Of a stretch of DNA of 64,000 bases, positions 1-64,000 are shown in pieces. The notes under the pieces are model-generated. The model was not told where the DNA came from and did not search any database. It was given only the letters and a program-made list of their open reading frames with translations. Each line of letters opens with the position of its first letter. Positions within the stretch are counted from its first letter, which is position 1. The DNA comes from Bacteroidales bacterium (GTDB lineage: Bacteria > Bacteroidota > Bacteroidia > Bacteroidales > UBA10428). The stretch lies in contig CBDDKV010000001.1 in the NCBI GenBank assembly GCA_965230395.1, positions 654 through 64,653 of the forward strand, read 5' to 3'. The translations under genes and the position numbers were made by a program.

Positions 1-2
1 TT

Positions 3-551
3 GATGAAGACGCTTACCAGAAGCTAAAGAATTATCTGGATCAATTGGAAAAGAACTTAAAAAAAGAAAGCGACTTCAAGGATATCATTCTTGATATTGA
101 AGCCCGGATTTCTGAATTGTTTAATGAACGCCTGGAAGGTAAAAGACAAGTTATAACCTTGAAAGACATTAATCAGGTCATTGAGATATTAGGTGAACCC
201 GAGGTAATTTCCAACGGGGAGAACAGTTTTGAAACGGGTCCATCGAACAGCAAAAAAACTTACCGAAGGATGTACCGTGATTCCGACAACCGGGTATTTG
301 GTGGCGTATGTTCAGGACTTGCAGCCTACTGGAACATGGACCCTACGATTATGCGGGTCATTTTTGTTGTTCTGGTCCTGATTGGAGGCTCCGGAGTATT
401 AATATACCTGATTCTATGGATTATAATGCCGGAAGCGCAAACAACAGCCCAAAAACTTGAAATGAGAGGCGAACCTGTAACCATTGACAGCATTAAAAAC
501 TTTTTCAAAGATGAATTTGAAAATGTAAAAAGGAACTTTAACAAAAAGTAG
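3..551 (+). CDS. PspC-domain membrane protein; the 5' end lies outside the window
   Basis: The frame is open from nt 3 (DEDAYQKLKNYLDQLE...), upstream of the listed TTG at 45. The N-terminus parallels 902..2446 (DNDAYERLKKYLDSLQ; DIEARISELF vs DIEARIAELL). The PspC-like core is YRDSDNRVFGGVCSGLAAYWNMDPTIMRVIFVVLVL...LILWIIMP. Confidence 0.75.
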   Translation, partial: DEDAYQKLKNYLDQLEKNLKKESDFKDIILDIEARISELFNERLEGKRQVITLKDINQVIEILGEPEVISNGENSFETGPSNSKKTYRRMYRDSDNRVFGGVCSGLAAYWNMDPTIMRVIFVVLVLIGGSGVLIYLILWIIMPEAQTTAQKLEMRGEPVTIDSIKNFFKDEFENVKRNFNKK

Positions 552-557
552 CCGGAT

Positions 558-905
558 ATGAAAATAGAAAATGCAAAAGCTCAAATGAGAAAGGGGGTAT
601 TGGAATTTTGTATCTTATCCATACTCTCCCGGGGAGATGCTTATGCTTCCGATATAATTAATGAACTAAAAAAATCAAAACTGATAGTAGTTGAAGGGAC
701 TTTATATCCACTGCTTACGCGACAAAAAAATGCAGGATTACTGAGCTACCGTTGGGAAGAGTCGCCCCAGGGACCCCCCAGAAAATACTATGAACTTACT
801 GATAAAGGCAGAATGGTACTTACCGAACTAACAGAATCATGGGAAGAGTTGGTTCAGGCCGTTAATTCATTGGTAATAAATCAACCCAAAAAGCTCAAAT
901 CATGA
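558..905 (+). CDS. PadR-family transcriptional regulator
   Basis: 115 aa. GVLEFCILSILSRGDAYASDIINEL...EGTLYPLLTRQKNAGLL...PPRKYYELTDKG fits the PadR winged-helix pattern. The stop overlaps the next start (ATGA). Confidence 0.9.
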   Translation: MKIENAKAQMRKGVLEFCILSILSRGDAYASDIINELKKSKLIVVEGTLYPLLTRQKNAGLLSYRWEESPQGPPRKYYELTDKGRMVLTELTESWEELVQAVNSLVINQPKKLKS

Positions 906-2446
906 AAGAAACAATTAAAGTAAACCTTGGCGGACAATTATTCGATTTGGATAATGATGCTTATGAAAGGTTAAAAAAATACCTCGATTCGCTGCAAAGA
1001 AAGTTCAGCACATCGCCTGAAGGGGCAGAAGAAATTGTTGAAGACATTGAAGCCCGGATCGCAGAACTTTTATCGCTAAAAATTAATGATAAAAAACACG
1101 TAATAACGTTAGAAGATATTAACGAAATTATTTCCCAATTGGGCACTGCAGAAGAAATGGAGAATCCGGACGACGAAAACTCCCCTTCAGACGGGACCGA
1201 AACGAAATACCAGCAGGAAAGCGGTAAAAAAAGAAGGTTCTATCGCAATATTGACAATTCAGTCCTGGCTGGGGTAAGCTCCGGAATAGCAACCTACTTT
1301 AATATTGATCCCATCTGGATCCGGTTATTATTTATATTGCTTGTGTTTGCCAATCTTGCCGGTGTGATAATTTATATTATTCTGTGGGTAATTATACCAC
1401 CTGCCCGAACAACAGCACAAAAGCTGGAAATGCAGGGCAAAGAGGTAAATATCGATAATATCGGAGAATCCGTAAAAGAAGAGTTTGGGAAAGTTAAGGA
1501 CAATCTTCATAATATATCCAACTCTAAAGGTTATCAGAATATCGAAAGCGGGTTAAAAGGCTTTTTCAATGCTTTGGGGAATATATTTCTTGTTTTCATC
1601 AAAATAGTCGGAATTTTAATTGGGGTCAGCTTTTTGCTGGCAATCGTTTTTTCAGTATTGGGTATAATTGCCGGAGGTGCAGTTTTATTCCCGGGCGGAC
1701 GGTTTATTGACTGGCACTTTCCCAATTGGGGGCACCTGCCACATTTCACCCTGGCAGGGATCTGTTTATTCCTTGTTATTATTATCCCCATAATAGCCGT
1801 ACTGGTAAGAACTATAAAGTTGATTTTTGGAATAAAATCGAAAAATAACCTTGGTGCCGGAATTAGCATCACCATCTGGGGGCTTGCATTTATTTCCCTG
1901 ATAGTCCTCCTGATTTCAGATATTGATAATGGCACTTTCAGAACCATCAAACACACAGAACAAACCTTCAGTTACCCTGCAAATAAACCCTTATATATTG
2001 ATGTTAATGTTGAAGATAACTCACGTCATCAGCTTGAATACTATCAATTTTTCGATTTTGAGTTTGTTTGGGATGAATGGAGTGATGATTTTCTTGGTAA
2101 ACCTGATATACAAATAAAAAGATGGGACAAAGAGCAGGTCAAAATAGATGTTTATACTTCGTACCTTAACTTTCGGGTAGGGAAGAAACCGTTTGGGCGA
2201 AATTTTCCTGTTGAATATGACTGGAACTTTTCCGGAACAGCGTTAACTATTGATGAATTCTATTCCGTCGATGAAGACGATGCCTGGAGGGTCCCGAAAG
2301 TAAAGGTTATATTATTCGTGCCTGAAAACCTGGACATTAACTGTTCCAACAACACTTCAGAAATATTTAAACTTGATTGTAACAGTTACAAAAATACCCC
2401 CGAAACTAATGATAGCGATAAAAATGGAGTAAGGAGAAACTCCTGA
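902..2446 (+). CDS. PspC-domain membrane protein with a large C-terminal extension
   Basis: 514 aa. The PspC core is FYRNIDNSVLAGVSSGIATYFNIDPIWIRLLFILLVF...ILWVIIPPA. Several TM helices follow, then a soluble C-terminal region. It is translationally coupled to the PadR gene. Confidence 0.85.
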   Translation: MKETIKVNLGGQLFDLDNDAYERLKKYLDSLQRKFSTSPEGAEEIVEDIEARIAELLSLKINDKKHVITLEDINEIISQLGTAEEMENPDDENSPSDGTETKYQQESGKKRRFYRNIDNSVLAGVSSGIATYFNIDPIWIRLLFILLVFANLAGVIIYIILWVIIPPARTTAQKLEMQGKEVNIDNIGESVKEEFGKVKDNLHNISNSKGYQNIESGLKGFFNALGNIFLVFIKIVGILIGVSFLLAIVFSVLGIIAGGAVLFPGGRFIDWHFPNWGHLPHFTLAGICLFLVIIIPIIAVLVRTIKLIFGIKSKNNLGAGISITIWGLAFISLIVLLISDIDNGTFRTIKHTEQTFSYPANKPLYIDVNVEDNSRHQLEYYQFFDFEFVWDEWSDDFLGKPDIQIKRWDKEQVKIDVYTSYLNFRVGKKPFGRNFPVEYDWNFSGTALTIDEFYSVDEDDAWRVPKVKVILFVPENLDINCSNNTSEIFKLDCNSYKNTPETNDSDKNGVRRNS

Positions 2447-2608
2447 AAGAACTGGAAGAAGAAATATATTCAGATTCCATAAAAAGTTAAGTTTCCACAG
2501 TAGTTTCTGCATTAAAAAACAAATGGATGTTATTTCAAATAATATTTTTTCGTTTTCAGTTTTGTAAAATAAAAAAATATTATACATTTGCACTCCCAAA
2601 CGAGGCAA

Positions 2609-2679
2609 TGACCCATGGTGTAATGGCAGCACTACTGGTTTTGGTCCAGTCAGTCTAGGTTCGAATCCTGGTGGGTCAG
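2609..2679 (+). tRNA. tRNA-Gln (anticodon TTG)
   Basis: A hand-folded 71-nt cloverleaf: acceptor TGACCCA/TGGGTCA, D arm GTGT-AATGGCA-GCAC, anticodon arm ACTGG-TTTTGGT-CCAGT (TTG at positions 34-36), T arm CTAGG-TTCGAAT-CCTGG, discriminator G. Confidence 0.9.
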
Positions 2680-2683
2680 CAAA

Positions 2684-2709
2684 GCACTTCAAAAAGAGGT
2701 GCTTTTTTT
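2684..2709 (+). terminator. Rho-independent terminator after tRNA-Gln
   Basis: Hairpin GCACTTC-AAAAA-GAGGTGC followed by T7. Confidence 0.7.
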
Positions 2710-3154
2710 GTATTCAGAAGGCCATGCACTGATACCCTAACCATTTCCCTTCGTATTTTCAATTCATTTCTTCTGCAATTGCAGAGTTGGGCACCCATTT
2801 GGTGCTTTCTGAAATTTTTTCTATCAGTCCGGCACCTCCGAAACTCATGCAGGTTTGGAGGGGGGGGGTAATAATCAGATAGTCAATTACTTTAAAAGTT
2901 CCCTGAGTTTTTACTCCGAAGATCCCGAATTGCTTTACTTACGGAAGCTATTCGACGCCTTATTTTCAGCCCATTCTGAAATTAAAGTTCACCAATACGA
3001 AATCCAGTTCTAAAGTACACTTTGAACCCTTTTAAATAATTGACACTTAATTTTGAGCAAATATTTTTTCTGCTGAACAGCATTTTTTTTGTATCTTATG
3101 TAGTCTTCTTCTATTTTTATTAGTATCATTAAATGCCAATTTGAGAACTATGAT

Positions 3155-3619
3155 ATGGTAAAATTCTGCACGTATAAAGCACTTATTTTCAGCGTATTTG
3201 TTGTGAAATTGAGCTTTTTCTCATCAATCGCTTCAGCCCAGGACGCACCGCCAGATCTGAAAAAATTTTTAGATGGTTTTATCAGTGCGGTTACAAGTCA
3301 TAATACTGAACTTGTTATGTCATTAATGGATGCTGACTACAAAAAAGAACAGCACGATGCTTTTCTAAAAGGAAATACCCAGCAATTTCTTGATAAATTC
3401 TTTTGTGGCTATGACCCGGCAGACGGAGAAACCTACGAATGCATGAAGTTTAAAGAAGTTTCTCAGCTAAAACTAACAAGTGTATTACCGGATACAGGCC
3501 TTTACATTGTTCAGTTCCATGTAACTGACTCGGATTCAACAGTTGAAGTAACCTGGATTGTTTCCGCTAAAGAAGCAGATGGAACAACTACATTTGGTAT
3601 GATTGGAACTTACGGGTAA
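3155..3619 (+). CDS. Hypothetical secreted protein
   Basis: 154 aa with an N-terminal signal peptide (...LSFFSSIASAQD). I recognise no family motif. Confidence 0.6.
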   Translation: MVKFCTYKALIFSVFVVKLSFFSSIASAQDAPPDLKKFLDGFISAVTSHNTELVMSLMDADYKKEQHDAFLKGNTQQFLDKFFCGYDPADGETYECMKFKEVSQLKLTSVLPDTGLYIVQFHVTDSDSTVEVTWIVSAKEADGTTTFGMIGTYG

Positions 3620-3767
3620 TAAGTTAATTCTCCCACAGAATTCGTATTGCTCGGAATAAAAAGCAACCCTTAATAAGCATCTCACGCGGAAGGAAATAAC
3701 ATATTTTTTCTAAGTAGTGCCTGTGGGCAGTAGTTTATGGTTTGTATTGGTTTCCATACCTTCTGCC

Positions 3768-5006
3768 TTACTTAGCCGAACGCTTGCTTTTCTTCTTGTT
3801 ATTAACCTGTTCTGCTTCCTTTATAAGCGTTTTCCAGTCGCTTATCTCCTCTTTCGAGAAATGTACTGTCTCTGTGTAATCCTCTCCTCTTATTTCAAGC
3901 ACTTCTATATCGGCGCCAATATATTCTTCAATTTCGGAAAGAAGTTCCTTTTCCTCACTACTGCAAAATGAAACGGCATACCCTTTCTGGGTGCCTCTTC
4001 CAGTCCTGCCCACCCTGTGAACATAGTTCTCCGGTTGTTCCGGTAAGTCATAATTAATAACATAGTCAACACTTGGAATATCAATGCCCCTTGCACTAAC
4101 ATCTGTTGCTATTAACATTTTCACTTCTCCCTTCTTAAATTTCTGAAGGGCATTAAACCGCTCTTTCTGATCCTTGTCTCCATGAATGGTAACACTATCA
4201 ATTTTAACCCTTTCCATTGCCTTGAGTACACGTTCTGCCCTTACCTTTGTCCTTACAAAAACCAGAATTTTGCTTTCGGGGTTTTCACCAACCAAACGTT
4301 CGAGAAAAAAACGCTTGTCATCCATTTTTATATGTGCAACAGAATGAATTACATTGCGGGCAACCGGGTTTTTAGGTGAAATTTGAATACGGATAGGGTT
4401 AGTAACCAGCGAATAAGCCAGTTTTTTTATTTGTGGGTTAATTGTCGCTGAGAAAAACAGTGTTTGCCTTTTCTTAGGAAGAAAGCGGATTAAATCTTTG
4501 ATATCCTTAATAAACCCCAGATCCAGCATATGATCCGCTTCGTCCAGAACAAGCACCTCTACACTACCAAATTTAAGGTATCCCTGGCTAACCAAATCAA
4601 ATAACCGCCCGGGCGTTGAAACTAAAACATCTATACCATCTTCTAACTTTGCAATTTGCGGATCCTGCTCTACCCCTCCAAAAAGCCCAAAAATCTTTAC
4701 CCGGGTATGCTTTCCTATTTGCTGAAACACCTGAGTGATTTGTTCAGCCAATTCTCTGGTCGGAACCATTACCAAACATTTAATGTCCTGTTTTCTGGCA
4801 GCAGCTTTCCTCCTTTGAAGCATATCTATTACAGGTATGGCAAAAGCCGCAGTTTTCCCTGTTCCTGTCTGTGCAATAGCCAGTACATCCTCTCCCTTCA
4901 AAATGGCAGAAATCGACTTATACTGAATATCCGTCGGTTTTCTGTACCCAAGCTTCTGAATACTTTTGATTACTTCGGGAACCAATCCAAACTTCTCAAA
5001 TTTCAT
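3768..5006 (-). CDS. DEAD-box ATP-dependent RNA helicase (RhlE-like)
   Basis: Q-motif region FEKFGL...GYRKPTDIQ, Walker A AQTGTGKT, DEAD box VLDEADHML, SAT, and motif VI HRVGRTGRG, with a basic C-terminal tail. The start is placed at the internal MKFEKFG (ATG at 5006) rather than the ORF-track start at 5099. Confidence 0.93.
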   Translation of the reverse strand: MKFEKFGLVPEVIKSIQKLGYRKPTDIQYKSISAILKGEDVLAIAQTGTGKTAAFAIPVIDMLQRRKAAARKQDIKCLVMVPTRELAEQITQVFQQIGKHTRVKIFGLFGGVEQDPQIAKLEDGIDVLVSTPGRLFDLVSQGYLKFGSVEVLVLDEADHMLDLGFIKDIKDLIRFLPKKRQTLFFSATINPQIKKLAYSLVTNPIRIQISPKNPVARNVIHSVAHIKMDDKRFFLERLVGENPESKILVFVRTKVRAERVLKAMERVKIDSVTIHGDKDQKERFNALQKFKKGEVKMLIATDVSARGIDIPSVDYVINYDLPEQPENYVHRVGRTGRGTQKGYAVSFCSSEEKELLSEIEEYIGADIEVLEIRGEDYTETVHFSKEEISDWKTLIKEAEQVNNKKKSKRSAK

Positions 5007-5347
5007 AATTCTCCCCAACTTATATTGGCACAAAGATAATCTTATGTAAACACCTTTACAATTAAGTGGCGTTTTTATAATGTCCAATACAATGTTCACA
5101 AAGAATTGGCATAGCCCTATGGAAAAACCTTCAACGGTATTTTGGGGCTCTTCTGAGTAAAAAACTACGGTTTAGAATAAAAGCCCCCCTCCCTTGCCCA
5201 ACAATATCAACTTCTACTTCGGAAAGTTGACAACAGGTAAAAACCCAAAAAATCAATTCCACAACAGATTAAGGTCATGATGAAAGGGTTTACACATATG
5301 GTCTGAAGAACCGTAAAATGGGGCTTAAATTGTTAGCTGCCGGCTTT

Positions 5348-6427
5348 CTATTGCTCTAAAGACATTTGTCTATATTCTTGTGGAGTCATTCCTGTTCATA
5401 ATGTGGATAATTAAACCCTTACTTTTAAATAATCTGCTAAAATTAATCTGTGGACTAATTAAACCCTAAAACATAACGCAATTTCACTTACTGAATTTGA
5501 TATCCCCTAGAAGGAGTGTCGATTTTGCCTTTTCAATCTGATGAAATTATCGTACGAAAAAAATTATACTTATTGCTTTACCCAAAGGCATATTGCGAAT
5601 GAGATCGGAGTCTTTGGCACTATAGTCTGTCTCTTTTTTTAATAAATCATTCAATTTAATTAGAAGAAGGGGAGTGTTGGTTTAACTTTTTACTGAGAAG
5701 TATTCAATAGATGGTATACCATGTGCACCAAAATAACCCTTGTAATACTCCGCTTTCCACTCCTTTCGTTTCGTAAAATTTGTATTTTTCGAACTATTCT
5801 CTGTTAAGAATGATTGAAACTGGCTTACTATATCTGAATTCTTTGCGGATCGTGTATTAAACTGCCGTTCATAATATCGCTGTGACAAATTCAAAAGCAA
5901 CTCCAACGAAGAAGAAATAACCGTCTTGGCTGTGATTATCGATTCGTTCAGAGATTTCCTTCTTAATTAAATTGGCACAATCTGTTATTGTTTGTTGCTC
6001 TGCTTTTGAGAGATGAAGGGCTTCATGCACATCGTACGAATAAAACAATGATAGTGTTGAAAAAATTGTACTTATCAATTGCTTTACCCAAAGGCATATT
6101 GCGAATGAGATCGGAGTGAAAATGGATAGCCCAACCATTTATCTCATTCTTCTTATGGGGTGTACCAACTGTTTGTATTTGATCGGGTGCCGTAAAGTAC
6201 ATAACCCCTTCATTAAAATCATAAGCGTTGCGGCCATATTGTAAACCACAACTTTTATCTTTTAAGCCAATTGTATACAAACTACTTGCGATCTTCATTC
6301 CAATTTGCACCTCTTGAGTTTCCAGCTGAGAAACATCTATGATGCTAATAAGGGGATGTGTGGGTTTAGCTCCGTTACTCCTTCTAACCGTGGTCTCCAC
6401 TTCGTTCCGGTCTACTGCATGGGTCAC
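5348..6427 (-). pseudogene. AraC-family transcriptional regulator, heavily degraded (frameshifts, stops, internal duplications and deletions)
   Basis: The N-terminal sensor part is intact in ORF 6023..6427. The middle section (YDVHEALHLSKAEQQTITDCANLIKKEISERIDNHSQD, then LELLLNLSQRYYERQFNTR) lies in two other frames. HTH remnants (SVSEIA.., PQINFSRLFKSK) and the family-typical C-terminal end TGMTPQEYRQ-stop at ~5348-5400 are in yet other frames. Confidence 0.75.
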
Positions 6428-6672
6428 CCCAAACCACTACGTTTTTGCATACGCAAAAAGTGCGGCTTACTAACAGGCCTATGTCTCCACAATTGTTTCA
6501 TTGACATAGTATCCAACCAGCCTGTAAGTCTTGCCCTGATTGAAACATCAGGAGACTTACACCCTCTGGATAAATATCCCCGTTTTCCACTCCTTTCGTT
6601 TCGTAAAATTTGTATTTTGCAAATTTATTCAGAGCTTCCTGACGGGTGTGCTCATGCTCATGCAGGGCACAC

Positions 6673-6739
6673 ACATTATGTAAAATTCATTACAAAACAT
6701 TGTAATGCAACAAATTTTACACTTGTCATTGTGCCCAAT
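6673..6739. repeat. 67-bp structured repeat, copy 1 (nested inverted repeats)
   Basis: acattatgtaaaattcattacaaaacattgtaatgcaacaaattttacacttgtcattgtgcccaat. The inner stem is CATTACAA/TTGTAATG and the outer stem is GTAAAATT/AATTTTAC. It matches copy 2 at 63 of 67 positions. Confidence 0.8.
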
Positions 6740-6799
6740 AAGCAACCATGTCGTTACAATTATCATCTATACTGAATAAAAACTAATAAATTTATTCCT

Positions 6800-7378
6800 A
6801 TGAGAACAAATTATTTATGGATACTCTTAACCACTTTCATTATTTATAGTTGCGAAAAAGATGATAATTCAAATGAAAATTTAAGTAAAAATCCACCTGA
6901 AACACCAGAAGCGGTTAGTTACGATTTAGATGATGATTCAGTCAATGACATTAAAATTGAATATCGGCAGTTTACTTGGGATGGAATTAATAGTTCAGGA
7001 GATGGAATTTCTGGACTAATTGAACCCTTAAATGAAAGTTCTATTTTACAGAAACAAAATGAATATACATTGTTTAATAAATTAAATGACACTATTCGGA
7101 TAAACACAACCGAGCCTTATTACTGGGAAAAGTATTTAGACCCTGACCTTGTATCAATTTCAAATTCATCAGTTAATGACTATTTATGGCCAATTGAGTG
7201 GAAAATTCAGAGTAATTTGAATCTGGATTTGGATTCCTACTATTTGGGTATTATGATTAATAATAGCAACAGTAATCTGATAGGTTGGATAAAAATCACG
7301 ATTAATAAATCCACTGGAGATATTCAAATATTAGATAAGAAATTTACTGCGGAAGAGTTTATTGTGATTGGAAAATAA
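6800..7378 (+). CDS. Hypothetical lipoprotein
   Basis: 192 aa with a lipobox-type signal (LLTTFIIYSC-EKDD). The sequence is Asn/Asp-rich with no recognisable family. Confidence 0.6.
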   Translation: MRTNYLWILLTTFIIYSCEKDDNSNENLSKNPPETPEAVSYDLDDDSVNDIKIEYRQFTWDGINSSGDGISGLIEPLNESSILQKQNEYTLFNKLNDTIRINTTEPYYWEKYLDPDLVSISNSSVNDYLWPIEWKIQSNLNLDLDSYYLGIMINNSNSNLIGWIKITINKSTGDIQILDKKFTAEEFIVIGK

Positions 7379-7705
7379 AATACTGGCCACATTGTATAAA
7401 AAACATAAGTGGCTCAGTGGTTTACGGAACTTTTGTGCACTTAATCAGCTCCGCCAAATCTGCGATTTGACGAGTAGTTTTAATTCTTTAAATTTGTGTC
7501 AAAACGCAAATTTGGCTCAGTGCAACTTGACAGGTAAAAGCTTCGAAATCATTTACGTTTCTTATACGAGACGTTAGTGTTTATGCGGACAGTGCACCCG
7601 TTTGATTTCTTGCACTATTGATTATATATGTAATGGATTAAAGATTAGTAAGTTTACAATTAGTTACTTTTAAAAATAAATGATTAACCAAACTAATTAA
7701 ATATT

Positions 7706-8320
7706 ATGAATCAAAGATTAATTTATCTATTATTATTGCTCATATTTATTATTGGGGCATGTGAGGAAAATAAAAATGAATCAGCCGATGAGAAACAAAT
7801 ATATTACCAAGAAATAGATGAAGTAATATCAATTTCGGGTCAATATAAACTTGACATTGATGGAGACTCAATCGATGACTATTATTTAAGATTATTTCAT
7901 GCAAATTATAATGAACCCATTTTCATAACATTTGATACTTTTTACATAGAGTTTGGTTCATTATCTGATGGATATTACTATTATGATAAGGGAGTAGATT
8001 GTGTTCCTTGTTATGAATATTATGAACCTTATGAAACATGGACTGGAGCTAGTTCGCCTAATAAAACATCCAGTATAATATCTTCTTATGACATGGAAAC
8101 AGGAATTGAAGGAAAAGAAGAAGCATATTTATGGCTTGAAAAACATGAAAAATCTGGAGTGAATGATTACTATTATAATGTATGGTTACGGATTAAAGTT
8201 TCAGAAAATAGAGATACCGTTTCAGTAATTGATTGCGCTTTAGGGCTTGATAAAGACAAAACATTAAGGATTGGTGAAAAGCATACAACATTATGTAAAA
8301 TTCATTGCAAAACGTTGTAA
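7706..8320 (+). CDS. Hypothetical lipoprotein
   Basis: 204 aa with a lipobox-type signal (LLLIFIIGAC-EENK). The last ~11 codons run into repeat copy 2, so the native C-terminus may have been replaced. Confidence 0.55.
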   Translation: MNQRLIYLLLLLIFIIGACEENKNESADEKQIYYQEIDEVISISGQYKLDIDGDSIDDYYLRLFHANYNEPIFITFDTFYIEFGSLSDGYYYYDKGVDCVPCYEYYEPYETWTGASSPNKTSSIISSYDMETGIEGKEEAYLWLEKHEKSGVNDYYYNVWLRIKVSENRDTVSVIDCALGLDKDKTLRIGEKHTTLCKIHCKTL

Positions 8321-8354
8321 TGCAACGAATTTTACACTTGTCATTGTGCGCAAT
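8288..8354. repeat. 67-bp structured repeat, copy 2
   Basis: Same orientation as copy 1. One of the four substitutions turns an A-T pair of the inner stem into a G-T wobble. Confidence 0.8.
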
Positions 8355-8389
8355 TAAACAAGACATTGAGAATTAAATAAGCTAACGAT

Positions 8390-8830
8390 ATGAGTTATGA
8401 TTTAATGGTATTTAGAAAAGAGTCTGCTCCAAACGATAAGAAGTCATTCATGGAATGGTATAACAATCAGACGGAGTGGACAGAAGACCATAGTTATGAT
8501 GACCCAGCTAACACTTCGGCTGACTTAAAAAATTGGTTCATGGATATGAAGGAGAGCTTTCCAGCAATGAATGGACCTTATGCGTCAGATGACGTAGGTA
8601 ACCCGAAAGTTACATATTATTCAATAGGACGCGAAGTTATATATGCAGCATTCGCATGGTCGGAAGCAAAAAATGCTTATCCAAAAATGATAGAACTTGC
8701 AGAAAAACACAATGTTGGATTTTTTGATGCAAGTGGTTCTGGTGATATTTTCATTCCTGGAGAAAATGGGAAATTGCAATTATTGAATAAAAGTAACACA
8801 TCACAGAGACCTTGGTGGAAATTTTGGTAG
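8390..8830 (+). CDS. Hypothetical cytoplasmic protein
   Basis: 146 aa, no signal peptide, acidic and Trp-rich (MSYDLMVFRKESAPNDKKSFMEWYNNQTEWTEDHSYDDP...). It ends 4 nt before the next ORF. Confidence 0.55.
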   Translation: MSYDLMVFRKESAPNDKKSFMEWYNNQTEWTEDHSYDDPANTSADLKNWFMDMKESFPAMNGPYASDDVGNPKVTYYSIGREVIYAAFAWSEAKNAYPKMIELAEKHNVGFFDASGSGDIFIPGENGKLQLLNKSNTSQRPWWKFW

Positions 8831-8834
8831 TGAA

Positions 8835-9149
8835 ATGAAAAAAGTTGCGACTGGAATAGAAACTAACAAGTGGAATGAAATTATAGCAGGTCTAAAAAGA
8901 CAAGGCTGGATTTCCAAAAATGAATATGACCTGTTTGATAAAGGTATTGACTTTGATTTCATGGAACTGACTGATGGACAAGATAAAATATTATTTGCTT
9001 GGGATAATTGGTTTGAAGGGGAATTAAAGACTACAGAAGGACTAATTGAGAAAATTGAGACAATGTTCGATATTAAATTTCAATTTGGGAAACCAGAACA
9101 TCTGACACCTAGTCTGATAGAGAAAACTATTAACTTGATAAGAAAATAA
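8835..9149 (+). CDS. Hypothetical cytoplasmic protein
   Basis: 104 aa, no signal peptide, tightly spaced after 8390..8830. Confidence 0.5.
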   Translation: MKKVATGIETNKWNEIIAGLKRQGWISKNEYDLFDKGIDFDFMELTDGQDKILFAWDNWFEGELKTTEGLIEKIETMFDIKFQFGKPEHLTPSLIEKTINLIRK

Positions 9150-9319
9150 AAGCGCACAATAATTAGGTATCAAACTCAGTGTGGTCTAGGAGACCCCACT
9201 GGGTTTGTGCCTGTGTTGGGCCAAACCCCTCTATCAGGGAAGTGATTTTTCCTATGTAATTTCAAACTTCCAGGTTTTGCTGAAAATATAGTTTCTACGG
9301 AACAGGAGGTTAGTATTTT

Positions 9320-9927
9320 TCAATACTCAGACATTTTCCACCTTGATTTTTTACTCTTTTCACTTGTTTTTTTTATGAGTTGCTCATGGAAATCTATCAT
9401 TTCGGCATAAATCCTGTTTATAGAGGCATACCCTTCCCAGTCCGCCTTTGGGCAGATACGGGGTCCATTATCGTTCATGTCAGTCCGGTACTTTATTCCC
9501 AGAAGGTTGCCCCCTGCTTCAAACACCACCATTGTTCCTGATTTACAGCTTTTGCAGGGGAACGGGTCTATGCCCATGTCCAGTATCATCACCCCACGGA
9601 CAGAGCGTTTAGTTTTTTTACCTACATCAGGGGCATTCAATAACCCCTGGATAATTCAGGTTTTTTTTTCACCCTGCAGGCCAATATCCCATGGTGCCCA
9701 ATGCGCACAAACCCTTTTGGCTAGACATGTTGCAAGAACCTTCCAATAAATCTGTCAGCAGACAGTGCCAACGGTTTTTTCCTGTTGTTATCTTTCCGAC
9801 CCAGGAAAGAGAAAGTAACTTCTTTTTTCACCCGGTCGATATTTAAAAACTATGCCGTAACAAATGTACCCTGATGTCCTTCTTTATTCCTGCTTTTTCT
9901 TTAGCCCCTTTTAATATTTTCCTTACA
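9320..9927 (-). mobile_element. Relic of a mobile element: a tyrosine-recombinase C-terminal fragment fused to a frameshifted IS91-type (Y2) transposase C-terminal part
   Basis: Minus-strand translation of ~9846-9926 gives VRKILKGAKEKAGIKKDIRVHLLRHSF-stop, the integrase R-H box region. ~9724-9840 gives VTFSFLGRKDNNRKKPLALSADRFIGRFLQHV-stop, then PKGFVRIGHHGILA in the same frame. ORF 9320..9640 carries the downstream Cys motif PCKSCKSGTM. The pieces are interrupted by in-frame stops and a frameshift. Confidence 0.65.
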
Positions 9928-9992
9928 CTTCCTGCCGATTATTGTAACATATTATTATCATTAAAAAAAGGGGGAGGGAAAGAAATACTTAT

Positions 9993-10685
9993 TCAGTCCG
10001 GGTTCGTATTCTTCATCCTGCAAAACTCGTAAACAGAAACGTTTAACAAAATAAGCAGCATTCCGTAGAAGATGTCTTCAACAGGAATAGTCACAAACCT
10101 AAGGTTCATATTTTCAGCGTTATTGTATAATACAACCGGACTTTCAATTAAACTTCCGGTCAACATGCCATTAAACAGAGTAAATGGAAAAAAAATAAGC
10201 ACGTAGGCGATTAAAAACCTTCCCGAAAATTTTATGCGAATTACAAGAACCAGCATTATAACTGTAGCTGTAAAAACTACAAAGGTAAATGACGTATAAA
10301 TACGGCTCCAGAATAAAATTGCTGTTATTAGAAGAATAACTGAACAGAATAATAATATGGCGTTACCTAAATGTTGTGGATTTAACCCTGGCCAATACGT
10401 TTTTAATGTTTCATAAGTGAACAGGCTTGCATATGGAACGGTTATAAAGAAAAGGCATTCTTCGAGTGGCAGGCCAAGGATGTCCAACCCCGCCAGATGA
10501 GATGGGTTAAAGCTCCATACCCCTTTATTCGTAAACCAGATATCCCATACAACAAAAAAAAATCCGGGAATAATAATGGCCATAAAAGCTGCTTTCCATT
10601 TCGTATAAAAATGAACCTTTTTGTCAAAACTGAGCAAAAGGGGAATAATAATAATGGCTATATTGATTTTCAGATATGTACTCAA
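9993..10685 (-). CDS. Lycopene cyclase, fused heterodimer-type (CrtYc/CrtYd-like) membrane protein
   Basis: 230 aa polytopic membrane protein with two halves, each carrying the cyclase-domain acidic motif (LPLEECLFF; IPVEDIFYG). It lies in an operon-like position after crtB. Confidence 0.8.
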   Translation of the reverse strand: MSTYLKINIAIIIIPLLLSFDKKVHFYTKWKAAFMAIIIPGFFFVVWDIWFTNKGVWSFNPSHLAGLDILGLPLEECLFFITVPYASLFTYETLKTYWPGLNPQHLGNAILLFCSVILLITAILFWSRIYTSFTFVVFTATVIMLVLVIRIKFSGRFLIAYVLIFFPFTLFNGMLTGSLIESPVVLYNNAENMNLRFVTIPVEDIFYGMLLILLNVSVYEFCRMKNTNPD

Positions 10686-10689
10686 GGAT

Positions 10690-11256
10690 TTACTTTTTGG
10701 ATTCTAAAAAAGATGTTACCAAAGCTTTCTCTTCATTGTTTAGATATTCACTACTTAACAGGGTGCTGAAAATTGCTTTTCTTAAGCCAGCATCATTAAT
10801 CCGATATAATGCTTCAAGGTTCTGAAGGAGAAACCGCTTATCTTCTTCGAGATTATCATATGCCAAAAACTTAGGAATATTTGACTGCACAGCAAACCTC
10901 AGATATTTAGTTTCACTGCAGTCCGGCCTGCTTTTAACGGCTTCTTCCAACATGTCCCTGCCCCTAGTAAATACCGAATATTTTTTTAAACCACCTTTTA
11001 CCCGTTCGGCTTTCATCGTCAGGGCCGTTCCATGGTAGGCCTGTATTAAGCTATTACCGGAGTTGTCTGATTCTTCAATATAGTTGAGGAATTCGTCTGT
11101 TTTTGCCCGTTCTTCCCCAGCTTTAAGATACAAACGCCTCACTGAACTTAAGTCCTGCGAAAAAAGAGGAAAAACAAAAAAACAGCTACAAATCAGAAGT
11201 AATTTCAATTTAAAACAGGTGTAATTTGTATTGAAGAGCTGAACGAAACAAGACAT
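10690..11256 (-). CDS. Hypothetical secreted all-alpha protein within the carotenoid operon
   Basis: 188 aa with a signal-like LLLICSCFFVFPLFSQ. The annotated ATG overlaps the crtB 3' end by 47 nt, so the true start is uncertain. Confidence 0.5.
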   Translation of the reverse strand: MSCFVQLFNTNYTCFKLKLLLICSCFFVFPLFSQDLSSVRRLYLKAGEERAKTDEFLNYIEESDNSGNSLIQAYHGTALTMKAERVKGGLKKYSVFTRGRDMLEEAVKSRPDCSETKYLRFAVQSNIPKFLAYDNLEEDKRFLLQNLEALYRINDAGLRKAIFSTLLSSEYLNNEEKALVTSFLESKK

Positions 11257-12046
11257 ACATTTTTCTTTTATCTGATATCCGTATACGTTTTTTTAGCATT
11301 TCTGAAGGGGAAGCCCGTTTTATTTTAATAAGCAGCCCATAATAATATTTGTACGACAGAAATACCCCAAACCTTGCATTTCTTGGGAGCTTTTTTATTC
11401 CAATGTATCCCCGGGCAAAGTCTTTTTCGATGTCCTGTATTAATTCCTGTTTTGCACTTTCATTAAAAAGCTTCATGTCTATGCCCGGAAAATACGTCCT
11501 GCCCAGATTGCTGTAATCATCTTTTAAATCCCGTAAAAAGTTAATTTTTTGATACGCACTTCCAAGGCTCATTGCATAAGGTTTTAATTCGTCATAAAGT
11601 TCCTGTTCACCCACCGCAAATATCTTGAGGCACATTAGTCCTACAACCTCTGCAGAACCGAGGATATATTCCTTATAGTTGTCTGCATTGTACGTTTTTT
11701 TATTTAAATCCATTTCCATGCTGTGCAGGAACTGGTCAATAAGAAGCCTGTCGATTTTATACTTGTTCACCGTAACCTGAAAACTTTGAAGTATCGGGTT
11801 AAGGCTGATTCCCTCATCAATAGCAGTATAAACGTCGGATTTAAATTTTTCCAACAGCTCTTTCTTATTGAAATCATGGAAAGTATCAACAATCTCATCT
11901 GCCAGACGAACAAATCCATAAATGGCATAAATATCTTTTCGTACAGCTTTCTTAATGAATAAAATACCTAAAGAGAAAGAAGTACTGTAAGCCCGCGTTA
12001 TAATTTTGCTTGCTTTATACGAAATGTTATCATATAATTCATACAT
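11210..12046 (-). CDS. crtB: Phytoene synthase
   Basis: 278 aa. SKIITRAYSTSFSLGI...IYAIYGFVRLADEIVD (first Asp-rich region) and YQKINFLRDLKDD fit the squalene/phytoene synthase family. Confidence 0.9.
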   Translation of the reverse strand: MYELYDNISYKASKIITRAYSTSFSLGILFIKKAVRKDIYAIYGFVRLADEIVDTFHDFNKKELLEKFKSDVYTAIDEGISLNPILQSFQVTVNKYKIDRLLIDQFLHSMEMDLNKKTYNADNYKEYILGSAEVVGLMCLKIFAVGEQELYDELKPYAMSLGSAYQKINFLRDLKDDYSNLGRTYFPGIDMKLFNESAKQELIQDIEKDFARGYIGIKKLPRNARFGVFLSYKYYYGLLIKIKRASPSEMLKKRIRISDKRKMYVLFRSALQYKLHLF

Positions 12047-12246
12047 AACACTTGGTGTTTGGTTACCTATTAAAACAAATTCTTATAGGGGGTTGTTCAG
12101 TTTTTTAACATTATTTGTTTAATGTTGCTTATTCTGTTTCGATAAGCATAAGTGGTTACAAAGACCATATGATTTAAAGAAAAATATGGAGATTTAATTC
12201 TATTATATTAACTTGTCCACTTTATATCCTAACTAAATTATTCAGA

Positions 12247-14475
12247 ATGAAAAAACATTTAGTCCTTTACATTATTTCCGCCACACTGCTTATATCTTGT
12301 AGTAATAATGACCATTTGAAAAATAATTCGCCTTTAGATGCAAAAGTAGATTCCCTTCTTTCGCTTATGACTTTAGAAGAGAAAATAGGTCAGATGTCGC
12401 AGCTAAGCGGAGACGGAGAAGTTACGGGTCCGGTTGATACAAGCACCTCTTATGTGGCAGAAGTAAAAAAAGGCAGAGTGGGCTCACTTTTGAATATAAA
12501 TGGTGTTGAATATACGCGAAGAATGCAGAAACTGGCGATTGAGCATTCGCGGTTAAAAATTCCTTTGATTTTTGGTTATGATGTTATACATGGGTACAAA
12601 ACAATTTTCCCGGTCCCGTTGGGAGAGGCCGCAAGCTGGGATCTTGACGCCATGGAGAGTTCCGCCCGAATTGCAGCCAAAGAAGCTTCTGCTGCCGGCC
12701 AGCACTGGACATTTGCCCCAATGGTTGACGTTTCCAGGGATGCACGCTGGGGAAGGGTAATGGAAGGTGCCGGTGAGGATACCTATTATGGACAACTTGT
12801 TGCAAAGAGCCGTGTCAGAGGCTTTCAGGGAAAAGATCTTTCAGACGTAAACACTATTGCTGCATGTGCCAAACATTATGCCGGCTATGGCCTGGCAGAA
12901 GGAGGAAAAGATTACAATACAACAGAAATTTCAGACAGGACACTTCGCGAATATATATTACCCCCGTTTAAAGCTTGCATTGATGAGAATGTAGCAACTT
13001 TTATGACAGCTTTTAATGATCTAAATGGAGTGCCGGCCTCGGGAAATAAAAAACTAGGAGATATTTTGAGGCAAGAGTGGGCATATGATGGAATGGTGGT
13101 TTCAGATTGGAATTCAATCGGAGAAATGATGGAACACGGAATTGCTGAAGATGAAAAAGAAGCGGCCCTGCTTGCGCTTGATGCCGGAATTGATATGGAT
13201 ATGGAAGGGAATGTGTATAGTGAAGAGTTAATGGCTTTGGTTAAAAATGGACAAATTTCTGAAGAACAAATCAATAACGCGGCAAGAAGAATTTTAAAGC
13301 TCAAGTTTGAGTTGGGACTATTTGAGGATCCGTTTAGATATTGTAATACAGATAGAGAAGAAGAAAATATTCTCACAAACGAGAACAGGGAAATTGCCCG
13401 GGATGTGGCAAGAAAATCAATCGTACTGCTGAAAAACAATAATTCGCTCCTTCCGCTAAAAGACTTTTCCGGCTCAATTGCTTTAATTGGCCCGCTTGCC
13501 AATAATAAAGATGACATTCTGGGCACCTGGCGCGCAAGAGGTAGTGCTGAAAACGGTGTAAGTATTTTGGAAGGCCTTAAGAAAAGATACCCTGATACTA
13601 AAATAGTATTTTCCAAAGGATGTGAAATAGATAGCACAGATAAATCCGGGTTTAAAGAAGCAAAAAAAGCAGCTACTGCAGCAGATGTTGTTTTACTGGC
13701 CCTGGGAGAAAGTGCAGATATGTCCGGAGAGGCCCACTCCAGGGCCCACCTGGATCTTCCCGGTGTTCAGTTGGATTTAATTAAGGAGTTAAAAGAAACA
13801 GGAAAACCAATAGTGCTGGTACTTATGAATGGGCGCCCACTTGCAATACCGGAAGCCGTTGATTTAAGTGATGCTGTGCTGGAAACCTGGTTACTTGGAA
13901 CTGAGGCAGGAAATGCTATTGCTGATGTAATTTCCGGAGACTTTGTCCCGTCAGGAAAATTACCGGTCACCTTTCCGCATACAACAGGTCAGGCTCCCAT
14001 CTATTACAATCATAAAAGAACAGGCAGGCCCGGAACTGAAAAAATATATACCTCCAAGTATGACGATGCTCCATTAACCCCGCTTTTCCCTTTTGGGTTC
14101 GGATTAAGTTATACGACTTTTGAGTATTCCGATCTGGAGCTTAGTAAAAACAAAATTGGTTTTGACGAAGAATTAAAAATATCCGTGAATATTAGGAACT
14201 CTGGTAATTATAGTGCCGATGAGGTGGCCCAGCTTTATATTTGTGATAAACATGGTAATGTTACGCGCCCTGTCAAGGAACTGAAAGGTTTTAAAAAGGT
14301 ATTTATTCCGAAAGGTGAGACAAAAAAAGTTGAGTTTACAATCACTGCAGATGATTTGGCTTTTTGGGACAGAGACATGAATTTTTCAGCAGAACCCGGC
14401 TTTTTTAAAATAATGGTGGGTAAAAATTCTGTTGAGTTTCTGGAAGAGGAGTTCGAATTAACTGTTGCCCCCTAA
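12247..14475 (+). CDS. GH3 beta-glucosidase, lipoprotein/periplasmic (BglX-like)
   Basis: 742 aa. Lipobox LLISC-SNN, then MTLEEKIGQM, KHYAGYG, the nucleophile region GMVVSDW, and a C-terminal FnIII-like domain (ELKGFKKVFI). Confidence 0.93.
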   Translation: MKKHLVLYIISATLLISCSNNDHLKNNSPLDAKVDSLLSLMTLEEKIGQMSQLSGDGEVTGPVDTSTSYVAEVKKGRVGSLLNINGVEYTRRMQKLAIEHSRLKIPLIFGYDVIHGYKTIFPVPLGEAASWDLDAMESSARIAAKEASAAGQHWTFAPMVDVSRDARWGRVMEGAGEDTYYGQLVAKSRVRGFQGKDLSDVNTIAACAKHYAGYGLAEGGKDYNTTEISDRTLREYILPPFKACIDENVATFMTAFNDLNGVPASGNKKLGDILRQEWAYDGMVVSDWNSIGEMMEHGIAEDEKEAALLALDAGIDMDMEGNVYSEELMALVKNGQISEEQINNAARRILKLKFELGLFEDPFRYCNTDREEENILTNENREIARDVARKSIVLLKNNNSLLPLKDFSGSIALIGPLANNKDDILGTWRARGSAENGVSILEGLKKRYPDTKIVFSKGCEIDSTDKSGFKEAKKAATAADVVLLALGESADMSGEAHSRAHLDLPGVQLDLIKELKETGKPIVLVLMNGRPLAIPEAVDLSDAVLETWLLGTEAGNAIADVISGDFVPSGKLPVTFPHTTGQAPIYYNHKRTGRPGTEKIYTSKYDDAPLTPLFPFGFGLSYTTFEYSDLELSKNKIGFDEELKISVNIRNSGNYSADEVAQLYICDKHGNVTRPVKELKGFKKVFIPKGETKKVEFTITADDLAFWDRDMNFSAEPGFFKIMVGKNSVEFLEEEFELTVAP

Positions 14476-15956
14476 CTTTTGTGTCCACCTGAAGCCTTAA
14501 AAATTTGATTGGCAACAACTTCTCCGCTTATTAGAGAAGGCGGGACTCCGGGACCAGGGGTAGTTAGCTGGCCCGTATAAAAAAGATTGGAGATATGACG
14601 GTTCTTTATTTTAGGTTTTAAGGGACCGGTTTGCCTGAGGGTATTTGCCAGTCCGTAAGCATTTCCTTTAAATGAGTTATAATCATTTATAAAATCGGTA
14701 TGCGCATAGCTTTTATGAAAGACGATATGGTCGCGCAAAGGAACTCCCGATATTTTTTCAATACGGTCAATAACCATATTGAAATAGTGTTCCCGCACTT
14801 TTCCGTGGTCGTCCAGACCTGTTGCAACAGGTATTAATATAACGAGGTTTTCATGTCCCTCAGGGGCAACGGAAGGATCCGTTTTTGAAGCAACGGAAAC
14901 ATAAATAGCGGGTGCTTCCGGCCATTTGGGTGATTTATAAATTTCGTTCGCATGTTTTTCAAAATCAGTATCAAAAAACAGGTTATGATGCTGAAGGCCA
15001 GGGATTTTTTTACTTAAACCCACAAAATACATCAATGCCGATGGTGCAAGCGTTCTGGTGTCCCAATATTTTTGCGAATAGTTGCTGTACTTATCCAAAA
15101 TAAGCTTCCGATCAGTGTGATGATAATCTATTGAGCTTACATAATATTCCCCGTAAAAATTCCTGTGATTTGCATGGGCCCCTGTTACCCTTCCATTTAA
15201 AACGTCAATTTGATCTACATTCACATTATGCGTTATTTCGACTTCCAGCTCCTGACAAACTTTAACCATTCCTTCAACAATTTTATACATCCCTCCCATC
15301 GGATACCAGGTGCCGAGTTCAAGATCAGCGTAATTCATTAAACTGTAAAGCGCGGGAATTTTGTCTGGTGTTGCACCAAGAAAGAGAACTGGAAATTCCA
15401 GGATCCTTATGAGCCTTTTATCTTTGAAAAGTGAGCGGACATAACTTGATAAGGTTCGAAGGGATTTCGAAAACAAAAATCCATTAATGAGTTTAAAATC
15501 AACAAACTCAAGCATCGACAGCCCTGGCTTATAAACAGCACTGTCCATTCCCAACCGGTATTTCTTTTGCGAATCCTGAAGAAATCTTTTTAGTTTCCTT
15601 CCGGCTCCTTTTTCAATGCTTTCGAACAGATGAAACAAGTCTTCCTGTTTAGCAGGGATATCTATTTTTTCTCCCTCGCCGAAGAATATGCGATAGCCCG
15701 GATCAAGGCGGACAAGTTCATAAAAGTCGGATACATTGTGCCCGAAGTTTTTGAAAAAATTTTCGAAGACATCCGGCATCCAGTACCACGAAGGCCCCAT
15801 ATCAAAAATAAAACCTTCTGCTTCAAATTTTCTTGCCCTGCCGCCAGGGAGGGCATTTTTTTCGAGTATTTCGACCTTAAACCCTTTTTGAGCTAAATAA
15901 GCTGCTGCGGATAACCCGCTAAATCCGGCCCCTAAAACGATTGTTTTACTTGGCAT
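14472..15956 (-). CDS. crtI: Phytoene desaturase
   Basis: 494 aa. FAD-binding fold VLGAGFSGLSAAAYLAQKG...LEKNALPGGRA, plus FDMGPSWYWMPDVFE and the C-terminal YTGQLTTPGPGVPPSLISG. Confidence 0.92.
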   Translation of the reverse strand: MPSKTIVLGAGFSGLSAAAYLAQKGFKVEILEKNALPGGRARKFEAEGFIFDMGPSWYWMPDVFENFFKNFGHNVSDFYELVRLDPGYRIFFGEGEKIDIPAKQEDLFHLFESIEKGAGRKLKRFLQDSQKKYRLGMDSAVYKPGLSMLEFVDFKLINGFLFSKSLRTLSSYVRSLFKDKRLIRILEFPVLFLGATPDKIPALYSLMNYADLELGTWYPMGGMYKIVEGMVKVCQELEVEITHNVNVDQIDVLNGRVTGAHANHRNFYGEYYVSSIDYHHTDRKLILDKYSNYSQKYWDTRTLAPSALMYFVGLSKKIPGLQHHNLFFDTDFEKHANEIYKSPKWPEAPAIYVSVASKTDPSVAPEGHENLVILIPVATGLDDHGKVREHYFNMVIDRIEKISGVPLRDHIVFHKSYAHTDFINDYNSFKGNAYGLANTLRQTGPLKPKIKNRHISNLFYTGQLTTPGPGVPPSLISGEVVANQIFKASGGHKS

Positions 15957-16019
15957 TTAATTGACTTTTGTTTTTTTAAAACAGAAATGGTGTATTATTG
16001 TTTAAGTTAAAAAAATAAC

Positions 16020-16682
16020 ATGATGCCCAGAAAAAATAGAATCAGACCGGTGAGTATAATTCTTTTCAGCGTAGGCTTTTTTCTTCACATTATATGTCCT
16101 TCAAGAACACTGGCATTGCTACTTACAACCCCATTTTTAATAAGTATTAATGCACTTGTTCTATTTTATTCATTTGATGAAAATAATAAAAAATTACAAA
16201 CTGTCATTTTTGTCCTTTTTTCGTTTGTTTTTACCATTGCCGTTGAAATTGCCGGAACTAAAACAGGACTAATTTTTGGGAACTATACCTATGGTGATAC
16301 AATTTGGTTGAAATTAATGACTGTTCCGCTTGTAATTGGCTTAAACTGGGTTACCTTACTATTAGCGGCTTATAATGTTGCAGTAAAAATCTCTGAAAGA
16401 CTTAAAATCAGATCGGGATATTGGATAGTGCTGCTTTCTGCCGTATTATTAACTTTTCTAGATTATCTGATTGAGCCTGTAGCTGTGTTTTTAGATTATT
16501 GGAATTGGGAGAATGATTTTATTCCTTATCAAAATTATATCGCCTGGTTTACCATCAGTTTAATTCTCGTATCTTTTATACAAATCTTTAAAATACAAAT
16601 CCGTTCAAAGCTATTGGTTTTTTTTTATTTTGTGATGGTATGTTATTTTATCGCATTAAGGATTTTTCTCCAGCCCTGCTAG
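16020..16682 (+). CDS. Carotenoid biosynthesis membrane protein (DUF422 type)
   Basis: 220 aa polytopic membrane protein (…PLVIGLNWV…, …LDYWNWEN…), divergent from crtI. The family assignment is from memory of typical Bacteroidota carotenoid loci. Confidence 0.65.
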   Translation: MMPRKNRIRPVSIILFSVGFFLHIICPSRTLALLLTTPFLISINALVLFYSFDENNKKLQTVIFVLFSFVFTIAVEIAGTKTGLIFGNYTYGDTIWLKLMTVPLVIGLNWVTLLLAAYNVAVKISERLKIRSGYWIVLLSAVLLTFLDYLIEPVAVFLDYWNWENDFIPYQNYIAWFTISLILVSFIQIFKIQIRSKLLVFFYFVMVCYFIALRIFLQPC

Positions 16683-16861
16683 TAAACAAATTCATTAATG
16701 TCTGTATCTTTCTGATAACGTCGCATATATTGTTGCTGAGACTCCATCTCCACAGCTAATTGCCAATCCTGAGTAGCTTCGTAGAATGGAAGAAGATCAC
16801 TTTTACAATCCTGACAAACTTTTTCAGTCTTGGTTTCTTTTCTACATCTTATACATTTCAT
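16679..16861 (-). CDS. Small hypothetical zinc-ribbon-like protein
   Basis: 60 aa with CxxC...CxxC (MKCIRCRKETKTEKVCQDCK). Convergent with the previous gene, overlapping it by 4 nt. Confidence 0.4.
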   Translation of the reverse strand: MKCIRCRKETKTEKVCQDCKSDLLPFYEATQDWQLAVEMESQQQYMRRYQKDTDINEFVY

Positions 16862-17247
16862 CGCTAATCCAGCATTTTTAAATTGTATACGAATAAATAT
16901 GGCTTTAGTTGCATAACGATTTTAATTTATGTAATGACTGTTATTGCTATTTAACATAATTGAAGTATTAAGTAATTATAAATCAGATACTATAAAATAT
17001 ATGCCTTTAAGTCAAATTGTTTTCAATTCATTTCCATTTAGAAAACTTCGTATTTTTTGATTTAAAATGATCCGGGGTACAAGTAACTTTACGATCTCTA
17101 AGTTTGTCTTATCATATGAAAATAGTGGAATCAGAATTTGTTACATTGTCATAACGATATACTTCAACCAATAGCGATGAGCTAAATCACAACCAGACCT
17201 TCAACATCGGTTTCTTCTTCGCGTAAACAATTATAAAAGCTACCATT

Positions 17248-17613
17248 ATGTATTTTTTCATGCAAGGAACAAAAACAACACCTCATACCCTGATAAATGA
17301 CGGGTACATGAAGTTAAAAGGGAAAGTTGTTCCTATAGAAGAGCAACAGTTTTTCGGGAGGTTATCAAGCCAGGTAAAAAAATATGGTGAAGAACAAGCC
17401 AACTTGACCAATATTGAATTTCATTTAAGCCATTTAAATGCTTCATCAAAACGTTCAATGGTTGAGTTATTAAAACTACTGGAAACTATCAATAATAATG
17501 GGGTGGAAATTGTTATTAGCTGGAAATATTCTTCGGATAATGAAGATTTAAAAGAATTGGGAGAAATTTTTCAGTCGATGTTCGATCTTCGTTTTGAGCT
17601 GATCCCCGGATAA
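17248..17613 (+). CDS. DUF1987 (SiaC-like) domain protein
   Basis: 121 aa. GTKTTPHTLINDGYMKLKGKVVPIEEQQFF...NIEFHLSHLNASSKRSMVELLKLLE...ISWKYSSDNEDLKELGE fits the DUF1987 layout. Confidence 0.7.
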   Translation: MYFFMQGTKTTPHTLINDGYMKLKGKVVPIEEQQFFGRLSSQVKKYGEEQANLTNIEFHLSHLNASSKRSMVELLKLLETINNNGVEIVISWKYSSDNEDLKELGEIFQSMFDLRFELIPG

Positions 17614-17689
17614 GGTTAGAACACGCGAAAACAATAAACATCCAATCAGGTGCCTGTCTCAAATCTTAAACATAATACCAAACTCATTA

Positions 17690-17718
17690 AAAAAAGGGCG
17701 CTAAGCGCCCTTTTCTAT
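17690..17718. terminator. Bidirectional terminator between convergent genes
   Basis: AAAAAA-GGGCGC-TAA-GCGCCC-TTTT...TTTTTTT: a GC hairpin flanked by an A-run and a T-run. Confidence 0.7.
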
Positions 17719-18467
17719 TTTTTTGTTTTGTTATGTTCTTGAATAAACTGGTCCAAAGCCATGGTCATTGACGGTGCATTTGGCATTGGAGCCTGCAAGT
17801 CGAGTCGCAAACCAGCATCTTTAACTGCCTGGGCAGTAGAAGTACCAAACGATGCAATTTTAATATCCTGTTGCTCAAAATCAGGAAAATTGGATAACAA
17901 TGAACGAATTCCTGAAGGGCTAAAGAATACCAGTACGTCGTAATTAATCATGGACAAGTCAGACAAATCACTGCTTACTGTTTGGTACAGAATGGCAATT
18001 TTGTGCCTGATTTTGTGTTTTTCCAATAGCAATGGAATTTCTTTTTTGTGCTGTTCAGACAGCGGCACAAGATAATTTTCGTCTTTGTGCTTTTCAACCA
18101 GTTCCATCAGATCTGCAAATCGACCTTTTCCAAAGAAAATCTTTCTCTTACGGTAGACAATGTACTTTTGCAAATAATGTGCAATCGATTCTGAGGTACA
18201 GAAATACTTCATTGAATCGGGCACAGTAATCCTAAGATCCTGGGCAACCCTGAAGTAATGATCAATAGCAGTCTTGCTGGTGAAAATTACAGCAGAAAAA
18301 TCCAAAATACCAACTCTTTGTCTTCTGAATTCTTTTGTGGCAACAGGTTCTACGTGGATAAATGGCCTGAAATCGATTTTTACATTGTTTTTCTCCGCAA
18401 CCTCAGAATATGGATTTTTATCAGAGGATGGTTCTGGCTGGGATACGAGAATTTTTTTAATCTTCAT
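17715..18467 (-). CDS. hemD: Uroporphyrinogen-III synthase
   Basis: 250 aa, Bacteroidota-type HemD (KILVSQPEP...IDFRPFIHVE...AVIFTSKTAIDHYF...VFFSPSGIRSL). Confidence 0.8.
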   Translation of the reverse strand: MKIKKILVSQPEPSSDKNPYSEVAEKNNVKIDFRPFIHVEPVATKEFRRQRVGILDFSAVIFTSKTAIDHYFRVAQDLRITVPDSMKYFCTSESIAHYLQKYIVYRKRKIFFGKGRFADLMELVEKHKDENYLVPLSEQHKKEIPLLLEKHKIRHKIAILYQTVSSDLSDLSMINYDVLVFFSPSGIRSLLSNFPDFEQQDIKIASFGTSTAQAVKDAGLRLDLQAPMPNAPSMTMALDQFIQEHNKTKK

Positions 18468-18496
18468 ATTTTGCGAGCCTCCTTTTATAACTTCTT

Positions 18497-19513
18497 CTAT
18501 CTCAGCGATAAAACGAATTTAAAGCCTACTAATGCAGGTAAAATTTCGAGGGTACAAAGGTACAAAAATGAATAGAAATAAAAAACTTTATACCTTAGAA
18601 TTATTTGAATTGATCGAATATACTTATATAAAATTGAGAGGAATACAAGAGCTGTTGCGAAATAAAAAACAATGTCTGCATTTTTGTGCGAAAGATAGAA
18701 GATACTTATTACCACAGGCAATAAGTATAAGCCAAGGTTTTTATTTAAAAGATATGAATTATGAATGTATTCACGGAACAACGGCATGGAATGAAATACC
18801 TGTCCAATAACGTGTAAGAGAACTATTCTTATGAACTGTATACCCGATAAAACGGCAAAAAGCAACAGAAAAAGTTTTAATCCACTCAGGCCATCAACAT
18901 TTATGGAAAACCTCTGAAACACAATATAGAGATACAATGCCAGAATTATTACGAAATTAATGTTCAATAATAAAAATATACGGCGAACAATAACATTCTT
19001 TTCGCGCATTAATTTATCTGATACCTGAAGGTTTACGGTTGATGAAATTATTGTCTCGAACTGTTTTTGGAAATAAATCTTTATTATAATCAATATCACT
19101 ATTGTGAGCGACGCTATCCCCAAAACCCATCCTTTCTCTTTTACTGGTTGAAAATTGCGTTGTACCGGACTAACTTCTGCTACCGCTCTTCCTAAAGCTG
19201 TTTCGGATTTTATAAATTTTTGTGAATGAGGGCTATATACCGAACTATCTTGTTCGGTCAGGTGGGAAAAAAGAGTAAATGGTTGGAAATCCTGCTCCTG
19301 AGGGACAATGCTCGTAGCCATTGTATCTGTAAGTTCTTTTTCTTCCTGAGGTTTCTCGACTATTTTCTTTTGGGGGATTTTTTTCGTTATTTTTCCGGGT
19401 TTAACTGTTTTTTTTATTGGCTTAGGCGCTGTTTTATTAGCTTCTGCAGTCGTATCTGTTATTACGGCTGTTATTGAATCCTGTTTTTTTAGTCTTGTGG
19501 TATCAATCTGCAT
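18497..19513 (-). CDS. Polytopic membrane protein (probably DUF4271 family) upstream of hemD
   Basis: 338 aa with a Lys/Pro/Thr-rich N-terminal region followed by ~6 TM helices. It ends 29 nt before hemD. The family name is inferred from remembered synteny, not verified. Confidence 0.55.
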   Translation of the reverse strand: MQIDTTRLKKQDSITAVITDTTAEANKTAPKPIKKTVKPGKITKKIPQKKIVEKPQEEKELTDTMATSIVPQEQDFQPFTLFSHLTEQDSSVYSPHSQKFIKSETALGRAVAEVSPVQRNFQPVKEKGWVLGIASLTIVILIIIKIYFQKQFETIISSTVNLQVSDKLMREKNVIVRRIFLLLNINFVIILALYLYIVFQRFSINVDGLSGLKLFLLLFAVLSGIQFIRIVLLHVIGQVFHSMPLFREYIHNSYLLNKNLGLYLLPVVISIFYLSHKNADIVFYFATALVFLSILYKYIRSIQIILRYKVFYFYSFLYLCTLEILPALVGFKFVLSLR

Positions 19514-19672
19514 AGTATTTCATAAAAGCTTTTTTCACTTTTCTGCCTACAAAATTACACAAGACTATTTAAATCAATTTCCATTTATTCAAATTTTTCT
19601 TAACTATTGTTACTTATCCATCCGGAGATATTGATTTTAATATTCAAAGAAATGCCTGAAATGAGAAAACAA

Positions 19673-20635
19673 TTAAAAGAAACCTATGGGCAAGCCCATT
19701 AAGAAAACATCATCATTATCGGTTGTTTTCAAAGCTGTTTCTGTTTGGGCCAGAAATGTTTTAAATTTTCTGGATCCGTCCAGCACGTATATTCTGGCCG
19801 GATTGGATTTTCTTATGGCAACCAGGTCTTTTCTCCTATCACTATTAAAGTTGGCAACGATAAATTCAAAATCCTTACTGTTCTCATGTAATGCCGAACC
19901 GGTCCTTAACAGGAAGGACTGAAAATTCTTTTTCCCGCTTAAAATATTTATCTCCACCGTGTTTGATTCTGTTGCCTTTTTTTTAATTGCCCAGAGATCC
20001 ATTTTTCCATCCTTATTATAGTCCCCGACTTCAAATTCGAAATCAGATACCACCTCATGAAGTATGGAGCCTGTCTGAAGCAAAAAGTCCTGAAAGTTAT
20101 TTTTCCCGTTTAAAATATGTATTTCCGTTGAATTTGTTCCGGTATTACTTTTTTTAATCGCCCAAAGGTCAGTATAGCCATCTCCATTATAATCGGCTGC
20201 ACAAAACTCAAAATTGTTGCCTGTTTCATTTAAAACGGTACCTGTATTAAGGAGAACCCTCTGAAACCGGCTACCCCCGTCTAACACTAATATTTCTGTA
20301 CTTTTAGTTTTTGTAAAATACTTCTTTATTACTAAAATGTCCTGTATGCCATCTTTGTTATAATCGGCGAGACAAAATTCAACGTCCCCTTTTGTTTCAG
20401 TTAACCCCGTTTTTACATGAAGTTTGATGGTGTCGTAGTTTGTTCTGCCTTCCAGTACATGAACCTCGGTATTATTGCCGTTTGTGTTTTTTTTTCTTAT
20501 CCCATAAATATCGGGGTAGGTGTGACTGGAACTATTTTCGAACTTTTCATTTTCATGAATGTCATTTTTCTGATTGGAATTCTCTGAATACTTAGTAAAC
20601 AATACCATCGAAACAACTAGTAAATAATTCTTCAT
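19673..20635 (-). CDS. Secreted FG-GAP-like beta-propeller protein (lectin-like)
   Basis: 320 aa with a signal peptide. Four clear ~50-aa repeats carry the Ca-loop-like motif [AG]DYN[KG]DG..D[IL].[AV]IKK (CLADYNKDGIQDILVIKK; CAADYNGDGYTDLWAIKK; VGDYNKDGKMDLWAIKK; VANFNSDRRKDLVAIRK), and weaker flanking blades are possible. Confidence 0.7.
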   Translation of the reverse strand: MKNYLLVVSMVLFTKYSENSNQKNDIHENEKFENSSSHTYPDIYGIRKKNTNGNNTEVHVLEGRTNYDTIKLHVKTGLTETKGDVEFCLADYNKDGIQDILVIKKYFTKTKSTEILVLDGGSRFQRVLLNTGTVLNETGNNFEFCAADYNGDGYTDLWAIKKSNTGTNSTEIHILNGKNNFQDFLLQTGSILHEVVSDFEFEVGDYNKDGKMDLWAIKKKATESNTVEINILSGKKNFQSFLLRTGSALHENSKDFEFIVANFNSDRRKDLVAIRKSNPARIYVLDGSRKFKTFLAQTETALKTTDNDDVFLMGLPIGFF

Positions 20636-21155
20636 ACTGATTAGGTTTTAGGTAAATAAATTCTTGTGGAAACTTTAATAGACTGGTATTAGAAGGGTTC
20701 TGCTCTTTTTAATTATTTGTCTTTGACAGCTTGTTAAATACCCTTTACTTTATTTATAGTACCATTAGTTTCTGTAAAACGAGGATAAAAAATTACTTCC
20801 ACCCCGCATCACACGGAATACTATCATAAGGCTTTCGGGCCCTTGCTGTTACATCAAGCCGGACTTATGAATTGCAAAGTCCCTACTGCCTGGCAAATAA
20901 ATAAGGTTGTGATTTGTTTACAATAAAATAAAAAAGGTGTGAATATTTAGTTCTACTTTAATCTAAATTATGAATAAATCATTAATAAGTCAACCCCACC
21001 TGCGTAACATTTTTGGGTATCCGTCCATGAACCTGTTAGAACAAGGTAAATTTAAATGAGTGAGGCCATATTTTCCGGAATGGCAATTCTTAGAATGGTA
21101 TGCTGTATACCTGGTGTGTTTGATACGATTTATGGTGTATTTACAAAAAGTTTTC

Positions 21156-21206
21156 GCATAAAAAGAGGCTGAACAAAAAAGCTTTTTGACTTTTCACCCA
21201 GCCTCT
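21156..21206 (-). terminator. Terminator of 21261..25442
   Basis: AGAGGCTG (21164-21171) pairs with CAGCCTCT (21199-21206). On the minus strand the hairpin is followed by TTTTTAT. Confidence 0.55.
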
Positions 21207-21260
21207 TCTCCATTAACCCGGAGTGATTTCCTAACCCTTGTAAACTCCGGGATTTTGCGT

Positions 21261-24200
21261 TTATTCTTTTATAAAACGAATGTATTTATTGTTAACTTTT
21301 AATAGGTATATTCCAGAATTGAGCCTGGAAACATCAACATTATTGCCGTTTCCGGACATTAAACTCTTTCCAGACAAGTTCAGTACTGAATATTCCGTTG
21401 CTTTGTCGATTCCGCTCAGGAATAGTTTATTTTTAACCGGGTTCGGATAAATCTTAATCCCTTCAGCGAAAGGTTCGTTCGTTAAAGTCATTGACTTCAA
21501 TGTAGCACAACCTTTACCGATAATAAATTTACCTTCCGGAGTATCTGACTGACCAGGATTAAAGTTATGCTGATATCTAAAGAAGAAAGTTACCTCATCA
21601 TCATCTGCAAAGGTTTTTCCTCCGGCCTGAGCTATTGTCCAGGTCCAGGTATTACCATCCTGATTTCCTCTCATTCCCTGTGCTCCCCCTCCATTCACTG
21701 CTATCCAGAGATCCACAAACGATGAGTTAACTTTAGACTCAAATGATATTTCAAGCGAAGTTGAACCTTCTGCTTGATTAACCTTATAGCTATAGTTGGT
21801 TTCATCTTCAATACATTTAGGTTCGTCCCCTTCTTTAAGGGTTGTAGCCATAACTGAATCGGTTTTAACTTCGGCTACATTATTAAACGCGGAAACTGTA
21901 TAGAAATAATTCGTTTCCGGTAAGAGGCCTGAGTCCTTATAACCTGTAGCATTAACTTCAAGGGTTGCCACAACTGATCCGTCGCGATAAACCTTAAAAC
22001 CGTCTTCATTGTCTGCATTATCGATCCAACTAAGCTCAATTTCCGAGGCTGAAACAGCCTTTGCAGCAAGACTGGTTGGTACAGCAGGTGCCGATGGTGC
22101 TTTTTCCACTACTATTTTTACGGCATCGGTATCCTGTTTTCCGTCATTATCCGTTACCGTAAGGGTAATATGATGTTCGCCAACCGGTAATTTTACTGTT
22201 GGTGAAACTCCGCTGGATATTTGCTGCCCGTTGTTTTTCCAAACATAGCTTTCTATGCTTCCATCTGAATCGTAGCTTGCAGAACCATCTAATATTACTC
22301 CTTCAACTCCGTTTCCATCGCCGTCCGCTACTTTTTGATCCGGTCCGGCATTTGCAACCGGCCTTCCGACATCTGCAGTAACACTGTAGATTTTTACCTG
22401 CTTTACATCATATCTTTCGCCATTCAGATCTTCTTCAACAATAAACCCGAACTCATTACTATAACTCTGTCCTCCACCTGTAAGCGAGTACTTGTATTTA
22501 AACCGTACTGAATCGCCGGCAGTAACCCCGCTAAAAGTATATTCTGTATTTATTGGAGATGAATAACTTCCTTTAAATACCCCATTGTTCCACCAATCGA
22601 TGTAACAGAATGATTCTGCAATTCCTTCTGTTAAAGGAACAAATGTTGCTGTTGGGTTTGCAACGCTTTTTGTTACTTCTGCCTGCAAGTCTTTAGATGA
22701 ATCTTCAAAAACAGTAAAACCTACACTACTTTTCGTACAATATAGCCTTACAAACTGCCCCTTAATGACCGGACTGGCTTCGTATATTTCTATACCGCCT
22801 TTTCCTTCGGTTGTTGTGCTTAAATCTTTATAAGTGGCAAATGATATATCGTCGGATACCTGTATTTTATACTCCTTGGCATAATCAAATCCCCAGAGCA
22901 CATCAACACGGGTAATATCGCGGGGTTCATCCAGATCAAAAACAAGCCATTCGGGAGAAGCGGAAACAGCACTTTGCCATGCGGTTGACTCGTTCAAGTC
23001 AATTACATTATTTGCACTGCCCTCATTGGAGGAAGCTGTTACCACCGCGCCAGGTGCAACATTTGGAACAATAGTTATTTCTACTCTATCGGTAGCTTCT
23101 TTACCATCATTGTCGGTTACCTCCAGGACAATATTGTGAATACCTTCGCTCATCATCCGTTCAGCCTTTTCTCCTTCGGCTATTATTTTATCCCCTTCCT
23201 TCCAAACATATTTCACAATTTCTCCCAAATCCGGATCGTAGGATTTTGACCCGCTTAACGTTACCAGCTCTTTTCCATCGCTGTCAACATCGGTAATTAA
23301 CTGGTCTTTACCTGCATCTGCTACAGGAACACCGTTTGTTACCGTGATTTTAACATCGTCGGAAGAGGTATTTCCATCGTTATCTGTAACTTCAAGGGTA
23401 AGAATGTGTTCTCCTGTTTTTAGGTTTATTGTTGCGGTTTCTCCCTCAGCTATTTGTGAGCCTTCACTATTTTTCCATATCCAACTGGTAATACTTCCAT
23501 CCGGATCATTACTTTCAGAACCGTCGAGTGTCACCTGCTCTGCCCCATTGTCATCGGTATCAATTATAACCTGATTTGAACCGGCATAGGCCAATGGTTC
23601 TGTATCGCTCAAACCGGCGGTTACCGATATGGAATCCATATACACAACCGTACGGTGAGAATTTCCAAACATAAATGATATACGTGCTGTTTCTGTTGCC
23701 GGTGCTTTTGCCTTAAATGTATATGATTGGGGCTCTGTTCCTATTTCTACGGTCCATATTTTATAGAATTCCCAGTCATTGTCCATCCAAGGTGGATCTT
23801 GCGAATTGTTTGACGGGATATATTCGTGCAAGGGGTTAGGATGATTATCCATAAAATACAGTTTACAGGTTGTTGGTTCATCGGCTACAGCCATAAACCT
23901 AAATTCGTACTCTTGTCCTTCCTCAACCTGGAATAAACGAAATAACTGAAGTTTCCAGTCTTTTGGATTTGGCACATCGTCAAACCACTCCAGGCGCACA
24001 CAGTGTTGCCCCGAAAGTTTTCCTGTACTGTCCATGTTCCCGGTTAAATCATCAGGGGCCGGCTTTACTGATCCGTTATCTTCCATTGTTCCCATAAATC
24101 TCCAGTCTATCGATAAACTTGTTGAAGGCATATCGAATTCTACATCATCAAGCATTTCCACAGTCTGCTCCATATTTACTTCCAGAGCGGCAGAAGGACG

Positions 24201-25442
24201 GCTTTCGTTTCCGGCCCGATCCATTGCCGTAATCTCAATGCTTGTTTTATATCCATAGCCTAAATCCACTACCGGATAGTCTTCCCGGCTAATATAATCC
24301 CAGAATTTACCATCTTTATATACTGAATAGTGCGCAAGGCCTGCTTCTCCATTGTCTGTAACAGCATCCCATACCAGTTTGTCCCCTACTCTTCGAAGGT
24401 TTTTAACCTGATTTGGGGCATCGTTGTCGTCGTAGAAAAATAATGCACGGGTCTTCTTTTCGGTTGTTGCGCCAAGGTAAGCCGGATCGGACAATTGTTC
24501 GAAAAACTTATCTTTTACAGCACCGGGTATTTGCAAACGCGCATCGCCCCAGGGAAACCAGCCGTTACCGGCTATCATATCCTGTCCATCCCAATCCCAG
24601 TTTATATAGCACATTTGTTTAATTGTGGAATGGGCATTTATCTGTGAGAAATATATATTATACCAGCTCCAATCTTTAGAATTATCTTTTCCGTTCACAT
24701 TATTCGGAGCTGCCTCGCCAATTAGTATGGGCTTTTTCGTGGCTAATGAAAGTTCTATCATCTCTCTGGCATTTGAATGAAGAACGTTCCCGTCTCCGAT
24801 ATCGCCAAAGGTGTTGTAACCGACCCAATCGGTATATTCATCGCCCGGATAAAAATTCTCTGCCCCTGAACCTCCAGATAATCCGGCGTTTAGCACTGTA
24901 GCTATTTCCAGGTCTGCATCCCTGATTTTTTGGGTTATTATCCGGAACATTTTTTTGTACTCTTCAGCGGTCCAGCCTTTTTGGTTGTTGTACTCATATC
25001 CTATTCTGAGGAAACAAGGCATCCCAAGGTATTCAAATCCTTTTATCAGGTTGTCGAGCTCTTTTTCATGCTTCCCATTTATAATGTCTTCATAGACATA
25101 ATTGAGGTACAACCCGATCTGTGGTATAACATAATATCCCTGTCTGTGATATTTTAATAATTCCTGTTTTAGTTCGTATGACCAGTTTTCTCTAACGTTG
25201 TAAGTGTCGTAGTAATCCATAAAAAGAATGGGTTTCCTGTTTTCAGGCGCTATATTCCAATAGTTTTCAAAGCCGTCAAAGCCGCAAACCCCTGCCTGTC
25301 CGGCACCGGTATATATTCGCCCTTTTAGTTCTAGTAATGCCCCATATTCCACTCTTTTTTTAACCTGGGCATTCGTACTCAGGAAGAGTAAGCTTACAAA
25401 AAATAAAGCCAATACTCTTTTTGCATAAGGTTTTGTTTTCAT
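21261..25442 (-). CDS. T9SS-secreted multidomain glycoside hydrolase, type A. Domain order: GH26-like catalytic, FN3-like, CBM-like, 2 PKD, discoidin with nested insert, PKD, FN3, Cys-capped beta-sandwich, T9SS CTD
   Basis: 1393 aa with a signal peptide ending TNAQ. Catalytic motifs are LRIGYEYNN, YPGDEYTDWVGYNTF, ILIGEAAP and INWDWD...WGDARL. PKD motif [20 protein letters not shown]; discoidin motif VIDLNESTAWQS...GQFVRLY; FN3 motif SEIELSWIDNADNEDGFKVYRDG. The tail is YPNPVKNKLFL...SGIYLLKVNNKYIRFIKE. Confidence 0.9.
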   Translation of the reverse strand: MKTKPYAKRVLALFFVSLLFLSTNAQVKKRVEYGALLELKGRIYTGAGQAGVCGFDGFENYWNIAPENRKPILFMDYYDTYNVRENWSYELKQELLKYHRQGYYVIPQIGLYLNYVYEDIINGKHEKELDNLIKGFEYLGMPCFLRIGYEYNNQKGWTAEEYKKMFRIITQKIRDADLEIATVLNAGLSGGSGAENFYPGDEYTDWVGYNTFGDIGDGNVLHSNAREMIELSLATKKPILIGEAAPNNVNGKDNSKDWSWYNIYFSQINAHSTIKQMCYINWDWDGQDMIAGNGWFPWGDARLQIPGAVKDKFFEQLSDPAYLGATTEKKTRALFFYDDNDAPNQVKNLRRVGDKLVWDAVTDNGEAGLAHYSVYKDGKFWDYISREDYPVVDLGYGYKTSIEITAMDRAGNESRPSAALEVNMEQTVEMLDDVEFDMPSTSLSIDWRFMGTMEDNGSVKPAPDDLTGNMDSTGKLSGQHCVRLEWFDDVPNPKDWKLQLFRLFQVEEGQEYEFRFMAVADEPTTCKLYFMDNHPNPLHEYIPSNNSQDPPWMDNDWEFYKIWTVEIGTEPQSYTFKAKAPATETARISFMFGNSHRTVVYMDSISVTAGLSDTEPLAYAGSNQVIIDTDDNGAEQVTLDGSESNDPDGSITSWIWKNSEGSQIAEGETATINLKTGEHILTLEVTDNDGNTSSDDVKITVTNGVPVADAGKDQLITDVDSDGKELVTLSGSKSYDPDLGEIVKYVWKEGDKIIAEGEKAERMMSEGIHNIVLEVTDNDGKEATDRVEITIVPNVAPGAVVTASSNEGSANNVIDLNESTAWQSAVSASPEWLVFDLDEPRDITRVDVLWGFDYAKEYKIQVSDDISFATYKDLSTTTEGKGGIEIYEASPVIKGQFVRLYCTKSSVGFTVFEDSSKDLQAEVTKSVANPTATFVPLTEGIAESFCYIDWWNNGVFKGSYSSPINTEYTFSGVTAGDSVRFKYKYSLTGGGQSYSNEFGFIVEEDLNGERYDVKQVKIYSVTADVGRPVANAGPDQKVADGDGNGVEGVILDGSASYDSDGSIESYVWKNNGQQISSGVSPTVKLPVGEHHITLTVTDNDGKQDTDAVKIVVEKAPSAPAVPTSLAAKAVSASEIELSWIDNADNEDGFKVYRDGSVVATLEVNATGYKDSGLLPETNYFYTVSAFNNVAEVKTDSVMATTLKEGDEPKCIEDETNYSYKVNQAEGSTSLEISFESKVNSSFVDLWIAVNGGGAQGMRGNQDGNTWTWTIAQAGGKTFADDDEVTFFFRYQHNFNPGQSDTPEGKFIIGKGCATLKSMTLTNEPFAEGIKIYPNPVKNKLFLSGIDKATEYSVLNLSGKSLMSGNGNNVDVSRLNSGIYLLKVNNKYIRFIKE

Positions 25443-25800
25443 AAATACTGATTTATAATTTGGTGTTGGATAATGATTTATTAAAGCTAATTTGATAAGA
25501 AACTTTAAGCCGGAAAATTGGCTATGCCGAACCCCGCATTGCTTTGGTCCACGGAATTTTGCAGGGTATAATTACTCCATGACCTCAAAGCCACGAAGGT
25601 TAGCAGATGCAATGCTGATAGCCCGTAAAAAGTTAAAGGTGCCTAAAAAAACACTCCCGTATATTTTACCCCTTTTAGTTCAGCAAAGAAAACATATATC
25701 TGATAACCGATATATGTTTACGGACCTCAAAGACCAGGGTTAATTTGATGGGATGAACCCAATCTTTTTTAGGAATGGTTTTCCAAAGGTTATTATATGA

Positions 25801-25832
25801 CAACAAAAGAGTGGCCCTTCAAAGGGCCACTC
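25801..25832 (-). terminator. Terminator of 25846..29937
   Basis: Perfect hairpin GAGTGGCCC-TTCAAA-GGGCCACTC, followed on the minus strand by TTTTGTTG. Confidence 0.8.
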
Positions 25833-25845
25833 ATAATTTTAATGC

Positions 25846-28800
25846 TTATTCTTTAATAAAGCGGATATTTTTATCATTAATTCTAAGTATGTAAATACCA
25901 GAATTTAAGCCAGAAACATCAACAACTTTTCCAATGCCTTTAATAACTTTGGCTCCGGAAAGGTTCAAAACAGAATATTTAGTTATTCCATTAACACCAT
26001 CAATAAATAGTTTGTCCTTAACCGGGTTAGGATAAACTTCAATTTTATCGGCTAATGATCCGTCAGTTGAAGTTAAAGACTTCATAACAGCACAACCTGT
26101 TCCAATAATGAACTTTTCTTCCGGTGTATCGGATTGGCCCGGGCTATAATTATGCTGATATCTGAAGAATAGGGCAACCTCATCGTTATCGGCTAAGGTT
26201 TTCCCACCTACCTGGGTAACGTTCCAGCTCCACACATCTCCTTCTTTACTGCCTCTTACTCCCTGTAGTCCGCCACCATTTACTCCGGTCCATAAGTCTA
26301 CAAATGATGAGCTGACTTTTGATTCAAATGTTATGTCAAGAGCGGTTGATCCTTCAACCTGTTTTACAGTATAATCATAATCATCTGTTGAAGCAACACA
26401 GTTGCTGTTCGATTGGGCATCTTTACCGTCACAATCCTCATCTATTCCGTTATCAGGGATATCGGTTGCACCAGGATTAATTGAAGCATCATTATCATTA
26501 CAGTCAACATCAGCCGTGTATCCGTCACCATCGTTATCTTTTGGTGCCGTTGCGTCTTTACCGTCACAATCTTCATCTATTCCGTTATCAGGAATATCGG
26601 TTGCGCCAGGGTTGATATCAGGATTGTTATCGTCGCAATCTACAGCAATTCCATATCCATCATTATCATTATCCGTTACACCTAATACACCGTCACAATT
26701 TTCGTCAACATCATTGTCTGGTATTTCAGTTGCATCCGGATTAATAGAAGCATCGCTGTCGTTACAATCTACTGATGTGTCGAAACCATCACCATCATTA
26801 TCAACTGGTTCATAATCTACACTATAAACACGAACTTCATTCAGTGCATAGTAGAACCCGGTACTAACTTCGCCTACAGTGAATTCATAAGGATTGCTTT
26901 CAACCTGAGACCCTCCTTTAACCGTATACTTATATTGATAAGATATAACATCTCCTTTAGCAGCATTTACAGTATAAGGCTCTTTCAGTGTTACCTGATA
27001 GCTTCCCTGGAATGTTCCGTTAATTGTAAGTTCAAGATAGCAGAAGCTTGCCCCTACCTGATCTTTTAATGGAGTAAAGGTCAGTGTTGGAGGTATTTCA
27101 GGAGAGATTGTTGTTTTGAAGTTACCAGAAGCATCTTCAATAACATTGCCCTTATCTGCACTTTCTTTCATTGCAATTCTCAGGTACTGGCCTTGTTTCA
27201 CAGGCTCAAGAAGGAACTCGTCCAATTTTCCGTTTCCTTTGTCTTCGCTACCAATTACATCATACGTTGTAAAGCTGCTGTTGTTTGATAACTGAATTTC
27301 GTAAACCGTAGCATATTCTTTACCCCATAGAAGATCAACTCCCATAATACCTACTGGTGCCCCAAGGTTTAGCATTACCCATTGTTCTCCTTCAGTTTCT
27401 TCACTTATCCAGCCTGTTTCTTCATTGTTATCAATAACATTAGAAGCCGGCTGAGTGCTTGATGAGGCTGTTACGGTTGCATTCGATGTAACGTCTGTAA
27501 TAACTGTTACTGTTAAATTGTCAGAAACAACGCGCCCATCGTTATCTTCAATCGTTAACGTAACTGTGTTTACCCCTGCAGGAAGATCTACTTTAGCCAT
27601 TGGTGTAGTAGCAATCACTTTTCCGTTTGCTTCCCATGACCAGCTAACTATTGTTCCATCATAATCTTTACTACCTGAACCATCAAGTTGTATCGTTTCC
27701 GAGCCATTGTCGTCTTTATCTACAACCGTTTGGTCATCTCCGATAATGATAATCGGATCGCCATTTGTTACAACTACGAAAAATGCATCGCCGTTTACAT
27801 AACCATCATTATCTTCTACTTCAAGATAAACTTTATGAACACCTGAGTTAAAGTCAACATTTACTTTCTCTCCTTTTGCCAGTTCAACTCCATTTTCTTT
27901 CCATGAGTATCTGACAATTGTTCCGTCAGTATCATATGAACCTGAACCATCAAGCATAACGGTCTCGGTTCCGTTATTGTCTTCATCCATAGCTAAAAGT
28001 GTATCGGCAGGAACGATCGGTATGGGCACATTATCATCAAACCCGGTCCATACTGAAATAGAATCTAACCATATGGTTGTCGGTTCAAGGTGCCCCATCA
28101 TAAATGAAATACGTGCAGTAGAACTTTCAGGAGCAGTAGCCTTAAATTTATACGATTTAGGTTCTGTGCCAATGGTAACATCCCATATTTTATAAAAGTT
28201 CCAGTCACCATTCTTACCATCAAAATAATGTGGATAAGTTCCGTCGCGGGTCATTACAAAGTCGTGCTGCGGATTTACGTGGTGATCCATGAAGTAAAGC
28301 CTTATTGTTCTTTCTTCTTCGGCAACTGCCTGGAATTCAAAAGTATACTCTTCGCCTTCTATGGCCTGAAATTCCTGCATTAACTGAAGTTTCCAGTCTC
28401 TTGGACGATATTCTACAGCTTTTGCCCAGTAGTTCCCCATATTCGGAGAAAGAGGATAATCAGGAAGTATAAGTGAATTTGGACCCGATAGTTTACCTGA
28501 ATTATCGATAGAAATATCGTCTGGGGCATTTTTGGCTCCACCGTCCTTTGTTCCTACCCATTTCCAGTCGGCAGCTACACTTGTTGCAGGATAATTAAAT
28601 TCACCATCCCATAAGTGTTCATATTTAGCATTTTGTTTCACTCTTAAAGCACTTGATAGTGGCCCTGCATTACCAGCACGGTCCATCGCCAATACTTGTA
28701 CATTGGTGTAAACACCATAGCTAAGGTCGTGTACAGGATATTCTTCTCCCATGATGTAATCCCAGAATTCTCCGTCTTTATAGATGGTGTAATGCGCTAT

Positions 28801-29937
28801 TCCGGATTCTCCGTTATCGGTTACCGGGTTCCATACAAGTTTATCTCCGCTTCTTGCCAGACCGGTAACTTTTGGTGGTGCCTGATCATCATCGTAGAAG
28901 AATAATGCACGGGTTTCTTTTTCGCTTGCTGCAAAGAAATATTTTTCATTATTAAGTCTTGAAAAGAACTGATCCTTAACAGCACCTGGTATTTGCAGAC
29001 GTCCGTCCCCCCATGGGAAAAGTCCGTTTCCTCCGATCATATCCTGGCCGTCCCAGTCCCAGTTAATGTAGCACATCTGCTTAATAGTAGGCTGATCTTC
29101 TATCATCGCAAAGTAAGGCTCATAAAAGGCAGTCCAGTCTTTAGAATTACCTTCACCATTTACCGGCCAGTTTGTTCCGGCTTCACCAATTAATACCGGT
29201 TTGTTTTTAGTCACTGCTGAATCGATCATTGTTAAGGCAGTAGAATGTTTACCACCGGCAATGTCTGATGTGAATGTGTTGAAGCTAATCCAGTCTACAA
29301 CGTCGTCGCCGGGATAGTAACCAAAAACTCCCTGAGTTCCCGAGAGGCTGGCATTCCAAACCAATGCACATTCTATGCCTGCGTCCTGAATTTTCTTCGC
29401 AATTACACGGTAAACCTCAGCAAACTGTTCGGGTGAATAAGGAGTTAACCATGATACATTTGGAAAATTGTTGAACTCGTATCCGATACGGATAAAGCTG
29501 GGCATACCTAAATATTTCAACCCTTCAATGAGGTTGTCCAGGTTACCGTCCTGCGTTCCGTCAAGATACTGCTGCCAGATATAAAATACATTGATACCAA
29601 ACTGTGGCAATACATAATATCCCTGGCGATGATATTTAAGTAACTCCTGTTTTAATGCCAGCGACCACCTCTCGTTCATGTTCCAGGTGTCGTAATAATC
29701 CATGAAAATGTTTGGTTTCATATCTGCCGGAGCGATATCCCAGTAATTTTCGAAACCGTCGAAACCGGTAGTACCTGCCTGACCAGCCCCAGACCAGATT
29801 CTTCCTTTTAATTCGAGCGCTGCCCCGGATTCGGTACGAGGCTGCATCTGGCCCTGTAAGCCAGTTGCATAAAGCAATACTGCCAGAAGTGTCCCTAATA
29901 AAGGCAACTTCCTTCCAAAGTAATTTTTCATTTTCAA
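25846..29937 (-). CDS. T9SS-secreted multidomain glycoside hydrolase, type A. Domain order: GH26-like, FN3-like, CBM-like, 2 PKD, discoidin with nested insert, 3 MopE-like repeats, Cys-capped beta-sandwich, CTD
   Basis: 1363 aa with a signal peptide ending LQGQ. Motifs: [32 protein letters not shown]. The tail is [11 protein letters not shown]...[18 protein letters not shown]. Confidence 0.9.
26413..26810 (-). repeat. 3 tandem MopE-like putative metal-binding repeats (coding)
   Basis: The unit is DNDGDGY....DC[ND]D.[DN]..INPGA.[ED]IPDN.[IV]DE[DN]CDG. The antisense artefact ORF 26402..26815 marks the same span. Confidence 0.8.
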
Positions 29938-30077
29938 TTAATGTTAGTTAGTTAATAATTAGAATTATGATAATGTTCTCCGATACGGAGAACCGTTATC
30001 CGAGCTACAAAGGCATAAGGAGGGTGCTTCAAAATCCTTGGAATATTGTGCCGGACGGCCTCCTTATTTTTCTTATT

Positions 30078-30152
30078 CTCTAAAAAGCGTACGAATTTGC
30101 TGTTGTTCTTCAGAATGTACATCCCCGCATGAGATCCGGAAACAGTGTTCGT
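30078..30152 (-). pseudogene. Relic of a T9SS C-terminal sorting domain (last ~25 codons only)
   Basis: Within ORF 29952..30164, TNTVSGSHAGMYILKNNSKFVRFLE parallels the tails of the neighbouring genes (e.g. [25 protein letters not shown]). No cargo ORF lies upstream. Confidence 0.6.
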
Positions 30153-30246
30153 TTTCCTAAACAATACAGACCGTTGCGTATGCCTCTATTTTAGATTTTT
30201 TGGCTTTATGATTTTTTAGTTTTGTTTTATTGGTTAATTAGAAAGG

Positions 30247-30281
30247 AGCTGCAAATACTTCAATATTGAATCTCTGCAGCT
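30247..30281 (-). terminator. Terminator-like long hairpin after 30302..32122
   Basis: AGCTGCA...TTCAAT/ATTGAA...TGCAGCT, flanked by T-rich sequence on both strands. Confidence 0.55.
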
Positions 30282-30301
30282 TCTTTTTGCTTTGCTAATG
30301 T

Positions 30302-32122
30302 TTATTTTTTTATGAACCTTACTCTCTCGTTCGTTTCTGTCTTTAATATGTAGACTCCGGATTCCAGTTTTGCTATATCAACAACATTACCTTTTCCAGA
30401 TAGCATTTGCTGCCCGGAAATATTATAAATGCTATAGCTAACTGATCCATCTATTCCTATAAGGTTAATGTAATCTGAAGCAGGAACCGGCTTAACCATT
30501 AACTTTGAAGTCTTCTCCAATACTTCTATCTGACCGGTTGCGGATTTTAATTCCCTGCACCTGACTGCTATTCCATTTTCGTCCAAACAACACCCTTCAC
30601 TTGGACAACTTCCGCCGCAGTCGATATGGGTTTCGTCTCCATTCATTATGCCATCATCGCAGGTTGGCTCAGGATAGGTTATAAATGTGCACTGGTCTTT
30701 AGTGAATTCTACCGTTTCAACAGGTGAAAGATATTGACCGGTTGCATTGTCCTGAACTTTAAACTGGATTGTGTACTGGTTTCCAAGCGTTGCACTGAAC
30801 TCTCTCTGATAATATCCCTCTGTAACTGTTCCGGGATAACAGACTCCGTTTAAGCAAACATAATTCCATTCTCCGGTCCATCCTTCGTCTTTATGATAAA
30901 CTTTAACTGTGTTATCATTAACATATGTCACACCAAATACCCCGCATGTTCCAGGTTCAGTGCATATATCAGGGCACGATCCCCCACAGTCTATACCTTC
31001 TTCATCACCATTCTGTATACCATCATCACAGGTTGGGACAACTGTTGTATCACACTTATCCGGACAAGATCCACCGCAATCGATACCTTCTTCATCACCA
31101 TTCTGAATACCGTCATTACAGGTTGGGGCAATATTATCTCCATAATGAACATATCTTGATGTATTCACAATGCTGTTCCAGTGTTTTAGTACGGTTGAGT
31201 TAGCTTCTACTCTTGAATCGCCCCAGTCACCTGTCCAGTTATGGGCATTCCAGTCTGAATTTATATATGCCCAAACACCTACGTCGTAAGTATCAATAAT
31301 GTCCCGTACACGATTAAGGTAATCAATAAACCCTTCGGGGGTTTCTGAAGCATATCTTTGAACAGCTGATTCTGCTATCATTACGGGCTTATGCTTTGTG
31401 TTAACTGCCCAGTCGAATGCTTTTTCAAGGTTTCCGTCGATTTTTCCGCTACAATTTGAACCTGATGGCGATGAAAGGCAAACATCGTGATTAAAAACGG
31501 AGAGGGCTACCCAGTCAACATATTCATCACCTGGATACAGATCGACTACATCGTTAAATCCCCGCACGGGGTGATACACAAATTCAACGTTTCCGGCGAT
31601 TGCCTTTATACGTCTGGCCATGCGGTTATATGCGTCTTTATATGTCTGAGAGTCGCCTCCTGAAGCAAACATATACAGGCTCACTTCGTAACCGAGGCGA
31701 ACAAAGAATTTTAGGTCTGAATGTGCTGCAAATGTTTGTGCAAACTGGTCTATTTGTGCATCCCATTTGCCGGCAGCAATATCTTTCAGAGCACTGTATG
31801 TGTTGCCATACCCCCCTGCTCCCGGATTATCTTTAATGCTAATTGCCACCAAAGCATAGGCTCCCGGGTATGTATTGTTTACGTAGGTTAAAAAGTTGTT
31901 GCCAAAAGCATCATCTCCCTGGTTTATTTCGCCTTTGTAGATTTCTCCGTAATGTGATGATCCTGCGGGAGGTTTTACTGCATTGACATAGTTCTGAAAT
32001 TCCTGCTGCCATGTCTGACCAATTAAAAGAAGTGTTTTTCCCTTTCCGGGATTATATTGTGCTGTTGCTGATAAACAAAAGGCAACGAATAATAAGATGG
32101 GTAGAAATATTTTTGTTTTCAT
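30302..32122 (-). CDS. T9SS-secreted glycoside hydrolase, type B. Domain order: GH26-like lineage B catalytic domain, 2 Cys-rich mini-modules, X domain, 1 mini-module, CTD
   Basis: 606 aa with a signal peptide ending ATAQ. Motifs: [57 protein letters not shown]...WGDSRVE. Mini-module example: PTCNDGIQNGDEEGIDCGGSCPDKC. The tail ends ...SGVYILKTETNERVRFIKK. Confidence 0.88.
   Translation of the reverse strand: MKTKIFLPILLFVAFCLSATAQYNPGKGKTLLLIGQTWQQEFQNYVNAVKPPAGSSHYGEIYKGEINQGDDAFGNNFLTYVNNTYPGAYALVAISIKDNPGAGGYGNTYSALKDIAAGKWDAQIDQFAQTFAAHSDLKFFVRLGYEVSLYMFASGGDSQTYKDAYNRMARRIKAIAGNVEFVYHPVRGFNDVVDLYPGDEYVDWVALSVFNHDVCLSSPSGSNCSGKIDGNLEKAFDWAVNTKHKPVMIAESAVQRYASETPEGFIDYLNRVRDIIDTYDVGVWAYINSDWNAHNWTGDWGDSRVEANSTVLKHWNSIVNTSRYVHYGDNIAPTCNDGIQNGDEEGIDCGGSCPDKCDTTVVPTCDDGIQNGDEEGIDCGGSCPDICTEPGTCGVFGVTYVNDNTVKVYHKDEGWTGEWNYVCLNGVCYPGTVTEGYYQREFSATLGNQYTIQFKVQDNATGQYLSPVETVEFTKDQCTFITYPEPTCDDGIMNGDETHIDCGGSCPSEGCCLDENGIAVRCRELKSATGQIEVLEKTSKLMVKPVPASDYINLIGIDGSVSYSIYNISGQQMLSGKGNVVDIAKLESGVYILKTETNERVRFIKK
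30590..31130 (-). repeat. Cys-rich mini-module / X-domain block (coding)
   Basis: Three copies of the C.DG[IV].NGDE.[GH][IV]DCGG[SP]C motif flank one ~95-aa Cys-capped domain (GTCGVFGVTYVNDNTVKVYHKDEGW...FTKDQCTF). Confidence 0.8.
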
Positions 32123-32160
32123 AGTGGTTGGGATTATAGTTGTTTATTAGTTCTTTTTAT

Positions 32161-32193
32161 TGAAAAAAGAGTGACCCCGGATCGGGATCACTC
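32161..32193 (-). terminator. Terminator of 32202..35135
   Basis: On the minus strand, GAGTGATCCCG-ATC-CGGGGTCACTC is followed by TTTTTTCA. One stem position is a G-U wobble on the minus strand only. Confidence 0.8.
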
Positions 32194-32201
32194 TATTGAA
32201 T

Positions 32202-35135
32202 TTATTCTTTTATGAAACGAACATATTTGTCATTTGCTTTAAGAATATAAGCTCCTGACTGAAGTCCGGAAACATTTATTGTATTTCCAATACCATTGGC
32301 TACTTTACTTCCGGATAAATCAATTATTGAATACTCCGCACCTTCAGTAAGTCCGCGAACGATTAACATATTTTTTACCGGATTCGGGTAAACCGAAATA
32401 CGTTCAACAAGACTTTCGTTAACTGATGTTGCCGATTTCACTCTTACACATCCTGTTCCAAGTTTGTATGTGTTCTCCGGAGTGTCCGATTGTCCAGGGT
32501 TATGGTTGTGCTGATATCTAAAGAAGAATTTCACTTCATCACCATCCTGGAAGGTAACCCCTCCGGTCTGACTTAATGTCCAGGTCCAGGTGTTGCCATC
32601 TTTATTTCCTCTTACACCTTGTGAACCGCCATTATTAACGGCCGACCATAAATCAACAAATGAAGAGTTAACTTTTGACTCAAATTTTATTTCAAGTTCA
32701 TTTGTTCCCTGCTTTTGAGCTACAACATATTCGTATTCATCGGTAGAGCCGGTACATCCGTCAACCACTGGTTCATCGCTTCCGTCGCAGTTTTCGTCGA
32801 TACCATTTCCTGGTATTTCCGTAGCTCCCGGATTAATATCCGGATTGTTGTCGTCGCAATCTTCGTTAATTCCATAACCATCACCATCGTTATCAGTAAT
32901 ACCTAATACTCCGTCACAGTTTTCATCAACGTCGTTGTCAGGAATTTCTGTTGCTCCCGGATTGATAGATGCATCATTATCGTTACAGTCATCGGCTGTT
33001 GTATATCCATCGTTGTCCTTATCTTCAGGGGCGTTTACAATAACAGTTACCTGGTCTGAAGATTCTCTGCCATCGCTTGAACGCACTGTAAGTGTTATTT
33101 CGTGTGTTCCTACAGAGAGGTTTACTTTCTGAACTGCCCCTTCAAGTGTTCCAACTCCTGGTACATTCCAGCTATACGTTTCAATTGGTCCTGTACTTAA
33201 GTTACCATTCAGTGTTACTTCTTCAGATCCGTTATTGTCTTCATCAACCACTGACTGATCGCGGCCGGCATTTGCAACTATCGCAGCCTGACCTCCAGTT
33301 GATACAGAAACCGCATCGATATAAACCGCGGTGCGGTGCGATTTTCCAAACATAAACGATAAACGTGCTGTCTCAGAAACAGGTGCAGTACTTTCAAAGG
33401 TAAACGTTTGAGGCTCTGTTGTAATGTTTATGTCCCACGTACCGTAGAACTGCCATTCTGTATCGAAATTCGGATCTGTTCCGGCAGGGAAATGTGTACA
33501 GTTCCACCATGGGGCATGGTCCATAAATTTAAGCTTACAGGTTGTAGGTTCGTCGGCCATTGCCATGAACGAAATGGTATAAGTTTGTCCCTGTTGGACC
33601 TGGAATTGCTGGAAGAATTGAAGTTTCCAGTCTTTTGGTACGTCAAGATCTTTATTCCATGTAAGTTTTACACAATTCTGACCTGACAGTTTTCCTGAAT
33701 TATCAATGTTTCCTGAAATATCATCCGGTGCTGGTTTTGCATCTCCATCCTGAGAACCCATCCATCTCCAGCCAAGAGCTACGCTGGTTTGAGGTTTATT
33801 AAATTCTCCGTCCCAGATAAGTTCTTCTCTTTCTCTCATTTTCACTTCTACAGCTTCCGACATTTCACTTTCGTTTCCTGCTCGGTCCATAGCTATAACC
33901 TGCACGGTTGCTTTATCCCCGTGGCCAAGGTCTTCAACCGGATATTCTTCTCCGATAATATAGTCCCAAAGTTTTCCGTCTTTGTAAATCGTATAGTGAG
34001 CAAGACCTGAACCTCTTTCTCTTACTGTATTCCAGGTAAGTTTATCCCCTTCTTGTTTTACATCTGTTACTTTTGAAGGCGCTGAACGGTCATTATATCC
34101 AAACTGGGCCCTGGTTGTGCGCTCATCAGTGGCATAAAAATATTCCTTCTTATTAATTCTATTAAAGAACTGGTCTTTTACGGAACCCGGCATTTGAAGT
34201 CTTGAGTCTCCCCATGGGAACATTCCGTTTCCACCAACCATGTCCTGAATATCCCAGCTCCAGTTAATGTGTACCATTTGCTTAATGGTAGGTTGATCTT
34301 CAATCATCGTAAAGTACGTTTCGTAAAAGCTCCAGTCATTATAAGTAACCTGGTTTACAGCTGTCGATGAAGCTTCACCTATCATTACCGGTTTACCTTC
34401 AGCTTCAGCAATGGCAATTAGCTCTTTCATGGTAGAATGTTGTCCGCCAACAATGTCCCATGAAAAAGTATTAAAGCCCAGCCAGTCAACATATTCACTT
34501 CCCGGATAATAGCTTTCAAGTCCGGCATTACCTGATAACCCGGCATTAAAAACAGTAGCTACTTCAACACCGCCATCTCTTAACTTCTTTGTTATAATTC
34601 TAAAAACTTCGGCATAATCGGCAGGGGCCCAGTTTTTCTGGTTGTTAAATTCATATCCGATACGCAAGAATACAGGAACACCCAGGTAGCGGAACCCTTC
34701 TACCAGGTTATTCAGTTCTTCCTGATGGCCACCTGCTTTTATATCTTCCCAGAAATAGTCAATGTTATAACCAATTTGAGGAATGATATAATATCCCTGA
34801 CGGTGATACTTCATGATCTCGTCTTTTAATTCGCGGGTCCAATCTGGTCCAATGTTGTACGAATCGTAATAATCCATGAATAAAACGGGCTTCTGATCGG
34901 CGGGGGCCAAATCAAAATAGCTTTCGAACCCATCAAACCCGGTGATTCCTGCCTGACCGGCCCCGGAATAAATTTTGTCCTTTATTTCAAGCATTGCCCC
35001 TGTATTAACACGGGGTTTCATTTGTGCATTGACTGCAGTAGGGATAAAACTGCACAGGACAATTGCAAGAATGGCTTTCATAAAAACTGAAAGCCGAAAC
35101 CTTTCTTCATTTTGATTCTTAAATCTAAAAATCAT
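32202..35135 (-). CDS. T9SS-secreted multidomain glycoside hydrolase, type A, short form. Domain order: GH26-like, FN3-like, CBM-like, 1 PKD, 2 MopE-like repeats, Cys-capped beta-sandwich, CTD
   Basis: 977 aa. Motifs: [32 protein letters not shown]. The signal peptide proper starts at the second Met ([23 protein letters not shown] at 35081). Which start is used is ambiguous. Confidence 0.88.
32775..33025 (-). repeat. 2 tandem MopE-like repeats (coding)
   Basis: [38 protein letters not shown] and [38 protein letters not shown]. Confidence 0.8.
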
Positions 35136-35173
35136 AGTTTTTCATTTTTGGTTAGTGAATAATTAGATGTTAG

Positions 35174-35213
35174 CTTAAAAAAGAAAAGCAGTGGTACATT
35201 CGTTCCACTGCTT
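35174..35213 (-). terminator. Terminator of 35227..38586
   Basis: On the minus strand, AAGCAGTGG-AACGAATGTA-CCACTGCTT is followed by TTCTTTTTTAAG. Confidence 0.8.
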
Positions 35214-35226
35214 CTCCATATCTTTG

Positions 35227-38200
35227 TTATCTTTTAATAAATCTTATTTTTACGGAATCGACCAATAGGAAATATATTCCCGGATCCAGGGCTGAAACAT
35301 CAACCTGACTTCCTTTCTGTGTTTTCAAGGCCTTTCCGGTTAAATCCATTACTGATATTTGTGTATCTTCTTCGATTCCTGATATTTCCAATACATCTGT
35401 CACAGGGTTCGGATAAAGCGAAATGGCTGGTGACTGCTTTTTGATTGTTTTTATTCCAGAAGATTTTTTCTCTTTACCTTCTTCTTTCTTAAGGGTTGAG
35501 TTAGATGCATAAACACGAATTTCATTCAATGCATAATAGAAACCTGCGCTTACTTCCCCTACGGTGAATATGAAGTTGTCGCTTATTGCTTGTGCGCCAT
35601 CTGGCAATGTATATTTAAAGCCAAATGATACTTCATCGCCGGCATTAACACCATTAACTGTGTAAGGCTGATTTGGAGTAACCGCATAACTTCCTTTATA
35701 GGTTCCGTTGACGGTTAATTCAAGATAACAGAAGCCTGAACCGATGTTTGAAGCTTTAGGTTTGAATGTAATTGTAGGTGGAACATCAGGAGAGATGGTA
35801 GCCTTAAAGTTTCCGGTTGCATCTTCCACTTCATTACCTTTGTCAACGCTTTCTGACATTGCAATACGTACATATTGTCCTTGCTGAACCGGATCTACAA
35901 CAAACTCATCAAGTTCTCCGTTTCCTTTTTCTACTTTGCCTACCACTTCATATGATGCAAAATTGCTGTTAGCAGAAACCTGAACTTCGTATTTCGTAGC
36001 GTATTCTTTGCCCCATAACAGGTCAACACCAACAATTCCGGTTTGCGCACCCAGGTCGAGCATTACCCATTCTGCACCTTGTGTTTCTTCACTTTTCCAT
36101 CCGCTTGCCTCATCATCGTCGGTTGCATTTTCAGCAGTTTGCGAACTTGATGATGCGGTAATTGTTGCTGTTGAGGTAACATCTCCAACTACAATTACTT
36201 TTAATTCGTCTGATGCTGTTCTTCCACTGTTATCTGTAACTGTTAATGTTATGTTATTTGCCCCAACTGGTAATTCAACTGATGCGGTAGCTGCTGAAGC
36301 AACTTCTTTACCGTTTGCTTTCCAGGAATATTTGTCAATTGTTCCGTCGGGATCCTGACTTGATGATCCGTTTAGTTCAACTGTGGCAACTCCGTCATCA
36401 TTTTTGTCGATAAGCATTTGATCCTCACCAGCTACTGCAATTGGATCTCCGTTTGTTACAATTACTTCTATTGAACGACTGGCAATGTTTCCATCATTGT
36501 CTTCCACTTCCAGGGCAACAATGTGTATCCCTGCATTAAATTCGACGTTAACAATTTCTCCTTCAGCCAGTACCTGTTCATTTTCTTTCCATGTATAGCG
36601 CTCAATTGTACCATCTTCGTCATATGACTGAGAACCATCCAGTGTTACGGTTTCAACGCCATTATTGTCTTGATCAAGTGCAACAATGTTATCACCTGGT
36701 ACTGGTACAGGATCGTCCATATCCAGCCCGCACGAAACAGATACGGCATCAATCCACATAGTGGTTGGTTCTGTATTTCCCATCATAAAGGACAACCGGG
36801 CTGTTTCTGTAACCGGGGCAACAGCCTTGAATGTATAAGTCTTTGGTTCTGGTCCTGCTGTTACGTCCCAGATTTCATAAAATTGCCATTCGGTATCAAA
36901 GTTTGGATCCTGACCTGCGGGAAAGTGCGTATGGAATGGATCTACGTGATGATCCATAAAATAAAGCTTGAATGACCTTTCTTCCTCGGCCATAATTTGA
37001 AAGGTTATTGTATACTCTTCCCCTTCCTGAACCTGAAATGCCTGGAATAACTGAACTTTCCAGTCTTTTGGATATTCTTTTGGCTTGTATCTCCACCAGT
37101 TATTCATGTTGTCCTGCATTTGATAATCGGGAAGAATACATGAATTTTGACCGGATAATTTTCCTGAATTGTCGATTATAATATCGTCAGGTCCTGATTT
37201 TGCGTCTCCATCCTGTGTTCCCATCCATTTCCAGTCTACTGCCACAGAGGTTGACGGGTAATCAAATTCTCCATCCCACAACAACTCGTAACGGTTATCG
37301 AGGTTAACTGTTAACGCCGCAGACAACGGACTGGCATTTCCTGCACGGTCCATGGCCAATACCTGAATATCTGCATCGTAACCATAGTATAAGTCCTGTA
37401 TCGGATACTCTTCGCCAATAATGTAATCCCACATTTTACCATCTTTATAAATGGTATAGTGTGCCAGACCGGACTCTCCGTTATCTGTAACTTTATTCCA
37501 TACCAGTTTATCTCCGCTTCTTCTTAAACCGGTAACCTGCGCTGGTGCCTGCTTATCGTTGTAAAAGAATAATGCCCTGGTTTCCTTTTCACTTGTAGCA
37601 AAAAAGTATTTGTCATTATCTATTCTGCTAAAGAATTGATCTTTTACAGAACCGGGCATTTGAAGACGGGAGTCTCCCCATGGGAACATTCCGTTTCCTC
37701 CAACCATATCCTGTACGTCCCAGTCCCAGTTAATGTATGTCATTTGCTTAAGGGTGGGCTGATCTTCTATCATAGAGAAATAGGTTTCATACCAACCCCA
37801 TTTGTCATAAGTAACCTGGTTTACAATCATTGGTGAAGCTTCCCCTATCAACACAGGAATATTTCTTTCTGTGGCTTCGTTCATCATTGCTACTGCTGTT
37901 GAGTGCTGTCCTCCTGCAATATCACTAAAAGTGTTGAATCCCATCCAGTCAACATATTCATCACCGGGATAGTAATCCATTATATTTTGTTTTCCCGAGA
38001 GCCCACAGTCCCAAACCAAAGCAACTTCAATGCCTGATTCACGGATTTTATCCGCTATAATGCGATAGACTTCAGCAAACTGTTCTGGTGTATAGGCTGT
38101 TAACCACGGATCTCCGGGGAAATTATTAAATTCATATCCAATACGTATGAAAGCGGGCATTCCCAAATATTTCAGCCCTTTTACAAGATTGTCAAGCTCA

Positions 38201-38586
38201 TCATTTTGTGTTCCGGCCAGGTATTCCTGCCATAAATAATAAACGTTTATGCCAAATTGCGGCAATACGTAGTAGCCCTGACGATGAAATTTTAATAGTT
38301 CCCTTTTTAATTCTATTGACCACCTTTCATTCATGTTCCAGGTGTCATAATAATCCATAAAAATATTTGGCTTTTGATCGGCCGGAGCTAAGTTCCAATA
38401 GTTTTCAAACCCGTCGAAACCGGTTGTTCCAGCCTGACCGGCCCCTGACCAAATCTTACCTTTTAACTCCAATGCAGCCCCATTCTCTACCCGATCCTGC
38501 ATTTGAGCATGCAGGCCTGTTGAAACAAGTGCCAGTCCCATAAGAGTTCCTGTAAACTTCTTTTTCCATTTAAGAATTTTTTTCAT
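35227..38586 (-). CDS. T9SS-secreted multidomain glycoside hydrolase, type A. Domain order: GH26-like, FN3-like, CBM-like, 2 PKD, discoidin with nested insert, CTD
   Basis: 1119 aa with a signal peptide ending LHAQ. Motifs: [32 protein letters not shown]. The tail is YPNPVTDVLEI...PGIYFLLVDSVKIRFIKR. Confidence 0.9.
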   Translation of the reverse strand: MKKILKWKKKFTGTLMGLALVSTGLHAQMQDRVENGAALELKGKIWSGAGQAGTTGFDGFENYWNLAPADQKPNIFMDYYDTWNMNERWSIELKRELLKFHRQGYYVLPQFGINVYYLWQEYLAGTQNDELDNLVKGLKYLGMPAFIRIGYEFNNFPGDPWLTAYTPEQFAEVYRIIADKIRESGIEVALVWDCGLSGKQNIMDYYPGDEYVDWMGFNTFSDIAGGQHSTAVAMMNEATERNIPVLIGEASPMIVNQVTYDKWGWYETYFSMIEDQPTLKQMTYINWDWDVQDMVGGNGMFPWGDSRLQMPGSVKDQFFSRIDNDKYFFATSEKETRALFFYNDKQAPAQVTGLRRSGDKLVWNKVTDNGESGLAHYTIYKDGKMWDYIIGEEYPIQDLYYGYDADIQVLAMDRAGNASPLSAALTVNLDNRYELLWDGEFDYPSTSVAVDWKWMGTQDGDAKSGPDDIIIDNSGKLSGQNSCILPDYQMQDNMNNWWRYKPKEYPKDWKVQLFQAFQVQEGEEYTITFQIMAEEERSFKLYFMDHHVDPFHTHFPAGQDPNFDTEWQFYEIWDVTAGPEPKTYTFKAVAPVTETARLSFMMGNTEPTTMWIDAVSVSCGLDMDDPVPVPGDNIVALDQDNNGVETVTLDGSQSYDEDGTIERYTWKENEQVLAEGEIVNVEFNAGIHIVALEVEDNDGNIASRSIEVIVTNGDPIAVAGEDQMLIDKNDDGVATVELNGSSSQDPDGTIDKYSWKANGKEVASAATASVELPVGANNITLTVTDNSGRTASDELKVIVVGDVTSTATITASSSSQTAENATDDDEASGWKSEETQGAEWVMLDLGAQTGIVGVDLLWGKEYATKYEVQVSANSNFASYEVVGKVEKGNGELDEFVVDPVQQGQYVRIAMSESVDKGNEVEDATGNFKATISPDVPPTITFKPKASNIGSGFCYLELTVNGTYKGSYAVTPNQPYTVNGVNAGDEVSFGFKYTLPDGAQAISDNFIFTVGEVSAGFYYALNEIRVYASNSTLKKEEGKEKKSSGIKTIKKQSPAISLYPNPVTDVLEISGIEEDTQISVMDLTGKALKTQKGSQVDVSALDPGIYFLLVDSVKIRFIKR

Positions 38587-39160
38587 GATAGTTTGTTTTA
38601 GTTATTAGTATGCCGTTGGACCACAGTTCATGCAATACCCAAATCTTAAGGTGTTTATACCTTATTTTATGAGCTTTTTGCAAGCATGGTGAACGCTGCT
38701 CCAATTCTTACATCATTTAGGAGTTTACTTTATGGGTTTATGACAGTACTTTAGAAATTATTCCTGGAGAATAATGTTAAAAATTTAATGTTGAATAGAT
38801 TATGCCGTGTTCGTCAAGTTTCAGGTTCCGGATATCAATTATTCTGCTTTTCCTGTTTGTTTAATCAAAAAGGGAAAACGATAATGATTCCTGACCCGGT
38901 ATGCCTGGCATAACACAAGTGTATGAATTAGTTAAGCGGGGCTGATTAGCGTTAAATAATCCCCACTGACCGTATTCAATAGTAACTGCACATAGAAACA
39001 CGGTGGCCGAAGTGTTGTAAAACTCGTAAACTCACCTTCAATATATAACCTTTTTATTATATATCATAACATAATCTCTACACTTTTATCTTTATCTCTA
39101 TATCCGGGAATTTTTCTACAGATTAATCCTTTTATATAGTGTTTATTATGAGCGTACTAT

Positions 39161-39195
39161 AATTAAATAAAGGCGCCCCTTCAAAAGAGGCACCT
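39161..39195 (-). terminator. Terminator of 39207..42770
   Basis: On the minus strand, AGGTGCCTCT-TTTGA-AGGGGCGCCT is followed by TTTATTTAATT. It has two G-U wobbles that would be C-A mismatches on the plus strand. Confidence 0.7.
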
Positions 39196-39206
39196 TATAA
39201 AATTTT

Positions 39207-42200
39207 CTATTCCTTTATGAAACGAATATATTCGTCATTCGCTTTTAGAATGTACATACCTGAATTAAGTCCGGAAAGATTAATCGTTTTTCCGATACCT
39301 TCAGTTATTTTACTTCCGGATAAGTCAATTATCTCGTATTGTATTTCACCCAAGCTTCCGTGAATTACTAACATATCTTTTACCGGGTTCGGGTAAATGG
39401 CCATTTTCTGAGCCATGCTTTCGTCTGTTGATGTTACTGACTTCATTCTAACACAACCTTCTCCCAATACATATGCTTCTTCAGGTGTATCTGACTGCCC
39501 AGGTACATAGTTATGCTGATACCTGTAGAAGAATGTTACTTTGTCACCTTCATTAATGCTTATTCCACCAACCTGGCTTATCGTCCAGCTCCAGGTGTCC
39601 CCACTCTGACTTCCTCTAATTCCCTGGGAACCTCCACCGTTTAACGATAACCATAAGTCAACAAATGAAGAACTTACTTTTGAGTCAAAAGTAAAATCAA
39701 GCTCGTTAGCCCCTTCTGTTTGTTTTACGGTATAGCCATACTCATCTGTTGAAGCATAACAGTCGTCAGTAATTGGATCGTCTACACCATCACAATTTTC
39801 ATCGATACCGTTTCCAGGTATTTCAGTTGCTCCAGGATTAATAGAAGCATCGTTGTCGTTGCAGTCGTCGTTTATTCCATAACCATCACCATCGTTATCG
39901 GTTATGCCTAATACGCCATCGCAATTTTCGTCAACATCGTTATCGGGTATTTCAGTTGCCCCAGGGTTGATTGTTGAATCATTATCGTTACAGTCTGTTT
40001 CTGTAGTATATCCGTCACCGTCGTTATCTTTTGGTGTAGTAGCATCTTTACCGTCGCAGTCTTCATCTATTCCGTTGTCTGGTATATCTGTTGCTCCGGG
40101 GTTAATAGAAGCGTCGTTGTCATTACAGTCTTCCGTACTGTTATATCCATCGCCATCGTTATCAACAGGTGCGCCTTCAGAAACAAACTCAATCTTATCA
40201 ATATTAAAATCGCCTCCCTGAATATCAATTCTAAGGATTATTGTATCCGTTTTGGCTATTGTAATACCAGATTTTGATATTACTTCATACGTTCCCCATC
40301 CTCCGGTGCTTTGGACATCGAACATTGCAAGTTCTTCGCCTCCTAAAATGCTTACTTTCATCGATCCGGCGCTTGACAGGTCAGATGCCACAAGAGCGTC
40401 CAGCCTGTAGGTTCCGGCTGTAGCATTTACGGTATATTCCAACCATTCTCCGTCGGCTGTCCAGCCTACTGCTACAGGGTTGTCCCCAACATCAACTGCT
40501 TCTTCAGGACGTACGCCGCCATGATTTTCTGCATCTGCATCATGATAAGAAATTCCCTCTCCTTTTCCTTGTTTGGCCTTATCGAAGAATTCTGCTTCAA
40601 TAATACCAGGAATGGATTGATCTGCATATGGTAATTGTGGATCCGGATCGTATTTCTCTACACTAATAATAACTTCGTCGGTATCTGAAGAACCATCATC
40701 AGCTGTAACAGTAAGTTTCGCTGTATATTTGCCCCTCTTAAGGGTAAGTTTTTGAACTGCACCGTCGAACGTACCAATTCCTTCAACATCCCACTTGTAA
40801 CTTTCAATTGTTCCATTTAATACACGGCTCTCACTTCCGTCGAGTGTTACTTCCTCTTCTCCGTCTTCATCATAATCAATTACAACCTGGTTTCCGCCTG
40901 CATTTGCTATTACATAACTTCCCAGTCCTGCCGATACTGAAACAGCATCTACATATACCGTAGTTCTGTATGATTTTCCAAACATGAATGCTAACCTTGC
41001 GGTTTCTGTTTCAGGTGAAGTACTTACAAACGTATATGTTTTAGGCTCCGGGGTAAGTGTTACTTCCCACTCGTCATAAATCTGCCATTCGGTATCGAAG
41101 TTCGGATCGCTTCCGGCAGGAAAATGGGTACAGTTCCACCATGGAGCATGATCCATGAATTTCAATTTGAACGTTGTTGGTTCTTCTGAATAGGCCATGA
41201 AGGAAATCACATAATCTTCACCTTTTACAACCTGAAAATGTTGCATTAACTGTAGTTTCCAGTCTTTGGGGTTAGATATATCTTTGTCCCAGGTGAGTTT
41301 GATACAGTTTTGTCCGGATAATAAGCCATCGCCGTTTAAGTTACCTGTAATATCATCGGGAGCGGGTTTTGCCTGCCCATCCTGGCTGCCTTTCCACTGC
41401 CAGTCAATACTCCAGCTTGTTGGTGGCTGATTAAATTCACCGTCTACGATAAGCTCCAGGCGGTCGTTCATATTAACATTTAAACCAGCAGATAGAGGAC
41501 TGGCATTTCCTGCACGGTCCATAGCAAGAATCTGGAAATTGGTTGTTTCGCCATAGCCAAGATCTTTTACGGGATAGCTTTCTGTTCCTATATAATCCCA
41601 AAATTTTCCGTCTTTGTATATGGTGTAATGCGCCAAACCTGATTCGCCCTTATCGGTTACAGGACTCCAGGTGATATAGTCCCCGTTACGGCTTAATCCG
41701 GTTGGAGCGGAAGGGGCCTGATCGTCATCATAAAAGAATAATGCACGTGTAGCTTCTTCTGATGTTGCAAAGAAGTATTCCGGCTTATTCAACCGGGCAA
41801 AAAACTGGTCTTTTACCGAACCCGGCATATTTAGACGTGAATCGCCCCACGGGAACAGTCCATTACCGGCAACCATGTCCTGAATGTCCCAACTCCAATT
41901 GATATAACACATTTGCTTTAATGCTGCACGTTCTTCAATCATACTAAAATATGTTTCGAAGAAACCCCAGCTGTTATATGTTACCTGGTTAATTGCCGTT
42001 GGTGACGCCTCTCCAATCATAAGGGGCTTATTACGCTCTGCTGCCGCCCCGGCAAACTCATTAATGATTGAATGTTGCCCTCCGGCAATATCCCATGAAA
42101 AGGTATTATATCCCATCCAGTCTACATATTCGTCTCCGGGATAGTAATTCATTACACCTTGCGTTCCGGACAGCCCTGCATTATATACTGTGGCTACCTC

Positions 42201-42770
42201 TACACCTCCTGCACGCAATTTATCGGTTATTATTTTGTAAACCTCAGCGTATTGTGAAGGCTCCCACCCTTTTTGGTTATTAAATTCATAACCAATACGT
42301 AAAAAAACGGGCATTCCTAAATACTGAAACCCTTTCACAAGGTTGTCCAGCTCTTTTTGATGGCCACCTGATAATATTTCTTGCCAGAAATAATCAATGT
42401 TGTAGCCAAGCTGAGGGATTACATAATATCCCTGACGATGAAATTTTAATAGTTCCTGCTTTAACTCGTGCGTCCATTCCGGCCCAATGTTGTATGAGTC
42501 GAAATAATCCATAAAAATTACCGGTTTTTGATTCGCCGGGGCAATTGACCAATAGCTTTCGAACCCATCGAAACCTGTAACCCCGGCCTGCCCTGCTCCG
42601 GAATAGATCTTGTCTTTGAGTTCAAGCATTGCTCCCGTGTTAACCCGGGTTTCCATTTGGGCATTTGCTGCATAAAAACTGATGCTACATAAAAGAACCA
42701 CAAGAACTGCTTTCATTAGGACTGAAAGCCTGGTTCTTTCTTCATTGTGATTTTTAAATCTACAAATCAT
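39207..42770 (-). CDS. T9SS-secreted multidomain glycoside hydrolase, type A. Domain order: GH26-like, FN3-like, CBM-like, 1 PKD, CBM6-like, 3 MopE-like repeats, Cys-capped beta-sandwich, CTD
   Basis: 1187 aa. Motifs: [32 protein letters not shown]. The CBM6-like segment is IIEAEFFDK...[29 protein letters not shown]...GGWGTYE...FNIDKIEF (~40185-40625). An alternative start at 42716 ([11 protein letters not shown]...) is possible. Confidence 0.88.
39780..40170 (-). repeat. 3 tandem MopE-like repeats (coding)
   Basis: The same unit as in 26413..26810. The antisense artefact ORF 39904..40221 marks the span. Confidence 0.8.
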
Positions 42771-42913
42771 TTTTTAGATTTTTTTGGTTAGTAATTATGA
42801 GACGTTAGCGTAATAGATTTTTGAGAGGCCGCTATCTGTTCACAGCCAATCATCATCTTATCATTGTTTGTTCAAATAGTTGGCTTATCAGGTTTTATAT
42901 TCATATATAACTA

Positions 42914-43113
42914 GTGTCATGTCAACCTTCGATTGACGGATAGGATTACTCCCTATCGTCCGTGAGACCGCTAACGCTAAGTTCCTTCGTCGTGCCACCC
43001 CGGAGTGACGTAATTGCGATCCTGGGGAACTTGAGGAAAGCAAGCGATGCTGTTCTAATGGCAGAGCTTTCCGAAGATAATCCGTGCCTGCCCCCTGATG
43101 TTTGACATAACAC
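42914..43113 (-). ncRNA. Candidate structured RNA or leader element of unknown class
   Basis: A 200-nt GC-rich island sits in an AT-rich spacer. A 12-bp closing stem (minus strand GTGTTATGTCAA...TTGACATGACAC) contains a U-G pair that would be a C-A mismatch on the plus strand. Internal hairpins include GGCAG...CTGCC with a C(UUCG)G loop and GACGATAGG-GAGTAAT-CCTATCCGTC. It lies 144-343 nt upstream of the 42770 start. Confidence 0.3.
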
Positions 43114-43171
43114 TATTTTGGTTTCTTATTTAGTTTTTAGACTTCATCTTCTTTTTTAATTTCTCCCCACG

Positions 43172-43206
43172 GCACCCTGTGGTTTAGTTTTAAACCACAG
43201 AGGTGC
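43172..43206 (-). terminator. Terminator-like hairpin after 43244..46063
   Basis: A 14-bp stem (GCACCCTGTGGTTT / AAACCACAGAGGTGC with one bulge). It has no clear U-run. Confidence 0.5.
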
Positions 43207-43243
43207 ACTTAATCGAGATTCTGAGGAGAATAATTTTAAATCC

Positions 43244-46063
43244 TTATTGTTTAATAAACCTTACTCTCTCGTTTGTTTGTGTTTTCAGCAAATAAATTCC
43301 GGATTCCAGGTTTGCTATGTCAATAACATTCCCTTTTCCTGTCATGATTTTTATCCCGGAAAGGCTGTAAACACTGTAATTAACTGATTCTCCTATACCA
43401 ACCAGGGTAATAAAGTCTGATGCCGGAACTGGTTTAACGAATATTTTAGAGACCTTGCTTATTTCGTTTGTATGACTTGCATTTTTAGACTTCAATTCGG
43501 CGCTGAATGTACACTTGTCTTTTGTGAACGTAGCTTTTTTCTCAGGAGAAACGTATTGTCCCGATCCATCGTCTTGAACTTTAAACTGTATGGTGTACTC
43601 GTCACCTAATGTAGCTGTAAATGTTTTCTTATAATATCCATCTGAAAGATCCCCCTGAACACAGCTGTTATCAAGGCAGATATAATTCCAGTTTCCTGTC
43701 CAACCTTTATCTTTGTGATAGACCAATACTGTGTTATCATCCTGGTAAGTCATACCAAATTCTTCACAAGTTCCGGGTTCAGGACATATTTTGTCGCAGG
43801 AGCCACCACAGTCAATTCCTTCTTCGTCTCCATTCTGAATTCCGTCACTACAAGTTGGTTCAGTACTGCATGAATCCGGACAGCTTCCTCCACAGTCAAT
43901 ACCCGTTTCATCGCCATTCAAAATTCCATCATCACAGGTTGGTTCTGCCGGACATGAATCCGGACAACTTCCGCCGCAGTCGATACCGGTCTCGTCGCCA
44001 TTCTGTATACCATCGTTACAAGCGGGGCCATTTATTTGAACAAAAGTGCAGCTTTCTTCAGTAAATGTTACCGTTTCTTCAGGAGATAAATATTGTCCTT
44101 CTGCTTCGTCCTGAACTTTAAACTGTATTTTATAATTCTGACCAAGTGTTGCTGTAAAATCCTGATAGTAATAGCCATCCTGTTTAACTCCTTCCTGACA
44201 ATATCCATCAACACACAGGTAATTCCATGTTGCCGACCAGCCTTTGTCAATATGATATACCCGAATGGTATTGTCATTGACATAAGAGGCGCCAAAGTCT
44301 TTACATGTTCCTGAACCAGGACAACCTTTTGGACATGATCCACCACAATCAACACCTTCCTCATCGCCATTCTGAATACCATCGTAACAGGTTGGCTCGG
44401 GACACTGGTTTGGACATGACCCGCCGCAGTCTATGCCTTCTTCATCTCCGTTCTTCACGCCATCGTCGCAGGTTGGCTCAGGCATATTGCCATCCCAAAG
44501 TACAGAAAACAAATCGGTGCTTCCCTGAAGGAACAATTTTCTTCCGTCTTTTTCCAATGTCTGCTTGTCCATTTCCTGCATCCACCACTTTTGAATCTCT
44601 GGATTTGATTCTATGCGGCTGTCTCCCCAAATGTCTCCCCACATAGCTTGTTTGTTCCATTCGGTGTTTATATAGGAGAATGCACGGATTACATCGGTGT
44701 TTGAATAAATGAGGTCGAATATTCCGGCAAACCAGGCATCCCATATATAGCGTGCACTTACCTTGGTATGAGAGCTTCCATTGGTTGCATATGAATCTTC
44801 TGCAGAGATATCGTAATACTCCGGAGTTGATTCACAAATCATCATTGGTTTATTATGGTCTCGCGAAAATTTTAAGATATTATCAAAAGGTGCTGTATTG
44901 TAAACAAAGTATGAACATCCTGTCCAATCCACATAATCGTCGCCCGGATACCAGTTTTCAATTGCAGTGGGAGAATTTCCGTATGTTGCCGATTGCCATA
45001 CATACGCTACATTTTCTACCTTCATCCCTCTCCAGTAATCAACTAAATACTTAAATGTCTGTACATATTCACCGGCTGAATAAGAGTTCCACGAACCATC
45101 GAATTCATAACCTATCCGGAGGTATACAGGCGTTGGACTAACTTGCTTAAAGAAATTTCCCAGTTCTTCCACATATTGATCCATTGAACCGGCATTGATG
45201 CTCCCCAGTGAGCCTACAAGGTACAACCCTACCTGTAGTGCCGAATTGGGATAGTCATATACAGTTCTCTCCACATGAATGGCTCCGGCACCATAGTCAA
45301 CATCGTCTGAAGCAAGCGGTGGGTTATCAGAAACTTTATTTAAACCGTACAAGCCATATAAAACCCATGGCTGGTTATTATTTGCAATATCTGTGTATTG
45401 GGTAACTCCACCGGGGGTTGAAATTACATTTCCTGTGTATCCTTCAATTCCGTCTAAATCCTGTCCGATTATTTGAAGCACCTGTCCATCGGGAGGGGTG
45501 AATTTTCCTTTTATGTAAGTTTCCGGGGCCAGATAAGTTTTTCCACTGTCTGCGGGCTCTTCTCCAACAAACTGAGGGTATAACTGAGCGGCCGGAACTA
45601 TCTCTCTTGTCTGTTGATCACTGCTCCATTCCAGACGTATAGATGCTTCACCCCCATCTTCTTTATACTGACAAACGATATGGTACTGTTTTCCAGCTGT
45701 TAAGGAATACTTACCCCTAAATTCTGTAGCCGGATTTGTTCCCCAACGATTGATTATGGTTTGTCCGTTTATACGTAAACGAACTCCATCATCAGCTGTA
45801 GCATAAAAAGTGTACATACCACTATAACGGGGAGTAATCATTCCTGACCATTGCACCGTAAAATTATCGGGGCCTATGCCAATCGGTCCACTGGTGCCCC
45901 AGTTGAAATTAATGGTCGGATCGGTTTGGGTATGATCCGGGGCCCCCGTAAGGGCCAGGTTGTTAAAGTACTCTCCTTTTAACCCTTCTTCCTGAGCCAA
46001 CAAGGCAATACTCATTAATACAGCCAATGTTATAAACATGACTTTTTTACAAAAAGTTTTCAT
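43244..46063 (-). CDS. T9SS-secreted glycoside hydrolase, type C. Domain order: PA14, GH26-like lineage C catalytic domain, 2 mini-modules, X, 3 mini-modules, X, CTD
   Basis: 939 aa with a signal peptide ending LLAQ. PA14 motif: GLKGEYFNN...FTVQWSGMITPRYSGMYTFYATADDGVRLRINGQ. Catalytic motifs: [56 protein letters not shown]...WGDSRIE. The tail ends ...SGIYLLKTQTNERVRFIKQ. Confidence 0.88.
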   Translation of the reverse strand: MKTFCKKVMFITLAVLMSIALLAQEEGLKGEYFNNLALTGAPDHTQTDPTINFNWGTSGPIGIGPDNFTVQWSGMITPRYSGMYTFYATADDGVRLRINGQTIINRWGTNPATEFRGKYSLTAGKQYHIVCQYKEDGGEASIRLEWSSDQQTREIVPAAQLYPQFVGEEPADSGKTYLAPETYIKGKFTPPDGQVLQIIGQDLDGIEGYTGNVISTPGGVTQYTDIANNNQPWVLYGLYGLNKVSDNPPLASDDVDYGAGAIHVERTVYDYPNSALQVGLYLVGSLGSINAGSMDQYVEELGNFFKQVSPTPVYLRIGYEFDGSWNSYSAGEYVQTFKYLVDYWRGMKVENVAYVWQSATYGNSPTAIENWYPGDDYVDWTGCSYFVYNTAPFDNILKFSRDHNKPMMICESTPEYYDISAEDSYATNGSSHTKVSARYIWDAWFAGIFDLIYSNTDVIRAFSYINTEWNKQAMWGDIWGDSRIESNPEIQKWWMQEMDKQTLEKDGRKLFLQGSTDLFSVLWDGNMPEPTCDDGVKNGDEEGIDCGGSCPNQCPEPTCYDGIQNGDEEGVDCGGSCPKGCPGSGTCKDFGASYVNDNTIRVYHIDKGWSATWNYLCVDGYCQEGVKQDGYYYQDFTATLGQNYKIQFKVQDEAEGQYLSPEETVTFTEESCTFVQINGPACNDGIQNGDETGIDCGGSCPDSCPAEPTCDDGILNGDETGIDCGGSCPDSCSTEPTCSDGIQNGDEEGIDCGGSCDKICPEPGTCEEFGMTYQDDNTVLVYHKDKGWTGNWNYICLDNSCVQGDLSDGYYKKTFTATLGDEYTIQFKVQDDGSGQYVSPEKKATFTKDKCTFSAELKSKNASHTNEISKVSKIFVKPVPASDFITLVGIGESVNYSVYSLSGIKIMTGKGNVIDIANLESGIYLLKTQTNERVRFIKQ
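43505..44480 (-). repeat. Cys-rich mini-module / X-domain block (coding)
   Basis: Five mini-modules (e.g. PTCDDGVKNGDEEGIDCGGSCPNQC) and two X domains. Confidence 0.8.
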
Positions 46064-46107
46064 AATTAGGTAGTTTAATTAATCGGTTAGTGTGAGTGAT
46101 GTTGTGC

Positions 46108-46155
46108 GAGAAAAATTCGTTGCTGCAAACTTTACAGGTGTTTGCAACAACGAAT
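46108..46155 (-). terminator. Terminator of 46166..50326
   Basis: On the minus strand, CGTTGTTGCAAAC-ACCTGTAAA-GTTTGCAGCAACG is followed by AATTTTTCT. One G-U is specific to the minus strand. Confidence 0.75.
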
Positions 46156-46165
46156 TGAATTCTTA

Positions 46166-49100
46166 TTATTTCTTAACAAAACTGAACCTTTCCCCTTCGA
46201 CATAAAGGATATAAAGGCCAGATGCTAATTCCGAGAGTCCAACTGTATTTCCCAGACCGGATTTTACCAATGTCCCTGTCAGGCTGTAAACAGAATAAGG
46301 TGTTCCTGACTGTTTTCCAATTATGGTTAAATAAGAACTTGCCGGGTTCGGATAAATGGAGACATTTTCTGCTAGAGATTCATCTAAAGAAGTAACAGAC
46401 TTCATGGTAGCACATCCCTGTCCGATTATATATTTTCCTTCCGGAGTATCTGACTGTCCGGGATTAAAGTTATGCTGATACCTGAAGTAGAATGTTATGT
46501 TATCGCCCTCAGCAAAAGTTTTTCCCCCTGCCTGAGCAAGTGCCCATGTCCAGGTATTCTCTACCTGTGTTCCTCTGATTCCCTGAGTTCCGCCTCCATT
46601 TACAGCAATCCATAAATCAACAAATGAAGAGTTGACTTTTGATTCAAATGTTATTTCAAGGGTATTTTCTCCTTCCTTTTGACTGGCTGAGTAATCGTAG
46701 TCTTCTTCTGAAGCCAAACAGTCTTTAACCGATTTTGCATCTTCTCCGTTGCAGTCTTCGTCAATCCCGTTATCGGGTATATCTGTTGCTCCAGGATTAA
46801 TGTCCGGATTGCTGTCGTCGCAGTCTTCATTTATTCCGTATCCATCGCCGTCTTCATCGGTAATGCCTAATACGCCATCACAGTTTTCATCAATGTCGTT
46901 GTCCGGAATTTCCGTAGCTCCCGGGTTAATAGACGAATCTTCGTCATTGCAATCTTCAGGCACAGGATATCCGTCTCCATCCCTGTCATTTGTTGCATCT
47001 TCGCCATCACAGTCTTCATCAATTCCATTGTCAGGAATATCAGTTGCCCCCGGGTTAATTGATTTATCGGTATCGTCGCAATCCTCATTTATTCCATATC
47101 CATCACCGTCTTTATCGGTAATTGCCAATACACCATCGCAATTTTCGTCAATATTGTTATCGGGAATTTCTGCTGCCCCGGGATTAATGTCCGGATTGTT
47201 ATCGTCACAATCTTCGATACTGTTATATCCATCAGCGTCGTTATCAACCGGTTTGTTATCCAAACTAAATACCCTGATCTCATCAATTGCATAATAGCTG
47301 CCTGTGCTGACTTCGCCAACGATAAATGTAAAGCAGTCACTTTCGGCCTGTGCCCCGTCGGGTAATGTGTATTTAAAGCAGACTGTTACTTCGTCGCCTT
47401 TATTTGCATTTACTGTGTAGGGCTCGTTTGGCGTAAGGGCATAACTACCCGTATTTGTTCCATTTATTGTTATTTCTGCATAACAGAACCCTGCCCCCAT
47501 TTTATCTTTCAGTGGAACAAATGTTATCTGAGGTGGAATTTCTGAAGACACTGTCATTTTAAAGTTGCCGCTTCCATCAACAAACTCTCCGCTTCCGGTT
47601 GAACTTTCTGTTGCATAAACCCTTACATACCGACCTTTTAGTACCGGATTTGCCGGGAACAGATCTTCTCCGCCATCTCCTTTGGTTATTTTTGCCAGAG
47701 TGGTAAAGTTCGCAAAATTGTTGTCGTCAGAGATTTGTACCTCGTATGCTTTTGCATAGTATTTAGCACCCCATACCACATCTACCTGCGATATGCTTTT
47801 CGATTCTCCCAGGTCTAATTTCACCCACTGGGGCTGATCACTTTCTTCACTTTTCCATTCACTGCCGGTAACCCTGTCAATTACATTCTCCGGTTTTCCT
47901 TCACTTGTGGACGAAGCGGTAACTTTAGCGCCTGTTGCCACATCAGGAACTACATTAATTATTACCTCATCAGAAGCCATGTTTCCATCATTATCGGTGA
48001 TAATTAAAGTAACTTTATTCTCTCCTGAAGGTAGTTCTACTGTGGCTGTTTCAGTTTCTGCAAGTACTTTGTTATTTGACTTCCACTCCCACTTTGTTAT
48101 CTCACCATCGGGGTCGGTGCTTTCTGAACCATCCAGTTGTACGGACCCTTTACCGTTTCCATCACTATCAATTATTGTCTGATCCTCTCCGGCTTTAGCA
48201 ATTGGGTTACCGTCTGTAACGGTAATGGTTACTTTGTCACTACCAATATTTCCGTCATTATCTTTTACTTCAAGAATTATTTCATGGGTTCCACATTCCA
48301 GGACAACATCGCATTTAGAGTTTGTGCAGATTTCTTTTCCTCCTTCTAACCAACGATAACCCGTTATTGAACCATCAGGATCGAAACTTTTCGTGCCATC
48401 CAGGCTTACTGTTGCGGAACAATCATTGTCCACAATAACCTGATCTTTTCCAGCTTTTGCTACCGGATCTTTCATATCGTTCCGTACAATTACTTCCACA
48501 TCGTCAACCCAAACAGTGGTTGGAGAAGAATTACCCAGTAAAAATGTCAGGCGGGCTATATCATTGCGATCAGCTACTCCTTTGAATTCATAGCTTTGCG
48601 GCGTTGTTCCAATTTGGATATCCCAAACATTAAACTTATGCCACTCATTTTCCCAGTCAAAATCATTTCCCCACATTACATGGGTGTTCATATATTCAAT
48701 TGCATTGGATATAAACCCGATTTTTGCATCTATCGGAGCAGCTGCCACAGCTTTAAATGATATTTCATATTCTACATCCTTCTCGACCAAAAATTCCTGG
48801 TAAAACTGAACCTTCCATTCAACAGGGTTCTTTGGCATAACTTTCCAGGTTATTTCCCCTGAATATGGCCCGGTCAGTTTTCCTGAACCATCAATTTTCC
48901 AGTCATCCGCTCCAACGTCATTGCCTCCATTTGAGGTACGGAAAGTCCAGTCAAATCCAATACTGGTCCTTTTATGGTCGAAATATCCATTTTCTATAAG
49001 GTTAATGGAATTTACCTGATCTACAGTGAGTGAAGATGATTTGTCCCCCATATTTCCGGCCCTGTCTACAGCGGCCACGCTTACATCAGCTGAGTATCCT

Positions 49101-50326
49101 ACGCCTAAGTCTTTTACCGGATATGAGTTTCCAACAACATAATCCCAAAGATCCCCATCTTTGTAAATGGTATAGTGTGCAAAACCTGATTCTCCCTTAT
49201 CGTTTACGCCATTCCAGACCAGGTTTTCCCCTTCTCTTCTTAAACCGCTCACACCAGCAGGAGCTATATTATCATCGTAGGCTAACAGTGCCCTGAATTC
49301 CTGTTCGCTGGATGCATGAAAATAACCGGGCTTGCTTAATTCGCCAAAAAAATAATCCCTTACGTTTGGAAATGCCTCAAGACGGGCATCCCCCCAACCA
49401 AAACCCATATTTCCGGCTATCATGTCCTGTACATCCCAGTCCCAGTTTATGTAACCTAATGCCTTAATTGTTGGCTGATCTTCAACCATTTTATATAATT
49501 GCTGATACCAATCCAATGAACCGGTATATGAACCGTTCATCCACTGAGGTGTAGATTCTCCAATAAGGACTGGTTTGTTTCTCTCTGCTGCAGCTGTCAC
49601 CATTTCAACAGTAACCGCATGCTGACCGTTATATATATCACTGAATGGATTGAACCCGTACCAATCAACATATTCATCGCCCGGGTACCAATTTTCAATA
49701 AGATTAGTTTCTCCTGAAAGGCTTGCATCCCAAACCGTTGCCACTTCTAATCCTGCCTCTTTAATTTTTGACGCTATAATCTGAAAACACTTTATATATC
49801 CCTCGGGGTCGCGTTTTGCCCAGGGTACAGTTCCACCTTTATCGTTCCCCCCATAAGTCTTTCCTCCGTTATTGAATTCATACCCGATTCTTAAATACAT
49901 GGGTATTCCTAAATATTTTAACCCCTCAATAAAGTTATTGAGTTCTTCTTCCATTAAACCGGCGTTTATATCCGGGTATTGATGTTCAATGTTTAATCCC
50001 ATTTGGGGAATTACATAATATCCTTGCCGGTGATATCTGAGTAAAGCAGCTTTAAGGTCATTCGACCAGTCTGGACGCATATTCCAGATATCCATATAGT
50101 CCATATAAAGAACCGGTTTTTGTCCTTCCGGTGCAGTTTTCCAATAGTTATCAAAAGCATCGGGACCACAAACTCCATCTTGTCCTGCTCCACTAAGCAC
50201 AACACCCTGGGGATCTAGAATTGCATTGGTGTTTTGCCTTTCCAAAAACTGGGCATCCAGTTTCAGGAATAAAATCACCATTAAGATCAGGGTAAATCGT
50301 ATTCTTCTTGGTATTGGTTTATTCAT
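46166..50326 (-). CDS. T9SS-secreted multidomain glycoside hydrolase, type A. Domain order: GH26-like, FN3-like, CBM-like, 2 PKD, discoidin with nested insert, 4 MopE-like repeats, Cys-capped beta-sandwich, CTD
   Basis: 1386 aa with a signal peptide ending LDAQ. Motifs: [33 protein letters not shown]. The tail is [11 protein letters not shown]...[18 protein letters not shown]. Confidence 0.9.
46737..47250 (-). repeat. 4 tandem MopE-like repeats (coding)
   Basis: This is the longest MopE-like array in the window. The antisense artefact ORF 46749..47294 marks the span. Confidence 0.8.
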
Positions 50327-50368
50327 AATAGTTCGGTTTAAAGTGAATCGTGTAGGTTGATTAAAGGT

Positions 50369-50402
50369 GAAGAACTACCCGAAAATTATCGGGCAGTTCT
50401 TC
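50369..50402 (-). terminator. Terminator-like hairpin after 50416..53901
   Basis: GAAGAACTACCCGA-AAATTA-TCGGGCAGTTCTTC. The single plus-strand A-C mismatch is a U-G wobble on the minus strand. Confidence 0.6.
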
Positions 50403-50415
50403 TATGTTAGCTTAG

Positions 50416-53400
50416 TTAGTTTTTAATGAACCTTACTCTTTGATTCTCATCAGTAGTAAGTATGTACATACCAGGCTTAAGCTTATTTACATCGATAGTA
50501 GTACCTTGTCCGGCTTCTACCTGCATTCCTGTTACGGTATAAATTTTATATTGTACAGTTGCATCAACTCCGGTTAAAATTATTTCGTCTGTAGCTGGTA
50601 CAGGAGAAATACCTATTTTACCGGCATTTGAAACAGAAGTAAGTGCAGAAGCTTTCGCATTAATTGATTTTAAGCTACCGCTATTATTGTTGTCGCCACC
50701 ATGCATCCAAACACTTTTTGTTATTTCTGTTTTCCAGTTGTTGGCTATGGTGCTGTTTACGTGAACTCCTGCCCTGCCCCAGTATCCTTCGGCATAGTTG
50801 CTCCCGGGACCGAACTTGTCCGTGTCGTCTTCCCAGTTGACATTGATGTAGGTCACATGGCGGATGACATCCTTGTTGGCATAGATATAATCGAAATAGG
50901 GAACAAACCACTCGTCCCAGATTTGCCCTGCCGATTTGCTTACACAGCCTGTTGCCGCATCTCCGTCCCATATTGGGCTCATATGGCAGTTTTTCAATTC
51001 CGTCAGGTCATATCCCTGGGGCGTAGATTCGGCTATCATCACCGGCTTTTTCTTGCTCCTGGCCAACGAAACCACCTCATCGGCAAGTTGTTTCTGTGTA
51101 TGTGGGTCATATCCGCTTACCAATGGTTTCTCCCCTGGAAGCATAAACCATGAAAGGCCCAACCAGTCTACATAGTCATCACCAGGCCACCAGTCTTGTA
51201 TATTCTCATGTTTTTTCTCAAGAATGTCGTCAATTGGCGAAGCACATGACTGCCATACGTAAGCTACGTTGTTTACACCTTCGCCACGCATTACGTCAAC
51301 GATTCTTCTCCATGCACTTTTAAATGCACCGGTATTGCTATAGCCAAGGTTCCACTTTCCGTCAAACTCGAAACCAATTCTTAGGTAGATAGGCTCGTTC
51401 GGGCGTCTTTTACAGAAGGCTGCAAGGGCCTTGATTTCTGTATCGTAAGCGCCCCCGCCTATTTGGGAGATACATCCTGAACACCATACGTCGCCCGGAT
51501 CACCGCCGTCTGCAATGTTTAGTGCGATAACCAGTGCCGATTCAGGATAACCGTCGGCTGCATTTCGTGCGTTTAAAGGCCCGGCCCCCCAGTTAATGTC
51601 ATTGTTATATGGGGTCCCGTCAGGGGCTTCACCCAATGCTCCGTATTGAGGATATGTCGGCTCTTCCAACGTGTGGAAAGAGTTGTACGATACAACAGCT
51701 CCGGGAACAGGGAACCCTTTTTGGTTGACCCCCCCGTTTATGTAGTCCTGTTCTGTTTTTAAATCCTGTCCTATTGACAGCAATATCTTTTTACCAGGAG
51801 GCAACAGTTTGGCCCCTGAAAGTGGATCGTTTCCGTTACCACAAGGAGGACATGAACCACCACAGTCTACGCCGGTCTCATCACCATTTTGGACACCGTC
51901 GTTACAGGTTGGTCCGGTTGAACATGCATTTGGACATGAACCACCGCAATCTACGCCGGTCTCATCACCGTTCTGGATGCCGTCTGTACAGGTAGGTTCA
52001 GTCCCTCCGGTAAATGAACACTTGTCTTTTGTAAAGGTAACTTTCTCTACTGGCGACAGGTATTGCCCAGTGGCATTGTCCTGTGCTTTGAATTGAATTT
52101 CGTATTGCTGTCCAAGGGCAGCATCGAAGTCTTTATAGTAGTAACCGTCTTTCTTTTCTCCGGTAACACAATATCCATCAAGGCATACATACTGCCATGA
52201 TGCCGACCAGCCATTATCCTTATGGTAAACCCTTACCGTGTTGTCGTTTACATGGCTTATACCAAACTCCCCACAGTTTCCTTCGCCTACTGCTGCACAA
52301 CTGTTCGGGCATGAACCGCCACAATCTATTCCGGTTTCATCGCCATTCTGGATACCATCGCTACAGGTTGGTCCGGTTGTACACGCAGGACATGGGCCGC
52401 CGCAGTCTACACCGGTCTCACCGCCGTTTTGGACACCATCGGTACATGTAGGATCGGCATCGTTAACTACAAATGAACATTTCTCTTTTGTGAATGTAAC
52501 CTTCTCCTCTGGTGACAGGTACTGGCCCGTCGCATTGTCCTCTGCTTTAAACTGGATGGTATACTGCTGGCCAAGGGCGGCTTTGAAATCTTTATAATAG
52601 TAACCGTCTTTCTTTTCCCCGGCTACACAATATCCGTCAAGGCATACATACTGCCATTGGGCCGACCAGCCATTGTCTTTGTGATAAACACGGATGGTAT
52701 TGTCGTTTACGTAGCTTACGCCAAATTCTTTACAGGTCCCACTTGTTCCACAGCTGTTCGGGCATGAACCGCCACAATCAACACCTTCTTCGTCTCCGTT
52801 CTGGATACCATCGCTACACGTTGGCCCGTTTGTACAGGCTGGGCATGGGCCCCCACAGTCAATGCCTGTTTCCCCCTGGTTTTTAATCCCGTCGCTACAG
52901 CTTGGGGCTGTGCTTCCGTTGTAATGGATATAGCGCGGCTTGTTTACGTAGCTGTTCCAATGGCTTAATACCGCTGAGTTCTTCTCAACACGTGAATCGC
53001 CCCATTCCGGTCCCCAACCGTGTGAGTTCCAGTCTGAATTGATATAGGCAAGGGCCCTTACATCATTATTTTCCACAACGGCGAACAACCTGTCAAGGTA
53101 ATCGTTAAAACCAGAAACACTTGCCGCTGCGGGTGACTGGACTGCTGATTCTGCAATAATGATGGGTTTACCTTTTTGTTTTGCAAAATCCATACTTTGT
53201 TGCAGGTTAGGGTCAACCTGGCTGCCCTGGCAATTAAAGGTCCCGTTGCACTCCAGGCATATATCGTTGTTGAATACCGAGAACCCTACAAAATCTACAT
53301 ACTCGTCACCTGGGTACAGGTCTCTGGTATCGTTAAACCCTCTGACCGGGTGATAAACGAAATCCACGTTTTTTGCTATGGCGCGGATACGCTTTGCCAT

Positions 53401-53901
53401 GCGGTTGTAGGCATTTATATATGCCTGTGTGTCACCGCCGGGGGCAAACATGTAAAGGCTCACCTCGTAGCCTAAACGGACGTAGAACTTTAGGTTTGAA
53501 TGATCGGCAAACGTTTGGGCAATCTTGTCGATTTGTGTGTCAAGGTTTCCTGAATTAATGGCCTGCAATGCACTGTACGTGTCCCCAAAACCGCCTGCCC
53601 CAGGGTTGTCCTTGATGCTTATTGCTATTAATGCATAAGCCCCCGGGTAGGTGTTGTTCATGTAGGTCAGGAAACCGTTTCCAAACGCATCGTTGCCCTG
53701 GTTAATTTCCCCGGAGTAAATTTCTCCATAATGGGAAGAGCCCCCAGGGGGCTTAACACCGCTTACATAGTCCTGGAATTCCTGCTGCCAGGTTTGGCCG
53801 ATTAACAAAACGGTTTTTCCCGATCCCGGATCGTACTTTTGTGCCGCCAATGTATAGCATAATGCCAACATTAGCACAGACAAAAAGGTTTTTGTTTTCA
53901 T
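50416..53901 (-). CDS. T9SS-secreted enzyme with two catalytic domains. Domain order: GH26-like lineage B, mini-modules/X/mini-modules/X/mini-modules, GH26-like lineage C, CTD
   Basis: 1161 aa with a signal peptide ending LAAQ. Lineage B motifs: [50 protein letters not shown]. Lineage C motifs: LLSIGQDL, YLRIGFEFDGKWN, WWPGDDYVDWLGLSWF, VMIAESTPQGYD. The tail ends ...PGMYILTTDENQRVRFIKN. Confidence 0.9.
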   Translation of the reverse strand: MKTKTFLSVLMLALCYTLAAQKYDPGSGKTVLLIGQTWQQEFQDYVSGVKPPGGSSHYGEIYSGEINQGNDAFGNGFLTYMNNTYPGAYALIAISIKDNPGAGGFGDTYSALQAINSGNLDTQIDKIAQTFADHSNLKFYVRLGYEVSLYMFAPGGDTQAYINAYNRMAKRIRAIAKNVDFVYHPVRGFNDTRDLYPGDEYVDFVGFSVFNNDICLECNGTFNCQGSQVDPNLQQSMDFAKQKGKPIIIAESAVQSPAAASVSGFNDYLDRLFAVVENNDVRALAYINSDWNSHGWGPEWGDSRVEKNSAVLSHWNSYVNKPRYIHYNGSTAPSCSDGIKNQGETGIDCGGPCPACTNGPTCSDGIQNGDEEGVDCGGSCPNSCGTSGTCKEFGVSYVNDNTIRVYHKDNGWSAQWQYVCLDGYCVAGEKKDGYYYKDFKAALGQQYTIQFKAEDNATGQYLSPEEKVTFTKEKCSFVVNDADPTCTDGVQNGGETGVDCGGPCPACTTGPTCSDGIQNGDETGIDCGGSCPNSCAAVGEGNCGEFGISHVNDNTVRVYHKDNGWSASWQYVCLDGYCVTGEKKDGYYYKDFDAALGQQYEIQFKAQDNATGQYLSPVEKVTFTKDKCSFTGGTEPTCTDGIQNGDETGVDCGGSCPNACSTGPTCNDGVQNGDETGVDCGGSCPPCGNGNDPLSGAKLLPPGKKILLSIGQDLKTEQDYINGGVNQKGFPVPGAVVSYNSFHTLEEPTYPQYGALGEAPDGTPYNNDINWGAGPLNARNAADGYPESALVIALNIADGGDPGDVWCSGCISQIGGGAYDTEIKALAAFCKRRPNEPIYLRIGFEFDGKWNLGYSNTGAFKSAWRRIVDVMRGEGVNNVAYVWQSCASPIDDILEKKHENIQDWWPGDDYVDWLGLSWFMLPGEKPLVSGYDPHTQKQLADEVVSLARSKKKPVMIAESTPQGYDLTELKNCHMSPIWDGDAATGCVSKSAGQIWDEWFVPYFDYIYANKDVIRHVTYINVNWEDDTDKFGPGSNYAEGYWGRAGVHVNSTIANNWKTEITKSVWMHGGDNNNSGSLKSINAKASALTSVSNAGKIGISPVPATDEIILTGVDATVQYKIYTVTGMQVEAGQGTTIDVNKLKPGMYILTTDENQRVRFIKN
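51840..52910 (-). repeat. Cys-rich mini-module / X-domain block (coding)
   Basis: Six mini-modules and two near-identical X domains (G[TN]C.EFG[VI]S[YH]VNDNT[IV]RVYHKDNGWSA.WQYVCLDGYCV.GEKKDGYYYKDF...). Confidence 0.8.
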
Positions 53902-54032
53902 AATAATAAAGTTATTGGTTAGTAATGGGCGTACCGGATTTCTATTTACCTCTCGGCTGTTTTCTTTTTAGAGCGATAATAACTTATCCGGTTGCCTTAA
54001 TAGGATTGTTTCTCGGTTCAATTGATTTATTT

Positions 54033-54072
54033 CAAAAAGAAAGAGTCCACTCTGGTTAATAGAGTGGACTCT
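54033..54072 (-). terminator. Terminator of 54078..57998
   Basis: On the minus strand, AGAGTCCACTCT-ATTAACC-AGAGTGGACTCT is followed by TTCTTTTTG. Confidence 0.8.
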
Positions 54073-54077
54073 GGTTT

Positions 54078-57000
54078 TTATTCCTTAATGAATTTTACCC
54101 TTTGATTAGAATTTGTGATTAAAATATATAATCCTGCATCTATATTGGATATATCTACTACTTTACCTTTACTGTTTATAACATTTACGCCTGAAATGTT
54201 ATAGATTGAGTAAGATGTATTTTCATCAATACCTCCAATGTATAATTTACCAGAGGCCGGGTTAGGATATACGTTAACTGTGTTTGCCAAAGAATATGAA
54301 CTTTGAGAAGCTTTGAAGTTTTCTTTCATTCCAGGGGTACGTGATCCACCACTGTATACATTGATTTCTGCTATTGCATAAACCTTACCACCGCCTACAG
54401 CTCCTACTTCAAATTCGAAGTCATCGCTAAATACGCCGGCTCCTGAAGGTAATGTGTAGTTATAGTTAAATGTAACAACATCTCCATCTTTAACACCCTG
54501 AACGGTATATGGCTGGCCCGGAGTTGTCGGGTAGCTTCCCTTATCGGTTCCGTTTACAATAATTTTAAGGTAACAGAAGCCTTTAGCAATACCTTCTACC
54601 AATGGTTCAAAAGTTATTGTTGGCGCTGAACCACCCTGACTGGTAACAACTGCTTTAAAGTTTCCGCTTCCATCAACAAAGTCGCTAGTGGTTCCATTGC
54701 TTTCTGTGCCATAAACACGCATGTACCGGCCTGTAAGTTCACTATTATAAGAAACTTCACCTCCTTTTGCCCCAGTCTCAGAAGCTATGGTTTGAACGGT
54801 AGTAAAATCTCTATCGTTAGATACCTGTACTTCGTAAGCTGTAGCAAAGTAGCTTGAATGCCATGTTATGTCTACCTGGTCGAATTTAACTTCGCTTCCA
54901 AAATCCATAGCTAACCATTGTGGATTATCGCTTTCCTGACTAACCCAGCTTGTTGCTACATCGTTATCAACAACATTATAAGGATCTTCAACTTCTGAAG
55001 AAGCCCAAATTGTAGCATCTTGTCCTATTTCTGGTACTACATGAATCACAACATCATCAGTAACTACGTTTCCATCATTGTCGGTTACTGCTAATGTTAT
55101 AGTATGTGCCCCAACAGTAAGTACAGCTTCGGCAACTTCGCCAGTAGCTATCGTATTGTTGGCTTCTGTCCAAACCCACGATGTTATTTCACCAACAGCA
55201 TCGAAACTTCCCGAACCATCCAGGGTTACTGTTTCTGAACCATTTCCATCTACATCAGTAACAATCTGGTCTTCGCCAGCTTTTGCAACAGGCTCGCCAG
55301 CAGTTACAAATACTTCAATTGTTCTTGTTTTAACTTTACCTTCACTTGTTGTAATTGAAAGCTCAATAGAATGTGTCCCGTTCGCAAGGGTTACATTAGC
55401 TGTCATCCCTGAAGCTGCGTTTTCGCCGTCAACTTTCCATGAATAGTTTGTAATTGAGCCTGTTGGGTGGCTTGAACATGAGGCATCAAGCATTACATTT
55501 TCACTACCGTTTTTATCTTCATCAATAATTATTTCTTCGTTTGCTGGTGACTTAATACATGCGTAACCATCGATAGACTGAGTTTCTGCTACCAATTCAC
55601 CAGCAGGAACAGCGATAACAGTTCCATTAGAGAATTCAACAACTATTTCAGATGCAGTTGGGTTGTATGCAACGTAAGTTAAATCGGAACCTTCTCCGAA
55701 TACTGCGTACGAAGGTGTGTTTGCTGTAATATCCGAACGGTATGGTCCCATTGCTGCCATATTATGTATCCAGTGATAATAATGAGGGGCCGTTTCGCTT
55801 GGTGGACTGGGCTCTGTTTCCCCATGAGGCTGAGTTTTGTAATATCCCAATGCCCTTTGTGGATCAGCTAATGCTAAATACTCCCAGAAAAGTTCGTTCC
55901 ATCTGTTAACACTTCCGTACTTATTAATAAACCAATCGATAAGTTTTGTTTTAACATACTCCGGGTTACGGGCTAAGTAAGTTGAAGCAGCTGTCATTGG
56001 AAGTAGGTTAATACCTACAGGGTATTCCTGATAACCTGTTTGCTCACTTCCAAACCAGGTCGAAAAGTCTGATTTATCACCAAACACAAAACCTGACATT
56101 GGATATAAATAGTCGGCTTCGTAACCAAAAATTGCATGTTCTTTATTTCCGAAATCTTTACCTTTTGGATATGTTATTTCATTGTAATCCCACCAGTAAT
56201 TTAATGTTGCGTCAGATTCGGTTGTATATATATAAATTCCTAAATCACGAATTTCTTTGTTACCCGTTTGCATGCCCCAAAGAGCAACTGCTGAAGCATA
56301 GTTTAATGCCTCTGAACTTGATTCCTGGTTGTTTCCATCACGGAAATCTGCATCTCCAGTTGCCCAGGAAAATCCTTGATATGGGCTCATGAACCGTAAT
56401 GGAGGGAACATTGGGTCATCTCTTTTCCAGTTATTGGTATACTTTATAAGGTTCTCAACTCTACCACCCCAATCTTTTGCCCATTGAGGGTTGTATTTAG
56501 CAAGAATAGCTGCTGCTTTTATCATGTATCCCATTTGAAAGTGTGCATCGTTTAAGTGCGCATCACTAAACATCCCGCTTTCCGGTGGAATACCTATAAG
56601 GGCTCCATAATTTGAATCGTAGTAAAAATAAACTTTGTCCCCATCCTCATAGGTTAACCAGTCTTCTAAATTTCTTCTGACCCATGCAAGAAGGGTATCA
56701 CGTTGTTCTGTTAATCCAACCTGGTCTGCTATGTCAATAACCTGAGCTGTTCTTCCCAATGTTACACCAGTAGCATATACTGTATTGCCCTGGAACACAT
56801 TATTACCTTCTCCAGCTGCAATTACTTCATCAACTTTTGCTATTAGTTCCTCGTCGCTATATCCACTTTCCTCTGTAGCGACCAATGGAAATGCGGGCAG
56901 AACACCGTAGTACTTCAATTCCGTCTCAAAAACACCACCTTCGGCTTCTATTAGTTTCATGTCTCCCCTGGCAGAGTTGAATTTAATATCGTGCGGCGCA

Positions 57001-57998
57001 AGGCTACCTTTATAGTTTAACCACTGGTGCGGATATAATGCATAAAGCAGTTTATTTCCAGCGTCTTCTTTTTGCTCAAATGTTGCAGTAAACGTTGTTT
57101 TTACAAGCGCATTTTGCTCATCGTATACCCAATCTACTTTTGTATCGGTAATTATGTTATATGCAAATTTGTTTAAATATTTTATATCCGCTATTTTCTT
57201 GTTAATGTCAATATTATCAGGAATATTAGCTACAGAAAAGTAATCTTTGCCTGCCAGGTCTGACGTTAAAGTAATTTTACCTTCTGAATCTGTTGTATAG
57301 GACCATGTTGAGCCTGTTGGTGCATATAATGCATAACTATCTTTCCAGTCTACCCATTGTGATCCCCAGTCATCGTAAAACCTGATAGTTACCTCAACGG
57401 CGATCACATTTCCTTCGTTATACCATACGGTAGAAGGAAGCTTGGTCTTCACCATTATCCCATTATTGGATGTAAAATTCACAAATGGATTACCGTTAGA
57501 AGTGTATGTAACTAATGCTCCATTGTCCTGCGAAATTTTTATTCCCCAATCTGAGTACGCATCAACTTTAGGTTCTCCTGCCGTTCCACTAAGCGTTGTT
57601 ACAATAAGTGCATCAGATGCCTCATGAACATGCCTAAAGTGGGGGTTTGCAGGGCCTGCATTGTAAACAAAGCGCAAGTTCATTGCCGTAAGGCTGGGTC
57701 CACCGCTTCCTTTGTCTACATGAACACACATGGGATCGGCAATAAGGCTAATCATGTTAGGATAGTCGCCATCAGACCAGTTATTTCCATCGAAGTAAAG
57801 GTTTGAATACCAGCTATGGGTATTAAAAGGAGCCTTCATATTACCCGTATAACGAACCGGAGAGACCGGTAAGTTTGCTCCTGAAGAATTGTCTGTTGAA
57901 TAAGGCTCCCCTGTTGGTTGAGAGTAGCCATAATTCATTGTTAATGTAATGAGTACCATTAGGGTACCCACTAATTTGATCGTTTTTAGTTTTCCCAT
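54078..57998 (-). CDS. T9SS-secreted GH81 endo-beta-1,3-glucanase. Domain order: GH81, 2 PKD, discoidin with nested insert, CTD
   Basis: 1306 aa with a signal peptide ending GYSQ. GH81 core signature: LNDAHFQMGYMIKAAAILA...FPPLRFMSPYQGFSWATG...DGNNQESSSEALNYASAVALWG (~56290-56335). PKD motif: VTLDGSGSFDAVGEITSWVW. Discoidin motif: VVDNDVATSWVS...GRYMRVYG. The tail ends ...AGLYILITNSNQRVKFIKE. Confidence 0.92.
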   Translation of the reverse strand: MGKLKTIKLVGTLMVLITLTMNYGYSQPTGEPYSTDNSSGANLPVSPVRYTGNMKAPFNTHSWYSNLYFDGNNWSDGDYPNMISLIADPMCVHVDKGSGGPSLTAMNLRFVYNAGPANPHFRHVHEASDALIVTTLSGTAGEPKVDAYSDWGIKISQDNGALVTYTSNGNPFVNFTSNNGIMVKTKLPSTVWYNEGNVIAVEVTIRFYDDWGSQWVDWKDSYALYAPTGSTWSYTTDSEGKITLTSDLAGKDYFSVANIPDNIDINKKIADIKYLNKFAYNIITDTKVDWVYDEQNALVKTTFTATFEQKEDAGNKLLYALYPHQWLNYKGSLAPHDIKFNSARGDMKLIEAEGGVFETELKYYGVLPAFPLVATEESGYSDEELIAKVDEVIAAGEGNNVFQGNTVYATGVTLGRTAQVIDIADQVGLTEQRDTLLAWVRRNLEDWLTYEDGDKVYFYYDSNYGALIGIPPESGMFSDAHLNDAHFQMGYMIKAAAILAKYNPQWAKDWGGRVENLIKYTNNWKRDDPMFPPLRFMSPYQGFSWATGDADFRDGNNQESSSEALNYASAVALWGMQTGNKEIRDLGIYIYTTESDATLNYWWDYNEITYPKGKDFGNKEHAIFGYEADYLYPMSGFVFGDKSDFSTWFGSEQTGYQEYPVGINLLPMTAASTYLARNPEYVKTKLIDWFINKYGSVNRWNELFWEYLALADPQRALGYYKTQPHGETEPSPPSETAPHYYHWIHNMAAMGPYRSDITANTPSYAVFGEGSDLTYVAYNPTASEIVVEFSNGTVIAVPAGELVAETQSIDGYACIKSPANEEIIIDEDKNGSENVMLDASCSSHPTGSITNYSWKVDGENAASGMTANVTLANGTHSIELSITTSEGKVKTRTIEVFVTAGEPVAKAGEDQIVTDVDGNGSETVTLDGSGSFDAVGEITSWVWTEANNTIATGEVAEAVLTVGAHTITLAVTDNDGNVVTDDVVIHVVPEIGQDATIWASSEVEDPYNVVDNDVATSWVSQESDNPQWLAMDFGSEVKFDQVDITWHSSYFATAYEVQVSNDRDFTTVQTIASETGAKGGEVSYNSELTGRYMRVYGTESNGTTSDFVDGSGNFKAVVTSQGGSAPTITFEPLVEGIAKGFCYLKIIVNGTDKGSYPTTPGQPYTVQGVKDGDVVTFNYNYTLPSGAGVFSDDFEFEVGAVGGGKVYAIAEINVYSGGSRTPGMKENFKASQSSYSLANTVNVYPNPASGKLYIGGIDENTSYSIYNISGVNVINSKGKVVDISNIDAGLYILITNSNQRVKFIKE

Positions 57999-58335
57999 TG
58001 TTAGGTTAGTTTAATTAATAATTTAAATCTGTGAGTGAGAGATCAAAACAATCCGGACCACTGATTCTTATGAGATAGGGTATATTGCCGAGAGCATATT
58101 TACTTCTGGTTTATGAAGCATAAAAATGCTACAGCTTATGTATGTTCCGAATAATGAGAGCCTATTGCATTTTAAATTGCGACAGGGTGTTTTGAATGAG
58201 AAAATGTGAGAGTCAAATGAAACCGTATGAGGTTTTCAGGATTCACCTGAATATGTGTTTTGTAGTAGTTCATTGTTTTAGTAGTTTTTAGGTTGTGTGT
58301 GTTTCGTTAGTTTGTTAGTTGTAGTTGTTTTTACA

Positions 58336-58548
58336 TCAATAAAGCTTTACGTTTTGTTTGTTCGAAATAGATAAAAATCTTATATCCTGTTCAGAATCGT
58401 TACTATGATCGCTAATGACCAGATACTTTCCGTCCGGAAACTGTAACCTGTCTTTTAACAAACCTTCTCCCAGACCTTTGTAAACCAATTCTCCCGCTTG
58501 GTTGAACACAACATAGGAACAATTTTTATCTATCCGGTTAATCATCAT
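58336..58548 (-). pseudogene. Stand-alone T9SS CTD-like ORF, a probable relic
   Basis: In this 70-aa ORF, INRIDKNCSYVVFNQAGELVYKG...FPDGKYLVISD parallels ITGLDKNEYYTVYNFAGKAVF...LASGMYFLRTG of the adjacent gene. It has no signal peptide or cargo domain. Confidence 0.5.
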
Positions 58549-58567
58549 TTTTGTTTGTTTTTGAAAT

Positions 58568-58589
58568 ACTGCCCCTTTTCAGGGGCAGT
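58568..58589 (-). terminator. Terminator hairpin after 58626..62465 (could act on either strand)
   Basis: ACTGCCCC-TTTTCA-GGGGCAGT. The T-run is on the plus side and an A-rich stretch is on the other. Confidence 0.6.
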
Positions 58590-58625
58590 TTTCTTTTAAC
58601 CTTAATCCATTAAATGCTCATCATA

Positions 58626-61600
58626 TTATTCCTTAATGAACTTAATTATATCATTGGAACCTGTTCTCAAGAAATACATGCCTGATGCAAGATTTTTTAT
58701 ATCGACAACTTGACTGTTATCGGTAAATACTGCTTTACCTGCAAAATTGTAGACGGTATAATATTCGTTTTTATCTAAACCGGTAATGTTAAGAACTGTA
58801 TTAACCGGGTTAGGATATACGGATACTTTGCTTTCTCTTTGAACTGTAGCTGCCGTTGTTATGTTTTCAGCGTTTTTGGTCCTTGCAGCCAACAACTGAC
58901 TGTTTAGGTTGCCAGAACCATGCATCCAAACATCTTTGGCCATTTCGGTATTCCACTTATTTTTAATTGATGAAGTAGCCTGTAAGCGGGCATCTCCCCA
59001 ATATCCTTCGTTGTAGTCTGGAGGTCCGAATTTAGGCTGGTCCTCCCAGTCGGCGTTAATGTAATGTACACACCTGATTACATCTTTATTGCTATAGATA
59101 TAATTGAAATACGGAGTAAACCATTCATCCCAGATTTGAGATTCTGTTTTTGCAACTGCATTTTGAGCAGCATCTCCGTCCCAAACAGGAGAAATGTTTT
59201 TATTTTGCCCTGCTTCCAAATCATATCCTTGTGGTGTTGATTCTGCAACCATCACCGGTTTTCCTTTACTTCTCGCAAATTGTACTAGTTCATCGGCCAA
59301 TTCCTTTTGTGTATGTGTGTGATAGCTTGAAGCTGTAGGTTGCTCGTTTGGCAGAAGGAACCATGAAAGTCCTACCCAGTCTACATAGTTGTCGCCAGGG
59401 TACCAGTCCTGAATGTTTTCATGTCCGTTCTCAATTACATCGTCCGTTGGGCTTGCGCTCGACTGCCATACCCAGGCTACATTGTTTACTCCCTGGTTTC
59501 TAACACCGTCAACAATATTTCTGTATGCCTCTTGATACCACTCCTTTTTAGCAACAGGGTCATCTCCATTGTTAAGGTCGAAGTATCCAATGTTCCAGTT
59601 TCCATCGAATTCGAAGCCTAAGCGGATATAAATAGCCGTATTAGCGTATTTTTTACAGAATCTCGCGATGGCATCTATTTCAGCCTGCCATTCCGTAGGG
59701 TTTTCTGCTAATCTACGAACACCCTGCTCATGCCAGTAATAAATAGAACCGTCAGAGTTCCAGACTCCTTCAGCAAGGTTTAATCCAATAATAAGTGCCG
59801 AGTTTTCATATCCGGTTACAGACCATGCTGTATGAATAGGTCCTGCATCCCAATAAACTTCGTCATCAAGAACATCTCCGCTGGTGTTTATTCCAAGGCC
59901 TCCGTAAGGGACTCCACCCTGTGTGGCACACTCGTAGAATGCTACATAAGAAGTAATCGCACCTGGTTCGGGAAAGTCTGTTTCGGGTTGTCCATGTTTA
60001 CCGGCATATTGCGCTACAGAAGTTAAATCCTGACCAACCGAGAACAGAATTTTTTGTCCGGGAGGCAATAGTTTTGCTCCGGCAACAGGATCATCAGGAC
60101 AAATATTTGGACAAGAACCACCGCAATCAACGCCTTTTTCATCGCCGTTCATAATTCCATCGTCACAGGTAGGTTCCGGACACGCGGGGCAAGAACCGCC
60201 ACAATCAACGTCTGTCTCGTCGCCGTTCATAATTCCATCGTTACAGGTAGGTTCTGTTACACATGCAGGACATGAACCACCACAGTCTACATCTGTCTCA
60301 TCGCCGTTTTTGATACCGTCGTTACAGGTAGGCTCTGTTCCACCCACGAATGAACACTTATCGGTAGTAAATTCAACCGTTTTCTCGGGTGAAATATACT
60401 GGCTGATATCATTATCCTGGGCCTTGAATTGTATTTTGTACTGTTGGCCAAGGGTAGCACTAAAATCTTTGTAGTAATAGCCATCTTTTTTCTCGCCAGC
60501 ATAACATCCCCCGTCAACACATACATACTGCCATTGAGCTGACCATCCGTTGTCTTTATGATAAACTCTCATTGTTGTATTATCAACATAGCTTACGCCA
60601 AATTCACCACAAGAACCACTAGTTGAACCACAACTGTTCGGGCATGAACCGCCACAATCTACTCCGGTCTCATCTCCGTTCTTGATTCCATCAGTACAGG
60701 TAGGTTCTGGCTCACACGCCGGACATGAACCACCACAATCAACGCCTGTCTCATCACCGTTTTTGATTCCATCGTTACAGGTAGGCTCTGTTACACATGC
60801 AGGACATGAACCACCGCAGTCTACACCCGTCTCATCGCCATTTTTGATGCCGTCGTTACAGGTAGGCTCTGTTCCACCTACAAATGAACACTTATCGGTA
60901 GTGAATTCAACCGTTTCCTCTGCTGAAATATACTGGCTGATAGCGTCGTCCTGGGCCTTAAACTGTATTTTATATTGTTGACCAAGGGTAGCACTAAAAT
61001 CTCTGTAATAGTATCCATCCTTTTTCTCTCCGGAATAACACCCCCCGTCAACACATACATACTGCCATTGAGCTGACCATCCGTTGTCTTTATGATAAAC
61101 TCTCATTGTATTATCATCTACATAGCTTATGCCAAATTCACCGCATGAACCGCCTGTTGAACCGCAACTGTTCGGACATGAACCACCGCAATCAACGCCG
61201 GTTTCATCGCCATTCATAATTCCATCATCACAGGTTGGTTCATTTGTACAGGACGGACATGGTCCGCCACAATCTACTCCGGTTTCACCCTGATTTTTAA
61301 TCCCATCGTTACAGGTAGGATCAGGAAGTGTGCTTCCACTATGCAGGTATCTCGTTCCTTCTCCGAATGTAGACACCCAGTGACTTTTAACGGTTGAATT
61401 TACTTCAACCCGTGAATCTGTCCAGTTACCATCTTTCCAACCTTTAGCCGGCCAGTCAGAATTAATATATGCCAATACTCTTACATCGTTATTTACAACA
61501 ACATTATGCAAGCGGTTCAGGTAATCTTTAAACTCTGACGCTGGTGGTGTTTGTGAAGAGGTTGACTGAAAAGCCGATTCCGCTATGATAATAGATTTAC

Positions 61601-62465
61601 CATGCTCTTTTGCAAAATCCATACTTTTCTGTAATTCAGGGTCAACTTCCTTACCTTCACAGTTAGCTACTCCGTTACACTCTATACAGACATCATTATT
61701 GAAAATAGAGAATCCGAAGAAATCTACATAATTATCTCCGGGATAAAGCCATTTTGTGTCGTTAAAGCCGCGTACAGGGTGGTAAACCAAATCAACATTG
61801 TCGGTTTCTGCCCTTACGATATCAGCAATACGTTTGTATGCATTGATATATGCGTAAATATCCAAATCCGCCACTTTTGTCGGATCTTCGAATACGTTTA
61901 TTCCTGCATTTGCTTGTTGTTCAAGCCATGTTTGAGCATCTGTCTCTTCTCCTTTGTAAGCAAACCCGAACATGCTTACTTCGTATCCAATTCTCAGATA
62001 GAATTTCACATCGGGCCTGTCACCCATTATTTTTGCAAATGATTTAATCTTGTCGTCCAGTTTACCATTTTCAATCGCCTTACAGGCTTCCCATATGGCA
62101 TTTGAATTAAAGTCAGGTTTGGTTGGATCCATTTGACCAAAACCTCCTGCGGCAGGATTGTCCTTAATACTTAGGGCTACCAATGCATAATTGTCATCCT
62201 GTACAGAACGAACGTAATCTAAAAATTCATTATTTGCGCCGTCATCCCCTTGTTCAATGGTTCCCCAGTATACCGTCCCATAATGGGAACTTCCGGCGGG
62301 CGCTTTTCCTATTCCGTTTACATATGCTTTATATTCATCTTCATAGGTTTGCCCTATTAACAATACGGTCTTTCCCGTTCCCGGGTCGTATTTCTGGGCA
62401 GTAATGTGATTTGTGATCAGAAATGTAGTTAGTAGTGTTAAAAACAAATAAAATCTTCTCCTCAT
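58626..62465 (-). CDS. T9SS-secreted enzyme with two catalytic domains. Domain order: GH26-like lineage B, long mini-module/X array, GH26-like lineage C, CTD
   Basis: 1279 aa with a signal peptide ending ITAQ. Lineage B motifs: VLLIGQTYEDEY, YLRIGYEVSMFGF, LYPGDNYVDFFGFSIF, IIIAESAFQ. Lineage C motifs: LFSVGQDL, YIRLGFEFDGNWN, WYPGDNYVDWVGLSWF, VMVAESTPQGYD. The tail ends ...SGMYFLRTGSNDIIKFIKE. Confidence 0.9.
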   Translation of the reverse strand: MRRRFYLFLTLLTTFLITNHITAQKYDPGTGKTVLLIGQTYEDEYKAYVNGIGKAPAGSSHYGTVYWGTIEQGDDGANNEFLDYVRSVQDDNYALVALSIKDNPAAGGFGQMDPTKPDFNSNAIWEACKAIENGKLDDKIKSFAKIMGDRPDVKFYLRIGYEVSMFGFAYKGEETDAQTWLEQQANAGINVFEDPTKVADLDIYAYINAYKRIADIVRAETDNVDLVYHPVRGFNDTKWLYPGDNYVDFFGFSIFNNDVCIECNGVANCEGKEVDPELQKSMDFAKEHGKSIIIAESAFQSTSSQTPPASEFKDYLNRLHNVVVNNDVRVLAYINSDWPAKGWKDGNWTDSRVEVNSTVKSHWVSTFGEGTRYLHSGSTLPDPTCNDGIKNQGETGVDCGGPCPSCTNEPTCDDGIMNGDETGVDCGGSCPNSCGSTGGSCGEFGISYVDDNTMRVYHKDNGWSAQWQYVCVDGGCYSGEKKDGYYYRDFSATLGQQYKIQFKAQDDAISQYISAEETVEFTTDKCSFVGGTEPTCNDGIKNGDETGVDCGGSCPACVTEPTCNDGIKNGDETGVDCGGSCPACEPEPTCTDGIKNGDETGVDCGGSCPNSCGSTSGSCGEFGVSYVDNTTMRVYHKDNGWSAQWQYVCVDGGCYAGEKKDGYYYKDFSATLGQQYKIQFKAQDNDISQYISPEKTVEFTTDKCSFVGGTEPTCNDGIKNGDETDVDCGGSCPACVTEPTCNDGIMNGDETDVDCGGSCPACPEPTCDDGIMNGDEKGVDCGGSCPNICPDDPVAGAKLLPPGQKILFSVGQDLTSVAQYAGKHGQPETDFPEPGAITSYVAFYECATQGGVPYGGLGINTSGDVLDDEVYWDAGPIHTAWSVTGYENSALIIGLNLAEGVWNSDGSIYYWHEQGVRRLAENPTEWQAEIDAIARFCKKYANTAIYIRLGFEFDGNWNIGYFDLNNGDDPVAKKEWYQEAYRNIVDGVRNQGVNNVAWVWQSSASPTDDVIENGHENIQDWYPGDNYVDWVGLSWFLLPNEQPTASSYHTHTQKELADELVQFARSKGKPVMVAESTPQGYDLEAGQNKNISPVWDGDAAQNAVAKTESQIWDEWFTPYFNYIYSNKDVIRCVHYINADWEDQPKFGPPDYNEGYWGDARLQATSSIKNKWNTEMAKDVWMHGSGNLNSQLLAARTKNAENITTAATVQRESKVSVYPNPVNTVLNITGLDKNEYYTVYNFAGKAVFTDNSQVVDIKNLASGMYFLRTGSNDIIKFIKE
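60100..61325 (-). repeat. Cys-rich mini-module / X-domain block with an internal 534-bp tandem duplication (coding)
   Basis: Eight mini-modules and two X domains. The antisense artefact ORFs starting at 60526 and 61060 are near-identical, which gives the 534-bp period. Confidence 0.8.
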
Positions 62466-63018
62466 TTTAAATTTTTTGTTAAAAAGTGAAATATTAGTTA
62501 GGTTTTTATGAAAAGAAGCCTATAGACTTTTTATTTAAATTTGACCCTGACTTATTATCTAGAATCTTCTTTTAGACAGAATCAAAAACTTTAAATCGTG
62601 TTAATAAAAACTGTGGATTCATTTTTGACAGTTTTTTAACTTCTGCAATATAATGTCCCATACACTTCCGCTAAAAAAACACCACACTATTTCACCACTG
62701 CATTACTACTATATCGATACACACTTTTTTTAACATTTTATTATACAATTTATTACAAGGGTACTTTTCTTGTATAAACGCACATTTAATTCAATAAAAT
62801 AACGAAGGAGTGAAGATATATTACCTAAAAATGAATGCTTATTCACACATGTGAGGAAAAATATAGTTTGCTCAATGTGAAATTTGTTATAGTAAAATTT
62901 ACAATAACATCGAATATTAATTTTATTGTGTTTGATGAGCCTATTTTATCCCTAAAAAAAGAAAAATTAACATATAAAATATTCTTCATGACTATTTAAA
63001 ATAATCCTGATTTTAGAA

Positions 63019-63050
63019 ATAAAAAAAGCCGCTTCAAATTGAAGCGGCTT
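63019..63050 (-). terminator. Terminator of 63091..>64000
   Basis: On the minus strand, AAGCCGCTTC-AATTT-GAAGCGGCTT is followed by TTTTTTTATTT. Confidence 0.85.
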
Positions 63051-63090
63051 AATAATTTTTATTCTTCTGATTTTTCTAACCAGACGTCAA

Positions 63091-64000
63091 TTATTTCTTA
63101 ATAAACTTAACTGTTTCGTTTGATTTAGTTTTTAAGAAATACATTCCTGCTCCAAGGTTAGTCAGGTTAAGTTCTGCTTTCTTATCTTTAAGAACAGCTT
63201 TACCTGCGAAGTTGTAAATAGTATATTCTTCGTTTTTCTCTAAACCTTTAATACTAATTACATCGTTTACAGGATTAGGATAAACAGAAATTCTGCTTTC
63301 CTGAACAGTAGTATAAGTTACATCAGAAGTATTGTCGCCACTCTTCTTAGAAGACAACAGGTTAGCATTTGTATTTGACGAACCATGCATCCAAACACTT
63401 TTGCTAAGTTCTGATTTCCAGTTTCCTGCAATCTGGTCGTTAACATGAACTCCGGCTCTACCCCAGTATCCTTCTCTGTAATCACTTTCACTACCAAAGT
63501 TATAGGTATCATCGTCCCAGTTAACATTGATATAAGTTACATGACGAATTACGTCTTTGTTTGAGTAGATATAGTCGAAATAAGGTGTGAACCATTCGTT
63601 CCAGATTTGTGAAGCACTTTTGCTAACACATCCCTGACCGGCAGCACCGTCCCAAAGGGTACTAATGTTACAGTTTTTCATTTCAACTAAATCATAACCT
63701 TGTGGAGTTGACTCAGCAACTAGTACAGGCTTGTTCTTTCTTCTTGCAAGATTTACTATTTCATCAGCAAGTTGTTTTTGAGTTTTAGGATTGTAACCAG
63801 CAGCTGTTGGTTTTTCGTTTGGTAACAAGAACCATGAAAGACCTAACCAGTCTACGTAGTTATCACCAGGCCACCAGTCTTCAACATTTTCATTAGCTTC
63901 ATCAAGAATTTCATCAATAGGAGAAGCACAAGACTGCCATACATAAGCAACATTATTTACACCTTCGCCGCGCATTACATCAACAATTCTTCTCCATGCA
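63091..64000 (-). CDS. T9SS-secreted glycoside hydrolase: C-terminal part only (GH26-like lineage C + CTD). The 5' end lies outside the window
   Basis: The frame stays open to nt 64000 (AWRRIVDVMRGEGVNNVAYVWQS...), matching the lineage C domain of 50416..53901 by eye. Motifs: WWPGDNYVDWLGLSWF, VLVAESTPQGYD. The tail is YPNPVNDVISI...AGMYFLKTKSNETVKFIKK. Confidence 0.88.
   Translation of the reverse strand, partial: AWRRIVDVMRGEGVNNVAYVWQSCASPIDEILDEANENVEDWWPGDNYVDWLGLSWFLLPNEKPTAAGYNPKTQKQLADEIVNLARRKNKPVLVAESTPQGYDLVEMKNCNISTLWDGAAGQGCVSKSASQIWNEWFTPYFDYIYSNKDVIRHVTYINVNWDDDTYNFGSESDYREGYWGRAGVHVNDQIAGNWKSELSKSVWMHGSSNTNANLLSSKKSGDNTSDVTYTTVQESRISVYPNPVNDVISIKGLEKNEEYTIYNFAGKAVLKDKKAELNLTNLGAGMYFLKTKSNETVKFIKK

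Follow-up and report, generated by a model that had tools for sequence, protein, structure and literature searches.

We identified a locus of approximately 56 kb that contains 14 enzyme genes and 1 regulator gene and has no SusC/SusD pair, either internally or at its borders. It was assembled from the window (i.e., the whole 64,000-nucleotide stretch of Bacteroidales DNA analyzed here) and a 99.5%-identical contig from a sister strain. [quoted passage not shown]

Positions 21261 to 64000 of the window are filled by 12 consecutive minus-strand ORFs (G1 to G12; Table 1), separated by gaps of 79 to 627 bp in which no ORF of >70 amino acids (aa) was found. The reading frame of G12 is open up to the window edge at 64000, and the array continues for approximately 13 kb on the sister contig, as the sequence-only reading of this DNA had proposed. 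This extension comprises two further GH26 enzymes and the regulator, which are known from the sister strain's contig, outside the window. The locus is bordered by carotenoid and housekeeping genes on the left and by ftsX, DUF3098, bacA, and truB on the right (Pfam, sister contig).

Table 1. Features of the array (window positions unless the sister contig L001 is named)
Feature	Size and class	Coordinates	Strand	Domains and remarks
G1	1393 aa, class A	21261..25442	-	Signal peptide, GH26-A (aa 27-333), fn3 + CBM4-like (~331-632), PKD x3, F5/8-C (CBM32-like), fn3, CBM56, type A CTD (Pfam, PDB, predicted structure, TIGR04183)
Hairpin + T-run		25809..25832	-	Just past G2 stop, terminator-like
G2	1363 aa, class A	25846..29937	-	GH26-A, fn3 + CBM4-like, PKD, F5/8-C, MopE repeats, CBM56, CTD
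CTD remnant		29938..30301	-	Degenerate T9SS CTD within this gap, probably left behind by a lost paralogue
G3	606 aa, class B	30302..32122	-	GH26 clade B1, CBM31, CTD
Hairpin (12 bp) + T-run		32168..32194	-	Just past G4 stop, terminator-like
G4	977 aa, class A	32202..35135	-	GH26-A, fn3 + CBM4-like, PKD, MopE, CBM56, CTD; true start probably the internal Met at 35081, where the signal peptide begins
G5	1119 aa, class A	35227..38586	-	GH26-A, fn3 + CBM4-like, PKD x2, F5/8-C, CTD
Hairpin		39170..39196	-	Just past G6 stop, terminator-like
G6	1187 aa, class A	39207..42770	-	GH26-A, fn3 + CBM4-like, PKD, CBM6/35, MopE x3, CBM56, CTD; true start probably the internal Met at 42716
G7	939 aa	43244..46063	-	PA14, GH26 clade B2 (aa 179-524), CBM31 x2, CTD
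G8	1386 aa, class A	46166..50326	-	GH26-A, fn3 + CBM4-like, PKD x2, F5/8-C, MopE x4, CBM56, CTD
G9	1161 aa, class B, two catalytic domains	50416..53901	-	GH26-B1 (16-336), CBM31 x2, GH26-B2 (690-1079), CTD
Hairpin + T-run		54042..54072	-	Just past G10 stop, terminator-like
G10	1306 aa	54078..57998	-	Complete GH81 module (aa ~48-803), PKD x2, F5/8-C, CTD
CTD remnant		57999..58625	-	Second degenerate CTD, within this gap
G11	1279 aa, class B, two catalytic domains	58626..62465	-	GH26-B1 (17-383), CBM31 x2, GH26-B2 (790-1196), CTD
G12, window part	C-terminal 302 codons	63091..64000	-	Part of GH26-B2 + CTD
G12, full gene	1046 aa	L001 13822-16962		GH26-B1, Cys-rich repeats, GH26-B2, CTD
Regulator	976 aa	L001 6630-9560		Inside the array

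Pfam placed a Por_Secre_tail domain at the very C terminus of the products of all 14 enzyme genes (12 of them in the window). The scores of G7 and G9 fell under the Pfam cutoff yet exceeded that of TIGR04183, a model run on four proteins, including the two weakest by Pfam, all four of which scored above its cutoff. All 14 N termini carry basic and hydrophobic stretches, after which a small residue precedes the Gln that begins the mature protein; 11 typical signal peptides exposing Gln were found within the window alone, and the 12th (G12) has the same features on the sister contig. An N-terminal Gln after cleavage fits the Bacteroidetes Q-rule (PMC5837995). The description of the window stretch as enzymes-only T9SS cargo, with a signal peptide and a CTD in each of 12 same-strand genes, was thus confirmed, and these features suggest that the array enzymes are secreted as type A T9SS cargo.

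The 12 window genes encode 14 GH26 domains (13 wholly inside the window and 1, in G12, partly) and one GH81 domain, in agreement with an initial estimate of at least 14 catalytic domains with one or two per gene. The glycanases are not a mixed set but a single-family expansion, with GH26 in 11 of the 12 genes, divided among three clades (A, B1, and B2), and GH81 in one. The whole locus encodes 17 GH26 domains, or 18 catalytic domains when GH81 is counted. Every GH26 domain retains both catalytic residues, the acid/base and the nucleophile Glu, within the motifs R-[IL]-G-[YF]-E and [GAC]-E-[SA], which align to Glu147 and Glu243 of AlXyn26A and to the motifs of the β-1,3-xylanase XYL4; all 17 domains thus appear to be catalytically competent. 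In PDB searches, the GH26-A domain of G1 (aa 15-324) matched AlXyn26A with an E value of 1.8e-36 and both catalytic Glu residues aligned, the B2 domain of G9 matched XYL4 (E value, 7.8e-39), and clade B1 (G3) matched both enzymes equally weakly (~1e-9), with mannanases at 1e-5 or worse in searches of the GH26 clades. Judging from these matches, the array GH26 domains belong to the β-1,3-xylanase/mixed-linkage-xylanase branch and are closer to it than to mannanases or lichenases. G10 is predicted to be a GH81 endo-β-1,3-glucanase with a full module, since aa 48-803 matched solved GH81 structures (6fop, 1.1e-107; BH0236, about 1e-84) and Pfam detected Glyco_hydro81C (E value, 1.3e-43). A second catalytic domain considered for class A (aa ~331-632) was rejected: this region is all-β and consists of fn3 and a CBM4-like module, which in G1 resembles the CBM4 1gui (predicted structure, Foldseek), and it therefore holds no further catalytic domain.

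The binding modules of the locus comprise CBM31, CBM56, CBM4-like, CBM6/35, and CBM32(-like) modules. CBM31, a family known from β-1,3-xylanases, occurs in up to three copies per class B protein, and that of G3 matched 2cov with an E value of 4.9e-19. Together, an identity of ~35 to 40% to the solved xylanases and the CBM family names suggest that β-1,3-xylan is the substrate.

No SusC/SusD, ABC/MFS transporter, or regulator was found between 21261 and 64000 or in the adjoining 21 kb on the left, where Pfam was run on all larger ORFs; the earlier statement that the stretch lacks ABC/MFS transporters therefore stands. HMMs derived from four SusC/SusD pairs that Pfam had confirmed gave no hit to the window, L001-L003, or L164-L165 at an E value as permissive as 0.01. 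The lack of SusC/SusD first noted for 21261-64000 accordingly extends to both borders of the complete locus, and a susC/susD pair immediately outside the window, which the sequence-only reading had itself named as grounds for refutation, was sought at the right border and not found. With regard to the features that define a PUL, an adjacent susC/susD pair is missing from the locus and from either border, and co-localized CAZymes and a glycan sensor/regulator are present (14 CAZyme genes and an HTCS-like sensor-regulator). NCBIfam gave nothing useful for the left-flank ORFs that lacked an annotation. A DEAD-box helicase showed ~70 to 74% identity to Cytophagales and Marinilabiliales.

The claim that there is no regulator is true within the window and wrong for the locus, because the sister contig places a sensor-regulator inside the array, approximately 6.5 kb beyond the window. 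This protein combines a signal peptide, a tandem β-propeller, and Y_Y_Y with a single transmembrane (TM) helix, a coiled coil, and a putative HTH of the LuxR/GerE type. Its sensor (Pfam Reg_prop, 1.3e-10; Y_Y_Y, 7.6e-12) matches the HTCS sensor structures 3v9f and 4a2l, and the TM stretch LSKLMYIFYFLLFGFLIAGVV follows Y_Y_Y. The HTH matched GerE with an E value of 5.9e-4 and 19.8 bits, under the Pfam cutoff of 23.5, and a profile of 14 regulator orthologues matched solely LuxR/FixJ-type HTHs in the PDB, weakly (9e-4 to 0.5). No HisKA, HATPase, or receiver domain was detected in the regulator at an E value of 0.01, and the same type of search detected all three in a canonical HTCS in L029. [quoted passage not shown] BguR homologues are reported with SusC/SusD-containing β-glucan PULs only (bioRxiv 10.64898/2026.01.10.698779), whereas the regulator of this locus and its orthologues accompany T9SS-tagged GH26 genes without SusC/SusD. 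Its ligand and target genes are inferred here, as are the substrates and the secretion of the enzymes.

In at least 20 other genome loci, an orthologue of the regulator neighbors T9SS-tagged GH26 genes. Orthologues adjoin GH26 genes in Fulvivirga, a Flammeovirgaceae metagenome-assembled genome (MAG), Cytophagales UBA9432, ~13 Aquimarina, 3 Flammeovirga, and a Saccharicrinis MAG, and the regulator is present in 16 of 29 other T9SS-tagged GH26 loci. The Saccharicrinis MAG encodes the regulator and six T9SS GH26 genes, each pairing with a specific window paralogue (e.g., a G7 orthologue with 75% identity); the array gene order is partly syntenic with its 5.2-Mb contig, and no SusC/SusD was found at this regulator-GH26 locus.

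In the mechanism that we propose, the enzymes would cross the inner membrane via Sec, signal peptidase I would cut so as to leave the N-terminal Gln, and the type A CTD would pass each enzyme to the T9SS. Outside the cell, the binding modules (i.e., CBM31 for β-1,3-xylan, CBM56 and CBM4-like modules for β-1,3-glucan, and CBM6/35, CBM32-like, and PA14 modules) would anchor the enzymes on insoluble β-1,3-linked wall polymers, which the GH26 domains (XYL4-like, AlXyn26A-like, and the third clade) and GH81 would cut into oligosaccharides. The array would be transcribed as several separate units, with oligosaccharide uptake and further breakdown encoded elsewhere.

The released oligosaccharides need some import route, and it is possible, although not the reading that we favor, that the array forms the exported part of a hybrid arrangement in which a conventional β-1,3-xylan PUL, comprising SusC/SusD, xylosidases, and xylose catabolism, is encoded elsewhere in the genome and co-induced. 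If so, the array would be physically unlinked from a conventional PUL, not physiologically independent of it. Bacteroidota β-1,3-xylan loci keep susC/susD pairs (PMC12125979), untagged single-domain GH26 homologues adjoin SusC/SusD in eight surveyed loci, and the regulator-GH26 module of Aquimarina gracilis lies 5 to 10 kb from a GH26/GH43/MFS/LacI cluster. However, neither the 21 kb left of the array nor the right border of the locus contains such a PUL, and SusC/SusD was found within ±10 kb at none of the 29 other T9SS-tagged GH26 loci. More speculatively, the regulator and its T9SS-tagged GH26 partners may form a self-contained "sense and secrete" system parallel to PULs, in which a xylan-specific BguR-type clade directly controls a secreted-enzyme regulon without its own SusC/SusD, which here has grown through duplication, domain shuffling, and gene loss into the largest single-family CAZyme array known and is specialized for breaching the β-1,3-xylan walls of green or red algae, perhaps living ones; we advance this combination only tentatively.

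That the array serves mainly as a weapon, i.e., for algicidal or invasive breaching of living β-1,3-xylan-walled algae (siphonous green and some red algae) and not for detritus scavenging, seems unlikely. The extreme redundancy of 18 catalytic domains against one wall type, the many adhesion-type modules (PA14, PKD, and CBM32-like), the callose/laminarin-type GH81, and the close homologues in a coral black-band-disease Flammeovirgaceae MAG and in Marinibactrum halimedae would suit such a role, but the locus contains no toxins, proteases, or lipases, and ordinary saprophytes, such as members of Aquimarina and Fulvivirga, carry the same module of regulator and enzymes.

The GH26 family also includes lichenases and mannanases, and Pfam alone gives just weak GH26 matches for the array catalytic domains; some or all of these domains, especially those of class A, could therefore act on β-1,3-glucan, β-1,3/1,4-glucan, or mannan. 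Relative to AlXyn26A, on which a long lid loop 1 confers mixed-linkage specificity (PMC10470212), clade A is seven residues shorter around this loop, and the substrate of class A is uncertain because these proteins combine the lack of this long loop with β-1,3-glucan-type CBMs. The occurrence of β-1,3-glucoxylans in Caulerpa, as mentioned in PMC13351767, points in the same direction. Against such a misassignment, which we consider improbable, XYL4 and AlXyn26A are the best solved relatives of all three clades, with mannanases far lower, and class B carries multiple CBM31 modules.

Most array paralogues share 66 to 72% nucleotide identity, and for each one a distinct orthologue exists in a different genome; we therefore rejected recent tandem amplification as the main origin. 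The initial description of the locus as tandemly amplified holds only in part, since most of the paralogues are old. That the array is an assembly artifact of the MAG, with repeats misjoined or expanded, is very improbable: the sister contig does start inside the array (at approximately window position 30033, in the gap 29938..30301) and one module pair is 95% identical at the nucleotide level, but two independent contigs agree (99.5% over 10.9 kb), the remaining paralogues, at 66 to 72% nucleotide identity, are too divergent to confuse an assembler, the reading frames are all intact with catalytic residues kept, and the array shows partial synteny with the Saccharicrinis contig.

Terminator-like hairpins follow four of the array genes (Table 1). 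No shared operator was found upstream of the array genes, which have no common 9- to 12-mers and no more dyads than shuffled sequences. The sequence TTTGnGTAGTA-N5-GTAGT, which Aquimarina, Fulvivirga, and Saccharicrinis conserve immediately past the regulator gene, was rejected as an array element, being absent from the window and L001. In sense orientation, the upstream regions contain almost no copies of the Bacteroidota -7 box TAnnTTTG, and matches to sigma-70-type promoters are at chance level.

The sequence-only reading knew of no described system of this form. Non-PUL T9SS CAZymes, including operon-like clusters, have in fact been described (PMC5831590); PUL-free T9SS CAZyme clusters are credited to Naas 2018 and McKee 2021, and a non-PUL T9SS route is, as cited in PMC10792170, named as a mechanism by McKee et al. 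2021. The systems of "Ca. Paraporphyromonas polyenzymogenes" and Cytophaga hutchinsonii (PMC5831590) resemble the present locus in their large multidomain GHs with a type A CTD, some with two catalytic domains of the same family, and in their operon-like clusters without SusC/SusD. In those systems, clusters of approximately four genes encode enzymes of GH5, GH9, and comparable families directed at cellulose and hemicellulose, whereas this locus has 14 genes, 18 catalytic domains that are nearly all GH26, and a dedicated membrane sensor-regulator. With xul of Vibrio sp. EA2 and the Bacteroidota β-1,3-xylan loci (PMC12125979), it shares an XYL4-type extracellular GH26, often with CBM31, for the first step. 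Such loci contain one or two xylanases, a transporter, xylosidases, XylA/XylB, and a regulator, with susC/susD in Bacteroidota; the present locus, in contrast, contains enzymes and a regulator only, and its enzymes are predicted T9SS cargo. Among characterized enzymes, XYL4 (Vibrio; 2ddx/3vpl) is closest to clade B2 and AlXyn26A (Algibacter; 7xjr; PMC10470212) to clade A, but the array domains sit in far larger multimodular T9SS proteins. As in the Flavobacterium johnsoniae chitin locus with its T9SS-secreted ChiA (PMC5127042; PMC10792170), a secreted multidomain enzyme would attack an insoluble polymer first; in hybrid PULs such as the ChiA locus, the secreted enzyme lies within a SusC/SusD locus, unlike in the locus studied here. 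The novel aspects are the scale, β-1,3-xylan as the putative target, and the occurrence of a BguR-type regulator away from glucan PULs.

According to the published view, Bacteroidota use β-1,3-xylan via SusC/SusD loci with one or two xylanases (PMC12125979). The locus described here and the recurrent module of regulator and T9SS-tagged GH26 (>20 genome loci) suggest a second route that relies on secretion, and the BguR regulator type would reach beyond β-glucan PULs. The 17 intact GH26 domains, with their three clades and varied binding modules, form a natural panel for determinants of specificity toward β-1,3-xylan versus mixed-linkage xylan versus glucoxylan, and may supply enzymes for the processing of algal biomass.

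ORF calling identified 12 consecutive minus-strand ORFs of 606 to 1393 aa in the array, the twelfth of which is truncated at the window edge with its reading frame unbroken up to base 64000. These genes (G1 to G12, numbered from the left of the window) are separated by gaps of 79 to 627 bp, and a scan of the gaps across positions 21261-64000 revealed no ORF of >70 aa. All 12 proteins carry a Pfam Por_Secre_tail match at the extreme C terminus, i.e., a type A T9SS C-terminal sorting domain (CTD); the weakest matches, those of G7 and G9, both exceed the TIGR04183 cut-off. The 11 N termini contained in the window all show a basic segment followed by a hydrophobic leader, and the mature proteins are predicted to begin with Gln, the first mature residue under the Bacteroidetes Q-rule (PMC5837995). 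An HMM built from the paralogues detected 14 GH26 domains in these 12 genes, and one GH81 domain is also present. The sequence-only reading had described 12 same-strand ORFs with signal peptides, CTDs, and at least 14 catalytic domains, and was correct on each count. The G+C content of positions 50001-54000 (G9) is 0.455-0.474, versus approximately 0.40-0.43 elsewhere in the array and 0.33-0.41 in the left flank.

The continuation of the locus was read on a sister-strain contig (ctg339824; L001 in the table) from ENA sample ERZ25074695, which is 99.5% identical to the window across a 10.9-kb overlap. Two further enzyme genes (G13 and G14) and a regulator gene are known from this strain and lie outside the window. 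The source organism is uncultured, and its placement here is at phylum level, in Bacteroidota. The whole locus spans ~56 kb and comprises 14 enzymes with 17 GH26 domains and 1 GH81 domain, and housekeeping genes border it on both sides. The left 21 kb contain PspC/PadR genes, a DEAD-box helicase gene, carotenoid genes, a BglX-type GH3 gene, hemD, and an FG-GAP protein gene; neither Pfam nor HMMs resting on few seeds (four Pfam-verified SusC/SusD pairs) detected SusC/SusD there. Given also the genes at the right border, the earlier claim that no SusC/SusD accompanies the array stands. The claim that there is no regulator does not, as an HTCS-like sensor-regulator with a putative helix-turn-helix (HTH) lies within the locus, past the right edge of the window. 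The 203-kb sister contig begins at approximately window position 30033, in the G2/G3 gap, and lacks G1 and G2; either structural variation between the strains or a break in the assembly could account for this.

Features of the locus and its flanks (positions refer to the window or to the named contig or locus)
Feature	Location	Strand	Description
PspC-domain protein, PadR regulator, long PspC/LiaF-like membrane protein	window 45-2446		putative envelope-stress module
tRNA-Gln	window 2609-2680		follows the PspC/PadR/LiaF-like group
Five consecutive ORFs	window 6305-9149	plus	104-204 aa; no Pfam or NCBIfam match
Carotenoid gene cluster	window 9993-16682		lycopene cyclase, 188-aa ORF, phytoene synthase, phytoene desaturase, PF04240 protein
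BglX-type GH3 beta-glucosidase	window 12247-14475	plus	splits the carotenoid cluster, 7 kb from array; could process beta-gluco-oligosaccharides
Degenerate CTD remnant	window gap 29938-30301	minus	E 6e-4 versus own CTD HMM
Degenerate CTD remnant	window gap 57999-58625	minus	E 1e-3 versus own CTD HMM
G9 C-terminal GH26 module	window 50670-51997
G13 C-terminal GH26 module	L001 11590-12915
Cys-rich repeats, mid-G12	L001 ~14960-15540		no Pfam match
Cys-rich repeats, mid-G13	L001 ~11140-11750		no Pfam match
G12, full length	sister contig		1046 aa; two GH26 domains
G13	sister contig, beyond G12		1055 aa; two GH26 domains
Regulator	sister contig, between G13 and G14	same as array	976 aa
G14	sister contig		1125 aa; GH26, fn3, CBM6/35, three CBM31, CTD
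ftsX, DUF3098, bacA, truB	sister contig, right border	opposite
GTAGT element	L005 7844-7867; L006 7357-7380; L165 9407-9430; Aquimarina L022/L025		homologous loci in other genomes

The array enzymes represent the expansion of one family rather than a mixed set. Six of them (class A; G1, G2, G4, G5, G6, and G8) have an N-terminal GH26 domain that, among proteins of solved structure, is most closely related to the mixed-linkage xylanase AlXyn26A (E 1.8e-36); in G1 it spans residues 27-333. An alignment showed that seven residues of the lid loop 1 region, which gives AlXyn26A its tunnel (PMC10470212), are missing from class A, and the exact substrate of AlXyn26A is therefore not transferable to class A. 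The ~300 aa following this domain have no Pfam match; their predicted structure (pLDDT 61) combines an fn3 domain with a CBM4-like sandwich, with the laminarin-binding CBM4 of Lam16A as the top Foldseek match (E 1.5e-7), and distant homologues contain PF02018. This resemblance rules out a second catalytic domain in the stretch. The C-terminal parts combine PKD, F5/8-C (CBM32-like), MopE repeats, CBM6/35, and CBM56 variably (Pfam), together with the CTD. The class A module is a small family, with 83 homologues of the G1 N-terminal 640 aa among 5.8 billion proteins. The same search recovered G4 and G5 of this organism; G1, G2, G6, and G8 of the source contig were absent from the list, and the database copy of that contig seems incomplete.

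In class B genes (G3, G7, G9, G11, and G12), CBM31, a family that binds beta-1,3-xylan, occurs together with one GH26 domain or two. In a PDB search, clade B2 of these domains, represented by residues 690-1079 of G9, was nearest to the Vibrio beta-1,3-xylanase XYL4 (E 7.8e-39), and clade B1, represented by residues 17-336 of G3, was equidistant from XYL4 and AlXyn26A (both ~1e-9). G10 contains a complete GH81 endo-beta-1,3-glucanase module (PDB 6fop, 1.1e-107). Across the full locus, each of the 17 GH26 domains retains both catalytic glutamates. The two GH26 domains of G12 and of G13 are joined by six to eight Cys-rich repeats of ~24 aa (TCNDGIQNGNETGVDCGGSCPAC); Cu-binding_MopE repeats occupy the equivalent place in class A proteins.

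The regulator has a signal peptide and an HTCS-like periplasmic sensor with Reg_prop and Y_Y_Y domains, whose sole PDB matches are HTCS sensor domains of known structure (3v9f and 4a2l), followed by one transmembrane helix, a coiled coil, and a putative C-terminal HTH. The HTH scores weakly against GerE, and a profile of 14 orthologues matches only LuxR/FixJ-type DNA-binding domains; a domain search of the protein found no kinase or receiver domain. [quoted passage not shown] Whereas BguR homologues accompany such PULs, orthologues of the present regulator adjoin T9SS GH26 genes. In Fulvivirga sp. M361, a Flammeovirgaceae MAG, a Cytophagales MAG, ~13 Aquimarina genomes, and 3 Flammeovirga genomes, the immediate neighbour of the orthologue is a two-domain T9SS GH26 gene. 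Mainly because this pairing is conserved across families, we infer that the regulator controls the GH26 genes of the locus.

Strong hairpin-plus-T structures lie 3' of the G2, G4, G6, and G10 stops, and a hairpin also follows G11. Because such structures follow several genes, the array is predicted to form several transcription units, not one operon. Comparison of upstream regions revealed no common motif. The Bacteroidota -7 box (TAnnTTTG) occurs once in sense versus eight times in antisense orientation in 5.7 kb of sequence upstream of all 15 locus genes; a different type of promoter, perhaps one that depends on an activator, may be in use. In Fulvivirga, Aquimarina, and Saccharicrinis, the element TTTGnGTAGTA-N5-GTAGT (GTAGT-N6-GTAGT) is conserved 25 to 60 nt past the regulator stop and is a candidate regulator binding site; it was not found in the window or the sister contig.

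We surveyed 160 loci from species-representative genomes and metagenomes using a GH26-B2 profile and two peptide patterns, with +/-10-kb flanks. Every one of these loci had at most two GH26 genes within +/-10 kb. SusC/SusD, sought with the same few-seed HMMs, was in range in none of the 29 T9SS-tagged loci, 16 of which had the regulator, and in 8 of the 131 untagged loci. Smaller arrays occur in two other organisms of sample ERZ25074695; one of them carries three consecutive T9SS GH26 genes. In the other, a 5.2-Mb Saccharicrinis MAG, six T9SS GH26 genes come after the regulator; trehalose and glyoxalase genes lie on the flanks, and SusC/SusD was not found at this array. The orders regulator-G13 and G8-G7-G6 are shared with this MAG, and its genes pair singly with the paralogues (G7, 75%; G6, 74%; G13, 68%; G2/G5, 60%; and G8, 55%).

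Paralogues in the window share 66-72% nucleotide identity, and they are judged old because each Saccharicrinis gene matches its own window paralogue. Sequence comparison indicates ongoing change in the locus. G9 and G13 have C-terminal GH26 modules that share 95% DNA and 99% protein identity, versus ~66-72% DNA identity for all other paralogue pairs, which suggests that these modules arose by a recent duplication or were made alike by gene conversion. CBM31 copies inside G11 are 84% identical, and the CTD remnants in two gaps look like relics of lost paralogues.

The sequence-only reading knew of no system of this form, a claim that needs revision. PUL-free T9SS secretion of multimodular CAZymes has been published for "Ca. 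Paraporphyromonas polyenzymogenes" and Cytophaga hutchinsonii; the published cases extend to small gene clusters and to enzymes that have two catalytic domains (PMC5831590). A 2021 review, as cited in PMC10792170, names it as a mechanism. The present locus differs from these systems in its size, its near-exclusive use of a single GH26 branch, its predicted substrate, and the presence of a BguR-type regulator within it. Published Bacteroidota loci for beta-1,3-xylan keep SusC/SusD (PMC12125979). In the mechanism that we propose, the enzymes would be exported via Sec and then the T9SS, and GH81 and the three GH26 clades would cleave wall polymers. The BguR-type regulator would detect released oligosaccharides in the periplasm and raise expression, and unlinked genes would handle import and final breakdown.

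What the first reader, a model, noticed from the sequence alone, without database searches (positions are those of the whole stretch)
60100..61325. Arrays of ~25-aa four-Cys mini-modules (C.DG..NGDE.G.DCGG.C...C) bracketing a Cys-capped ~95-aa X domain
Four genes share this block (30590-31130, 43505-44480, 51840-52910, 60100-61325). They contain 3, 5, 6 and 8 copies of P[TS]C.DG[IV].N[GQ][DG]E.G[IV]DCGG[SP]CP..C, arranged in runs of 1-3 around one or two copies of a beta-sandwich-like domain that starts G.C.[EV]FG and ends K.[KQ]C[ST]F (…VYHKD.GW…W.YVC[LV][DN]G.C…GYY…F.A.LGQ.Y.IQFK.QD…). The acidic N-G-D-E core flanked by cysteines resembles disintegrin or LNR-type Ca/disulfide knots. I cannot match it to a named bacterial CBM or linker family. 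In the two-catalytic-domain enzymes the block acts as the spacer between the two domains.
Basis: seen in the sequence. Interest (0 to 1): 0.7.

Follow-up and report, generated by a model that had tools for sequence, protein, structure and literature searches.

The report
Unnamed cysteine spacer repeat around CBM31
Four secreted algal-xylan-degrading enzymes of a marine Bacteroidota bacterium carry the known beta-1,3-xylan-binding module CBM31, joined to its neighbours by a widespread 25-residue four-cysteine repeat that has no name in any database searched and most likely acts as a stiff spacer.

Summary
Four minus-strand genes carry exactly 3, 5, 6 and 8 copies (22 in all) of a 22-23-residue four-Cys module, placed in runs of 1-3 around seven copies of an 88-residue Cys-capped domain.

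The "X domain" is not new. It is CBM31, the beta-1,3-xylan-binding module (Pfam PF11606, E down to 1e-56; the AF2 model superposes on PDB 2cov at TM 0.89). The catalytic domains are GH26, and the C-terminal ones resemble beta-1,3-xylanase XYL4 (E 5e-36). The enzymes are therefore T9SS-secreted GH26-CBM31 beta-1,3-xylanase-type proteins, a known kind.

The mini-module has no family in Pfam or NCBIfam, no relative in the PDB by sequence profile or by fold, and no relation to LNR, LDL-A, disintegrin or MopE repeats. Yet it occurs in more than 8,000 protein clusters (Bacteroidota, Myxococcota and others), next to dozens of unrelated extracellular domains.

It has almost no aromatic residues and a net charge near -4. 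Its copy number differs between a 99%-identical pair of proteins. It sits where gammaproteobacterial homologues have Pro-rich linkers.

Best reading: a disulfide-stapled, possibly Ca2+-binding spacer bead. Moderate interest: an unnamed domain family in a known enzyme architecture.

The parts
58626..62465 (-). Focal gene g58626 (1279 aa): signal peptide, divergent GH26-like domain, m-m-CBM31-m-m-m-CBM31-m-m-m, GH26 beta-1,3-xylanase-like domain, T9SS C-terminal sorting domain
   Evidence: ORF; translation; Pfam; PDB
61341..62393 (-). N-terminal divergent GH26-like catalytic domain (about aa 25-375). It keeps the RIGYE and IAES motifs.
   Evidence: Pfam Glyco_hydro_26 with 2 stretches. PDB 2ddx E 2.6e-5. 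23% identity over aa 1-376 to the Aliagarivorans GH26 ORF, E 3e-12. Motifs read.
61248..61313 (-). mini-module 1 (CNDGIKNQGETGVDCGGPCPSC)
61164..61232 (-). mini-module 2
60882..61145 (-).
   Evidence: PF11606 E 4e-51 for the whole protein. 2cov E 3e-18. AF2 core pLDDT about 90. Foldseek 2cov TM 0.89, rmsd 1.3 A.
60795..60860 (-). mini-module 3
60714..60779 (-). mini-module 4
60630..60698 (-). mini-module 5
60348..60611 (-). CBM31 copy 2
60261..60326 (-). mini-module 6
60180..60245 (-). mini-module 7
60099..60167 (-). mini-module 8
58905..60083 (-). C-terminal GH26 domain, beta-1,3-xylanase-like (about aa 795-1187). Both catalytic Glu positions of XYL4 align with Glu here.
   Evidence: PDB 2ddx/3vpl E 4.8e-36, alignment shown; Pfam PF02156
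58632..58820 (-). T9SS type A C-terminal sorting domain
   Evidence: PF18962 E 4e-10; TIGR04183
51841..52899 (-). Block m-m-CBM31-m-m-CBM31-m-m of gene 50416-53901 (GH26-like ... GH26, CTD)
43505..44470 (-). Block m-m-CBM31-m-m-m-CBM31 of gene 43244-46063 (PA14, GH26 ... CTD)
30590..31120 (-). Block m-m-CBM31-m of gene 30302-32122 (GH26-like ... CTD)

Best explanation
The four genes encode enzymes that are exported through the Sec pathway and the type IX secretion system and that act on beta-1,3-xylan from green and red algae. Each has one or two GH26-type catalytic domains and one or two CBM31 modules. The CBM31 modules anchor the enzyme to insoluble beta-1,3-xylan.

The 22-23-residue mini-module has the consensus [PA][TS]-C-x-D-G-[IV]-x-N-[GQ]-x-E-T-[GD]-[VI]-D-C-G-G-x(1-2)-C-x(2-3)-C. 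I read it as an independent inter-domain spacer bead, not as part of the CBM and not as a binding module. Its four invariant Cys most likely form two disulfides in the periplasm. Its invariant acidic or amide residues (D, N, E, D) most likely hold the loop together, possibly around a Ca2+ ion. Runs of 1-3 beads, joined by 4-7-residue (E/T)xPT linkers, would take the place of the Gly- or Pro-rich linkers of other beta-1,3-xylanases. That would give a compact, protease-resistant, negatively charged connector whose length changes by gain or loss of whole repeats.

Shown: the identity of CBM31 and GH26; the module's existence, conservation pattern, distribution, domain partners and copy-number variation; and the absence of any named relative.

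Inferred: the disulfides, Ca2+ binding, rigidity and the spacer role.
For: **CBM31 and GH26 identity:**. Known beta-1,3-xylanases are GH26 plus CBM31 or CBM6, joined by Gly-rich linkers (PMC9638140 Table 3; PMC7563424).

**Position.** The modules occupy every domain junction and nothing else does. In the Aliagarivorans and Marinibactrum homologues the same junctions hold (PxDPP)n or (TP)n linkers and no modules.

**Promiscuity.** Exhaustive HMMER finds 8215 clusters at E<=1e-3, some with more than 30 copies by regex count. Partners among 40 of the top hits include Por_Secre_tail, Peptidase_M43, CarboxypepD_reg, GH10, CAP, tyrosinase, fn3, OmpA, LRR and DUF6252. In 81 of 349 proteins that start with Met, the first module lies within 25 aa of a lipobox-like Cys, like a stalk.

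**Conservation.** Over 2316 copies only C, G, D, E and N are conserved, and the other positions vary freely. Aromatic residues make up 0.7% and the net charge is -3.9 per module, which is unlike a sugar-binding face.

**Copy number.**
- P0124, 99% identical to g50416, has one extra in-register module.
- P0390, about 70% identical to g50416 (835 identities over 1198 aligned columns), has three modules where g50416 has two.
- The Saccharicrinis homologues keep m-m before CBM31 but lack the later copies.

**Structure prediction.** AF2 gives small loops with no regular secondary structure (best model pLDDT 79). In the CBM31 unit model the module regions score pLDDT below 50, so that model shows no confident packing onto CBM31, but it cannot exclude it either.

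**Export.** All four proteins have signal peptides and T9SS tails, so they pass through the oxidising periplasm.
Against: - No structure, disulfide map or metal analysis exists.
- Four of the five AF2 models of the triple module had pLDDT about 50.
- The spacer role is argued from position and composition, not from function.
- Two modules always precede CBM31 in the window and in the Saccharicrinis homologues. This regularity could mean that a specific pair works together with the CBM.
- The invariant D/N/E/D set could serve ligand binding rather than structural Ca2+ binding.
- Cys4 sites can bind Zn2+.
Confidence: 0.62

Rival explanations
1. The mini-modules are miniature carbohydrate-binding modules, or extensions of the CBM31 binding site, in the way CBM1, CBM18/hevein or CBM10 are small Cys-rich binders. 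They would add avidity for the algal cell wall.
For: They always flank a CBM in these four genes. Two copies precede CBM31 in every paralogue and in the Saccharicrinis homologues. Some other carriers are glycan-active enzymes or modules (GH10, CBM96, F5/8C).
Against: - There are no conserved aromatic residues (F+W+Y 0.7%).
- The variable positions show no conserved surface.
- Most partner domains have nothing to do with glycans (M43 and M12 peptidases, CAP, tyrosinase, OmpA, LRR, RCC1).
- Arrays of more than 30 copies exist, as do lipoprotein stalks.
- There is no Pfam CBM hit at E<=10.
- The founding CBM31 protein binds beta-1,3-xylan without them (2cov construct; PMC9638140).
Confidence: 0.1
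2. The four Cys of each module coordinate a metal (a Zn2+ or Cu knuckle) rather than forming disulfides, so the arrays are metal-binding or redox elements. The neighbouring genes carry repeats that Pfam calls 'putative metal-binding motif' (MopE-like).
For: The C-x13-C-x3-C-x2-3-C pattern ends in a CxxC-like knuckle. The PF11617 repeats of neighbouring paralogues occupy an equivalent position in front of CBM56.
Against: - The proteins are exported through an oxidising periplasm to the cell surface.
- CBM31 in the same chains has four conserved Cys. From memory of the 2cov paper, these form two disulfides.
- There is no profile similarity to the MopE repeats.
- His is 0.2% of module residues.
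- Extracellular Cys4 zinc sites are rare (general knowledge).
Confidence: 0.08
3. The modules are docking elements for protein-protein assembly, in the way Ca2+-dependent dockerins are. They would tether the enzymes to a cell-surface scaffold or to each other.
For: The acidic, EF-hand-like DG..NGDE stretch. Two homologues combine the module with a cohesin domain (P0156, P0196). The enzymes sit in a large co-directional array and could act as a complex.
Against: - There is no Pfam dockerin hit.
- Tandem arrays of up to dozens of copies, and internal positions between domains, are unlike dockerins.
- T9SS type A tails already provide surface attachment.
- There is no conserved hydrophobic face.
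Confidence: 0.05
4. The modules are functionally neutral repeat expansions. A recombination-prone cassette would have spread because it is tolerated, with no selected property beyond not interfering.
For: Copy-number polymorphism between a 99%-identical pair of proteins. DNA-level repeats 65-89% identical.
Against: Nine or ten positions are conserved at about 90-100% across more than 2300 copies from several phyla. More than 8000 clusters carry the module. Both show strong purifying selection on the fold. Two copies before CBM31 are retained in Saccharicrinis homologues that are 66-75% identical.
Confidence: 0.1

Closest known systems
CBM31 (Pfam PF11606, AlcCBM31; PDB 2cov) in GH26 beta-1,3-xylanases such as TxyA and XYL4 (GH26-CBM31-CBM31)
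   Same: The X domain is a member. It scores above Pfam's gathering cut-off, is 39-42% identical to 2cov, has the same beta-sandwich and the same four Cys positions, and is attached to GH26 domains related to XYL4.
   Different: The proteins are Bacteroidota T9SS cargo. Two of them are bicatalytic (GH26-like ... GH26). The Gly/Pro-rich linkers of the characterised enzymes are replaced by Cys-rich mini-modules.
Small disulfide/Ca2+ repeat modules of extracellular proteins: Notch LNR, LDL-receptor class A, thrombospondin type 3 / bacterial TSP3 repeats
   Same: They are short, Cys- and Asp/Asn/Glu-rich, lack regular secondary structure, occur in tandem between larger domains and are extracellular. 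A DG..[ND] stretch recalls the Ca2+ loops of LDL-A and TSP3.
   Different: The module has four Cys rather than six and is 22-23 residues rather than 35-40. There is no Pfam hit apart from TSP3_bac at E 0.05, below its threshold. hhalign probability is below 1%. There is no fold match.
PF11617 'Cu-binding_MopE' putative metal-binding repeats, present 2-4 times in front of CBM56 in four neighbouring paralogues
   Same: The genomic array, class of protein and architectural position (between the Ig-like or CBM region and a beta-1,3-glycan CBM) are the same. The repeats are also acidic and contain Cys.
   Different: They are 38 residues with 2 Cys and many more Asp. Profile-profile comparison finds no relation.
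Pro/Thr/Gly-rich low-complexity linkers of modular glycoside hydrolases
   Same: Same position and presumed job. Gammaproteobacterial GH26-CBM31 homologues have (PxDPP)n or (TP)n exactly where the modules sit.
   Different: The module is a conserved, probably folded, unit, not low-complexity sequence.
Disintegrin domain
   Same: Cys-rich and extracellular. A G-D-E triplet is superficially similar.
   Different: There is no Pfam hit. hhalign probability against echistatin is 0.2%. The Cys number and spacing differ.

Membership tests
CBM31 (X domain) | Match to Pfam PF11606 above the gathering score (25 bits) | tested here: met
   89-190 bits in the four proteins, profile positions 7-92 of 93
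CBM31 (X domain) | Sequence and fold similarity to the founding structure 2cov (beta-sandwich) | tested here: met
   phmmer E 3.3e-18. AF2 core pLDDT about 90. Foldseek 2cov E 6e-10, TM 0.89, rmsd 1.3 A, 42% identity.
CBM31 (X domain) | Four conserved Cys. From memory of the 2cov paper these form two disulfides. | tested here: inconclusive
   Three Cys positions (YVC..G.C and the C-terminal C) align with Cys of 2cov. The N-terminal Cys lies just outside the printed alignment. All four are invariant among the seven window copies. Disulfide formation itself was not tested.
CBM31 (X domain) | Specific binding to beta-1,3-xylan | not testable with these tools
   Needs a binding assay. The literature states this property for the family (PMC9638140, PMC7563424).
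GH26 beta-1,3-xylanase | GH26 profile match and similarity to a characterised beta-1,3-xylanase | tested here: met
   C-terminal domains: PF02156 above cut-off and 2ddx E 4.8e-36. N-terminal domains are weaker: 2ddx E 2.6e-5 and E 3e-12 to the Aliagarivorans GH26 ORF.
GH26 beta-1,3-xylanase | Two catalytic glutamates (from memory, E138 and E234 of the XYL4 precursor, which are E116 and E212 in 2ddx chain numbering) | tested here: met
   In the alignment both positions are Glu in the query (GFEFDGNWN and MVAESTPQ). The N-terminal domains keep RIGYE and IAES, but they were not aligned residue by residue to a structure.
GH26 beta-1,3-xylanase | Endo-beta-1,3-xylanase activity | not testable with these tools
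   Needs an enzyme assay on Caulerpa or Bryopsis xylan
Notch LNR / LDL-receptor class A / disintegrin (mini-module) | Profile match to the family and its Cys framework (6 Cys for LNR and LDL-A) | tested here: not met
   No Pfam hit at E<=10 for one, two or three modules. The module has 4 Cys.
PF11617 MopE-like / TSP3-type acidic repeats (mini-module) | Profile similarity | tested here: not met
   hhalign A1 against A4 gives probability 0.2%. TSP3_bac E 0.051, 13.9 bits against a cut-off of 25.
Small Cys-rich CBMs (CBM1, CBM10, CBM18) (mini-module) | Profile match and a conserved aromatic binding face | tested here: not met
   No Pfam hit. Aromatic residues are 0.7% of 2126 module copies and none is conserved.
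Any solved structure (mini-module) | Sequence-profile or fold match in the PDB | tested here: not met
   hmmsearch of the module profile against PDB sequences gives only noise at E>3. Foldseek of the AF2 triple-module model gives 0 hits in the PDB and 0 in BFVD. The model is only of moderate quality.
T9SS type A cargo | C-terminal Por_Secre_tail / TIGR04183 domain plus an N-terminal signal peptide | tested here: met
   TIGR04183 scores above its 23-bit cut-off in all four proteins. PF18962 scores above its 27-bit cut-off in g58626 and g30302 and just below it in the other two, at 24.8 and 25.6 bits. Hydrophobic N-termini are visible.

The most novel reading that the evidence does not exclude
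The mini-module is a previously undescribed domain family with its own fold: a two-disulfide, Ca2+-holding knot of about 23 residues. It is used across Bacteroidota, Myxococcota and other phyla as a rigid, length-tunable rod that sets how far surface-attached enzymes and lipoproteins reach from the cell. In these xylanases its strongly acidic, Ca2+-loaded surface may also interact with the algal wall matrix.
Probability: 0.25. Interest if true: 0.6.

Novelty: new variant of a known kind. Interest (0 to 1): 0.4.

Why it matters
The enzyme side is a known kind, GH26 plus CBM31 acting on beta-1,3-xylan. It still adds a Bacteroidota, T9SS-secreted and partly bicatalytic version to a short list of about ten characterised beta-1,3-xylanases, most of them from Gammaproteobacteria.

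The mini-module is the more useful result. It is a sharply conserved 23-residue repeat present in more than 8,000 protein clusters. It is invisible to Pfam and NCBIfam, and neither a sequence-profile search of the PDB nor Foldseek found a structural relative. Long stretches of many secreted bacterial proteins are therefore currently left unannotated.

Defining the module as a family would improve domain boundaries for CAZyme and surface-protein annotation. If it proves to be a stable disulfide/Ca2+ bead, it could serve as a compact, protease-resistant linker for enzyme engineering.

It does not change how beta-1,3-xylan degradation is understood.

Tried and rejected
- **Known family for the module.** Pfam at E<=10 on one, two and three modules gave nothing, and NCBIfam on the full proteins gave nothing. 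All 40 module-rich homologues scanned lacked any shared family that covers the module. The precomputed, newer Pfam labels on proteins made almost only of modules are '-'.
- **Solved structure.** A PDB sequence-profile search returned only noise. Foldseek of the AF2 triple-module model found 0 hits in the PDB and 0 in BFVD.
- **LNR, LDL-A or disintegrin kinship.** Rejected by hhalign.
- **Kinship with the MopE-like repeats of neighbouring genes.** Rejected.
- **Disulfide pairing from natural Cys-loss variants.** Only 6 of about 2300 full-length copies deviate, two of them by moving one Cys, so this was uninformative.
- **Cys pairing or Ca2+ geometry from the AF2 model.** Coordinates are not exposed.
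- **AF2 of mm-mm-CBM31-mm-mm with the shallow 8-row alignment.** The modules scored pLDDT below 50, so the model says nothing about packing beyond showing no confident contact.
- **Literature search for the motif strings** (GVDCGG and similar) and for Cys-rich linkers in Bacteroidetes CAZymes: no relevant paper.
- **Source organism.** The window's proteins are in NCBI and ENA but unnamed. Exact look-ups of encoding contigs failed. The genome is not among the GTDB representatives hit by the CBM31 pattern. The nearest named relatives are Marinilabiliaceae (74% identity for the helicase) and a Saccharicrinis sp. MAG (75% for g43244).
- **One MAFFT run of 71 long proteins** failed internally and was repeated with 40.
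Full report
**1. What is in the sequence**

The window's second half (21-64 kb) is a run of at least twelve co-directional minus-strand genes. All encode large secreted proteins with a type IX secretion C-terminal sorting domain.

A six-frame regex scan finds 22 matches to C.DG..N[GQ][DGE]E.[GDHN].DCGG.C. All are in frame in four of these genes: 30302-32122 (3), 43244-46063 (5), 50416-53901 (6) and 58626-62465 (8). There are none elsewhere in the window.

Each module is 22-23 residues from first to last Cys. Modules are joined to each other and to the flanking domains by 4-8-residue linkers of the type (E/T)xPT. Seven copies of an 88-residue domain that starts C.[EDV]FG and ends C[ST]F lie between them.

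The architectures are:
- GH26-like, m, m, X, m, CTD
- PA14, GH26, m, m, X, m, m, m, X, CTD
- GH26-like, m, m, X, m, m, X, m, m, GH26, CTD
- GH26-like, m, m, X, m, m, m, X, m, m, m, GH26, CTD

In the focal gene the eight modules are 65-88% identical at the DNA level, and a 534-nt unit (modules plus CBM) is duplicated at 89%.

**2. The X domain is CBM31**

Pfam PF11606 (AlcCBM31) matches all seven copies almost end to end. The scores are 89-190 bits per protein against a 25-bit cut-off. phmmer finds the crystal structure 2cov at E 3e-18.

An AF2 model of m-m-X-m-m gives the X core pLDDT of about 90 as a beta-sandwich. Foldseek places 2cov first, with TM 0.89, rmsd 1.3 A and 42% identity.

CBM31 is the characterised beta-1,3-xylan-binding module of GH26 beta-1,3-xylanases. 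Known enzymes are GH26-CBM31, GH26-CBM31-CBM31 and similar (PMC9638140 Table 3; PMC7563424).

**3. The catalytic domains**

The C-terminal domain of the focal protein matches the Vibrio beta-1,3-xylanase XYL4 (2ddx/3vpl) at E 4.8e-36. Glu is present at both positions that, from memory, are the catalytic E138 and E234 of XYL4 (alignment).

The N-terminal domains of three of the genes are divergent GH26 relatives. The evidence is Pfam PF02156, 2ddx at E 2.6e-5 and 23% identity over the whole domain to an Aliagarivorans GH26 ORF at E 3e-12. They keep RIGYE and IAES motifs.

**4. The mini-module has no name**

- One, two or three modules give no Pfam match at E<=10, apart from sub-threshold noise (TSP3_bac at E 0.05). 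NCBIfam gives nothing.
- A 72-sequence module profile finds nothing in PDB sequences.
- An AF2 model of a triple module, built from a 57-row alignment, is loops with isolated beta-bridges. The best model has pLDDT 79, but the other four are near 50. It has no Foldseek hit in the PDB or BFVD.
It also gives less than 1% against the PF11617 MopE-like repeats of the neighbouring genes.
- Text searches for the motif, and for Cys-rich linkers in Bacteroidetes CAZymes, found nothing relevant.

**5. The module is nevertheless very common**

Word-seeded searches returned hundreds of short proteins built largely of these modules. Where they carry a name, they come from Saprospiraceae, Flavobacteriales, Maribacter, Xanthomarina, Sphingobacteriales, Myxococcales/Sorangium/Polyangiaceae and an Altiarchaeota MAG. 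One also has a TSP1 domain.

An exhaustive HMMER search of 1.84 billion representatives found 8215 proteins at E<=1e-3, 3758 at E<=1e-10 and 769 at E<=1e-30. Some hold more than 30 copies by regex count. One of these is a Chitinophagales T9SS protein, and another top hit, with 19 copies, is a Bradymonadia IPT/TIG protein.

Pfam scans of 40 of the top hits found no family shared by all of them, so none covers the module. They did find a wide range of partners: Por_Secre_tail, Peptidase_M43, CarboxypepD_reg, F5/8C, GH10, CAP, tyrosinase, CBM96, fn3, GEVED, OmpA, reprolysin, LRR and DUF6252.

Of 349 homologues with a Met start, 242 have a signal-like N-terminus. In 81 of them the first module lies within 25 residues of a lipobox-like Cys.

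**6. What the module looks like**

Over 2316 full-length copies the four Cys, one Glu, the Asp before the second Cys and the following Gly-Gly are 98-100% conserved. A D-G pair and an Asn are 84-91% conserved. All other positions vary.

Composition is 18% Cys, 20% Gly, 19% Asp+Glu and 0.7% aromatic, with a net charge of -3.9 per module. The spacing is C-x13-C-x3(4)-C-x2(3)-C.

**7. How it most likely works**

The evidence for a spacer or stalk role is as follows.

(a) The modules fill every inter-domain junction in these proteins, and no other linker is present.

(b) Gammaproteobacterial GH26-CBM31 homologues have (PxDPP)n or (TP)n repeats at the same junctions and no modules. Characterised enzymes have Gly-rich linkers.

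(c) The module combines with unrelated domains and forms lipoprotein stalks and very long arrays.

(d) Only structural residue types are conserved and there is no aromatic face.

(e) Copy number changes quickly:
- A 99%-identical variant of g50416 has one extra in-register module.
- A roughly 70%-identical homologue (835 identities over 1198 aligned columns) has three modules where g50416 has two.
- The Saccharicrinis homologues, 75% and 66% identical, lack the distal copies.

(f) Neighbouring paralogues put a different acidic Cys repeat (PF11617) in the equivalent position before CBM56.

Because the proteins cross the oxidising periplasm, two disulfides per module are the natural reading. The invariant D/N/E/D set suggests a bound Ca2+, as in LNR, LDL-A or TSP3 repeats. 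Both points are inference.

Rival readings, each rated at 0.1 or lower:
- mini-CBM
- Zn or Cu site
- dockerin-like docking element
- neutral repeat expansion

**8. Comparison with what is known, and novelty**

X is a member of CBM31. The enzymes are new members of the GH26 beta-1,3-xylanase kind, in a Bacteroidota T9SS and partly bicatalytic format.

The mini-module works like the small disulfide/Ca2+ repeats of extracellular proteins, but it fails every membership test for them. It appears to be an undescribed family. Overall this is a new variant of a known kind.

The organism is an unnamed Bacteroidota, probably Marinilabiliales.

**9. Limits**

- There are no coordinates, disulfide data or metal data.
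- The AF2 support for the module is moderate and comes from one model of five.
- InterPro, HHpred and CAZy could not be queried.
- Taxonomy is known only for the minority of hits that carry a name.

Noticed in passing
window 21261-64000, minus strand: At least twelve co-directional genes for T9SS-tailed glycoside hydrolases. Six are paralogues (21261, 25846, 32202, 35227, 39207, 46166) with a divergent GH26-like N-domain, PKD, F5/8C or CBM6, and CBM56. One is a GH81 (54078-57998). Four are the GH26/CBM31 genes. The set looks dedicated to beta-1,3-glucan and beta-1,3-xylan. No SusC/SusD pair is present in the window.
   Followed up: partly
window 25846-29937, 32202-35135, 39207-42770, 46166-50326 (for example aa 1028-1194 of the last): Two to four 38-residue PF11617 'Cu-binding_MopE' repeats (DxDxDGY...DC.D...INPGA.EI.DN.IDE.CDG) sit directly in front of CBM56. 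This mirrors the way the mini-modules flank CBM31. hhalign shows the two repeat types are unrelated.
   Followed up: yes
window 63091-63975, minus strand: This ORF is the 3' part (GH26 C-terminal half plus T9SS tail) of a further gene closely similar to the C-terminus of g50416. Its 5' part, which possibly holds more mini-modules and CBM31 copies, lies beyond the window end.
   Followed up: no
about aa 330-620 of the six paralogues (for example window 23583-24452 in gene 21261-25442): A conserved stretch of about 270-290 residues between the GH26-like domain and the first PKD domain has no Pfam hit at E<=0.01.
   Followed up: no
P0124 compared with window 50416-53901: A 99%-identical protein from another assembly has exactly one extra mini-module (28 aa, in register) after the second CBM31. 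This is a copy-number polymorphism between near-identical proteins from two assemblies.
   Followed up: yes
AF2 model of window 60714-61325 (CBM31 unit): After 2cov, the best structural match of the CBM31 model is CBM56 (5t7a, E 1.7e-4, TM 0.64), the beta-1,3-glucan module used by the neighbouring paralogues. Insect beta-1,3-glucan recognition domains come next.
   Followed up: no
homologues P0007, P0049, P0053, P0098, P0109, P0180 (Myxococcota-type): In these proteins the mini-module alternates with a second Cys motif of about 22 residues (G..C....DC.S..C..G.C) that is absent from the window proteins.
   Followed up: no
homologue P0008: Two mini-modules are followed by a thrombospondin type 1 (PF00090) repeat, which hints that the module also occurs in eukaryotes.
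   Followed up: no
window 9993-15956: Carotenoid genes (lycopene cyclase 9993-10685, phytoene synthase 11210-12046, phytoene desaturase-like 14472-15956) are interrupted by a plus-strand GH3 gene (12247-14475).
   Followed up: no
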